Source: Ramazzottius varieornatus (lineage: Eukaryota; Animalia; Tardigrada). Taken from it: a DNA stretch of 64,000 bases. The DNA is taken from assembly GCA_001949185.1 (NCBI GenBank), contig BDGG01000006.1:1718827-1782826 (forward strand). The letters are read 5' to 3'. The notes under the pieces are model-generated. The model was given only the letters and a program-made list of their open reading frames with translations. It was not told the origin of the DNA and did no database searches. Position numbers and translations under genes: made by a program. This document shows positions 1 through 64,000 of this stretch, piece after piece (the stretch's first letter is position 1; each line of letters begins with the position of its first letter).

Positions 1-2795
1 CAGCCAAACATCACTGCGGCCTCCAGTTACCGACCACGCATCTGTTTTGGCTATTTGATTAATTCGAGATGTCGCTTAAACACAATCCTCATTCATCTGC
101 CCACGCTCAACGATCATTCGTATCGACGGTTAAAAACATATCCTCTCCATAACCACTGTCAAGCGCCCACATGTCAAATCAAAATAATATATTCAAGGTC
201 AAAGGACGCGTTGCATGTTATTTATTACCCGTCGCCTAAAATTAGCTCCATCGGGGCAATGAAGTAATTGTAATGCGATGGAGAATGTGATGCCTCCAAA
301 GCACGGATGAATTGTGCGACTAATTATCCATTTAGCCTAAAAAAAACATGATCATTTTTCTTCATACAGTTTGGCAGTTTTGCTGATGGTCCATAAAAAG
401 GACCATTTGTGAGTGACGCTACTCCAACGCATATTTCAAAGGCGGCATTCGTGAAGTATTCACTGTCGATTTCCGGTAATGTGTTTTACTGCTGGAAAGA
501 GGCGTGATGATCCATCAAACGTAACTACCAACAGAAAATGGAAATTCCCGTTGGTTTTTATTTATCCGCTTGACAACATGCTTACAGCCCGCAATGTTCG
601 ATATCGATTAGACAAAGAAAGCGTGGCGCTCGGTGGAAAAAACCTAACCAATGACTTCCGCTGGTGTCTCTTCCTCTGCTTGGTAAAATGCTCAAGTAGA
701 AAAAAGTTGAACAGTGGCTGTCAACGGCAATTATACAATGGAAGAGTCGAGTTGAGGAGGCTCGGATTTGGTTTCCAGTAGCCACAGCGGAGTCGACATG
801 TCATTGAGATCGTTGAACTTGTACAGCCTTTCTTCGAGTTCGACTTTGCATATCCGAGTGCTTAGCGAGCAGCTCGCCGCGTAGACTACCGAGTGAGAGT
901 ACTCAGTCGTAAACACGGATAGAAAAAGAAAGAGGAAAGAGCGCGTCGCGCATCGGAAGGAAGAAGGAAGGCGGATACCCCAATCCACTTGTTAATTGCA
1001 CAATGCGCGACTTACTATTCAGTACTAGCCTACAAACGCCAAGGGGAAGAAAAACAGAGTCTGGACCTTAATAGTGCGCTGCCAGCTTCGAACAACTGTA
1101 GCCATGTCAAGGCGGAGTAAGTCGGATGCATGCCTAGAGAACCCATACACATCGGCGCATTTCCATCCTTCTTGTTGTACAACTCTCTTCTGACAGATTC
1201 TTCATTTATGTGGGCATTTCGAGGGCAATGTTATATCATAAGATGCAACGCCCGGAGGGAAGTCAGATTCACACAAGCGTGAACATCTCGAGAAGATTGA
1301 CGAGCCGGCGATCGAGAACGTTTCCTTATCGCGTGCTTTTCTCTTTCATTCCTCGCTGATTTATTAATTTGGATGAAACCGTTTGTTGCGGTATGGAACA
1401 TACGGTGCGTCAAGTGGATATTGGGTATATCGTCGCCCTTCAATATTACTGTGTTAACGTAAAGATCATTAACGTAAAGTACTAGGTCCTTCATTTCGAC
1501 TTGTCAGCACGAGATAGCATAACCGACATACTGGGCGCTAACGGGCTCGGTTCTCTGCTGCTGTTGCTTCTGGCCTACTGTGCGCCATCCATCAGTGTCT
1601 CCTCGATCATTCTGTATGAATCCTCCCTTCCGGTGGAAATGAGCTTGCCGGATAATACTGTAAAGAGCGCCACGCACCATATGAGGCTGAAGTTGCGCGG
1701 TTGTGCTTCACTGTGGAACGACCACATTTTGAGCCGGCAGACCACATGGAGAATCCATCGTACAGTACTTTGAAGCGTTTTATGGATTTCGCCTGTTGAT
1801 CGATGTGGCTCTAGAATATACTTTTGTGGAAAGATATAGCTGGAACCTCTCGTCATGATGGGAAAATTTCCGATACCAAATGACCTTGGAGTATTCCAAT
1901 TTTACCTTAGGGACGTCAGTCACTTCCGCCTGTGAGGACTGCCTGCCAAGAGGTGCCTGGAATTTGTCACCCATCCTTCTCGGCCGTTGTTGTCGGCTTT
2001 TCGTGGAATTTCACCACACTTCATCGTCGTTTTGCTTCCTTATAACCCACCTGGTAAGAACGCTAACATCTTTCAAAATTGCTCTTAGGTCGGGGTGACT
2101 ACTCTGACCAAGTTTCAACCCCAAAATACCTGGTTGATCCCCCCAGCAGTGCAGATGCTTGTCTAAAAGATTTGGCCTCTGGTCGGTGAAAAAACCAATT
2201 GGCACGCTGGGGATGTGGGACCGCAGAAAGTATTACAGCGCAGGAACACGCAGGTCCGTTTTCTTTGCAAATCGATGCCGGAAGTTCCGTGAGGTAACAT
2301 AGAGTTCAGGCCTGATACACAAATCGTCTGAAGCAAGGGAGCCCCCTCACGATAATGAGGGCATACAAGTCGCTGATACTCTTACAATGTTTCTCGTATA
2401 ACAATAACAATCTTAATGAGGAATGACAATGTTAACAAGACCTATTGATGTGGTGTCGAGGCCTGAGCCAGTTGTCCAGATTTGTGGACTCGGATTCATT
2501 GCCTTAGCTCCCACCTAATTATCATCTTGTACCGGCCCATTAATATCATCCCTTTGTCGATCATTGTGTTGGCGTCTGGAGACTCCTATCAGCCTTTTGC
2601 ATTAATATATCTTTTGGCACGAAAGCTCGATCCGTGTCTGCTTTAAATTTACTGCCAGTCAAATTGACAGTAGGTTATCTCATTTCTCTACATTCGATAA
2701 CTCTATTGATCCAGCAGAGCTTCATCTCTCCTTCCAACTGCACTCTGGAGACCGTGACATACCGAAAGAGTTCCTCACAGTCAAGAAGGTTCTTG

Positions 2796-2926
2796 CAAGT
2801 GGCGCAGGCTTACGGCCAGTAACACCGACAGCGTGCGCCACTTGAAAAGGAAATAAACTTGATAAGGATTGCTTTTTCAAGTGGCGCATGTCTCCAGCCA
2901 AACACTTCAGGAATGTGCGCCACTCG
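2796..2926. repeat. Fixed-spacer palindrome family A, 2 units (intergenic)
   Basis: CAAGTGGCGCA-N27-TGCGCCACTTG twice. Confidence 0.9.
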
Positions 2927-5900
2927 AGAGAACGACCCCGGCAAGACCAGTTTTTACGGGAGGGACTTTTCAAGATCGACAGACCGCCTTTCACGTGACG
3001 GTTATTCCATAAACCCATTTGACTGAAATGCACTATATGCCGTTTTATTGATGGCCCTAAACGACGATAGCACAGTTTGCACATGTTCCTCAAGGAGAGA
3101 GTTCTTTTGCATATGTATGTTTACAATGGACATTCATACGCATATGATACCATAAAATCCGCCAATCGACACGACAAACACATGCGAGCGCTTAAAATCT
3201 GTCAAGGGCACGGCAGAAGTGGCCGAACAGGCAACGTTGAAATATATAACAGAGATCCGCTAATCTCGTAGAAATCCCTTGTATGGAGGGACCCATGTGC
3301 TATCCATCAGAAGGGAACGTTGTGTAAACAGACGATACTCCATCTTTGCTTCTGTGTTATTGCACAGTGACTGACAAGCTCGCTCCTCTAGCTCGATCAG
3401 TCTTTTGGCCCTAAAAACTCCTCCATCATGTCATGGCCAGTTTGTTTACATAAGCACGACCTTGCCCCAAGTCCTCAGCTTTTCACCTCGTGATGCTCTT
3501 TACGGCACCGTTTACATTATGCTGAGCACTTTTGTGTTGACCTTCGGTCTAATGTATCATCAACAGATCCGCGTGACTTTCAAGTGACCCTTTCTGCATC
3601 TGGTAGAAGGCGCAAAAGCACTGGGGTTCTGCCATCGCAGGTTCACCGCCCTGGCGTCGCCGCCGGATGTAATATAATTGGCAACACGTGCTAGACGCTC
3701 ACCATTTGCTAAATGTCTTGATGTCCGCTTTCTCTCCAGCAGGAAAAGAAAAACCTCATGAAAGCTTTCCTCCGCGACACGCTGTCGGGTTCTCACATAG
3801 GGACCGCTTTTCTCTTTTTAAGCATCCCTGGTGTCATTGTGTAATGATTTCCGCTCTTGTGTTCGGTTTACTGTTCACCGCCCACAGTAAAATTACGGCA
3901 CGTGTACGTTTACGGAACGTTCAGCAAACTCCAAAAGTTCGGGGGAGAAAATTGTTATTTCTTCCCTTGTTATTTCTTCCGAAAATTCAGGATGGAATCT
4001 TGAGGTTTCACGGTCGCTGAATTCCATGGTCCTCATTGCTGTGATCGTCCGCTTGTTGTGTGGAATGACAATGCAGTAAAAAAGTAAATGACTTTATGAA
4101 ATTACAGCAAGTGTCAAACCATAGCATGTGTCTCGGGCTTTATGGAGTTGATGCGTTGACCTTACGCAACTATCACTTAGCCTTTCGATACTGTGAATTC
4201 GAATGGAACTAAGCTCTTGGAAAAAGAAACACATGGAACAATTGGATTAGCATTTCAGACGTGGAGTGGGCCTACAGTAACATCGCATTTCTATTCAGTT
4301 GCAAACAATGACACTGAGAGAGGTTTCTACCGGAAAAGACAGAGTAATTCGTATCACTGACGCGTGACCTCTTCTTTACTTCTTTAGAATCTTCACGTAA
4401 TAATCGCAGTTTCTTCTCCGTGATTTCCCTTCCCATTTGGCACGTGCATGTTATTCCAGTGGGAACTCTGGCCATGCTTTGATCTCATCAGTCATCAAAG
4501 CCTTCCACTGATTTCCAACGACGCTCGAGTCGTTATGCAACTTATCTTGTCGACTAGTATATGCTCAAATCTAGACATCCTCTGCAGGCGTCGATTTGCT
4601 TGTTGAAATCTCAGTAACTTCAAGACCGAAGTCGTTTCATCTTCGCCTCCTGAAAGCTTGGACTGGCGGTTTCCTCCACAGTTCCGTGTGACAGGCATTG
4701 GAATCTGCGATCGAGGAACTGCTCGATTGACTAGGGAAACATCACAAGAACTGCAACGGCGCTAATTTGTCTCCGGCTTTCACAGCACCAACAACGTCTC
4801 ACTTGGTCTTATGGGATATGCTTGCATATACTGTAATTGGGTGATGTAATGTAAAGAGTGTCTAGACTTAGCCGCCCATCGACTTCTCGATGCTTCCTTG
4901 ATCCTCGTTAAAATCGCATCACCATAAATGTCATGCTCGTTCTGGCTGTCGCCAGTCTGTTTGTTTCTTTGCGTACAAGTGCAGCGCGCTTGGAAGGTCG
5001 CTGCTTCCCTCGTCTCAAGATCTCCATGTGCTGGGGACCTTGACGTGTTTATAGCAACGAAAGGAAATTACATCAAGCACATAAATCTAGCCGACCGTGA
5101 AATGGAAAACGACGCTTGTCATCGATAAGAAATAATGAATTGTCTTTATGGGAATTCCGCTCTACTTTTACAACATTCCGAGCGGAGTGACCTCACTATT
5201 CTTGCTATGTTGTGCGCGGAACGTACGCTGTGGTCGTCGGTTCAGCCGGGAAAACCAAGCAGAAGGCTCATTAAGAAGAGGTAAAAGTCGTACCAAGGTT
5301 TCCGCAGGTTAAGTCGCTCACAATGGCAATGGTCTATCCAACCACTGGGCACAGTTTCTACGAGTTCCGATGCATGATAAATTACCGCATTGTAATGAGA
5401 AGCTACTTCAGCCTGCACCACATATTGAGGTGTCATCTGGCTGTAATGGTTCGATATGTTTGCCCAATCCTATTCCGAACCCATCAAGCGGTATTCTGTT
5501 TCGATTAACTATAATACCGTTATTCAGTCATTGGTCGCGTCTAATCGGACCAGTAGGATGGTTGATGTTGCTCCGGTAAGAGTAGTCCGACCTTATCGCA
5601 AGCTTGAAGTTTGCATTAAAAGTTTGCATCAAAAGTTTGCAATGGTACGATTGACCAGCTGCTGGCGAGTCGCCTTAACGATTATTGGTAAGACTTTCGA
5701 CCCATCAGTGTCAAGTTCGCTCGAAGCAACCCTCCCTTTGGATCTATCATGCTGAAGCAGGAATCTTTAAATTCCTTTCGCATCCACGTTTGGAAAATAA
5801 AACGTTAAAGTGAAGACCGGTCTTCAATGCATGCATGGATCATGGTGGCGCCACCTTCCGGCATAGGTACAGAATTTCTGCACTGTTTAAGCCTGGAAAT

Positions 5901-8900
5901 AATTGGGAGGGAGATCAGCAAAGGTTAGCACGGCTTATGGATGCGTCCATTGATGAGCCAGGAAGTAACCTCGTCTGCATGGTCAGATTTCGCCACTAAG
6001 TAATCGACAAGCCAAAATAGCACTTGAAGTCTCGGTTCAACGCCAAGTTCAGAACTTCAGGCTAGCTTTCGTTGTCACTGAGCTGGTTGATTCGGCTCCT
6101 GTTGATAGTTGCACCTCCACGTTCACAGTGGACCGCCAGCATGATAAAAGATCCGACTGTCACTATCAACGGCTCTACCACTGGCTGGCAACAAGTATTA
6201 TCGGTAGGTGCGTTTGGATGACGGAGAAGCCTGGATAAATATTTTGCGCAGTATGTATTATAAGCCAGAAATTTCCGAATCTGTTTTCCGATTAACTGCT
6301 CAGCAAACGGTGCGCCATACTGTAACACAGTACATCACCATCCTGGTGAAAACATCCGTCATCACCGGAACCGCCCCAGCAATATCGCTTATCGTCTCAG
6401 GTTACTGGATGTCAATCTAGCGGATAAACTGCCGTTGATACAGTACGTGTCCCCGTCGTTTGGTAAACGTATGGCCGAATATTCAGCCTGGGTTTGGTCG
6501 ATAATATCTCAGGGACAAACATGTTTTTCAAATGATCGAGTTGATGATTTGAAAGGTGGAGATATAGGCCGGGCACTGGTCCGTCTATCAGGACGGTAAA
6601 TATGTACGGTTGCCTCGACAGATGGCAGTCGATAGCTCGGATATCGATGCGAAGCCGTGAGGTGCCTTTCCATCGTCATAGTCGGACGAAGTACCCACAG
6701 CTAAACATCTTTATTTACAGAAGCCATGGCCGGAGGAAATGGAAAGAGCCGATCCCTTGAATTGGTTATCTGATCCGCGCAAGCAGCAGATATGGTCTTT
6801 CCAAGCGATCGACCGTAAAGCCGGAAAGAAGAGTTACAGTCTGTATCAGATTATTATTAATATCTATATTTCCTTCTTCCTTCCTTCGCACTTTGTCAAC
6901 CTCCCAGACAATGCCGTAGTGTGAAAACTAGTCCAAATCTCAAGCTTGATATAACTCGACATCAAACAGCGACAGCCCAATAATGCTCCAGTTTCTTTTC
7001 TTCTACACTAAAGCCTAAACTTACCTCCTGGTTGTTTATCCGCCATCTCCAACGGTACCTTTGTTGATTTGACAGCCTAGTGTCAGTTTGTCAAGTCTTA
7101 CCAGTCTTACAGCTCGAAGAGTGTAAGTGCCTCATGATCAGTTCAAACATTATTCGATTTCGTCGAAGTTTTAACTCAGAGCTGAAATTTTTGGTGAAAT
7201 TTGACTTGTTCCAAATGAGAAATTAGATATTTGAAACGATAGCCTTCAAGAAGTCACGCGGATTCTAGGTACCGATTTCTTGTGAATCAGTGGGTTAATA
7301 TCAGAGGAACGTTGGCCCGTTTACTGATGAGCTGGTTGATTGTATGCGTGCGACTTTCTGGAGATATCCCGCCATGTCACGCTGGCATCTCTGGGAAAAG
7401 CTAATTTGATCACAGGAGCGAAAGATAAACTTGAGTGAAAACATTTTGGCCCATAACACTTCCGCCAAATTTGACGGTAGGCATGTGCGTGATCCGCCTT
7501 GATTGCCTGCCTACGTTTAGTCAACAATTTGGCCCATTGAGTATAGTTAGACGAATCAATCTGGGCCTTTGTGAGGCTGTCAGGAGTTGAATAAGCAGTG
7601 GCTGTAGACGGTAAGTCGGTAATACCCGTGCTTCCTTCCTTCCGTTCTTCCTTTGGCTCCATCTCCCCGGGGTGCCTAACATAATCAGCGCGTGAAGAGC
7701 CATCTAGGCTGCTGCCCACTGTGGGACTCGTGCTCGAGAGCTCCTTGGGGAGCCGTCACTGATTGAATCAAGCACTTCCTGAAGTGTATTCTACCTTTCT
7801 GCCCTTTCTGGCAAATTTGCCCTTTTCAATCTGTGCCTTGAAAACCCCGATTGTTGTGCAGTTTATTTCCTCTGCAGCAGAAAATTGAATTCAGAATTCA
7901 TTCCCCCATGTCTGTTGCGAAAACATAGTGCCATTGTCCAAGAAAGATAACTGCAGTTTGAAGATTAGCATAGTCAATTAATCATGACCACAGATTTATG
8001 AAATTATGGGCATCAGAGTAGAGAGATTTTCAAACACTCTAACAGTATATTAGACCTGAGAAGTTTTCAAGAACGAAGTGTCAGAATCGATCTGGGCAAT
8101 CAGCTTTTTGAACAAAGCACGACGCAGAAGCGTGTCGACTTCGTGGACAAGCTTTGATCAGTTTGTCGAGACCTGTTCACAGTAACAGTCCATGCCCTTT
8201 TTTCCCTGATCAGATTAAGTGTCTCCAACGCTTGTGTTTATTCGAGGTAAAACAATAGTCCTCAACTTCAAACCACCGGGATAAACCCTTTATTCCGCGT
8301 AATGTTTAACCATGCTTCCTCGGCCGTAGTCCTGGCTCAAAGTGTCGATAGGCCATGGTCGAAGTACCCACAGCGGCTGGCCATGCTTGACATTCTCGGT
8401 TGGCCGTGTCTGTGCGACCCGTGGCAACTGTCCAAATATTGAACCAAGCGCGAAGCTGCTTTTCTGCATCCCCGTTCCCTCCACGTACTACTCATGTGCT
8501 TCTCACTCCTTGTGCATTTTACAGGCTCAACCATATCTTCCCTTCGTTGCCTGCAGCTAGTCCTGCGCTTCAGTCACACCGAGCCTAACCTTGTTTCTTC
8601 AGAAAGGGGACAGGAAACAGAAATATTAAGGTGGAGGGATGTGGAAACAACAACAGCCGGAACCGACTGTGTTGGCGAAATCTTATACATACCCCGCTTC
8701 CTTCCTTCCGTGTGCATAACCGCCGGGAGGAAGTCGATCTGTGGCATCTTCCATATTGCGTAAAAGGAAGAATCTCCCATGTGACTATCCAGTGATTGCA
8801 GCTACAGCGTCCGACGGAAAACAAAACAGCGCCCTTCGTCAATTACTAATCATTATCCCATCTTAGATTTTACCTCATCTTCCCCATCCAGAAATACTTA

Positions 8901-9155
8901 CGCTTCAACGAGGACTTCATTCGTGATTGAGTGAGCTTCACGTCGGATCATTACAATATACGCGGCATAAAAGGTGACTTCCTGGGAAGATTGCCTTGAT
9001 TTACTAAACGTCACGTCAAACCGGCGCGTTTTTTTATCAGAGACGGTGGGAAGCCTGTCAGACGGACCCTCTTCACAAATCCGCTACTTCTGTCGTCGCA
9101 GATTTTTTCCGCTTGGAGGATCGAGAGTAATTGGAGAGGATTCAGCTCTTTGGCA

Positions 9156-12100
9156 TGGCTGAATGTACTGGAGGCTTTTGTAATCCGGCACTTGATGAGG
9201 CCAATGTGGCTCTTCACCTGCCGTCGACTTTTTATTATTCCTCCGCGTCTCTTGCCGATCTCCCAGAAAACTATCCCGATTCAGTGCTTTGCGCCAACTT
9301 TACACCGAACATCACTGCTCCGCCTGCTGTTGAAATGGGGCACAACAGTCTGCTTTTGGCCGTGAATATCTATTATGGATTGATTTATATTGTGGGCATG
9401 TGCGGTAATTCCCTTGTGGTAAGTCTGAGTAAAATAGACTCTCAACAGCTTCGCCAGCAACGCTGTAATTCCGCCCCAGATAAACCTCTGCATTAGTTGT
9501 GTTTCATTCGTCTCTGTTATTTTTCTATAAATAAAAAAAGCAGCAGGTTTTCCACAGAGAAATTCTGTTGATTCTGACGGTAGATTTTTGTTTTGCACAG
9601 TGGCTGAATTCTAGCATGCTGTGAGCAAAATTGCCGTTTTACTACAAACTGTTCTTCGAGTCGTCGTCACAGGTATTTCTGTAAGGGGTTTTTCCATTTC
9701 TAGCTGTACGTTGTGTGCCGCTATTCGAAGATGCACACCGTTACCAACTTTTTCATTCTGTCCCTCGCGCTGGCTGATATCTGTTTCCTCATCAACGTGC
9801 CATTTCTGATGGTTACGGCCTTCAAGAACAAATGGATATTTGGCGATTTCTACTGCAAAATGTAAGTCCGTCTTTTGCACCGATTTCCAGTTTGTCTCCT
9901 TGGGCAAAGACCTCGTGTGCCAACTGCGCCACTAAGGGTGATGATGGAGACGACAGAAAAGCAGCAGGCGATAATGAGAAGTTAGCCATGTATATTTTTG
10001 CAGCTTTTTGACAATGACAACTGTCAACCAGTTTGCCTCCAGTTTTTTCCTCCTAGTGATGAGCGCTGATCGATATTGTAAGTGTATTCTCTGCTCTAAA
10101 AGACACTTTATTTCGATCGTCCATTTTCCGCTGGTTTCTTACCACGTTTTTTTCTTTCTTACCCTCCACAGTTGCCGTCTGGTAAGTACCACTCTGGTTT
10201 GTCTAATGAAGACTGTGGGTCATCATTCCAGTGCGTCCTTGTAGGTTCTCATGAGATAAATTTGACCCTCTTTTGTATTCTCAACAGTCACCCCATCAAA
10301 AGCAATAAATATCGCACTGCTAAGGCCGCCATCGTTGTTTGTTCCGCTATCTGGGTGACCTCCGTCATATTGAGTAAGAGCCATCTTAAGTTACATTGTG
10401 ATCAAATATCGGTTCTTTCATTGGATTCACTCAATATGATATCTGGTCTAACGTCATGAGTCACGATGTTAATTAATTCCAGTGATCCCCGTCTTCATCT
10501 ACGCTGGATTGAGCCCCTACCCTCAGATACCCGATGTCTGTGCTATACACTGGCCGGGAGGAGAATACGTTGATGGAATGCAAGCCTTCACGTTATACTG
10601 TCTCGTGCTGGGCTTCGCCTTTCCCTTGGTCCTCATCGTGGCTTTTTACTCCATGGTCGTCCGACGACTGGGGACACTCGGCCCCAAAACCGTCAATGGT
10701 CAAAGCGATGCCAGGAAAAAGTCACATCGAAAGGTCACTGTCATGGTTCTGGCTGTCGTCACCGCGTACCTCATTTGCTGGCTGCCTTATTGGTGAGCGA
10801 CTCTCCGACATCTTACTGATGAGTCATATCAGCAACAAAAATACTTGGGAACGTTTGTCTCGTACTGTAAGGCTTCATGAAGGCTTCATGAGTGATGTCA
10901 CGGTGCGCGTAGGGTTTACGGGTAGGATGACGCATACAGCACATGCTCACTACGGCGTAATTCGCTAACTTCATGAAGCATGAATCTATTACACCCCGTT
11001 CAAGCCAGATGTGTACACCATTCTCTTCCAAGCCGTTTGAAAAATCAGGTTTGTGCATTCCAGCACAGCTAGCTCATTTTCGTGAAACGGTGGGCAGTTC
11101 TCGTGGCTAGATAACTAGGCCAAGCATAAACCGATCAAATGTTTGGTTTTGCACAAAAGATTATTCGACCAAGGGTGGGTAGTCTTCCGAGCGAGTTCCA
11201 GCTGTTTTCGGCTATTTTCACTTTTGCAAAATAGTGACTAGACGGACCCAAGCGACCTATGGCTCGTTGTGTAGACACTTGCATATCTCGTCGTTCTGTC
11301 CAGCACTCTGTTTTGATTACCTTAGTTTAAAAATTTGAAAAGTAAAGTCTGTTTTTGAGGTTCTGAAAAACATAGAGGAAACACGACCCCGTATTCGTCG
11401 TTTGCTCTGGGTGTCAGCGGTTCCCGAGCCAGGATTTTTTTGCGCACTTTCGCTGAAACTGGGATGCATTTAAATTGTGTATATTTTAAAGAGAATAGCT
11501 CAAGGTATCTGACCAAATTGACTAGAAGTCGATGCGGTCCTTGGAAGAGTCAACCGAGAATATTAAAGACGCTGTAGGTATTTGGCTTGAACGCCCTGTA
11601 TGAATGGACTCACCCAGATCGTTTACCGAAGTGGCGCAGGCTCTCGACCAATAACAATGAATGGGTGCGCTACTGTGGGAAACGATCTTGCCAGAATTTT
11701 TTTCATGTGCTAACCTGGGCTGTTTGCAGGATCGCTCAGGTTGTGCTGGTATACTCGAACGTCCTCATGCACAACGAACCAGTCAGCTCGTCGGCCTCAT
11801 CCCGCAACATCTCCATAACCGAACACTGTCTGCGGTACCACAACACTTTGAACAACGTACCTCCGGACGATCCAGAATGGGATTATCGTCAGTCCGTCGT
11901 CGTCCACATCATGGCTTTCCTTCAAGGTCTGTGTTACACCAACAGTGCCGTCAACCCGCTGCTGTACGCCATGCTGAGCGAGAACTTCAAGAAGTCCTTC
12001 GCGGCTGTGTGCTGCGCACGACGTGGTGCCATGGAGCATCTGGCCGTACCGGAACCCAGCGTCTATCAGCGGTCGCGGAACTTTGCGGGGTCCGTACGGA

Positions 12101-12351
12101 GAAAGATTATGGGCGACATCGACCATGACGATGACGGATACGATGAAGACGACAACGCGGATACGATACTGACCGATGAGTCCGCCCGAAAGGGAAACTC
12201 AGGTGCCTCGACGAGCTTTTTGCAAGTTAGTTCAGTTACCAGGAATGGATCTGTCAGGTCGACCGTGTCTTCGCGGTCGCCCGCTGCTTCGAAACGGAAT
12301 GGCTACAAACATGCGGCACTGCCTACTAAAGAACATGAAGATGCGCTTTAA
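9156..12351 (+). CDS. Allatostatin-C / somatostatin-type class A neuropeptide GPCR (multi-exon)
   Basis: Spliced reading gives TM1 GMCGNSLV, TM2 TNFFILSLALAD, WIFGDFYCK, TM3 NQFASSFFLLVMSADRY, FAVCHPI, TM5 FTLYCLVLGFAFPL, TM6 RKVTVMVLAVVTAYLICWLPYW and TM7 YTNSAVNPLLYAMLSENFKKSF. GT-AG introns, including a 10-nt microexon at 10172-10181. Confidence 0.9.
11628..11676. repeat. Palindrome family A, 1 unit (GPCR last intron)
   Basis: GAAGTGGCGCA-N27-TGCGCTACTGT with outer AGATCG/CGATCT. Confidence 0.85.
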
Positions 12352-12974
12352 ACAACTGCAAGAAGGATGGCTCCTACACTTGATATAACCTGCGTATTAT
12401 AACAAACAAGACTACTTGTAGCATGAAATTCTAACTTATTTCATCTCTTTTCATGCAGAAGTTTTACCTGTGTTATTTACTCATTTTCTTCGGCAGTGCA
12501 CTGTTTTATCAAGACTCAAACCGCGGATGGGAGGACGATAGAGTTTTCTACACGTGTAAGAATGCCTGCTGATAAACTGAAGTCTGTCCTGACGACACGG
12601 ACTTACGGTCGAACAATTGTCAATTGTCATCACCTCACAAGCGAGCGGTTTCAGAGCTCACCTCGAAATCTTCGACTTTTGCTCTTTTCTATGATAGATC
12701 AGACCTTCGCGTAACTTTTATTGGGGAGAAGACCGGCGGAATACCACTTTTCAAACTTGCAGAAATTTCGAAATGAACGGAATTTACTGCGACCATCACA
12801 ACAGCCTACTTGAGGCTACCGGTACTTCCCCAGTCATGGGCGTACATCTCACCAGAGATGGGACTGCCGACAACAGAATTGATCTGATTCTACTTTGAGA
12901 GGTTTCTCCCTGTTCGGACGAGCATCCGGTCCATTATACTGATCATACAACATTTAGGATCAGTCTTGGTTTGC

Positions 12975-13133
12975 TACACGAATTCTGGGTGCATTTTGGG
13001 TTCAGTAAAGGTTCATACATGAACCATACATGAAACATACATGAACCCGTTATGTGATATCAATGTCCCATAGACGTATATGTCACATATATGAACCTTT
13101 ACTGAACCCAAAATACACCCAGAATACTCTGTA
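12975..13133. mobile_element. TA-flanked MITE
   Basis: ~45-bp inverted repeats ATTCTGGGTG(C/T)ATTTTGGGTTCAGTAAAGGTTCATA bounded by TA. Confidence 0.8.
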
Positions 13134-13155
13134 GCCCAGGACCGATCCCAAATGT

Positions 13156-13930
13156 TATCAGGCCGAGCGAAGCGAGGCCCTTTATGTCTGTCGGGACGAT
13201 CGATCAATGGACGATCAGATTCTTCGAGCTTTCAGATATCGGAAACACAGTACTGAAAAAAGACACGCCACTTGATCGGGGCGATTAAAAATTTTACTGG
13301 GGAACCGTACTGTGAGTCACAAGTAAAAGTGCTCGCTCTACAATGGTTTGCCTCCTTTGCTCGGCCTTTCCAGTGGTCAGAACCACTAGCTAGTATGGTC
13401 AGTATAATATATCGGAGGCTCTTCCGAGCAGGGCAGAGTCCGACTAGAGACATACGAAAATTCTCAGAAAACTCTCGGTTTTCCTTGGGAGATGCTCCGA
13501 ATAGAGCACTGGGCCGCAGGTCCAAAAGAACGCTTTAACTGTGCTGCGCACATTACCACGTCGCTGTACGCTGCGCTGTGTTGCACAACTTTCATGCCCA
13601 GCGGCTGGGCAGCTGTGCTGCAGATCCACATGGACCTGTTGCGACTGCGCTGCATGTTAATGTACTAAGACATACGAGAATTCTCAGAAAAATCAGCAAA
13701 ATCGGTAGTCAACCCAATCGGTAGTTAACCTAGAGACCGTGGCCCCACAGTACGGCAAAACTCAGATGCTTGAAGTTTGAACACCCAAAAGCTCCAATTT
13801 TTTGTTAGTTTTCGGTACGTGGATCTGCGCGGCAGTCTTCGGCTTCCTGCTGCAATCTGCATGCTGTGCTGTACAAATTTCGCCATTTTGCGCACTGCAG
13901 CTGTGCAGCGCATGCGGCCAGATTCCGTGC
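13156..13930. repeat. Possible Helentron-associated non-autonomous element
   Basis: Starts TTATCAGGCCGAGCGAAGCGAGGCC (hairpin) followed by GTCTGTC; internal direct repeat GACATACGA(A/G)AATTCTCAGAAAA at about 13449 and 13668; GCTGYG-rich tracts. Right end not defined. Confidence 0.35.
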
Positions 13931-15232
13931 TCTAGCTCCGAACAAAGACTGTATTAGCCGCATATCTGACGCTATACCCAGATACGATTTCGTTGTACCA
14001 GGCTTTGCGATCCGACTCTTCGTCGATGGCAAATTGAATTGATTGTTGTTGTTTTCGCTGGCCATTCGGTGTCAGAAAAGTTTGTCCCCAAATTGAGCCG
14101 TCGATACCCATTTACCTGTTAAGAACTGGCAGCCAAGTCGGATGCCGCAGCGTGTCAGCAGACCGTCGCATTTCCGCTCCTGACCCAGTAGTCATCCCAG
14201 GCGACTGCGCAGCACAGACAACTGGTGACGACCGGCGTCAACGCCGGCAGGAATGACGTGAAACTGGGCTGCAGCGTGAACGGCCCGCCACTCCAGCTAT
14301 CTGGCCACGCTTACTTGGTGATCGACCACCGAGCCGTTACAACAGCATCACCATTCCGTCGACTGACACCTCTAAAACAGCGGCGGTCACCGGCGACATG
14401 GTTCCCAAGAGATCTGCGAAGGCTGTTGAAAGCTACAGTGGACGAGACCACATCGACCTGGTCACCACGTCCGATGTTGTTTCAGTTTTTTATTTATTTA
14501 TGGTCTGGAGAAAATTTGATTTACTTTTCGAGACTGGATTGTTTTACTCTAGAGTAAAACTGTACCTAACTTTGGGAGTAAACCTAGATAAAACACTGAC
14601 GTGGTGGCCGTCAGCACAACAGGACACGGCCGTGGCGGGTGTCACCGTGGCGCATGCGGCGGTGGCAGATACAAAGGACATTGCGTTAGACGCTGGAAAC
14701 ATGGTGACGATAATCGCGGGAAGCAAGGAGTAATTAACGACCAAATCCATTGTATTTAAATGCACTAAGATTTCTGACGCTGTAGTTAACTTTGTGAATG
14801 CATGAACCGTCCGATCTTGAACTCGGTCAACAGCGGACCGTCTGTCCGATGACAGAATACCGGCACTATATGATCTTTTTGTTCGAGCTTATTCAAGTTT
14901 TTAACTTCGTTCACGCAAGGTCGATCCGATTGTCTTCCTTTAAGGACGAACGACCATAAGGCAATTTTCAGAAGCTTTTAAGTTCTATGTATAGCCGAGC
15001 GCCACTTTTCAGCACGTAGTGATATTTCTGAGACTGTTTTCATTGAATTCGGCCGTGGCTTTTTGATCTCCACAGCGCGACGCTCGAACAGCGAATGAGC
15101 TCCCCACTTATTTGATTTTGTCCGGCGGACTTGGCGGTGCCAACCTCTGGATATTTTCCCCAGTTTTGGTTGGAGGACAATCAACAATTGACCATGATTC
15201 GCCGCAGCGGAGATAGGGATTTTTGTTTTGAA

Positions 15233-18200
15233 ATGTTGGGAAGTATTCAACTGTTCGTCACATACTGCTCATTACTTCAATTACTTCAGTTATGTTCGGG
15301 TTTCTTTACTGTATCCGCCCAAATGAGGGATGTTCCCAGTGGCGTTACTGTCGTACCGCTTAACATTAACACCACTTTGGTATCGGTGCCCGGAAATTCC
15401 AGGAAGCTAGAGATTTGCTCGACGGGTGCATGCATATCTTTGGGTAAGTGTGCACAATAATTGCGTAGGGAATAATCATGACCAATAATTATGACCAACA
15501 ATTATGACCACCAAACTGGCAAACTGGAGTACCGCTAAACTGATCACACGTGGTAAATTTACAGCGAACCAGTTCTTATCGGCGGTAAACTTTTCCGTGG
15601 ATCCATGCGACGATTTTCAAGCCTTCTCCTGCGGCAACTATATTGCAAGGCATCCTGTCAGCGGGTCGGAACAAGCTTCTGTTACTGGGGATGTGGGTAT
15701 CGAAGCCATCAATAAAATCAAAGGTACAAACGCACTTTGGGATTCTTGTTTCATTTCACGACAATTATTCCATAGCGATGCTGCAACTTACACCATATGA
15801 CAACTACGTATACGACCAGATGGACGCGGAAGTCAAAGTGAAAAGAGCTTACCAGCAATGCGTCAGTAACCGTAAGTCGGGACGCAGAGACTTGACCATT
15901 CTAGTCCGGTTTCGTGCAAGAAGCTAGTGCAAAATAGTTTTTTGCTTCGAGGACTTTCCGAATCGTTCAACGCGGATGCATTACTGACGTACATGGGAGC
16001 GATTCTGCCCGGAGGATGGCCAATGATTACCCCTAACTGGGATCCTGCGCAGTTCGATCTCTTTTCCGTGGTTCTGAATGCGGCAGTATACGGCGTCCAG
16101 CCGTTCTTCGTTACGGAGGTTGTTGCGGATTTCACCAACCCAACCCAAAACCTTCTTATCTTCGCTCAGCCTTCGACTTTTGCATCAAAAGACACGTTGA
16201 ACAGTGAAGATGGGTCAGGGGTAACATCGTCTTACCTTCAAAAGGTTGTTGAGACCACGCAGCTAATTCCCAGCAACACCAGCGGACCTCGTCCGGCGTC
16301 CGCCATTCTAAACGACGCGATCGACATCGTCAACCTCGAAAAAAACATCGCGCTCGTAAGCCAGACTGCTACAGTAGATAGTTTTAACGTTTGCGAGCAA
16401 GAAAACGGATTTGATGGATCAGATCGCTTTCCCAAGTGGCGCACACTGCCAATAGCACTGATATGCGCCACTTCGGAAACAATCAAACTCAATGCTGTAG
16501 TGGCGCAAGCTTGCAGCCGTTAACACCAGGAACCTGCGCCACTTGGTGATGCAGTTCCCGGTTGGCATCTACAGTAAAACCAGACGTTTAAGGAAGGGTT
16601 TTGTAGGCAGGACTCAACTTTGGACAGCAGGAGGACATTTCACTTGCCACAAATAAGACCACGCTCGGATCATTTCAAGACGGGGCGCTGAAACGGTCTA
16701 GCTTGTTTCAACGATTCATTGAATTTCACAGAGCTTTGCTCGCCATCGCCAATGTGACTTTTCGAATCGACAGAAACACAGTAGTTGTTCCGCTTACGTT
16801 TGACGTCTTCGTTGGTCTGGACCAGATCGTCGCTTCCTTAGAAGCTATGGGCGACGAAGGCAAACGGCGGCTGGCGAATTACATTGGCTGGCAGCTGATC
16901 AACGCCAATGTCCCATACTTGTCGAGAGACGTCCAGGAACTTCACGAAAATCACCTACGGAGGATCAGAGTGCTGAAAGAAGACAGTCCGCCAGTTGCGA
17001 ACATAACCGAAAGCAAGTGTATCGGGACAATGCAAAGCATGCTACCCTTGGCTCTCGAAACTCTCTATGTCAGAAAGTATGTTCCTGCGGACCTTCAGCC
17101 AAAGGTATCTTGTTTCAGTCCACTACCTTTCCAAAGCCGTGGCCGTTTAGATCTCTGGACTAACTGGGAAGAGTTCTAGGTTGCCATGTTGATTACTGAC
17201 ACCAAGTTAGGTTTCGCTGATCTGTTGCGGGAAGCCACCTGGATGGAAAACGCAACCAAGATCCTTGCTCTACAAAAGCTCGACAACATGCTTAATTTCG
17301 TGGCTTTCTCCAATGAGGTTGTTAATAACAAAAGTGCGGTAAACACAGAATACAGCCAGGTAGAGTAGATGCACCAGTACTGTCACCTTCCATCGGTTTT
17401 GCGCTTGGTTCAGCCGCACACGTTCGCATCTTCGTAGGTCAAAATCGGCACAACGTTCTTTGATACAGTCCAAACCATTATGAGGTATTTGGTTATCAAA
17501 AACTTGAAGAGCCTGGATAGAGTCAACGTCAGACTGGATCCGTTCGCCAATCCTGTTGACATTACTCAAGCCAACGCCTACAACGATTTTGTCCAGAACA
17601 TCATATGTACAGTACTTGCTATACAGTACACTTCTATTGCAATCATCTGGTTAGGCGGTCCTTGATTTCTCATCCATGTGGCTATGTTTCCGTTTCTAGT
17701 TATCCTTGCGGGTATCCTGGCCCCTCCTTTTTATGACCCTCAAGTTCCTCAGTATGTGAACTACGGAGCTACCGGAGGCGTCATAGGTCATGAGGTCACC
17801 CACGGATTCGACACAACAGGTAGGCTCTCGAAAAGAACACTGGGATGGATCAGTTTTACTGTCACCTTACTGTCAATATTTGCGAACGAGGCTCTAAAAG
17901 CCGGCAGGACCGAAAATGGTGTTTCCTGTTGCTTTACAGTCCGGTCGCTCGAAATCCGTACCAAATTTTCGGATATCAGTTTTGGGCCCACTGTACATTC
18001 ATCATATTACATGGCAAGCTACTTTAAGTGCTAGAATTACCGGTACACAACACACGCATTGCACCGTGCTTTAACTGGTGTGATCAAGGAATCAAGCTGC
18101 AAATAACACACTGCGTGGGCATGGCACGAAGTGGGGTTGAATTTGAATGACTTTCGCGTTGTAGAAAATTTGGTACGGATTCGGGCGACCGGACTGTGGT

Positions 18201-18768
18201 GATGCAAGTGACGTCCATTTTTTGCAGGAGCTCTGTTTGACCAGAATCAAATTCTTCGCGTTTGGTGGGACAATGCAACGCTACAAGCTTTCAAGGAAAG
18301 AAGCAAAGGCGTCATCCAGCAGTTTAATGGTTTCTGTACACCGGGCATTGGTTGTGTGAACGGTGAGCTCACTGTTGATGAGAATATTGCTGACATCGGT
18401 GGACTCAAGGCTGCTTATCGGGTACAAAATAACAGGCTTCACCAACTCGAAGCACGCAATGTACAGTGAAGTGTCCTTTACAGGCATACTTTGAGTACTT
18501 CCTTGACCGTGTGTCAGGGGTTCCCGAGCCTCATCTGCCTGGCTTCGAGGACTTCACTCCCGAACAAATGTTTTTCCTGTCGTACGGTATCACATGGTGT
18601 GGAGTCTATGGACCAGATCGGGCTAGGTTCTTACTCCTGAACGACAACCACAGTCCAGACAAGTTTCGCATAAACGGTCCAGTGGCCGACTTACCCGAGT
18701 TCTCAAGGGCTTATAATTGCCCTGTGGGATCGAAGATGAACCCAGCCCAGAAATTTTCTGTTTGGTGA
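15233..18768 (+). CDS. Neprilysin-family (M13) zinc metallopeptidase, probably secreted (multi-exon)
   Basis: Hydrophobic N-terminus, [39 protein letters not shown] (HExxH), [18 protein letters not shown] and [11 protein letters not shown] end. Exons I checked join in frame. Confidence 0.93.
16433..16545. repeat. Palindrome family A, 2 units (neprilysin intron)
   Basis: Spacers of 20 and 27 nt. Confidence 0.85.
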
Positions 18769-18946
18769 TGTGCGTATCGTAACGTCTAGATTATTTCTTT
18801 CCTACGAGTATATATAAGACCTCGTATGCTTATCAAGGCGAGCGATCAAATGTACAGATTTTCGCGGATGGACACACCTTTTTGTGGGCCTAGCAACACA
18901 GATGATTTATTTGTTGGTGCGAAACGGTATCCAGTACTGGCCTGAT

Positions 18947-19087
18947 CACCGGCCTGGACAAAGTTTCCGGCCACTGGCCGAAAGCAGCGGCAGCCAGCAA
19001 AACTGCTCAATTAATCGAACCGTTGCCGCTGTCGGCCGGTGGCTGGAAATTTTGTCCAGGCCGGTGGCCGGAAATTTTGTTCAGGCC
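18947..19087. repeat. Small inverted-repeat element
   Basis: CACCGGCCTGGACAAAGTTTCCGGCCACTGGCCGA pairs with TCGGCCGGTGGCTGGAAATTTTGTCCAGGCCGGTG; the right arm is partly duplicated in tandem. Confidence 0.7.
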
Positions 19088-19472
19088 GATAATAAGGCTA
19101 GGCGCGTGAAGTCAAGTGAGTCCACCGTTGAAATCGATAAAACCCTGGTGATAAAAGGCGGCTGTGTCTCATGAACCGTTCCCCCGTAGAGTAACGTGGG
19201 CGCCCACACCGATAAACTAAGATACGAGCTGTCCTAAACAGGATCCTACTGACGCTAAAGAGTGGTGCCTGATTCCAGGGCCGTAAAATACGTTGTTAAA
19301 TTTATTGGTCATTTTCAACAAAACGAGGTCTTACACGGAAGAGCACTCTTTGTAAAGGAAGGTGTGTTTCATAACGCTCCCTAAAATTAAACCAGTGTAT
19401 GAAATATGTTACACAATTCGTGGAAAAACGAGTGGTGGGTTTGTCTTTTTGACCTACTAGTCACCGAGAACA

Positions 19473-19598
19473 TACTGTAATGCTTCTTGAATCTCACGCA
19501 CTTACGTCAAACCCTTTGTGCACTATATGAGTCACTACACCCGTAAAAGTGGCGCGCATGGTGACGTCAGTGCGTGAGATTCAAGAAGCATTACAGTA
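19473..19598. mobile_element. TA-flanked MITE (Tc1/mariner-type ends)
   Basis: Perfect 30-bp inverted repeat TACTGTAATGCTTCTTGAATCTCACGCACT. Related ends occur at 37566/38745 and, degenerate, at about 10863-10981. Confidence 0.85.
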
Positions 19599-20164
19599 CG
19601 TCAGATGGAACGAACGCACTGCTGTCGTGATAAATCATGGCCATTTTTCTCGTCAAAACATTCGTCTTACGGAGAGGTACGTACGTAAACCGCTCAGGCG
19701 CCCAATGCTGAGAGGTTTGGGCGCAGGCCGAGATCGATATTTCCGCAAAATAAAATCTATCGTAAGTGGCAAAATGGCGTATGACATCTGAACTAGTTAT
19801 CTGATCGGCCAGATTTGGACAGGAGATGGAGATGAGACTCCCAGCCATATGCATCCAATCCGGCACTTTCTGTCATTAAGCACTGGCACCAAACGGGCTC
19901 CAACTTTGAAAAGGGTCCACAGAGGGGCAATTGCTGGCTGGACCGGATGCATGGGGCTGGGAATCTCATGCACCGTCTCCTGTCCTTGACTACAGGAGAT
20001 CACCAGTGTCAAGTTAATCCGGTTCGGAGCAATAAGGCAAGTTATGCGATACTGATCAACAGACAGACCAAAACAGAGACAAAGCTGCAGTGTAGTGATG
20101 GATATTCGGAGATAGCTCGATGAAGCAGGAAATAATGCAGAGATAGATGTACGACCTGGTGGAC

Positions 20165-20539
20165 TTAAAACTCGCTTGGGGACACAATTTTCACTCGAAG
20201 ACGCGTAAACAGGTGTTTGATTTCCGCGCGACGACGGACAGCACGGATTCTTGAACAACCTTCTCGTGCAACCTCGGCATGTGTGCTTGTGACTACAAGG
20301 AGCGAAAACCACGCATGGTCTTCGCCTCAAATAAACCACACAATCCTGAGAACAAATCTTTTAAGTGAGGGCGGCCGACCTGTTGACACTTCTCCTTGAA
20401 CTTATCATACTCACCATTAGCAGGCTCCAGAACATCTTCCATCATTTCGACCAATTGGTCCACTTTACCTTTGGCTTCGCTGCCTAAGACGTCATCCAGG
20501 TCAGTGGACGCTGCGGGCGCCGCCGACACACTACCCATC
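20165..20539 (-). pseudogene. Frameshifted RING-finger (C3HC4_3-like) gene remnant
   Basis: DCVVYLRRRPCVVFAPCSHKHTCRGCTRRL...CCPS continues in a shifted frame as RAEIKHLF. This matches the CxxC..PCGH..CxxC..CPxCR pattern with a Cys-to-Tyr change and frameshifts; the upstream helical segment is in another frame. Confidence 0.5.
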
Positions 20540-20886
20540 TTGCTGGTTCTCTTCGCTTCATTTCCACTGGCGCCTTTCCGAAAGAAGACCCGTTCTGTGT
20601 ACCTCGTTTCACGCTAACACACGTCTCTGAAAGATCCAACCAAAGTAATAAGTTTCACTCCTTGACTACGTCATAGCAAAACCAAGTTAACAGAGAGTGT
20701 GCGGTAAAATGTCAGGTTACTTCCATAGGTCAAGCAAACGTAGAAAAAAGCCAAAGATGCCGCTCTACAGCATGACAAGCTGTCACGTGACGTTAGAGGA
20801 CGTCTGTGTTTACCATACGCAAACCACCAAACATCTCGTTCAACCATGTGAAAATCGCTAGTGTGATGCATTCAAGGAGAGAGAAG

Positions 20887-21512
20887 TAGTGCTGGCAACG
20901 ATACGGTATACCGATATCGTATCGAAATATACCGAATCTTTGCGATAAAATATGTGGCAGATATCATATCGAAGAAATCGATATGTGACTCATATCGAAT
21001 AACACCATCAGCAAAATCGATATGCCGCGATACGATTTCGATATATCGTTATTTTGCTGAAGGGCAAACTCGGCAATTATATCACATTTACTAAAGACTA
21101 CAGTTGATTTCAAAGCCTTGATCCCTGCCACGGTATGCCGAGCAGGCGAGCACGCTCCGCCCATTCGGTTTTGGTACTAATTGTATCCAGGTTTCCATGT
21201 ATTTGAAGTCCTGGACTCTTGGTACTACCACATCTTTGCTGTATCCGACGCTTTCGATCTTACTAATACTTGATGTGGAAATCGGCTTCTTGGGTTCTTG
21301 GCCTTGAACCCAGTGGAATTCTGAAAAAACTCTAATTGAAAAAATATCGATATATCGCTGCGATATGATACAGTATATCGAAAATACGGTATGGGGAAAA
21401 TATTATATCGAAATATCGATACCGAACGAATATCGAATACCGCGATAAAATACCTGCGGATCTTTTATCGGAAAATATCGTATCGAATTTTATTGTATTT
21501 TTGCCAGCACTA
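20887..21512. mobile_element. hAT-type non-autonomous element with ATATCG/CGATAT subterminal repeats
   Basis: TIR TAGTGCTGGCAA / TTGCCAGCACTA, perfect 8-bp TSD GAGAGAAG, dense short subterminal repeats at both ends. Confidence 0.9.
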
Positions 21513-21646
21513 GAGAGAAGTGTTAGTGTAAAGCAACAACAACCGCGTTACCGCGGCCACTTTTCAACAAACCCAGCAAGATTGCTTCACCAAGTGACGC
21601 ACGCTTTCAGTCATCGACACCTAAAATGTGCACCCACCAGAGAAAG

Positions 21647-22367
21647 CAGTGTTGCTCCAATGACTTTTTCGATTTTAATTGCAATCACAATTAATCGGAA
21701 TTCAGCTCGCATCAGCAGTTGAGATTATTTCAATTGTTGCGGTTCATTTCTGAGATCTCATTATTCCCGAAATATCGTGTTCTAAAGCAACTTAAGCCCA
21801 CGTTTCCATAAGCTTGGAATGGATGTTGGATGTTTAGCTGAGAACATGTTGTACTCAAGGCACTAAAAACGGATACGCTGATGGAAGCAGGTATTGTAAT
21901 GCTTCCTGAAGCCTTGCGCGTACGTCGTCATACACGCAAAACATACCTTAGGGTGTCGATAGTTGGAAAATATCGGGACAAGGGTTGAACTTCGCGCGTA
22001 CATCGATGCACCGCGCGTGATTCGCAAAACACAACTGTAAGCCTCGTACTTTCTCCGTCGTGCGACGTGCACATACGCATACATGTTCGCCCAATCACGC
22101 GCCACAGACACCCAGAAACTCCGATACTTGGGACACCCACGTGCGTTGTACCGCGCTGTAGAGCGCAAATTAAATAATTTGAATAGTCACATTGCTTATT
22201 TTAATTACCTATTTTTTATTTTTTCCGTTTTCGGAATTCTAATACAATTCCAGTTAATATTGGAATTACCCAGCTCAGGATTCCCAAATTCAATTGTCAT
22301 ATTGGAATTAACAACGGTCGTTTTCGGCCATTTTTAATTATCAATTGTAATGATCGGAGCAACACTG
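21647..22367. mobile_element. hAT-type non-autonomous element
   Basis: TIR CAGTGTTGCTCC / GGAGCAACACTG with a perfect 8-bp TSD AGAGAAAG. Confidence 0.9.
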
Positions 22368-22435
22368 AGAGAAAGCAATCTAGTCGAGTTCATTTGATTG
22401 AACTGATACAATGTACACTCCATTGCAAGCTTACA

Positions 22436-22963
22436 AAGGGGATTATGCCTGTCCCGACGCGCCGATAGTCAAACCGACCCGGCCAAACTATAGAAGAGAG
22501 TGTCTTCCACAATCCGAGCTAGGTAGCTAAATTCCCCGACGATCCTGGAATGAACTATAGGATTCGGAAATGATAGTCCGTTGACCGCTCCAGTATGCCG
22601 TGATGACGTAAAGCTCTTTGATTGTGAGTGTTAATTGTAGACAGTACAAACAAGCCGCTCAGCTGATCAGCAGGATGACCGAACAGCGTCCCTACACTAG
22701 CTAAAGATGCCCCACAGCAAACCATCCAGTCCGAATCTGACGCAACAGCTGATCGACTGAGTTGCAATCTGTTCAATCAAACTCCCAATCAAAGAGCTTA
22801 CGTCACTGTTGCAGTTTAGGTTCGTCACTTCCGAGTCCTGTAGTGTGTTCCAGGATCGTCGGGGGGATTTAGCTACCTAGCTCAGATTATAGAAGACATT
22901 CTCTTCTATAGTTTGGCCGGGTCGGTTTGAGTATCGGGACGTCGGGACAGACATAATCCCCTT
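22436..22963. mobile_element. Foldback element / MITE with ~135-bp terminal inverted repeats
   Basis: 22436-22573 is the near reverse complement of 22826-22963 (AAGGGGATTATG...CATAATCCCCTT). No clear TSD. Confidence 0.85.
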
Positions 22964-23489
22964 GTTAGATATCACTGGCCAGCTCGAGGAGAGAAAGGCG
23001 AACAAAAGTTCGAAAAGACAGCTGCCATTGCGACAGAAGATACATTTTGAATTCGTAAGAGAACCAAGGCAGATCACATAAATATTAACAGCAGCAAGAA
23101 GAGGAAGAAAAGGTTCCACACAATACTTAGACCAGATCAAAGATTTGAAAAGCATGTCGGATGCTGGCTATACAAAAAGTACCTCACCAAAAGCATCAGC
23201 ATCCACACACACCATAATACCGTCCAACGAAAATCATACATTGGCATAACAGTGGACCCACCGCAAAGCTCGATTTCGCAACAATGAGAGAGAAAATGTT
23301 TCTTTTTTTCTCGGAATTTAGTCATCATAAACAATGGTACAAAACCCGGAAAGAGAAAGAGAATAGAGTGTGTATCCCAATCGAGCTAAGCAGCAGGTCC
23401 CTCTGGCAAAAAACGAGAATGAACATTACAAAAAGGGGGCGAACGCTAAAGGCTTCCCCATCACAAGGCAGCGTGAAAGGCCTCTTGGA

Positions 23490-26400
23490 TCAGTGCTTGG
23501 CTTCCGTTTCTCCAAAGAAGTACTTTCCTTGAGTGACGGTTATGGGCCGCGAGGTGTTGGTCCGTGCTGACTGAGCGACGTACGAATTAGAAGGTCCTGC
23601 TACCGCTCGTCCGGACTGACGAGCGGACTCTGTCATTCTTGCGGGAACGACAGGTGGCGCTGGCTTGGATGGAAGGGGAGGAAAGGCGCCTGGAGTCTGC
23701 AGCTTCCATGCTGCAACAAGAAGAGCAACTTAGAACCTTAACTATCGACATGCACATGAGTGACAGGGTCAACCACTGAAAAGTCCATAAAAAAATTTTG
23801 GTTGGGAAACTAACAGCATTTGTTATTTCTAGTGGCGCACGTTTTCATGACTAGCGGCTGAGCGCGTGCGCCACATGGAGGGCGGTCTTGTAGAGTTCCC
23901 AATGGCGCATGTTCCCAGTGTCAATAGCCCAGAAATGCGCTACTTGAAAACGTGATCTCGCTAAGTTCTCAAGTGGCGCACGCTTTCATTGTTAACGGTT
24001 TGGAAAAAGTGCGCCACTTGACATGACGCTCTTCTACGTTTGGTTTGCCGTCTTCCGAAATATCATGGCAAGGTGCGGCGAATATAGGCGTACTTGAACG
24101 TTGTTTTCGTGGTTCTGTCGGGTTATTTTACGGCTGGAAACATTTTCATTCGCAACTTTGATCCGATACATACTTTATGGGTGTTTATTGCCACGTTAGC
24201 TCAACGTCCAGTGTCATAAAGCGTCGTATCAAAACAGCAAGCAACAAGGCGTACAAGGTATGGAAGGTACTTACGTCCGGTATGTTCCGCTTTGGGTGAG
24301 TCAAGCTCCCGTTTCACACGCAGGCCATCGACGACATTGCTGTCAGGCATGTCGCAGTCTTTCCTCTGCGCTCCCATCGTCCCACCATTCACCACTGAGC
24401 CCTACAACACGATCTCATAACCAACGAAGCCCGAACAGAAAAAGGAAGCTTGATGAGTAAACGCATTCAGAAACAGCAAAAGCGTCACATGAATTCACCA
24501 GGATCGCTTTCCTAAATGGCGCCCAGTCTTATTGCTGTTAGACGATAGCGCGCGGCACTTGGGAAAACAATCGTGTTGGTCTTTCAAGTGGCGCGCGTTC
24601 TCATCTAACAGCCACAAAAGGTTGCGCCACTTCAGACGACGATCTGCGTGAAATCATTTATCGGCGTTTCAATAGTGGAGGGAACTTACGGAGTTGGCTT
24701 TGGTGTTCCAGTCAAAGACATAGTCGTAGGTAAAGCCGTTCTTGTGGAAAAGCGCCCGGAACATTTGTCGTAGGTACAAATAGTCCGGCTTGGCGTCGAA
24801 CTCTACGCCACGGCAGTGCTCGATGTACTTGCAAAACTCATCTGCAAGACATATCGAAAGTATTCATTTAAGAAATTGCAAGTCAAATGACAAGATAAAG
24901 GAACCGACTGGAAACAGAATAAACGGAAAAGGTTGAAGAGTTGGGAGGAAAGAAGGGGAGACTTACTTGGGCAGTCTTGGCAGAGTTCGGCGACGGAAGT
25001 GCCGACTTTCTTCTCACTAATCTTGTCGTACTTTTGCCGTTTGGTGTTGGCTTTCAGGCCTTGCCACGGCAGCGAGCCACGTTGAAAGTACATGAGCACA
25101 TAGCCCAGTGCCTCCAAGTCATCGCGGCGACTTTGTTCTGCATGGAGAAAGTTCTCGCTATTACAAATGTACATCATGCAATGTATACACTCAACAATGC
25201 GAACCTTGTTAAAGGTTCTCAACCCCGGCCGACACTCAGCGCGGTAATTTATGTGTGAGTATGGTGTATGGATGAGAAGTCATGAGACGACTTACCGATG
25301 CCTCGGTGAGTGTTGATCGATGCATAGCGCGCCGTGCCGGTCAGGTTCTTGTTTTCCTTATACTGAATGTGCAGGTGAGTCTTTGGATCACGATACTTTT
25401 TGGCCAGCCCGAAATCAATTATGTAAACCAGATTGCCTTTTTTCCCCAGGCCCTAAAAAGGTGACAAGTTTCGAGCACAATCAGATAATTACATCGTAAA
25501 TACAGCCTCAAGGAACCCATTGGCAAACAGAAATTCCCATCAACGAAAATTTTCGACCGTTTTCCACGATTTTTTCGTGAAAACAAAATGGGGAAAATCG
25601 CAGGAAAAAAAATAAAGAAATCAGCTTTTTAGCAAAAATTCCGAAAAGACTTTTCATGAATTTGAAGAGAGGAAGCACGTACCATCAGAAAGTTGTCGGG
25701 TTTGATATCACGGTGAATCAAGTTCTTGCTGTGGACATACTCGATCCTTGAGATCTGTAAACAAGAAGCGCACTCTCAACTTTGCTTTGGGAACATTCTC
25801 CTGACGCCACAAATTCCGGTCGGAACACGACACGACTTCTTCCACCCACTTTGGCGCTTAGTCACAACCCACACCTTTCGCCTAACAAGCAAGTTATTAC
25901 CAGTTGGTCGGCCAAGAGTAGGACTGTCTTGAGCGAGAACTTGCGTCCACAAAAGTTGAAGAGATCTTCCAGGCTGGGTCCCAGCAGCTCCATCACCAAA
26001 ACGTGATAGTCGCCTTCCGCTCCACACCATTTTACTTGCGGAATACCCACTGCAAAAAGAGAAACCACCCCAGTGTACGTAGTAGATATTTCCAGCAATG
26101 AGACATGGGCAAATGGCTTGACCCAGATTGAATTCCCAAGTGACGCACACTTTCAGCTAGCAACACTGGCAAAGTGCGGCACTTGAGACAGCCATCTGGA
26201 TCAGTTCCTTTGGCCCCGTTTCAAATGTATTTTTCTTACCTCCGCCCTGCATTATTCGATAGAATTTGCTCTCGATATGCAACTGTGGATGCTTCGTCCG
26301 ATGATATTCCAGTTTGATGGCCACCTCTTCTCCCGTCGACACATTCGTTCCTGGCGAAAAAAGAACTATTCAGGGACTATCCTAGCCTATCTTGTAAATT

Positions 26401-26516
26401 TTGTGGGACAAAAAGTGAATTTTACCCAAGTAAATATCGCCAAATGAACCACCGCCAATCTTTCTTCCCAGCCGATATTTTCCTCCCACTCTCAGCTCCA
26501 TCGATGCCACGTCCAT
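23490..26516 (-). CDS. CSNK1D/E: Casein kinase 1 delta/epsilon (doubletime-like), multi-exon
   Basis: [97 protein letters not shown]. The last two exons (about 24274-24401 and 23490-23710) are inferred from splice phase only. Confidence 0.93.
23829..24020. repeat. Palindrome family A, 3 units (CK1 intron)
   Basis: Spacers of 27, 26 and 29 nt. Confidence 0.85.
24513..24633. repeat. Palindrome family A, 2 units (CK1 intron)
   Basis: Both spacers 27 nt. Confidence 0.85.
26137..26185. repeat. Palindrome family A, 1 unit (CK1 intron)
   Basis: CAAGTGACGCA-N27-TGCGGCACTTG. Confidence 0.85.
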
Positions 26517-27299
26517 GTTGACACGAACAGCTTCGATCCTTTGAGAGATCTTTTGAACTAGGACTTGATAGTAGGAAGGCTTCTTCTTCCGGGCAGGCTT
26601 CTTCTCCACTGCGACTCCGATTACAGTCTCAATCAACAATCAAGCGAAGTTTTCAGCCTATAACAAACGGTTGATTGGGCAATATGAATATAACTTCCCT
26701 TAAAATCGCCTTCTCGTTTACCCACTTACTGAACTCTTTCCAGATGTTAAGACGTGACTGTAGAAAGTTCCAGCGTTGATTAGTGCCTAAGAATACAATG
26801 GGATATCCCAGAGCTTGCCGCGGCAGAGGTAGCCAGGCTCCGTCATCGTTTCCCCTTAGAGATACTTCCCGTTATCCCTGAAATATTCCTTCCCTATAAG
26901 CAGTCGAGCGTCTTGGGAAAGATGTTCAATGAGTCAGTTGGTTCATAGAGAGAAAACACAACAAAAATAACTCCTTTTTTGTCTTGATCGACTTTTGGCA
27001 TGGAAGTTGCAATGAATGCAACACACGGCTGCCAGACAACAAGCAGACACGGCAGTTTAACTGCAGGGGTGTCAGCGCCATCCTGTCATTCTTTGTCCGC
27101 CGGTCCGCGCTGGCTGCCCCGACGTTAACACAGGGGTCCACGGTACCAACGAAATGAACAGGGGGACCTGCCTCGGCCTGCTGCCCACTTGAGACCCTCC
27201 TCGTCTTTGTGGTCTGCAAAATGACACAACGAGCTCTTGTTCACTCTCTTCGGCATCAATTTCCTCATACAAACGATATCAACGGACTTGACGTACGTT

Positions 27300-27620
27300 C
27301 GTGAAACCTTATCGAATATGAATCTGTGTGCATCAAGGACTTAAGGACTTTTATCGCAGCACAGTCACAGTGAAAGCCCCCCAAATCCGGATCTTACTTC
27401 CGAATCCGGAACCCAGGGTGGGTTAGGGCTTCGGACAAGAAGCTGATAACTAGAAATATTTTGTTTTGTTTTGAAATGGTCATTTGTTCCCCGAAGGTTT
27501 TTTCACATTCTTTCGAAAGGTTGGACTGCAAAGAAACTCAGGAAATGACCGGGAACTGCGAGAAGCTACGAACTTTCACGCAGGATACTTCCGGTTCAAG
27601 CACAGTAGGATACGAGTCAC
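27300..27620. promoter_or_regulatory. Probable bidirectional promoter region between CK1 (-) and RPL34 (+)
   Basis: Head-to-head gene arrangement; ETS-like (A)CTTCCG motifs at about 27396 and 27587; pyrimidine-rich CATTCTTTC near 27506. Transcription starts cannot be fixed from sequence. Confidence 0.35.
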
Positions 27621-28021
27621 TCCTACGGGTTAGAACCCGAAGGCGCGCAGTAGCAGACACTTTGGTTCAAGGGTCCAGGGGAATCGTCGAAAAGTAGCAA
27701 ATGTCTCGAGTCACTGTGAGATCGGTTGGTCAGGTGGTCCAGCGCACATAAGACAGCAGCACGTGACGAAAAAGTCCACTGCGAGTCTGCGACTGCCAGA
27801 ACGAGTCGAGTCGATCCACCTTGCTTTCGCTGAAGAGCTGGATAAATTCTATTTCCATTCCCTGTTTGGAGTTCTTTGGGATCATCTGTGCTGAGTTTTG
27901 CTTATCTTTCCTTTCCCAGATCATCACCCCGACTACTGTGTAGAAAAGGTGAGCAGAGGAAAGCTCAAGCTCGGTCAGGAATTCAGTGCTTTTGATTCCA
28001 GATTGATCATTGCTCGCCAAA

Positions 28022-28660
28022 ATGGCCCAGCGATTGACTCTTCGCCGGCGATTACCTTATAGCACAGCCTCCAACAAGAGGAAGATGTACGAGCTCTGTT
28101 CTTCGTTAACTCTGCAGACTGATTATCGTTGATGGTAGCCGAAAGTATCTTCTTGTAGTGTCAAGACTCCCGGAGGTCGCCTGGTTTACATCTACCAAAA
28201 GAAGCTCGCAACACCTGCGCGATGTGGTGACTGCAAATGTGATTTGAAAGGCGTAAGTTTGCTCTACGTCCAGCATTCTGTCGTCCTATACTTCAAGAAG
28301 ATATCGCTATCGTAGGTTATCCGAGCTCGTCCCAGGAAGCTCCATTCCGTTTCGAAACGCCAGAAACATGTCACAAGAACGTTCGGTGGATCTCGGTGCC
28401 ATGCTTGTGTTCGTCAACGGTAAGATTTTGTGCTCAATCAACAATCAATATAAGCGAGTTGATTGCCTGGTTGTTGTTGATTTGACGGTTTCTCGATCTC
28501 CAGTTTTCGTGGTTGTTCGTTCTTTCTAGAGTTTTGATTTCTCTCACGATAAGCTATCCTTATCACTTTTCATTCTTTTTTCAGAGTTCTCCGCGCTTTC
28601 CTCATAGAGGAACAGAAAATTGTAGCCCGTGTAGTGAAGGCAAAGAGCGTTGGAAAGTAA
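28022..28660 (+). CDS. RPL34: 60S ribosomal protein L34 (eL34), 4 coding exons
   Basis: MAQRLTLRRRLPYSTASNKRKI / VKTPGGRLVYIY..CGDC..LKG / RPRKL..VTRTFGGSRCHACVRQR / VLRAFLIEEQKIVARVVKAK. Absent from the ORF track because the exons are short. Confidence 0.95.
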
Positions 28661-29180
28661 ACTGACCCATTGTATTCAGTTTCTTGTTTCATTTGGAAAT
28701 CGTCGGTGATTCTGGTTTTCTTACGGTCTTACTCGTATTTCTCTTCGGGATATTCGTTTTCACCGTCTCGAGTCATTTCCATCATTCTTTGTCCAAGAAT
28801 TCAGGCCGCGAAGAGAGCTCATGTTCTCGTATTCGAAGAAAGTTTGAGAAGAGAACGGAAGCTGAAATGAAACTGGAATTACGGCAATTCAATTCTCGAG
28901 CTTGGCTGTTTCGAGAGCGGATCTTTTTATGATCACAAGGCGACAACAGTTGGCATGAAGCAAGTCTTACATCAGAAAATTCAATCAAGAAAACAGTGGG
29001 AAGGATCTGTTTTGCTATCATCTGTCAAACCTGCACCGTATACACGTAAAATGGTCAAACAAGAAGGTGGTTAAATCCGTAAAAAGAAGACTACTGTTAA
29101 ATTACTAAAGAATCAAGTAAAAAAATCGGGTTTCTGTCTAGTTCAAACGAAGTTCTTGTAGACCTTCGCAGCGTTGCCGA

Positions 29181-31255
29181 TCATTTTATTCTGACGTCCC
29201 ACAGAACCATTTGACCATCCATCCCAGTCGAACAGACGTGTGTGTCGTTCTTATCAGTGGAAGACCTCGAAAGCTGCCTGCAAACAGCACCCAAAAACTT
29301 GTCAGGTACAACTGTCCACCAGAAAGTCGTTCAAGAGAAACTTACGTTATCGTGTTTTGATGCGTCGTTTCAATAAAAACGTCCACGTTTTCCGTGGCTG
29401 CTCGCAAATCCAAATCCTTGAATTTCTTCAAAGCACTGGAATACAAGAAGCGCGGATTGAAAATCAGAAACCGTCTTGCTAACACAGTAACGCTCACCTG
29501 AACGCTCCAGACTCTCTTTTCTGAGCTTGGTCAATCTTCGAGACGAACGAAAGCTTTCCCGTCGCTTCGACGGAATAAAGTATCGGACAGCAGTCATGGC
29601 CCTACAAAAACAGTAACTCCTTCACTTCGGAACGGATTATACTAATAAAAGTGGGGAAAAGAATTACAGCGGCAAGGATAAAGGCTTCAGAAAGCCATAT
29701 GCAGTCCATGAAAGGCAGGAACGTGGTCCGTAGTATTACGGGATGCTGGACGTCGCGCCTGGAGTCGACCACTGAGATGGAGCTGTCATGCGACACCCAC
29801 GCTAGCTTATCACCACTCGGAGAGAAACGGACGCTGTGCACCCATCCACCTACAATGCACAAACGTGAATATATTACACGGCCACAGCGTCGTAAAGAGA
29901 GTGGAGGCTATCATCAAGGAAGCGAACTCTCACCTGAACGACTATATTCTGCCATTAGACTGGCGAACGTGCTTTTTTCTCCCCATGCTGACGGTTGTGG
30001 CTTCTCGTCGACTTCTTTGATGTACGCAGAAAATACTCTGCAAGACAGATTCGAGCTTGATCTAAAAGACCGATTGGGATACGAGAAATCAGATTCAGTT
30101 TGCATTTCCTGGCTTCAACATGACAGCCTTGTAGTTAATTCAATCAAATCAAAACAGTCGCCCAATTCATTGGCGCCTGACGTCATCAAGTCAGAAGGAA
30201 CAGAGTTCACCAGCAATCTATCGTGAGCAACGGTCGTGACGTCACAGTGATATTCAAATCACATTTTCGGATTTGATTGAAGCAATTGAGTTAACCATAA
30301 GACCACCACGCTCAGTTCGTACCTGGTCGTAAAATCGGAAGCGCCAACTGCAAGAGCGTAGTTGTTGGGATGCCAGTCGATAGTGGTGACGGTAGATCGG
30401 ATGGGCTTTTTGATATGTTTACTGAGCCACCTGAAAAGACAAGAGAGGAAGGAAAGATCAGAGGAGTCAAGTGAGGAGGCGAGTATCAATCTCATCACAT
30501 GCAAACAAATAATCGGCCTTTCCCACATTCTTATCACACATACCAGTCATTTTCCTCGTCGAAATAACAAACAGCAACCAGTTTGGCTCCACAGCCCACT
30601 GCAAACTTGTTCTCTTTGGGGGACCACCGCACACATGTGGCCGCACGATTTATCCGCAGGAGGACCAGCGCTTTCGTCCAAGCACCATTGACAAACGTCC
30701 AAACGTAGGCATTCCTGTCCGCTCCACAGGTTACGATGCGGTTAGTGTCGGGAGCCCAGTCGATGCTGGTTACCCTTAAATCGTGGGCCGATAAGGTAGC
30801 CGTCGTACTCCAGTGGCCATTGTGATTCTTGCACAGGATGACATCGTTTCCGTTCAGGCTAAATGCGATCTCTGTGAAGACAACAATTAATATAGACGAA
30901 ATTAGATTTCCATGCAGTGGAATCAATCAATCATGCACAACACCGCCCGTATCATGCTGGTCCACTGCGAGCTATCATGATGGTAGGCCACAGGGCTTCA
31001 ATTCTCGTGTCGATTATTGATGAGGGATGCAAATAGTTCGGCCTTACAGCCGACCATACAGTGGAATATCCCGAATATTCCCAGCTTCAAGTGGAATAAT
31101 CTTCTCCCATCCAGCCGCACTCATTCTTCGTCCATAAACTTACGGTAGTATTCCACCATACCTGTCTTATTTTTATTCCATGCATGACAGGTGATAGGTT
31201 CGATCCCGAAACTGTGAGCTTCAGCAACTTGATAATGTGCGCCGTTTGATGTCAT
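29181..31255 (-). CDS. ARPC1: Arp2/3 complex subunit 1 (p41, WD40), multi-exon
   Basis: [113 protein letters not shown]. Confidence 0.95.
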
Positions 31256-32250
31256 CTCCTCCTTCTGCAACACATCCGTTGGCCTGTACCGAGATGGATT
31301 GGCGTTCAGCAAGGTAAATCTAACGAGATGCTGGTAGTAGATCACAGTGGGATCGACGATGTAAACTTGACCGAGAAGAATCGAGACATAGCGACTAGCG
31401 AGTAGATCTTTGGCAAAAAATGTATGTCGATGGTGGATCGGCCTCTTCAAAAGTATCGAAAACGTGTTTGCATGTGCAGTACGGTGCACATGCGAGAGAA
31501 TCAATCAAGCGTAACGAACAGTCCACCACCAGGTGGCTTGCAGGCGTGGCTCGTGAGTATACGCAGTTACGTACAAGTTTTCGAAATTTGGAGTGTTTCG
31601 ATTTTCAATGGCATGTTGAAAGCAATAGTACAGGTACAAACTAAGCTTCTGAAGCAGAAAGTCGGCCATATCGTATGTTTAACGCTCTCCCCAGCAATAG
31701 TGATTCAGAGCGAAAGCATCAAACCATGAAACAAGCAAGAAAATGAGTCTCGGTGAGATGGAAGTATAAGCGAAGAACATACGTAGTTGCATCGGATCTC
31801 CACTGGTCTGCAATTCTTACGGATCATCCGGTTTTTGATTCTACTAGCTCAAGCGTGTGTTTAGGTCCCGGTGCTACTGGTGTCTACGTACGGCACTTTG
31901 GAAAGGATACCCTCACCAAAGTGGAGGACCATGGTGATAGACTCCGACCAGTGTTGTTCCGATTATTGTAATTCGTAATTGAAAATGGCCAAATTTGACG
32001 GTTTTGGAATTCCGATATAACAATTCAAATTGCAAACTCTGGGTTGGTCATTTTGGTATTACAGACATTAAGTTACCACTTGCAGTTCACTTTCCCACTG
32101 TGGCTAACAAGCGGAACCGGAATCGTACGTGAAGATTTCGCTGTAGGTTAAGTTAACACGCACACTAATTCTCCTGTAGTTAGACTGAACAATAAATTTG
32201 AGTTTGTTTTCAGTCTGTCTTTCTCGCCCCTCCGTAAATGCTCTTGAATC

Positions 32251-33534
32251 ATGGATAGGAAGACAGCCTGCTTGCTTCTCATGTCTGAAGTCTTATCTTA
32301 CGAAGATACTGTAATGATGCTCTCTGTGCCGATGGTCGAAAGACCGTTGAGAATTCCGTTTTACCTGGATTTTATAGATGATTCGGGCATTTGGGAATGG
32401 TTTCACTTAAACAAGAGAAAACATTCCTCGCTTGAAAGAAGCCTTCGGCATACCTGATATCATCCGTTTGGAGAACAAGTCAAGGTTTGATGGCGCAGAG
32501 ATCCTGTGTATTCTCCTCGGTTGACTTGCCTATCCAAGCCAATAGATTCAATTATCGCCGGAGCAAACCGGAGTTGTCCATGGCTTTCAGTTGGGTGGTC
32601 GGTTATGTGGATTCTAACTTCGGGCATCTGCTCACATCCATGGATTTGTGCTGGCTCAAAGCAGCGGACATCTCTCTGTTCTGCAAAGCAGTCTGTCGGA
32701 AAGGTGCACCACTCTGCGATGTATGGGGTTTTATCGACGGCACTTTTCGTCCTTGCTGCCGGCCGGAGGTTGTTCAGAAAACTATCTACAGCGGCTATTA
32801 CCGCCTCCATGGCTTAAAGTTTCAGTCCGTGATGGCACCTAATGGATTAGTTGCGAATCTGGACGGACCGTGACCTGGCAGACGCCATGATTCAGGTAAG
32901 AGATGGACGAGTATTTCGCACTGTTAATCCAGTAAAACTAAAGTCTTAAGTGGCGCATTTTTTCGATATTGACGCCAAAGAGCCTGCGCCACTTGGGCAA
33001 ACGATCTTTTAGACTTTGTTTAATGGAATGACGCACGTTATCAGTGTTACTGGCTTGAAGCGTGCACCACTTGAAGAAAAACGCCGAGGAGCTTGTCTGT
33101 CGAGCTAAACGTTTTAAATTTCAGGTATGCTGGCTGGAAGCGGATTGCTCGATCTACTCAAGAATAAGATGGCTGAAACGGGGAACATCTGCCGGCTGTA
33201 TGGAGATCCTGCATATCCAATATCCGAATACCTTGAAGCTCCATTTCGTGCAGCTGCGGCAGAGCTGTCGCAAGAAGAAAACGATTTTAACGAAGCTATG
33301 TCAGGAGAGCGGATAGCTGTGGAATGGGGTTTCAGTGAAGTCGTCCAACATTTCGCTTTTCCAGATTACTCAAGAATTTTGAATGTCCTCTGGCAGCCGG
33401 TCGGAACACTGTATATTGTTGGTACTCTTTTGACCAACTCTACAGTCTGTCTGGGTCATGCCGGTAAGGTGTTTGATTTCTTTGGCATAGCACCTCCATC
33501 TTTGGAGCAGTATTTAAAAAACAAGCTTGATTAA
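32251..33534 (+). pseudogene. DDE_Tnp_4 (Harbinger-type) transposase pseudogene with one intron
   Basis: WGFIDGTFRPCCRP, HGLKFQSVMAPNG, GP*PGRRHDS (in-frame stop at 32871-73), intron about 32896-33125, YGDPAY, RIAVEWGF, PPSLEQYL. The 5' part is frameshifted. Confidence 0.88.
32947..33073. repeat. Palindrome family A, 2 units (transposase intron)
   Basis: Both spacers 27 nt. Confidence 0.85.
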
Positions 33535-33539
33535 ACGAT

Positions 33540-34140
33540 TAGACCGCAGAACGGATTCACCTCAAATTTTTTCCGCAGCAGCTCAACACACTCACCAAGT
33601 CTCGTAAAAGTTCTGTTCAAACCTGAAGGTATAAGGCAAGGATTAACTCAAAATTCGGCAAAGCAAAAAAACGGTTAAAAAGGACTCGACGGTGCAGCTC
33701 ATCTTGGCACCTTGTTCAGTCTTTCTTTAGACCTTCCAACGCTTCCATCATCAGCAGTCATCAACTTACAGTAGTCATCAGTCATCAACAGCAGTCATCA
33801 ACTCATCTCGCTTACGCTCAGCTTCACTCTTCGACCGGTCAGTTTCCATTCGTTTCAGCTCGAGTTCATACTTCATCTTGCTTTCTCTTGCCAGGCGCGA
33901 CTCTCGGGCATACTATCGAAGGAGGCGAACTTGGGTGTCTTCGACACAATGGATTCGTGTCGACTTGGGTGCAGCGCCTTCTCCTCCGCTTGTCGCCGAT
34001 CCTGGCGATCCCACTCCTACCACAGCGTCCATGGACTGCACCGTTAGCTCTTGCACGTTTTCCCTGTTTGCTGTCCTTTCCCAAAGTGAAACCTGCAGAG
34101 TTGTATGAGGAGAATGCCACAAGAGAACAGAGATATCGAT
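33540..34140 (-). pseudogene. Remnant of transposon ORF2 (coiled-coil C-terminus)
   Basis: YELELKRMETDRSKSEAERKRDELMTA on the - strand, inside the TIRs and convergent to the transposase; disrupted frames. Confidence 0.45.
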
Positions 34141-34914
34141 GATAACAAATGATTTTTTTGGCGAAACCTCAGGTTGAGTTTTGACGTTAGAACCGTGAAT
34201 AGTTACCGCTCCATGCTATGTTAGCTGCAATTCCGATTACGCTATTTTCCGAAAATAAGGGGAGCCCCGGGAAGCAAAATGTAGTTACAGGCCACGAAAG
34301 GGGCGGAGCAAGACCGTAGCTACAGTTGCAAAGTGAACGGGAGTGGCAATTTAATCTCTATATTAATCGGAATTGAATCGGCATTCCAGGAACGAGAAGA
34401 CATTTTAATGTACAATTGAAGTCCAAGATGTTGGTGATTCGAATGATTACTGACACCAAAGAAGCACGCAAAATTCACGTAGAGATATCACTTTCTCGCC
34501 TTGTGAAGCACTTTCAGTGCTTTATTGAGTGACTAACGGTGCGCTGGTGCATGTACAACGCAGAATCAGAATGCGTACAAAGTGCTTCACGAAGCTGCAG
34601 TTCGTCTGTGTAGGACGTATACGTGACCAGCACCCGGCGAGCCTTGCTAGGGTTCTGTTTCTCCCGTGGGGTTCAAGTTTACGCCTATGTGATGCACCGT
34701 GCCTCCTTCATGGAGCATAACAGTCCGTATTGACGACAACCATCCGTACTGGATGCCTTGGGAAAGACGTATTCTCCGAGAGTACCAGAGGTTCAATCAA
34801 AACGCTTACCCATCCGACGCGGGGTACCGACAGAAATGCCAATTTTATGAAAGACTCATTCGTCATATGTAAACAATCAACAAAATTTAAACTAATGAAG
34901 TGCCATTCTTCTTC

Positions 34915-35735
34915 AAATCTAAAATGCTATAAATTTCTTCCAAACCTCGGCTATGTACAAAAGTGCCAAAAACGCAAGCAGCATTGCCTCTCTGAATTTT
35001 CTGCTTCAAAAACTAATTTCCTATGCTAATTTTCTGCTTCAAAAACGAAAGAGATCTTGGCTTGCCTGTGCGCGCAGCAACTTTCTTCCCGATCTTCTCC
35101 ACGAGCTCTCGTGCTTCGTTGCCGAAGACACCATACGTTTCAAATCCGACGGGGCAAAACAGGTATCGACCCTCCAGCTCCTCGTACTTCCTCTTTTTCT
35201 CCTCAGCTTGGTTTGCAGTATAACCTACCTGATTGGTGGAGCCCTGGAGATAGGTCTGTGCCAGCGTGTCCACCACAGCCACGTCCCATGCAAGGGCTTT
35301 TCCTTGGTACCACGGAACAAGCGTTAGTCCATCGGGTCGCATGTTTCCATCGTGCATCAATCCATTCGGCTCTCTCACGTTATGAACCTGGCAGCTAGTC
35401 AGGGCTCTGTGGATGATGTCGTTGAGTGCGTCATGCCTGCTATGGCCTCCGGCGCTGTGTTTGCAGGCTAATCCATGACGAACTGTGCTGTCCACCTTCG
35501 TCCCGCATCGGCAAATATGCGTCTCGCACAGCTTGGCTCCAAGCCGTAGTCCTACAGAAATCTTAAAAGAATTATCATCTAGGCGGTTACCTAAAGTTGA
35601 GACTGGCAAGGCATTTAACCATGCCCCGGATTCCTTTGTGGAAACGGCATAAAGACGGGCTTTTTCGGTGGGCAAAGACTGCTCTAACAGGGCACGAGAG
35701 CTGGATTCGACGGGGGGCGTGTCCCATAGCATTTT
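34915..35735 (-). mobile_element. 5'-truncated non-LTR retrotransposon with restriction-like endonuclease (CRE-like)
   Basis: SGAWLNALP, CCHC finger CRCG..HGLAC, RHDALND, REP, RPDG, WDV (PD-D/ExK-type REL domain), then QRGNAACVFGT after a frameshifting short duplication near 35000-35047. Confidence 0.85.
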
Positions 35736-37677
35736 ATGAAAACTCAAATTACAAAACATCATCCCAATAATTCGAATAATTTCAATTGTTGTTGAAACTT
35801 GAATTTGAATTAATCGTCCAGCCACGACGAGGTACCTGCAATTCAAATTGCTGCTGCACGAGGGATTCCGATTAGTCGCAATTGAAATTCAAACTGAAAA
35901 AGTCATATCGGAACAACACTGATTTCGACTACTGTAGTTCAAAGTCACACCAGACGGCCCACGAGTAAAAGAGTACTTAGCAACGTAATGACCGAAGTGT
36001 ATTCCGTACTTCCGTTTGGGCCGGACAGGTACCTAGCGTACACTTTTCTCAACCGGCGCATGCGTGGCCGAGTGCAGTCTGTGCGCCGGTACCTAGGTGA
36101 CTGATGCACGCGCAAGCCGTTTAGACTTTTGAATTTTCGACGATGCAACTTCAATACCGTCACGTCTGCTCCTGCTGGACCTGTCATCACAACCTTGCCC
36201 CATCTTTGCCCGCTCCTCTCTGTCGAATCCGCCTCCCTGCTCTTAGCTGATATCTTCCAGACATCAACAGCAGCGCTGCGGCATCTTGGAAACAGCCGAT
36301 TCCCGTCACCAGGCCCACTCAGCTGAGCTGGATACGTCTACTGTTGGCGAGAGGCTGTCATTTTTCTGGATGCTTGGGATGTTCTGACACTGGTAAGAGA
36401 GCTCTTATAGCTTATCGCTCTGTGAAAATGTGTGGACTGGAATCATGTTAACTCGTTCTGCTATCAAAGATGCTGCTTGAACGTGCAATTGCATTAGGTT
36501 TAGCTCTTTGTAAAACATGCTCTCTTGGACGCTAATAGATTCTAGGCGCATATGTCTTGAAGATACCTGTTATTTCCGTTTATAGAAATATCTTGCATAT
36601 CCTCAGGATGGTAAGAAAAAGCAAAACTATCTCTCTGGAAGGGTGGAACTTACTTCGTGAAATAGGCCTTGGATTCGGGAAAGCGCTTATGAATCCCCTC
36701 TATGGAAATTCTTTGTGGAAATCCCGATTTGAATATTCCGCCAAGAAACGAACGTGCTGTTTTGCAGACACTCCGAGAACACTATTATAGGGCCAGCAAC
36801 CAGTTAAACAGAATCGGGTGGGGAGAAGGCAGCAAAGGAGCTATGATTTTGGGAAAGGTGGTCGAAAGTTACCGCTGTACGGGAGGATTAGACAGTGGTG
36901 AACAACAAAATATCGTGACATCAAGCGGTTGACTGCCAGACTGTCATGTTACTACCTGACATGACAGCCTGTCGGCGGGCCACCAACCTGGCCCGATCGT
37001 TCGACGGAAGACCGAGCCAAGTCGAACGTGACAATCGTCAATGCGAGTGGACCGGGTCATCAAAAATCAATGAACGTCAATCAAGAAATCAACCGAACAA
37101 TAATCGCTCGAACAGTCCGAAAATTCAAGCAACCAATTGAAGCGAAACTCGACGCCGATTTCATCAATCAAGCGATCAAATTTATCCTTTGATTGACTGA
37201 TTCGCTGAATTGAAATGCACATAGTTGGGCACACATGTGCAATCTAGTAGACTCACAGTCCATACTGCTAATAACACCCCAGGATCCCCTAGTGCGGTGT
37301 ACTCCGAATTCACGAATTTTTCTTCTTGGGGGTCATCTGGTGTGACTGAGCGAACCCAACAGTACGCATTCCAAAAAGTTTGAGCCACACAATGGATCGA
37401 AATTATAACTAATGTCAAGTCCTGGTTTCTTGTTCCTCAGTGTTCTCAGACACCACCAGACAGAATTTTTCTCACGTTTTTCATACTGACGATTCATGGA
37501 AAGTAAACGTACTTTTCGACATTTGCTTTTGTTTTGGTTCGGATTTCAATTCTCATTTCCTGGTGTACAGTAATGCTTCAGGAACTTGGCGAACTGAGTC
37601 ATCATACGCGCGAAACATCCATTGGGGGATTGGTAGGGCAAAATTTCCGGACCGCGGCTCAAACGTGCGCGTATATT

Positions 37678-38707
37678 ACAGACATTAAGTTGCCTTCGCC
37701 AGATGAAAATCCCACTGTAGCTAAGATGAATTGCAACGTCACTCATAAGTAGGAATGTTAATTATCCATCCACAAAGGACGTATCCGAATATATCCGGAT
37801 AAAACCTCGATTGGTTAAGGATTTTATTCACCCAACTCCTAACCGTATAGAACTCTTATCCATCCGGATACGATTCAGATAACATCTGTATCCATCCAAT
37901 GTTTATCCGGTTAAAAGTACTTGAATCAATCAGACAATCAAAGCAGAACACCTCAGTCTCACTAACATTATGCAGCAGACTGGGCGACCGTGGCAAATGC
38001 GCAACCCCTTTGCCGTTAACAGCGCACTGGAAGTCGGCTTATCGATCATGTTTTATTGTTTCGCTCTCCCGTTTTGCTTCGATCATGCTACTCAACAGTT
38101 CTATGTCCATTATTAGTTGACGGACTTTAGTTCGTAGGTCAGCAACCCAAGGCTTCTCTAGTGGTGGTCGATACATTACACTCCTTCGCAACCGCTTAGA
38201 AGCTGAAGCCATCCAGGCAGTGTTATTCTTGAACTCTTGGACGGCGGTTTCCGAAGCTAAAGTAGCAATACTGATATGTGATGATAAATAGATAACCTAG
38301 ATATTTGGTAGTTTCGACTTGGCTCCAGTAAACGGAGAACAATTGTCAACTAAATCGTTTAACCGGATAATATCCGGATAATCCGGATGAAAATTTTATC
38401 CAGTTACCTGGATATGGATAAAACTTTTATCCTTCCATATGGTATCCGGATGAGTTTTTATCCATCCGTTCAACCGTTCATCCATCCATTAACAACCCTA
38501 CTCATAAGCGCAGCAGCTGATCAGAACTTTGAATAGTTGGGCAACCACCATGCTTCCCAATGCTAGCCAACCGTAACTCCGATTACGCTATTTTTCGAAA
38601 ATAAGGGGAGCTACGGAAAGCAAAATGTAGTTACACGTCGCGAAAGGGGCGGAGCAAGGCCGTAGCTACAGTTGCAAAGTGAACGGGAGTGGCAACTTAA
38701 TCTCTGT
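37678..38707 (+). mobile_element. Internally deleted copy of the Harbinger/Pangu-like element (interrupted by the hAT insertion)
   Basis: Left end ACAGACATTAAGTTGCC matches 32061; 38578-38705 is a close copy of 34232-34359. Confidence 0.8.
37750..38500. mobile_element. hAT-type non-autonomous element with ATCC/GGAT subterminal repeats
   Basis: TIR TAGGAATGTTAAT / ATTAACAACCCTA, perfect 8-bp TSD CTCATAAG. Confidence 0.9.
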
Positions 38708-39389
38708 GATGACTCACTTCGCCAAGTTCATGAAGAATTACAGTAGTTTTTTCGGGTTTTAAATCACGAAGCATCATTGCTCAGCAGAGCATTTCAGTTT
38801 TCATATACCTGCGTGAAGCATGGGAAGGCTATCAGTTGTCTATGACTGATGCCGAGTCGTTAGTTTTCGCAGCTTCCACCAGCTACGGAACACCAGCCAC
38901 GTTCCGGTTTCTACCGGTGCGAAAACATTGATTCGAGTCTCTATTCTTACAGGCGTTGCTTCCCAGATCGAAGTCTTCGCAGAATTTCACTTGGTGCTTA
39001 CGTGCATAGCTTTCTTTGACTCTTTGTTCCTTCCAAATAAGACGAATACTAAATTACGGTCTGCAAAAGGATACTTTGAATAAAATGCCGACGATCACGG
39101 ACAGCATTCAAACTTTCAACAGCACTCAAGCGCAAGTTTTTCGTGCAGAGTCTTATTCCGGAAAAAAATGAAAACCTGCCTCGGTCAAGCACGGTTACCA
39201 CCATCGGATATGCACAGTAGAAAGAAAGAAAGAAGGAAAATCACCGAGTAATGTGGAGAATAATTTCACCAGCTCACACACTTTGTGACGATCAGCAGAT
39301 CTGGAACGTGTGAAGACAGTACGAAAAGAAAATTAATGCAATTGACTGTACAGAAAATTAAATTCTCACTACAAATCATATCTCAAGAG

Positions 39390-42300
39390 TTAACCAAAAG
39401 GGTTGTCCCATTCTTGCTTCTTCGGTACCAGCTTCATAGACTTGGACGCAGGGGCTTTCGCACCTGCTGGAGTGGGCTTCATCACAGAACTCGGCTTTTG
39501 CTTTTCCGCCTTAGTATCCCAGCTATCCCACGAATCCCAGGAGGCATTCTGGGTGGAAGGTGTAGCAGGCTTCTTCGTCACTGCGGAGCTCACGCTTGTC
39601 GAACTAACCGATGTAGAGGACAAGGGGGACTGGGAGGGAGACATTGCCGGCTTCGACTGCGCTGGTTTTGAGTACGCATTTTGCGTCGATGGCTGAAATA
39701 TAAACTCGTGAATACAACACATGTCATGTATTGCTGTAAGACAGACCTACCTTTGAGCTCAAGGTGGAACTTGAGGAGGAAGAAAATATATCGTCGGAAC
39801 CTAGGTCGCTAAACGGATAAGCATTGTTGGGTCGTACTGTGGCGCCAGCCACAGGCGGAGGCTTTATCACTGGGATAGACGAGTTTTTCTTCCCAGCGGA
39901 AGAGTCCTGCACATCGACAAAAAATGCAGTGAAACACTTAAGTTTATCACGCAGAAACAATGTGAGAAAAACGAAAGTTACTTACGATAGGGGAACTCCA
40001 GTCGGCGTCATCCCATCCATCCGAAGCGGCTGCTGCGCCATTTGAGGCTGCACTCGACTTGCCAGTCGTTTCCTGTGACACGAGAGTAAGAGCATTCAGA
40101 ACCAGATTATCTTGATAACGCAAATAACATCAAAGAATGGATACCTCGAGCGAAGCAGCCCAGTCTTCCAAGCCGCCATCATCCCAGCCAGCTTCCGCTG
40201 CTGGTTTGGTGGAAGGCGGAAGAGGCGAGCTGGAGGTCGAACGCGAAGGCGTCATATCTTCGGAAGCTCCGTTGACTGGGAAACCAGAAAGCATACTTTG
40301 GTGCCGACACAAGAAACAAAAATAGAACGTGGCAAATGAACTGAACCAGATCGTCATGCCAAGCGGCGCACGTTTCCAGTGTCATTGTAGAGTGCGCCAC
40401 TTGAAAGAACAGGCCCTGATGAGTTCTTAAGTGGCGTACGTTTTTGTGTTATTGGTCGAAAGCGTGCGCCACTCAAGACAGCAAACTTCTGAGTTTTGTT
40501 TCCCAAACACCCAATCGATAAAGAAATATTATACCTGTGGGTTTCGAGGTGGGGGCACCTGTTTCCGACCCAGCTTCGCCTTTGCCTTTAGTGGACACCT
40601 GCTGGAACTTCGCCGTAATGGAGCTGACAGCCCAACCGGCCCAGTTGGCTGCTGTGTTGATAATGTTGACTCCTCCCGCATTGACTTTCGATTCTAACGT
40701 TTAACGGGAAAATATTCTACTTGATACACGTATTCATAAGAAAAATTATTAGAGGTGAGAAATGAACCTACCGAGTTCGTCTTTGAGACCAGGGTTCTCC
40801 GACACCTTCTCCAGTCTTTCCACGAATAGTTTAGTGGACTTGAAAACTTGATCGCGGACTTCCTTCTCGGGGTCGGTTAGTGCAGCACACAGCGAAGGTA
40901 GTACGCGAGCAGCGATGTCGGCCATGCTGAAATAATCCACTGTGACAGCGAAGCCTACCGCACCCGATATTCGACATGGAGCGAAGGGGTCCCTTAATGC
41001 ACGGGAGAAGGCGGAAACGAGGACTTTCAGCCTGACGTCAGGACTTAAACAAGGAGCGATCTTGCCTATACAAACCGTTGTATTCGTCCTTATCGAACCC
41101 TACAAGTGAAAAATACGTTGCTGGTAGAGCCTAGTCAACTTCTTTTGCATGCGTTCCGTGTACGGACGTATTGTAATAGTTCAACCGCAGACTTTCGAAC
41201 CAGAAACGAGCAACTTCCGGTTCACAGCACGGTCTCGACTACACCAAGCCTAGTCACATCAAGGCCGTGCCGCTGGTCGGAAGTGGTTGGTTCCTCGTAA
41301 TATACTCCCCTTACGGTCTCACCTGCTCGTCTTTGGCCTGGAGTCTGGCAAAGTGTTTCATGACTTCCTCGTTAATGTTTTTGGAACTGAGCTTCGGAGC
41401 GAGAAGGACAATCGACTGGAAGAACAGAAGGATTACGAGGGATCGGCTGACTAATATCGATAATGAACAAACAGCGACATTACAGTCTGCTGTTCGAACC
41501 TTCCTTACCTTCACGGTTTCTTCTCGGATAGCTGGGTTCGTGTCCAGAAAGCCATTGGCAACGTGGGTGAAAATCTGGTTGTTGACTATATTCGAGCTTA
41601 GATGGTCGATGTAAAACCTAAGCTGCAGGAAGAAAAACATTAAAAAAATTGACAAGGTTTTTAAGCTTGTAATTATCCGAAATTTCAAGACAACACGGGT
41701 TGCGGAAGCTCTGTCACCTGTTGCAAAAGCTGCATGCGGGTACCGCGGTCGGTTGACGAGAAAAGCTTGATAACAACGGGAATGACCCGTCTTTGATACT
41801 CGTCGTCTTTCAGCCCCTTTCCCAACTGCAAACAAAATTGAAATGATCGTTTCAAAAAATTCTGAAATTGCGACAATCGTCTCTATCCTACTTCGAACCT
41901 ACTTTCAGCAGAACGGGAAGCATTGTGTTGTCACCAGGTCCAAACTCGAACGTCGTTAGGAGCTGTGGCAGCACTTTGTACGTACACATCTCTTCCGGAA
42001 GTAACTCGATCAGCTCGTTCAGTTTCCCGAAGAACCTCGACTTTTCTTCCGCTGATTTCAACTAGGAAACGCCTCCGTAATTATTACCCGTACACGATCC
42101 AGTGGGAAAAAAATTGGGGTTATTACTTTTACCTGGATCTCATCAAGGAAATTCATCGCATCGATAAAATTATTCTGAAAGAAGCCTCTTCCCGCCGAGC
42201 ACGTCTTGATAAAATCGCTCGGACTTGGTCGCGTCTTTGGAGTCAGAGCGATGAGTGACGGGTAGTGCGGCCTTAGTTGTTCCGGTAACTGAAAACAAGA

Positions 42301-43499
42301 CAATCGAATGAGGAATATTTGAAATATTCGACCAGATAGCTTTACCGAGCGGCGCACGCCACCACCTAATAATACTGAAAACGTGCGCCACTTGGGCGAA
42401 TGATCGAATTCGGCAAAATCGCTTTCCCAAGTGTTGTAAGCTCCCAGATTATATCACTGAAAGAGAAAAATACACACAACCTACGTTGTTAATCTGTTTC
42501 AATGCGTCTTTGCTCGGCACTGTCCCGTTGTACACTTCATATGCCAAGACGCCATAGCCCCACATATCCGTTGACCACTTATGGCCGCTCTTCCTTCCAC
42601 CACCTCCCGTAGTGTACTCTGGAGGTTCGAGATAGCCTTTAAGGCTGCGGAGCGAAGGCGCCGAGTCAGAATCCGCAGGCGTCACGTAGTCCAGTCCTCC
42701 CAACTTCCATTCACCGGCCTTGCTGACGAAGACCGAGTTGACAGAAACATTGTGGTGAGCCAGACTGGCTGTCTCGTTAAGGAAACTTAGGGCCTTCTAA
42801 AACCATACGAACGAACCAAGTGAACAGGAATACAGAATTTTGAGGAACTATTTTAGTCTGGTGAGAGTCGATCCCTTACAGCGATGTGAAGTAATCCCCA
42901 AGCTAGCAAATTATCGTTCTTCTTCGTGCATTTCTGGACGTATTCCATGACAGGAACTGCAGATTCAGTGACCATATACACCAGTTTATCCGTCTGTAGA
43001 ACACAGAGTAGCTCAAAATATGATTAAGTAGGAACGTTCTGCGTGAGAACTGACAGTGCGTCACTTTGAATGATAGTCCAAATAACAATCAATGAATCAA
43101 GCTTACGAACTTCTAAACCATCGACATATGTGAGGATATTTGGATGGCGCATCGTTTTCAGTCGTTTCATGGACGCTTTCGCTGCGTTCAACTGTAAAGA
43201 AAAAAAGTCATTGTTTCTAGAGGAGCGAAACGCGATCAAAAGAAGAGTCTTGCCCATGAGTCGCCTTGCTTCTGAGTGTCGTAGACGAATACAGAAAATT
43301 CTTCGGTCGTTCCCTACAACAAAACTCAATGAAAAAAATCGGACAGCTGTGAAAAAAATACAAAAAATTCCACCTTCTTGACAGCTTTGTGCAGTATCCA
43401 GAAGGAACAACCAACATAAGAATGGACTTGCTCTTGAAGCTCATATCCGAAATCTTTGGTTGGATCTCTCGAGAATATCGAGGAAAACATCGACGACAT
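39390..43499 (-). CDS. SCYL1: SCY1-like pseudokinase 1 (N-terminal kinase-like), multi-exon
   Basis: [45 protein letters not shown]-repeat region ([50 protein letters not shown]), low-complexity C-terminus with WD motifs. Confidence 0.93.
40360..40475. repeat. Palindrome family A, 2 units (SCYL1 intron)
   Basis: Spacers of 22 and 26 nt. Confidence 0.8.
42346..42394. repeat. Palindrome family A, 1 unit plus a truncated arm (SCYL1 intron)
   Basis: CGAGCGGCGCA-N27-TGCGCCACTTG; a partial left arm ATCGCTTTCCCAAGTG follows at about 42418. Confidence 0.85.
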
Positions 43500-43532
43500 T
43501 CTCACGACGTCTTCGGCTTACGCAGCTCCAGA

Positions 43533-43575
43533 GCAGTATCTTCCTCCACGCAGTATCTTCCTCCACGCAGTATCT
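43533..43575. repeat. 17-bp tandem repeat in the SCYL1 5' leader
   Basis: GCAGTATCTTCCTCCAC repeated about 2.5 times. Confidence 0.8.
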
Positions 43576-46500
43576 CCGCTTAGCGCGCTCACGGCCGCTA
43601 TCCACGAGAAAACAGGAGAACGAACAGGAGACGAACAGGAGCACTTCCAGAAGGGAGAGGTCTGAAGATAGGGCAGAATGAGAAAATCTGGAAGTCTGGA
43701 ACAAAAAATTTGAATTTTTAGACAAGCAACAAATCAAAAATCAAATGGGTAACGTGTTGAGTTTCCACTCCACCTTGGTTTGTGGAAGTGGAACTATACG
43801 CGTATGACCAATTCCACTTTGGGTTGACTGGAACGAGGTCGCTGCGAGAGGGCGCCATCGGTAGTGGTCAAGTTGGGTCCTCACGGTCTTTCTCGTCCCA
43901 GTCGTGTAGTGCCGACTTGTACTGTGACTTTGTAAGCTGGGTATGGGCCGTACTGAGGGTGGTATATATTAATTCAGCACGAGATGGATATTAGTCTGTG
44001 ATTCATGTCAATCCACCGAAGTTGCACCATGCTACTGTGCGATGTTGCATTTTCGTGGTCAAGTATCAAACTTCTCGAGGCTACGAGGTAAACGACATAA
44101 TTCAGGCATATCGATTTTCGCACCATAATTCGAGCAACGCGAAAGGTTTGAACATTACCTTCAACGCTTGATTCATCCCTCATCGTACGTGTGTTGATAC
44201 AACATTAGACTTTTTAACATTGGACAGATCCATCTCTATCCCAGGCCAAAGTCCCGTAATCTACAACGCTTTCTCGTTCTCAAACCTATTGAAACCTTGA
44301 GGAGAGGGGTTAGTCTACCTCAGGAAACAAGAACCGGTCCATTACGCGCATCAGGAGCTGAGAAAAAATATGCCCAAATTATGCCGTTTACCTCGTACTC
44401 TTTTATCGTTATAACTACCACTGTGTGAAGGAGGTGATGATGGTGTCGATTCACGCTGACAACAATGGTGATTCTGTGTATTATTCCACGATAAATCTAT
44501 TCGTTAGAATGAATTATAACACTGTTTTTCCCAGCGTCTTGATCAAAGGTGGACTCTTCGTCAAAATGTGCCGGCGGGTCATTTCGTGGTGGCGGGTCAT
44601 ACAAACTGCGTGGCGTGAGGCCACAACTACACGATATTCAGGTCGTCTAACTTTAGCTTTTCCACATCGGACGTCGTTTCTTTGTCGACATATTATCTTT
44701 GATATGGTTCAATAAATGGCGTTCATTCAGGTTATCTTGCTCGTCAAAGTAGTAGTAGGTGAATATTTGCTGCTGTGTTAATCCCGATTTCAAAAGCGTC
44801 ACAAAATTCAACCGCGTCGTGCACGCGTGCGTTGAACGGAAAACGTCAACAAGAAACCTTCAGTACTATACGAACTTCGCTGTGCAATTTGTTAGGTCTT
44901 TAGTTTCCGACCACGTGAGAACGTTAATTGGGTTCACCGTAATCCATTCATGTAACTAATCGCAGACAGAATTCAACATACTGCACGCAACGTGATCAAT
45001 TAACCAAACTTGAAAGTTTCACTAAACTCAGAAAGAAATTTGATCTTTAAAGTAAGTTTTGTGTCACGACACTCTTTTCTTATCGCTTTATCGCCGTCAG
45101 TAAACATACCAGTTTTTTCTAAATTTAACTACGTTACGCACTGTTAATCAGCCTCGTTGATGATTACCCACTGCAGTCTCGTCTGTCGTCGGCGTAACTT
45201 GCCCCATTTCGTGTTACACAAAATTGGCCGCGATTTCCAGATCACGAAAGAACACGCATACATGTCCAGACTTCAACATAAAACGATGCTGTTTTTTTCG
45301 CCGGTAGTCTTAGTGCATGTATTCTTACACCAGTAAGCCGACATTGTAATTTGCGGTTTGTGCTACCACGAAGGAAAACATCATCATTAGAAGCGTAATC
45401 TGCGCTACCAAGCGACATGGTTCAGTGAGAAAAATCTCTGCTTTCGAGCAAGATCAAAACAGAGCGTGAAATATGATTATATTGCGGTGAGATTTCGGCG
45501 TGGTTTCACTTCGCGAATTGCGTCATTGATTGTCGGCTTATACTACCATGCGGATATAAGCGGTGTACCGTGGCCATCGACCATTCAATCTGGGTTTATT
45601 TCACCCCATGAAAACAGAAGCCAAAAAAAGACTTAGTTTTATCGTTATTTTATTCGCAAGACGGTAGTAAATTATGCCGCTAGCTGAAAAGAGCCACACC
45701 TTAATATTTAACGTTGTCAACGAAACACTTTACTGCTGAACAATCCACCACACCCAAATTTTCTTAATCCAGTTGAGTGCTAATTTTTCGGTCAACAGTT
45801 TAAGACATTGATATGATAAATCTTAATAAGGTTTCGAGTACTTGAATCTTGGCAAGATATACCACTGACATAACGACTGCCAAGCTCGCCCAACTTGTTC
45901 GTGGGAAATTGTATTTATTCAAGCAAATTGTGTTTCCGGAACCACTCGAGATCAACACTCAGAAAGTGTCACCCGAGTATTTGCTTTGCATAAAAAAGGG
46001 TGGGTAAAATTGTTGGATAAAATCACCTTCACGAGAAGAATTATCAGCACCTGACCTTGTAATCCAATCTGGTGATTCATGATTATGCTTCTATGTGAAC
46101 CGACCACAACAGTTTTCAGGCTGCTTATTTCACTACTGTGCAATATTATTATGAGCCAGCACGCGGCGCGGAAAAGAGCCTACCAAAATCAATTTTTATA
46201 TTCAGAAGAAACTGGTTTTCTGAATTGAGAATGCCTGACAAACCAAAACGAAGGCCCATCACTCTGGTATGGCGTCATATCATATTTCTTCTGTGGGTCA
46301 TAAACTCATAACTCATAAAAGTTATGCGATCCTACAGCAATAACTATAAGGCGGCAACAGGCCTATTATCACAGTGGCCGGTGCCGAGCGTGGTTGGCTG
46401 AAGTGCTAATGATGGACAAAAGGTGGTAATGATGGTTGGCTTGACCAGTCGGGTGATGGCGAATTGGAGTATAAGTGGACGCCCACTCACTTTGGTCCGC

Positions 46501-49500
46501 CTCCTCTCAGTTGATATGGCTGCGCCAGTGCGACAAACTGGTAAAATTTCTTGCGAATGGCATCATGCATGAATTTTCTTGTTGCCGTACCTCCTCTCTT
46601 GGGCATCTTAAAATTCATAGCAGTAGCTGTTCTCATCAGCAATTTGTTCGCGCTTCGTTCGAGTCTCGAGAGTTCTCGATAAGCGTCAACCAAGTGGTGT
46701 AGTTCGACCTGCACCACTCTGGAATTTGCCAAACGATAGCATCAGCTGCTCAACGATCGTCCGACTCAAGGCTTGTTATCATTTTTTTCTGGCTCCCCAC
46801 TTTCGCCGTCCGTTACCTCTGGACCTACATTTTCGCACAGGAAGACTGGACTATTTTCCCGGCCAGAAGGAAGACTAAATTTGGGTCTGTCTAAGACGTA
46901 CAAATTCGTAAGTTTTGATCGTATTTTAAAATTATTTCGCGGTTGTTTGATTGATAGGGTGTAGTCTGTCAGTTTGTGGGTTGATTGTTGATTCAGTGGG
47001 TAGGTTTATCATTACAGTATTTTGTTTCTATGTTCTCGCGTTTTCTTCCAGAAGAAGTTTGCGCTTTACGGAGCTTCTGTTGTAGTCTCGACGTGTTATG
47101 GGCATCTTTTGCAGTGTGTGGTTCCTTTCAGTAGTTTGGCTAAAATGCTTAAGAGAACTTCTGGTTTTGGAGACTTCCCAAGCTACTTGACTGGGCTGAC
47201 AGTTGGCTTTGCTTGCGGTTCTTTCTTCTACCCCATCGTGATTGACGCCGTTCTATCACAAACCAGCTGGTGATGGCGTTAATGAGCTTTTAATGGACGG
47301 AGAGAATAACCAGGATCGTCAGGTTTCGCTGGCTGCATAACAAATCATCGCTAAGGCAAAAAGTTTAAAACAGCCCGTGGTGACAATAATAATTGTACTT
47401 GGCACGATCAGTAACCGCTTCCTGAAACATACCATCAACCTCCTTTATTATTGCCTCTCCACTTTTTTCTTCCTGATCGACTACCCGTTAGATGTTACTC
47501 TCCTCGCAGAACAATAATCGCGTAGCAGTTAATAGTGTCCGAAGCGGATAAACCCGCAGAATGGGAAATGCGTTTTGAATTCGTCAACAGGCTGTTAACA
47601 TGTCGGGCCGTTGGGGCCCAGAGTGGCACGATCAAATGTAAGATATGGCCTGCCATTATGTCTCGAGATGTCCCAGATGTCGGACGGTTGAGTTACACAG
47701 GCTTGTTTGAATGGCTTGTGGTGTCACCCTATGACGTGCGATGAGCTTAACGTCGTGTGTGGTATGTTTTGATGTTTGTGGAGGAGCCTTCAAGGAGGAA
47801 ATGGTTTTTATGACTTCCTTTTCAGTTCAGTATCAAGTTGCACTGGGCTTTGCCTATTCATCAGCGTATGCAGCGTTGAATATCGGTCAACATCTCTTCC
47901 GCCACTATTGTCCGGCTCAGCTTTCAGGAGCAGAGTCAACAATGACTGTAATACCTGATTACGTCGTTCTTTGCTTTCGATCTCTTCCCGGTGTATTTTT
48001 AGGTGAGGCTCGTTGAGACCAACTGAGTCAAGTCGTCAGATTATTAGCATTCGTACACTTGGAACTCAAGTGGGAATTACGCTTGATTTCGCTTTCGGAA
48101 TGGCTGTTTTTGGACTTGGCAAGATTACGTCGTTTCAAGTGCGTTTTCATGGGACTTTTCGCCGCGCTTGACTGCATTTCAGTGCAATTGCAAAACCTCT
48201 GCCTCAAAGCAGAACTAGACTCAATTCAGCCATGAAACAATGATCAGCAAAAATGCAGAAAGATTCGTTCTAGATCAAAGTACGTAAGTGGAGAGCGAAA
48301 GAAGGATAAAAATTCATACAATCGACAAATCAAACGCACGCTGGGCAAGTGAAGTTCTTTGATATTTCGAGTTTGGAATGTGCCGACCTTTGTTTTAAAG
48401 TTTTTGCTCTGGTATTCCAACGTGTTGTTAGCGTTTTTAGTCTAGCTTATCTCGAGTGATACAAAGTCATAAAAAGAGGCATGCAGCGATGGATGAGCGA
48501 GCGGATGTGGAATGTGGTGGTCGTAATGGGCCGTTGGTCGTCTAACTTTAGAGCAGACTGTCAAAATGGCCGCATGCGGCAGACGGCGAGTTAACCTTTG
48601 GGCCTCTGGCTGATCTGCCTATCATTATTGCCGGACAAACAAACAGATGCCTTCATCAAAACATATTCCATCTTCAACCAGCGGAACGCCGGATGTACTG
48701 TATCATCTCGAGACAGGCCCAATGACCACAAGAGCTTGGCAAATTGCTACTCTTGAACGAAAGCGAGGCGACACAACTTTCACAACGGCGCCCTGACGGC
48801 AATTCTTTCAGCTTCCTTTTGATGCAAGAAAAAGACGGAACCATTGTGTATCGAACTGCAACAGCGGATCTGCAAAACGCAAAAAGGGCGATCTCCGGTG
48901 GGTCGAACAGAGGCGGCTAGATCCGCGTCGGTAGTTTGTCAACAGTGACTCAGCGCTAATGGCAAATTTGTAAGCTTTTTTGCGAGAACATTCCCGCAAA
49001 CAAACAATAATTTTGACTGACAGCTTTCGTCCCATCTTTCGTCAGCTTACCACATGGATATCGTAATGGAGAAAGGCTACAGATTCGTGGTGTCGTATGG
49101 AGAAGCCTCGTGTTCTCAAAATAGAACAGGGTGGATTTCTGACAGAACAGAAACGCTGGAGGAAAAAGGCGCATGTCGCTTTTTGTCAGCTAAATTTACA
49201 CCAGATGCTGGATCATCTGGTCGGTTACTGCTCACAGCAGCTACTAGGCGCGTGTTTCTTCTTGGTTTTTTCTGTAGGCAGAAGATAGCATCGAGACAGA
49301 AGGCGGCACTAGAAGATGAACGACGCGTCGTAGAGATCAAAGATCTGCTGACGCTCCAACACTGCTCAAATTAAACACGGAAAACAAGTCCTCTCTTTTT
49401 AGCTTACGCCATCTTAGACCGCTCATTACATTCATTGGCAGTTTGAAGAAGCTTACCGCAAGACGTGTCGTTTTTGAGATTAGTACACAAGCTGTATTTA

Positions 49501-51036
49501 CGTAACAGCGAAACCGCAAAAGTCAACGTTTCAGCTTCAGTTTTAGTGCTGTAATTTCCAGTTCACTCGATCGCTAATTTTCTCTGCTCGTCATCGCGAA
49601 CTTTCGTTGTGCACGCCCAGTGGAACAATGGAGTGACAATGATACGAGGAAGATCGGTTATCGGAAGGGGTTTGTAATCAGCAAAGGCATGTCTGATGGC
49701 CATTTGTGAGTTTTGACCCATCTGCGATTACGCTGCTTCGAGAGGAAATCAGATGTGCTCGGGCGACTCGAAGTAATAACTGGCCTGTGGTCACTCGTTC
49801 CGCATTCTGATCACTCATCGATCCTGTATTCTGCCCCCGACTTCCTGGCCGCACTTGAGCCCCTGCGTCTCTTTTTCCGCTTGGATGTACGCGATAGTAA
49901 CCTCATTTGTAGTTTGATATTTGTGTACGCTTTGGCAGAAAGGAAGTTGAATCTGCATCGCGATTCCCGATCGAAGTCTTTCCGAAAGTCTGGCCTCTTC
50001 CTTTATTTTAATCGTTGTGAGTGCGTGAAATGGTGGCTTGTGTTCTTTGATAAGACGGTGAGCTTCTTTCATCGTCTCGTTCGCAGACGTTTATCTATCC
50101 GAAAGATTATTGCCTCATCTTTGATATCGGCGGTAACTTTTACGACCCTGATAGATTTTGATGATGAGTGTCAGCCTAGTTTCCTGCGGCATCTCCGCAT
50201 GCAGGAAGTCATCAATGACGAGCTCTTGCGTGGATGCTTCTTTCATAGTGTGAATTTATGAAGCGGAGAACCTCATTCTCTCGTTAGGTTCGCAAGTATT
50301 TGATTAGGTTTTATTATGATTACGACTTTGAGTGAAAGTCTACTTATGACTTCATTTTTATCTCTCATCGAACCGTGCTCTGTTTTAATTGTAGGTTACC
50401 GAAGCCGAAATCCGTTCCCCGAGGAAGAATCTCAGCGAACGCGGATAACGCCGCCACCTGAAAGCCAACGGAAACGGAATATACTGTATCAACTGCAAAA
50501 GGTGAGATAGGAGGTGTTTGCTAAACGTGATAACAAGAGATTTGATGTGGAAAGCCGTTGGAGAAGTTCGGAAAGTAGTCATCTGTTGCTGGTGTCACAA
50601 CTCGAACGAGGGAAATACAACGAGCTATCAAGTTATGCTGGTCGTCGGGTGGTCGACTTGTTAGACTTGCTGGCTGCATTTAAAAGTGGTTTTCACAACG
50701 TGTAGCTTGGCTGTTCTTTTGCAGTCAAAGAAGGTATGTGATGTGGTCGGAGCGGATGAGAGAAAGAAAGTTTTGACTTGAGAGTTTACTTTGAAGTGTC
50801 GTGAGAAATGACAGATCACTCTCCACCGACCGAACTTCATCCGCGCCGTATGCGTTAAACTTTCTCCATGTCTCTTCCGCAACAATCCTGCCTTTTGTGA
50901 AAACTTTCTGTCACGTTGACTCGTGAGCTGTAAACACTCCGACCAGAGTTTCGGACCTCCTCACTCGGCACGTCGATCTTAAAAGACTGAAATCAATCGG
51001 GACGTCGGCAGATAATTTCACTCGGATTGTTGTTGT

Positions 51037-51157
51037 CAAGTAGCGCACGCTATCAGCCACTAACACTGGCAGCGTGCGCCACTTGGAAAACTGACAAGAT
51101 CGCTCTCCCAAGTGGCGCACCCTCTCAGTCGGTAACAACAAAACTGTGCGCCACTTG
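51037..51157. repeat. Palindrome family A, 2 units (upstream region or 5'UTR intron of SIPA1L)
   Basis: Both spacers 27 nt; closely resembles the 58308 cluster. Confidence 0.9.
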
Positions 51158-54100
51158 ACGTAACGATCTGGAACTATTGAACAGTCTGAGGCTTTTAGAA
51201 TCTGGCAAAACATCTGGCACGACCCTGTTAGGCTGAGTAGTACCTTTAGCACGGTCTTGACTCATCGAGGTTTGGTTGTCTTCCTCTCGGCTCTCGAGGT
51301 GTGAAACTCTAGCTTCATTAGGCCAAGGTCTTCACGTCAAGTATGACGGCGCTCTCTATGAAGAGCGACGAGGATCGTGTAGCACTACTCAGAGACCATG
51401 CGAAACTTTGATGGAAGAGCCACTAAACGGACATGCGAGCTTTGAGATATGCGTACGTAATGAGCTACAGCGTAGTGCTTTGATCAGCGTTGGAAGAATC
51501 TGGAACTTTATGAAGGAAAAGGTGTCAGCTGCTGCGGTGGTGTTCTTGAAACTCTGATGGAAAATCTATATTGATCTGTTTGACTGCGGATGTTATGTTT
51601 TTTCTTTGATTTGATTGCAGCTGGTCCAGTGCATCTTTGACTTCTTTTGGCCCAGTTTCCAGATGCAATATAGAGCTCTAGATTGAAAAGAATAAATCAC
51701 GGTAATGTCCAAAGCCAAAAGTCACAGCAAACATGGCAAGCAAGACGAGTAATGGATGTGATGCCATGCAGCAACAGCAAAGCAAGGCAAAGATCGCTCT
51801 TTCAATACGACTAATGTCCGTCAAAGCAATAAGCCCACGTTAGTCAATATAAGGCCAAATAACCTCGGTCGCAACAAGGCGACAGCTGTTTCCGCTGACG
51901 GAACTCACAACCGCTGGTCTGTTTGGAGAAAGGTGATCGGAATGCGTAAACATGGTCAGCCGATATACCAACGAAGAGAAGCCGAAGCCAGAATACGGAT
52001 TTGATGAACCAGATGGAAAAATCTGCAATTTTCGGGAGAAACTTTTCATTGATCGATAACCTCAAAGTCATCAGTGGAAAAACAGTTCGGACAGGCGGGA
52101 CACCACATAACTAACTTTCGAACCTGAAAGTTGGGTCCACCCGAAAGTCTGCTGTATCCGTTAATTGAAGGATCGAATGAAACGTTAAGCACACGATAAC
52201 ATTTTGAACTGCTGTTAGATCGAGGATTAGACCGGTATGTGTGCCGATGTTGGGCGAGATTCGGTTACGAATCGATGAATTTTGAGCAGGGACAGGGTCA
52301 GCTTGTCCTGTTGCGGCTGAGCTCGCGAGGAAGTTCGCCAATTTAATCCTGGTAATGACAATAAATCGAATTTGTTGATGAGAGTGAACTTGAGGAAAGC
52401 CAGATGTGGTGGGAGGATGTGTCTCATACTCGTATATACCCACGAGTATACGTATTTCAAAGCAGATGATTCGACGGAGGCTGGAAGTGTTTGTCTCTGT
52501 TTGATCAGTGTTACTCAGTTCACTGGCGCTTTGTGCATGTTTGTGCCGGTTTGTGTCGCTGTTTCAGCATTTGTTCCACCGGTGGCTTTCACGCCTTTTC
52601 CTCCGTTTACATGCTACGCATTCGCATATGTATCAATGCAACCACCTATGTCAATATTACCTTCATCAAAGGAAATGAAATTTGGTCTGCATTATCCTAC
52701 GTTTGGGCTATTGGCTTTGCAGTCCTGTTTTGATTCACTGCTTGGATTTGTTTGATGATTGCCTCATTGGAATGTGGAAGAGGTATGACGCTGGGAGTAT
52801 ATCTGGAACTCAAAAGCTAGGGCGGCATCATACTGGGCTAAGGTACGAGGCGGGCAGAGGATATTTTGGGAAATTCTTGACTGAAACGCAGCGGGGAAGA
52901 CATTATAAGAAGCTGCTGGATGTGAATGACGATAAGTGCATTGGTGAGGCTCTTATAGAGATTGATGAGGGAATCCTTACTGCTGGTGCTGTGAAACGCT
53001 CTTGTGGATCCGCATCCTCTAATCATTTAGACTGTGACTAAGTGGCTGGAAATGAGACGAACAGGCTCCCGCATAAAGGAAGTTGCTTGAGGGGTACTTA
53101 TGTTTTTGATGCATGACATCATCGGTCTCTTTCAAAATATGGAACAACTCGAAATTTCACTTAGGAGATTGTGAGAGTACAGAATTCCAGATCGAGTTTT
53201 GAAATTACGACAAGTTGTACAAGCAGGAAATGATGGGGCTGAAGATGCGAAAAACAGGTTCGAAAATGCACGGCTGAAACGGATTTTAGTTTCGATTTCA
53301 AATGTAGAAGATGGATTTGCACGATATCCGTCTGCCTTTATGTCTCCTGTTGGTCTGGACCCGATCAGGCATCGTAAGACGAATCTTGATTGAAGTTTAA
53401 TGCAGAATGGCGACTTGCAGCTTGCTTTCGGAACCACTTCGATTAGTCACATCGGTCAGGCGTCGGATATGAGTGCTGTACGGTTCCGTAGTGGATAAGG
53501 AGGGTATGGATGCTACAGACGGAGGGAAGAATGCAGGAATGGACATGGGCACTTGTCCGCGACTGTACTGATCCTTGACCCTCGCTGAAGATGGTCCAAG
53601 CGGAGGTTCTGCTGACCTGCTACTCAGTTTTCCGCTTTCTTGAGATGTTGTGAGTGCGCTTGCCATGAGAACACAGTGTCCGGTTTCTCCTGGAAGGTCG
53701 GGAAAGAATTGTCCTAGAAAAATCTCACAGTTCCATGCTGACACGTGTCGAAGGTTGAATTTGGTGTTGTCATTGATATGATGCGTAATTGTAATCACAG
53801 CGCGAATAACATGCAATGGAATAAAATTTTTTTCCTTTTTCCACCCGAATCGTGATCGATTTCAAAGAGGTTTTGTGAATGGTGGAGGTATGATGAATGA
53901 ATACTTGAGATGCCTATTCTCGGGGAATTCCAGCAAATTTGATGGATTGGAAGCGATGAGAAGAAAGGGGGATATAATTGCAGACGGTGATGGAAGAATG
54001 TGTGAGAGCGTTTTGATCGTTGGCCAGTTGTGAAAGACGAGAAGTTGAGAGCAGTGATTTCCATGATTTGTCTGAAACTTATATTGAACGTATTCATTGA

Positions 54101-54376
54101 ACGAAACTCATATCTTTTTATTCGTTGAATCGTTGTCGAATGATAACCCCATGTGTTCTTCTATTTCTCTGCAGAAACTACGAAACATGTCCTCAATCAA
54201 ACTGGAGCAGAGGTTTGAATGAAGGCGCTCAAGAGTTCAAAAGTGGAGTAAAAGCCTTTGAGGAAAAGAATTGTGCAGTGAACCATGCTTGGGGCTGACA
54301 TTCATGGCTGAACCGGGAAGTGGAAGAAAGTGGATAGTAGCCTCGAAGAGCGCAAAGTGGACCAGGAAGAAAAAGA

Positions 54377-57300
54377 ATGTCAGCCACGGTTGTTGATCCC
54401 AGCTTTTATTACCAGCATATGCGCCAGGAAATGCCCGTAAGTACCTCACAATACACTGAGCCAACTACACCCTCCCGCCCCCTCTTTGCAAATTTTCCTG
54501 AAAAGTCTTTCTTTCGCAACGCTTTCTACTTCATCACACTACTTAAATCACGGTTCAAATGTTTTGGTTTGTCAGAAAAATCGAAATCCCCGAAAAACTG
54601 AAACTTTTGACTGATGGGAAGATTTCGAACATGGTTTACTGTGTAACAACAAAGTCTCGCTGAGCTTTCAAAATGACAGAATTGTGGAAAATGACTCTGA
54701 GCGATGGGGAAAAGGGAATGTTCGCGGACGTGGATTGAGGTTTTGGTTGTTGTGGTTTCAGGTTAGCGGCAACGCGGCGCCGCCGTACCGGGAAGGAGGG
54801 ACAGCGGCAAGTGGTGGGTACGCGCGCAGTAGTCCGCGAGTAGCTCCTCGGCAATTAGGGCCAGTTGTTCGTGCGGTTTACGACGATAGGTCGTTAAGTG
54901 GCGGCACTAATGCTGGGCCTGCTGCTCTGCCACCAAGCAAAAGCCAGCACGTCAAGTACGCTGACGCGGAAATTATCGCCAATCCACTGGCCAAACGGGC
55001 TTATTACCGCTCCGTCAGCAGCCTGGACATTTCACTGGAGGAAGACGACACGCCGCGACCGACCTTGTTGAAGGAATATAGCGGAAGTGCTTCCTCCATC
55101 GACCTTGGCAAAACTGGTATGCTTGGACATAACTCACAGAAGTTAATTAGACAATTTAGCTGCCAAAAAACCAGTTTCAAGTACCCCAGTAAAAACCGTG
55201 GCTATGCGGACTTGTATGTGATTGGAACTGGACCTTGGTTTCTGTTTACAATGGTTCAATGCTTTTGTTTTGACTCTACAGTTGGGGGAAATATCCGCGC
55301 AATACTCGAGCAACTTCGACATGGCAAAACTGTCAACGGCAGTGCAAACTCGCTGTCGTCTTTGCCCAACTCGGACGGAAGTGGTGGATCGGGAAGCGGC
55401 AGCGGCTTCTTGTGCAATGCCCGCTCGAAGAAAAGCAAGGTAAAAATCCTTATCGTGTCACTTGCAGACAAAAATCATCGCAGAAAGAGGTCGATAGAGG
55501 GGGAAGAGGCGAGAGGCGAAATTTACTGATAGTGGGCTTGATGATTACAACAAAAACCTGAGACATGATACGGATTTCGAAGTCGATTGGTTTTGTAGGT
55601 ACCCAAGAAGAGTTCGTTGCGCTCTCGGTCTTCCATTTTCCGCAAGATGCGTGGTGGAAGTCAGAATGATATGGAGATCCCCGGGGTGGACGTGGACTCA
55701 CTGTCAGCCGCGTCGACCACGCAGTCAGCAGCCAGTGACGCTGAACGGATTCGCCGCAAGATCTTTGCTCACTTTGACTCGCAGAGCCTGCTAACCAAAC
55801 TGGTGCCTCCGAAAGATGTCCACGCACAAGGCCTCCGGAGGAACACGACCACCGGTGCGTCCGCCGCCAACTTCACCACCCGCATCGTCCTACCTTCGCA
55901 GAGCGATGGTAGCGCCGATTCGGGGATGGCTGAAGATATCGACCAAGGTAAACCCTCCACAGCGCATTTGTCCAAAAATAAAAAGACACTTTCCACTCAA
56001 AGTCAGAAGAAAATTATCGGTCAAACGCTGCTCCAAAAAAATAATTCCACGCTTGCTTGTCTCGAACGTCGAAAGAAATTCAAGCACGGCAAGAAACTTG
56101 AGCGGCTCTGTTGAGAATTAATATATGGAAAACCGTAGAAAAGTTTGCAGATATGTAGTGTGGACTGAAGCAATGTACACGTACGAATAACCGAAAACAT
56201 GAAGTCCGAAGAATGAAACTGAGACGGTCTGCGAGCGCGCATATTTGACCTGACTTTTTTTCAGGTGACGGAAAGTCCAACCAGCTGTTGCTCAATTGCC
56301 CCTACTTTCGCAACGAGATTCACCCCGAAGACTGCTCACCCTCCGTCTCGCCGTCTGCCTTCTCCGGTGTCATGATGCGTCGGCCTGCTCGACAGCGACC
56401 TTTGCCTTCAGCCTTCCGTCCCCACTACGGCTCGTTAGTCTTGGAGGAAGAAGAGCCCGTGGGTGGACAAAGACCCCTCCGATGTGCACACCAGATGCAG
56501 CCCAGGTTCGAGCATCTGGACCACGGCGCACTGTACTACCGGAAGTACTTCCATGAACAAGCGCACAGTAACTACTTTGGGGTGGACGAAAAGTTCGGCC
56601 CGGTGGCTGTCAGTATCAAGAAGGAGAAAACCGGCGACCAGAACCATAAAGTCATGTACCGGCTAATCGTCCGAACCACCGAGGTAAATTCTCTTTTAAT
56701 TTGTCATCCACCTGCATACAGGATGTGATACACTTCTTGTAGCTCGCAAGTATGCAGGAGGATGAAAGCACGGCGAAAGCGTCGATAACATCACGCACAC
56801 TCACATCAGACACCTGCATACAAAAGCTGCCGAGGTGTCACGGTACGTTTGTATGCAGGTGTGTAAAATCACGGTGAAGTGCCGGTAACACCGATGAAAT
56901 CGCGTCGAACACCTGCATGTCATAGTGTAGTGGCGGACGTACGTTGTTATTTATGCAGGTGGATGAAAGGACGGTATATATTACGGAGTTATCTAATGTT
57001 TGTTGTGTTTGTGTAGCTTTCGGTTCTTCGTGGTGGGATATTGGAAGATAGTCTTCCACGCCTGAACAAGGAAGCCGTGAAGCCAAAAGACCTTCTCGAC
57101 TGCGTGGTGCCGGAGCTTCAAACCTCTTGTTTACGTCTCGGGAGTGCCGGCGTGAAGACGGAGGACATACTCCTGAAACTGGACGAACAAGCGGTAAGGT
57201 TTCTTTGACACTCGATCGTTATCGTTATGCCGCCTATAATGTTTATTGAGACAACTCCGTGTCATAAAGAGTCATGGGCGGTGAAGGTCGCTTGTGATAA

Positions 57301-60300
57301 TGGTTAGCAATAGTAAACATCAAATATTGCTGTTTGACAAAGCAACGTTGAAGGTGTCGCTTTACGACCGGTGTGTCCCTTTTTGTAGGTGCCGAAAAAG
57401 TACAAAGTGGGAGTCATGTACTGCAAAGCTGGCCAGTGCACGGAAGAGGAGATGTATAACAACGGTAAATTCTCATTAATAATCATCAGAAAACCGAAAT
57501 CAAGATCGATGAAAATTTATGGTTGGAATTTTCTCATAGAAACTTCAAGTCCAGCCTTCGATGAGTTCCTGGATCTACTCGGACAGCGAGTCCGACTCAA
57601 AGGCTTTGAAAAATACCGGGCACAGCTGGACAATAAATGTAAGAGTTCTGAAGCAGTTTGGCTATCTTATCGATCGAGCGAGAAACGAACTCCGTTCAAA
57701 CAATGTTTCCCCTGTAGCTGATTCGACTGGGCTTTACTCCCTGTACACGACCTTCCACGAGTACGAGATCATGTTCCACGTCTCGACCATGCTGCCTTTT
57801 ACACCCAGCAATAAGCAACAGGTGACATACAGCAAACCGTTGACTTGACTTTCCTCAGGTTAAATGATTTGATGTTTCCAACAGCTTCTAAGAAAGCGCC
57901 ATATCGGCAACGATATCGTGACGATCGTATTCCAAGAGCCCGGTGCCTTGCCCTTCTCGCCAAAGACTATCCGATCTCACTTTCAACACGTCTTCATCGT
58001 CGTCCAAGTACAGTTTCCCAACACCGACCGCACTCAGTACCTGTATGTCCTCCCACTCTTTCCATCACGAAACCCATTCAGCGCTAAACTGCGTCTGTCT
58101 TTCAGAGTATCCATTTCACGGTCCAAAGATGTGCCACCCTTCGGGCCTCCCTTGCCGGAAAGCGCTACCTTCAGCCGGAGTACCGACTTTGTCGACTTCA
58201 TCCTCACCAAAGGTAATTTCAGACGTCGCGGTTCCCGACAAATTACGATGAACATTACAAAATAACTGAGTTGGGGCATCGGTAAACAAATTTAAACAGA
58301 TCGTGCTCCCAAGGCGCACGCGTTCAGCCAGTAGCAATAGAAAAGTGCGCCACTTGGAAAGTTAAAGATTGCTTGGCCAAGTGGCGCACTTTCTCAGTCA
58401 ATAACAATGAAACTGTGCGCCACTTGACATGATGATCTGGATGAAGCCGTTTGCCGACATCCGAAGTAACAGAATTAAAAAGTGGTTGATGGTGATTTTG
58501 CTTGTAGTGATTAACGCGGAGAATGCAGCGCACAAGTCCGAGAAGTTCGCCGCACTTGCGACCCGCACACGTCTCGAGTACCTGAAAGACCTGGCCGCGA
58601 ACTATGTGACGCACACCAGCATCGAATCCAGCTTTGGAAAGCTAACGATGTTTTCGTTGTCGACTAAAAAGCGAGACAAGCCTCTGCTGTCGTACCCGTG
58701 CGATGGCTCGATCAAGGGTGCACTGTCGTGGAGCGTCCAAGCCAAAGCTGTCGATATGCCGTTACCGCTCGACGGTCGCATGCTCCTGGGTATTTCGACG
58801 AGCTTTGTAGTGCTGGTGGACCCCTCGACCGGTGCGGTGGTGAAGTTCCTGCCGAACAGCAACATCATGGGGTGGAAAAGCCAAGAAGAAAGGTAACAGT
58901 ATATAGGAGGCCAGGAAACGAAACGTACAAGATAGTTAACCTATGTGGCGCATTCCTTCGGTGTTATTAGCTGAAACCATGCGGCACTTGATATAAACAG
59001 TTTTGTACGTCTCCTTTGCCGGCCTCCCGTTTTCCGACGAAAAATCGAACGACAGAACATTACTTTCCTTGCAGCTTGTCGTTGTATTATCACGTGGGAG
59101 AATCTATCCAAATGATCTGTGGTACTGCCGATGACTGGAAAGAAATCATGCAGCGACTCAAAGCAGTCACAAGTGGAATCGGGGTAACGATAACGAAATA
59201 TGAATTATTTTCTACAATAAATTCAAAACACAAATTACTGGAAAATCACATTTTAAATATTAATATGAAATTCGTGTATTGTTTCAGGTTGTGGACTTGA
59301 CATTGACAAGGAACATTCGCGGTCACCTCGGTTTCCACACCCAATTTAACGGCTTGATTACGGATGTGGACACACAGAGTATCGCTTACAAAGCGGGCTT
59401 ACGAAGAGGCTCATGTCTCCTTGAGGTAAGTGTAACCCCTTCCTTCCCCTTCAAGTCACATCTTGAGACTGACTTACGAGACTCCTCAGTCCAATCATAC
59501 TTATGCATCATCTTGTTTGTCAACATCAGGTTTGTGGTCAGAGTGTCAGTATGATGGACCATGAGACCCTGGCCGATCTCTTACGACGAGCCAACCCCGT
59601 GACCGTGACATTGCTGCCGCCACTTGACAATGGCCTCCCTAGACGGTATGTGTATCGACTTTCATATCTTGAAGTTGGCTTCTGGCTGATTAGTCTGCCT
59701 TGCTGTGATTGACAGAGGGTGCAATCGACCGCTGTGTATCAGAGCGCCTGAACACGCAATCACCAGCACCAACTACGACAACTTGTCCGACTCTATGGAG
59801 AGTGTCCCGCAGGCCGTGTACGTCCAACCGGTGGCCAGTCGATCATCCTCGTCCATGGTGGACGGTCACGTGGCATTCTTCATCAAGTAAGTCTCCCAAA
59901 ATTTGCCATTGTTCCACCACTGTTCGGCCCAACGGAAAAAGGGCAGCTCGACTGACAAACTTGACAGATCGTTTCATCAAGTGGCGCAGTTTTTCATAAC
60001 TGTTGGCTGACAGCGTGCGCCACTTGAGTAATCGATGTTGTCGAGTTTGATTGTTTTGCTAAGTGGCGCACGTAGTCGGTGGTATTGGCTGGATACTTGC
60101 GCCACATGGGAAGACGATCTGGGCGAGTTCGTCGGCCGAGCTCGCAAAGTAATTTCTCAGAAAGACATGAAAATCGAAAATGTATCAGATACAATGAAGT
60201 AATTTATCGAAATTGAATAAGAAGATATCTACTTGTTCTCAACGTTCTTTGTTCTATCCAGGTCCGATAGTTCGCAGCAGAACGCGAAGGTTCTGCCATC

Positions 60301-61803
60301 GTCCCAGGTGTCCACCAGTCCTCCCCGCAGTGACTTTGCGCCGACACTGGACTACCTGGAAGCCGAGTCACGTTGGTGGGCCAACCAAATGACGGAAGAA
60401 ACGAACCGTCTCAACCGGCTCATCCCCCAAACATCGCCCGTCTCCTCGACGTCCCCACTGCCTTTATCCGTTTCACCGCAGACTGCCCGCTCCCTCCCCG
60501 TCCCTTCCGCCAACTACGCTACCATCAGCCAGACAGTAGATCTGCGACCGACCAAGCCTTTTGAGAGGAAGTTGTCGCCCAACTCGGCCTTCCCGCTCTT
60601 CGACTCGGGGACAGATACCATGTCGAGCACGACCAGTAAGTCCAGCTCGCGGTCGCAGAGAGGAACAGGTGGAACCACGAGAACGCATTTGAGACACCAT
60701 AAGACGGACCCGGGGTTCGGACCCCCACCGCAAATGTCGGCGGGCGGAAGTGGTACAACTGCCGTGAGGAATAGTCCGACCAAGAGTTCCTTGAAGAAGA
60801 CGCAAGAGAGACAGAATGGAAGCTTGCAGGAGGAACTGCTCAAGTTAATCAACCCGGACTTGATCGACCGAGACAGCCGGGTGAGAAATACGGTCACCGC
60901 TCGGAAATCCGGTTAAAAGTGACTGATGACGACGTGTTGTGCTTTTTTAGGCTGCTGGTTTGTCGGTCGAGAATATCAGAAGAGGTAGCGAAGGTCCGTC
61001 TCGTACCGGAAACTCGTCTCATGGACCGGTATTACCGGGAGCTGCGCAGCCTGCTACCATGTCAAAGTAAGTCTGTGGTTTTTTTGTATATATATTTGAG
61101 ACTGTTTTTCTGTCGTTTAAGCGTTTCATTACGTTTAGAAATGTTTCAAGTTGTGAGGGATCTTTTGTAGGTCGTTGGAAGCGTTGACTGCGCTTCGGTC
61201 GGAAATCGCCGAGGACCCATTAGCGTGGAATACTTTGGTCCACAAGGCGGAGCGAGCAGCCAGAGATGTCAATGGTGAGACAGGCTTTCTGCTTTTCAGC
61301 AGTAATTGTGTCTAGCTATTTTGAGACTTGTGCCAACGCTATTGGGACCTTGTAGACGTGGCATACGCACCGGTGAGCTCGGATGAATCCTCGACATCGC
61401 CTGATGGTCCTTATGGGCTTCGACGATCTTCGCCACCGCCTGTGCGACCGCGAAGTTCCTCTCGAAGGTACGTCAAGCCTAGAAAATTACTCGCTGGATA
61501 CATAGCTTTGGAAGTCACTGGTCTCTGTTTAGGCACCATTCACGGCCTGTCAGTGGCGAGTTCCAGCCCGATCGGTTCGTTTCGGCCGAACGAATTCAAG
61601 AATTAGAGGACCGCATTACCCGACTGATTTATGATCTCAATCGAGTAAGTGATAGTTCCAACTTCTTGTAGGCGAAGGCACAGCTCTCTGATTTTGGACC
61701 TGATGAACGTTTTGTTTGGCCGCAGGAAAGAGAAGATAGAATGGCACTGGAGACGCAAGTACGGCAGCTAACTTTCAGTCGGCATCGTGGCCATGAGAAC
61801 TGA
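54377..61803 (+). CDS. SIPA1L: SIPA1-like Rap GTPase-activating protein with PDZ and C-terminal coiled coil, multi-exon
   Basis: [110 protein letters not shown]...GLRRGS. The start codon and terminal exons are less certain than the core. Confidence 0.9.
56704..56966. repeat. Fixed-spacer palindrome family B, 3 units (SIPA1L intron)
   Basis: CACCTGCAT(A/G) at 56709, 56811 and 56910, each paired with TATGCAGG(T/A)G after 32, 31 and 32 nt. Confidence 0.85.
58308..58426. repeat. Palindrome family A, 2 units (SIPA1L intron)
   Basis: Both spacers 27 nt. Confidence 0.9.
58942..58990. repeat. Palindrome family A, 1 unit (SIPA1L intron)
   Basis: TATGTGGCGCA-N27-TGCGGCACTTG. Confidence 0.85.
59978..60108. 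repeat. Palindrome family A, 2 units (SIPA1L intron)
   Basis: Both spacers 27 nt. Confidence 0.9.
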
Positions 61804-62714
61804 AGGACTGGCACATCGCTTTGAACTTTTTACCTTCGCGTGAATGGAGCTAACTTTTTGGTTTTAAAGTTTCTCATACCTGGATTTCGAGGCTCGCAAT
61901 TTGGCATCTTTGCATGTTTACTCTGTATTTTTGTTTTATGTGCCTTTTTTGCTCTGATGAAGAGTTTCTAGTTTCATCGTTTTATGCAGAGTTCTTTGAT
62001 ACTGGTATAGTTCAGACTGTGTTATAGTATTGGAGCTTGACAGAAAGGTTCCCGTGAACAGGGATGGTTACGTGGAAGCCTGACAGAAGCGATCAACCAC
62101 GATAAACGAAACGATAAACAAGAGATATCTTCACACTGGCTTCCGGGAAGGTTTCGAGTTCTCAGTCGAAGAACGGAAGACGTCACTTGCTGTCTGCGTC
62201 GCTCCTATCATGCGATGGCTCTACCACGACTCACATCCCTTCGTACTTCCTGCCATCGCTATTGAATTCACTTCTCTCGTGGACCTGCACAAGTTTAACA
62301 GGAGCTAAACAGCCGTCACGGACAAATAACTTTTGTACGTAGATACAACTGATGAAAACAATACTGATCGGAATGATCAGAAAACTGTCAATCCACCTGC
62401 CCACCATAAAGAACGGCTGACGAAGAAACTAGAGCTAACTTGGGTGAAGGCAGCGGGAAATTCAGCACGATGAAACAGAAGCAAGAAGCCTGTGCTGTAC
62501 ACTACAGCATCCAGAGAACTGAATTTCAGCTTTGGCATTTAGAACTATAGGAACTTCAAAACTATGATGTCATCGCTAGCTATATTTTCGTAACAGGAAA
62601 AGAAAACAACAGCTAAACTGTACAGCTGTCCACAACATCAACCATTGAAGTCTTTGGTCGATGCGAAGCCAAAAAGAAGAGACATCTTGGCTGGACATCG
62701 GAGAAGGTACCACT

Positions 62715-63848
62715 TTATCGCTTGTAATTGAAGCGACCGTCGATTCGAATTCTGCAACACAAAACTGTCAGAAACAACTCGCATGTATCCCTCTTCGCTG
62801 AGAAGTCGACTAAAATATACAGAAGAGACACCAAGCAGACAATAAAATGTAGAGGAAACTAACTTCATCACAAGGGATATATCTCTAGGCATGATGGTCA
62901 CTCGACGTCCGTGGAGAGCTGCCAAGTTCACATCCTCGAACATACTGATGAGAAAGTACTCTGCAGCTTCCTGCAAAACAAGAAAAACAGCGATTGTTAA
63001 CCGTTCGATAAGATGTATCCATCCGCTGCAAGTGCGACACCTTTGTCTGACGCCAACGCAAGACGAAGAAACCAGGCAGTCAGTCCTTCAGCTAATACAT
63101 GCTGAACCTTCGAGTGATTGTTGATTAGGCACTGCGACACTCAAGTCAGGTCGCGCACTGATAAGTGTCATGACCAGAGAGCAACGCGCGACTGCATGTG
63201 GGCAATTAGAAATCAGTGCGCCACTTGACTTGAGTACATCACTGATGAATTGTTCTGCGGCGGAGAAATTAAAGGTACCTGCAAAGCTTGCAGAGCGGTA
63301 GCTTGGAAGCGATACTCTTTGGTCCTGTCCACGTTCTTGGTGATCTCACGGACGAGACGTTGGAATGAAGTCTTGGGAATCAACTGCTCGACGCTGTTCT
63401 GATATCTGCGGATCTCCTTCAACGCCAAGATTCCAGGCTTGGATCGGCGCTTGGACTTTTCCTTCTTCAGTTGTGACGAACGCAGATCGACGTGCTTGCG
63501 GGCGATGGGCAGCTGGCGCTTGCTGGGTGTCCCAGGCTGAGGACGTGACTGAGAAACTTCTTGACGAACCATGCGCGTCATCTTGCGCGCCACTTGCTTG
63601 CGTGCGGGAGGTGATGTGGGTGAGCCACCTTGGCCCGATCCCGTGCCTGATGGGCTGTCGCGAGCCGGAGAGCCTTCTGGCAGTCCAGAACTCGGTGCAG
63701 AGTTGGTTGGACGACCTTCCGAGTTGGTGGCGTACTCGTCCTCATTATCGGCGACCAGCTCACGGGAAGACAGTGTGCGGACGGGGCGAGAGACTGACTT
63801 GGTAGCGCGGTTGTCGTTTCGCACTCCCGCTTGCTTAGTTCGAGGCAT
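62715..63848 (-). CDS. Divergent histone H3 variant with long N-terminal tail, probable CENP-A/cenH3 (3 exons)
   Basis: Histone fold KPGILALKEIRRYQNSVEQLIPKTSFQRLVREIT..YRFQATALQALQ / EAAEYFLISMFEDVNLAALHGRRVTIMPRDISLVMK / IRIDGRFNYKR*. About 135-aa S/P/R-rich tail, lengthened loop 1, intron-containing. Confidence 0.8.
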
Positions 63849-64000
63849 TTTCTCGACTTTCCTTCACCTGCAAAATTTCAAAAACATCATAAATCGGTCC
63901 TTTGGAGTCTACTCTGTCACAGCACACAAAAATAGAAGTCATCAGCTCGAAAGATGAGATCAAAATTCCAAGAAAAGATAGGCAATTTCGATGGAAATTC

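Follow-up and report, generated by a model that had tools for sequence, protein, structure and literature searches.

A short palindromic sequence that recurs throughout this tardigrade genome is probably the core of an old, high-copy MITE, and the two 11-bp arms that define the core would on this reading be internal boxes bound by its transposase. We base this on the anatomy of the element, its termini and flanking duplications, and the pattern of conservation across copies. The element is of an ordinary kind in all but one respect, the preservation of the arms.

The core in the window and across the genome

In the window (the whole 64-kb stretch of DNA analysed), there are 39 occurrences of the arm CAAGTGGCGCA or its complement with at most one mismatch, against 1.07 expected. 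Genome-wide we counted 7,237 exact arms (20 for the reversed control) and 638 pairs of perfect arms with exactly 27 nt between them (control, 0). An earlier note on this DNA had described 23 units in 13 clusters; with up to two mismatches allowed per arm, 19 of these were recovered at its clusters, and the remaining four are more degenerate copies. We again saw arrays of one, two or three cores with a period of 64–82 bp, and the outer AGATCG/CGATCT pair around the cores. The loci are as follows, none with an assigned strand.

2796–2926: dimer, cores 2796–2844 and 2878–2926, both spacers 27 nt
11616–11690: monomer, right arm decayed, AGATCG...CGATCT still there
16433–16545: dimer, cores 16433–16474 (20-nt spacer) and 16497–16545, with a + strand Peptidase_M13_N exon ORF on either side
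21565–21640: degenerate core absent from the earlier note, left arm CAAGTGACGCA, spacer recognisable, right arm decayed
23829–24020: trimer, spacers 27, 26 and 29 nt
24513–24633: dimer, first core degenerate, second core 24585–24633
26099–26223: full-length monomer of 125 bp, the best preserved of the window, core 26137–26185, ends TGAGAC...GTTTCA, flanks AA/AA
32947–33073: dimer carried by a GT..AG insert of 229 nt, which interrupts a DDE_Tnp_4 reading frame
40360–40475: dimer, spacers 22 and 26 nt
42346–42394: monomer core, spacer 27 nt
50999–51172: dimer element with outer TIRs, cores 51037–51085 and 51109–51157; nearest relative genome-wide is the dimer at 58314–58441 (79% identity)
58273–58466: dimer element, cores 58308–58356 and 58378–58426, in RNA-supported intron 58213–58507
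58904–59029: monomer element, core 58942–58990, in RNA-supported intron 58893–59074
59943–60148: dimer element, cores 59978–60026 and 60060–60108, in RNA-supported intron 59887–60261
63217–63275: exact lone arm with a degenerate outer-TIR remnant (judged by eye), at the 3' edge of a − strand, H3-like ORF

Terminus-like matches at 5909, 6905, 9264, 22936 and 53692 in the window were rejected as chance. Over 264 kb we found 43 clusters, comprising 29 monomers, 13 dimers and one trimer, and the matches listed genome-wide lie on more than 15 different contigs. We estimate a genome total of about 10,000 cores and ~20,000 arm boxes. The family accounts for roughly 1–2.5% of the DNA and appears to be among the most abundant single repeats in the 56-Mb genome. 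The closest relatives of the copies tested are just 74–81% identical at best, and so recent activity cannot be shown. None of the papers searched was found to describe this family, and a metagenome scan for the unit returned no matches.

The genome-wide count of spacer lengths has its mode at 27 nt, with shorter lengths also frequent: beside the 638 pairs at 27 nt there are 147 at 10–26 nt and 32 at 28–44 nt, and 26 nt accounts for 40 of the 50 shorter-spacer pairs among the matches listed. The 19 units recovered in the window have spacers of 27 nt (14 units), 26 nt (two), and 20, 22 and 29 nt (one each). When copies were found without using the arms, 26-nt spacers were nearly as many as 27-nt spacers (six and seven), so that 27 nt is the mode and not the fixed length that had been described. 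Ordinary deletion bias would seem to account for the surplus of 26-nt over 28-nt spacers. Because the spacer varies in length as much as the outer segment, being under no stronger constraint, the argument from geometry fails, and we rejected fixed-spacer geometry.

Anatomy and affinities of the full element

The 49–75-bp unit recognised previously is just the core of a near-perfect palindrome of ~125 bp with termini of its own. From the outside inward, each half comprises a TGGGA(CG/GC)TCGGCAAA terminus, ~20 nt, AGATCGTTTTCC, the 11-bp arm and a 9-bp stem, with a 9-nt loop, CCAATAACA, at the centre. The core is present one to three times, in direct tandem, between a single pair of termini, and within the dimer subfamily homology runs across both cores. 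Both ends read TGGGA[CG][CG]TCGGCAAA inward and homology ends there, as for terminal inverted repeats. Searches with the outer 12-mers or the terminal 10-mers alone recovered 15 and 18 elements respectively (controls, 0). A script found the arm pair at 13 of these 15 loci, and an arm could be read in every one of the other 18 elements among the matches listed. Monomers found by their termini alone are non-coding and measure 106–128 bp; dimers found by their arms measure about 190–200 bp. There are at least two subfamilies, a GACGTC...TGAA type and a GAGCTC...CAAACTCGAC type, and both ends of any one element match.

A target site duplication had been missed when the core was taken for the whole unit. 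At the true element ends the 2-nt flanks are identical in six of 13 elements, and per site 17 of 26 positions match against 11 of 52 in control registers, in what is a small sample; a 3-bp flank repeat occurs in 0/13. A 2-bp duplication together with defined inverted termini fits DDE cut-and-paste transposition, and in sequence terms the element is probably a MITE-like non-autonomous DNA transposon, old and present in high copy. On this reading each insertion would have duplicated 2 bp, often within a short intron that already existed, and the copies would later have decayed. As candidate transposases, DDE_Tnp_4 (PIF/Harbinger-type) matches number at least 129 in the genome, and several are intact. 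The Harbinger gene in the window was rejected as the parent, as no matching inverted repeats flank it, and copy L004 was rejected as an empty site because it is too diverged; no empty site was seen.

Human MADE1 is a palindromic MITE of 80 bp, made of two Hsmar1 TIRs around a few bases. The tardigrade element resembles MITEs of this type in being very short, non-coding, nearly all inverted repeat and high-copy with a short TSD. It differs from them in that its 2-bp TSD is not restricted to TA, its best-kept part is an internal 11-bp box and not the terminus, and its cores are tandemly repeated one to three times. With Tourist/Stowaway-type MITEs and PIF/Harbinger or ISL2EU-related elements (DDE_Tnp_4) it shares dispersal, diverged subfamilies with conserved cis-sequences in common, and genic positions. 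PIF/Harbinger elements, however, make a 3-bp TWA duplication, in contrast to the absence of 3-bp repeats here; ISL2EU elements have a 2-bp TSD. Foldback (FB-like) elements likewise have long inverted repeats built partly of tandem sub-repeats, the whole forming a hairpin, but the present element is far shorter and its one to three sub-repeats are central rather than within each arm.

The earlier note also raised a REPIN/BIME-like unit; on such a model an HUH/Y1-type enzyme would mobilise a hairpin of single-stranded DNA. A short mobile palindrome is supported: the element is palindromic throughout, its conserved boxes lie inside the stem and not at the tips, and its cores form tandem arrays. 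Bacterial REP/BIME/REPIN and Correia sequences are similarly short, palindromic and dispersed, single or clustered, and in them too the stem is conserved and the loop varies. They belong to bacteria and are RAYT- or IS-linked, whereas the present element is found in an animal, at intronic positions, and carries TIRs and a TSD. The 2-bp TSD and defined inverted termini, together with the absence of hairpin covariation, make this route very unlikely, and point to an ordinary eukaryotic MITE that is probably not REPIN/RAYT-like.

Host introns and the hairpin

Three clusters were tested with RNA contigs, and all lie in pre-existing GT..AG introns with the splice sites outside the element. Of the intronic placements claimed before, these three are borne out by RNA and one more is inferred from collinear Pfam exons. 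A codon-usage exon finder, with a sensitivity of 0.43–0.60, was too weak for a test of intron enrichment. Across the genome, introns make up 34% of non-exonic DNA. Ordinary introns measure 63–104 nt and the three element-bearing introns 182, 295 and 375 nt, an excess close to the length of the element; in the one RNA-checked gene the elements account for the longest introns.

These introns bear on the idea of an introner that creates introns on insertion, with splice sites supplied or co-opted. The placement of most clusters in introns by the earlier note would suit such an element, as would a terminus variant, TCGGTAAAC, that includes GT, and the clean splitting of the DDE_Tnp_4 frame by the 229-nt dimer-bearing insert, which has TTCAGGTA at both sides. 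In all three RNA-verified introns, however, the splice sites lie 12–113 nt beyond the element, and without it the introns would still be 58–170 nt long, two of them close to ordinary size. We rejected the introner reading as extremely improbable, since intron boundaries fall away from the element ends in 3/3 cases.

Well-preserved copies fold into a single hairpin over their full length, and a hairpin in pre-mRNA had been put forward previously; it would signal splicing or editing, or be a small-RNA precursor. The checked copies do sit in transcribed introns, the preserved ones fold better than shuffles (z −2.7 to −3.8), and both mismatches in the inner-stem consensus would be G-U pairs in one orientation. 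Across copies, though, 67.2% of cells are paired against 66.4% in shuffles, and 36 of 500 shuffles reach the observed value; neither paired cells nor compensatory changes are in excess, and most changes are one-sided. Both orientations occur within one gene, and an Rfam search gave no match. With neither base-pair covariation nor an Rfam match the RNA hairpin is unsupported, and we regard it as highly improbable.

Conservation of the arms

The suggestion first made from the window, that conservation of the arms exceeds what uniform decay would leave, holds once ascertainment on the arms is removed. Their identity is then about 0.87–0.90, against 0.6–0.75 elsewhere in the element; pairwise, copies found independently of the arms give 0.80 for the arms, 0.51 for the outer segment and 0.50 for the spacer stem. 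The partner of an exact arm is 0.85–0.91 identical (spacer 0.71, outer segment 0.61). The 7,237 exact consensus 11-mers of the arm (two per core) compare with 712 of the outer segment and 335 of the spacer (one per core). Arm divergence is thus 2–4 times below that of every other part, including the termini, whose identity we estimate at about 0.76 per site; arms kept better than termini are unusual for a MITE. Within the arm GCGC is near-invariant and position 7 (G/A) is free.

This extra conservation is the one unexplained feature of the family, and judged from sequence the arms are most likely cis-acting transposase-binding boxes. They would be internal (subterminal) sites of the mobilising transposase: copying would have continued only in lineages that kept them, with drift in the spacer, the loop and the outer sequence, and the 27-nt spacer would simply be the inherited inner stem and loop. 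Conversion between arms within the hairpin was rejected, as there are almost no double changes in the arms.

The rival account is that MITE arms are now binding sites of a host protein, kept at thousands of copies by purifying selection acting in place, which we consider rather unlikely. It would explain why the arms diverge so much less than the termini and other parts, and their position-specific, binding-motif-like conservation. Arm decay, moreover, does not track that of the spacer, outer segment or terminus (rho −0.13, −0.10 and −0.03); differences in copy age should yield correlated decay, so this uncoupling counts against the transposase-box reading. TSD decay implies ~27% divergence since insertion (range 19–36%) against ~10% in the arms, and this greater age mildly favours constraint in place. 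In two in-place duplications, by contrast, arm differences (3/22 and 2/22) compare with 17/86 in non-arm element sequence, 23/104 in flank and 3/38; change in the arms kept pace with that around them, near the local neutral rate, in agreement with neutral decay once inserted. It would also be demanding for selection to maintain about 20,000 short sites, and the spacer length is without special constraint. Whether selection acted at the level of lineages or in place is a question on which sibling identity, decay of the TSD, the in-place duplications and the decay correlations disagree.

Candidates for a host protein are an architectural or insulator zinc-finger protein, a domesticated transposase, or a Myb partner. 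When the arm was compared with the CTCF core (CCnnnAGnnGGC), AAGTGGCGC matched 8/9 bases of the core of the reference motif, that of Drosophila (AGGTGGCGC); the mismatch falls in its conserved AG, which reads AA, and the CC upstream lies out of register. Mammalian SINE B2 waves carried CTCF sites, and the tardigrade family is similar in spreading a short GC-rich box that resembles a CTCF core, but here the motif matches in its 3' half only. That ~20,000 arm boxes were co-opted after the old burst as host-protein sites, for a CTCF-like protein or a domesticated transposase partner, and held in place, is in our view unlikely.

The joint reading of an old MITE with transposase-binding boxes leaves an ordinary element, save that its two internal 11-bp boxes are kept 2–4 times better than the rest. 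Masking and annotating the family would improve gene and intron models of a model extremotolerant genome. Whether protein-binding sites were seeded by a MITE burst in a tardigrade can be tested concretely and cheaply on these internal boxes, which are kept better than the termini. A negative answer would leave ordinary transposon biology; takeover by a host protein, if true, would mean that a transposon had built up a network of paired sites, largely within introns, across a compact animal genome.

Abundance and anatomy of the palindromic element

The palindromic unit described in the earlier note, a pair of inverted 11-bp arms around a short spacer (together, a core), is clearly present in this genome. 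Allowing up to one mismatch, the arm 11-mer or its complement has 39 occurrences in the 64-kb window, against 1.07 expected, and exact arm pairs number 5 against 0. At the clusters listed in that note, 19 units were recovered with up to two mismatches per arm and spacers of 27 nt (14 units), 26 nt (two), 20, 22 and 29 nt; the rest of the list consists of copies that have decayed further but can be recognised in the sequence. Scanning the genome (55,842,812 bases in 200 contigs) returned 638 perfect-arm pairs with a spacer of exactly 27 nt (reversed control, 0) and 7,237 exact arms (control, 20). From the exact-arm counts and the probability that an exact arm has an exact partner (0.23 genome-wide, 0.32 locally), we estimate that the genome holds on the order of 10,000-15,000 cores; the family is estimated at roughly 1-2.5% of the genome.

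Outward from the arms, the palindrome does not end at AGATCG/CGATCT, which had been taken as its outer limit, but extends ~38 nt per side, as far as a terminus whose inward sequence, at each end, is TGGGA(CG/GC)TCGGCAAA. Searches that made no use of the arms retrieved 15 elements from two inverted outer 12-mers 80-110 nt apart (control, 0) and, separately, 18 elements from two terminal 10-mers, all measuring 106-128 bp. An arm pair was located by script in 13 of the 15, and an arm is readable in all listed rows of the 18. In the spacer, two 9-bp stems enclose a 9-nt loop (CCAATAACA), so that the whole monomer is a single hairpin-shaped palindrome of ~125 bp, and preserved copies fold as one hairpin. 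Between one and three cores share a pair of termini, tandem cores usually being in direct orientation as judged from their loops; the 264 kb examined contained 29 monomers, 13 dimers and 1 trimer. At least two subfamilies can be told apart, GACGTC…TGAA… and GAGCTC…CAAACTCGAC…, the type usually being the same at both ends of one element, and one dimer form is homologous over both cores at separate loci.

Conservation, geometry and intronic placement

In pairwise comparison of elements selected by their termini, the arms are 0.80 identical, as against 0.51 for the outer segment (between arm and terminus) and 0.50 for the spacer stem, which bears out the earlier view that the arms are conserved above the rest. 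Identity to the subfamily consensus is 0.86-0.90, 0.66-0.76 and 0.53-0.72, respectively. With one exact arm as anchor (n=63), identity is 0.85-0.91 in the partner arm, falling to 0.71 in the spacer and to 0.61 in the neighbouring outer 12-mer. Exact copies of the consensus 11-mer total 7,237 genome-wide for the arm, which a core contains twice, compared with 712 for an 11-mer of the outer segment and 335 for one of the spacer, present once per core. Inside the arm GCGC is almost invariant, and position 7 (G/A) and positions 1-3 are variable.

The fixed 27-nt geometry proposed from the sequence did not hold. Besides the 638 perfect-arm pairs at 27 nt there are 147 at 10-26 nt (26 nt in 40 of the 50 listed) and 32 at 28-44 nt; the terminus-anchored set divides into 7 spacers of 27 nt and 6 of 26 nt, and 14 of 26 outer segments (35 nt) are of modal length. 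A pre-mRNA hairpin, for which a covariation check had been suggested, was likewise rejected: paired cells amount to 67.2% versus 66.4% in shuffles (matched or exceeded by 36 of 500), one-sided changes dominate, and the element has no Rfam match.

RNA contigs from four studies, aligned to 56000-61900, define at least 15 GT..AG introns in one + strand gene, 12 of the 15 listed being 63-104 nt long. Of the four longest introns listed, three, measuring 182, 295 and 375 nt, hold the three element clusters of this region. The splice sites of these three lie 12-113 nt outside the element and the introns keep 58-170 nt once it is subtracted, which indicates insertion into pre-existing introns; in all three the splice-site positions rule out an introner. 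Of the intronic clusters claimed earlier, these three are thus supported by RNA contigs and a fourth (16433) by its position between collinear Peptidase_M13_N exons. Genome-wide, 34% of non-exonic DNA is intronic. In one RNA run (X8), contigs exit the locus within the element at 58356, 58439, 60026 and 60039 to enter unrelated sequence, and one joins 60058 to 58414. These divergent contigs are probably assembly chimeras between unspliced transcripts of different copies.

Mobility, class and other features

When the ends are placed where the terminal 15-mer matches best (13 elements), six carry the same dinucleotide on either flank (AT, TT, TT, AC, TT, TA). Per site, 17/26 match compared with 11/52 in control registers, and a 3-bp repeat flanks 0/13. 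A 2-bp target-site duplication (TSD) is therefore present at the true ends, none having been seen in the earlier note; flanks are A/T-rich across 100 listed ends. By the criteria that could be examined (shortness, inverted termini, TSD, high copy number and dispersal) the element is a palindromic MITE in the operational sense. Because Tc1/mariner duplicates TA and PIF/Harbinger duplicates TWA, the 2-bp, non-TA duplication speaks against both. ISL2EU elements produce a 2-bp TSD. The family is old, since positions outside the arms are ~36% away from consensus and for three copies the nearest relative in the whole genome reaches just 74-81% identity. Full-text literature searches on tardigrade MITEs and on the arm sequence turned up no description of the element, and a metagenome scan found no copies outside this genome.

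The genome holds at least 129 DDE_Tnp_4 matches. Several are intact domains within open frames of 427-471 aa and score almost identically, which suggests possible recent activity of a Harbinger-type family. A DDE_Tnp_4 frame in the window and two further features were also noted (L003, L004 and L012 are stretches sampled from the genome):

32733-33534, + strand: DDE_Tnp_4 (PIF/Harbinger-type) frame with an in-frame TGA
63216-63848, - strand: 211-aa ORF whose diverged histone H3 fold follows a long N-terminal extension, with PDB matches
20887-21512 in the window; L004 7365-7961; L012 1341-1889; L003 5246-5712: another dispersed repeat, ~500-640 bp

A 229-nt GT..AG insert with a MITE dimer inside it interrupts the DDE_Tnp_4 frame directly after the HDS motif and has TTCAGGTA on both flanks; the insert could be a true intron later hit by the MITE, or an insertion. 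For the 211-aa ORF the best matches, to H3 and to H3/CENP-A chimeras, are no better than E~1e-12 and end near H3 residue 100. The ORF may encode a variant H3, centromeric or otherwise, with its last helix in a further exon; directly at its 3' edge lies a decayed remnant of the element that keeps an exact arm. Copies of the other repeat are 77-91% identical and unrelated to the palindrome. On one contig (C1), terminal-motif matches are absent at ~4.4-6.5 Mb and perfect units between 4.94 and 6.17 Mb, 6.3-8.4 Mb is rich in both, and DDE_Tnp_4 matches cluster at 5.15-5.52 Mb. The MITE is unevenly distributed and may avoid a transposon-rich region.

Retention of the arms

Evidence on why the arms are kept comes from small samples and from tests that disagree. 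Maintenance in place through binding of a host protein appears unlikely, although several observations speak for it: the arms are retained better than the termini, their decay is uncorrelated with that of every other part, TSD decay suggests ~27% divergence since insertion against ~10% in the arms, and the conservation profile inside the arm resembles a binding motif. In sequence, AAGTGGCGC shares 8/9 bases with the Drosophila CTCF core, but the mismatch falls in the conserved AG.

Two in-place duplications, in sampled stretches L027 and L010, bear on the same question. L027 carries a local direct duplication (1501-1705 and 1994-2194, 81% identical) of one MITE copy and ~105 nt of right flank, a natural clock for in-place decay. 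By hand count, its halves differ at 3/22 arm, 17/86 non-arm element and 23/104 flank positions, and tandem cores in L010 differ at 2/22 arm and 3/38 non-arm positions. In both, arms and surroundings changed at a similar pace, which counts for the arms having served the transposase as cis-acting boxes. Identical arms in separate subfamilies, weak but real phylogenetic structure among copies and the many DDE_Tnp_4 genes count in the same direction, and this reading has the higher prior because MITE families generally show it. We therefore favour, with some reserve, a model in which the arms would be boxes recognised by the transposase, copying would be confined to lineages that retained them, and the arms would decay neutrally once inserted.
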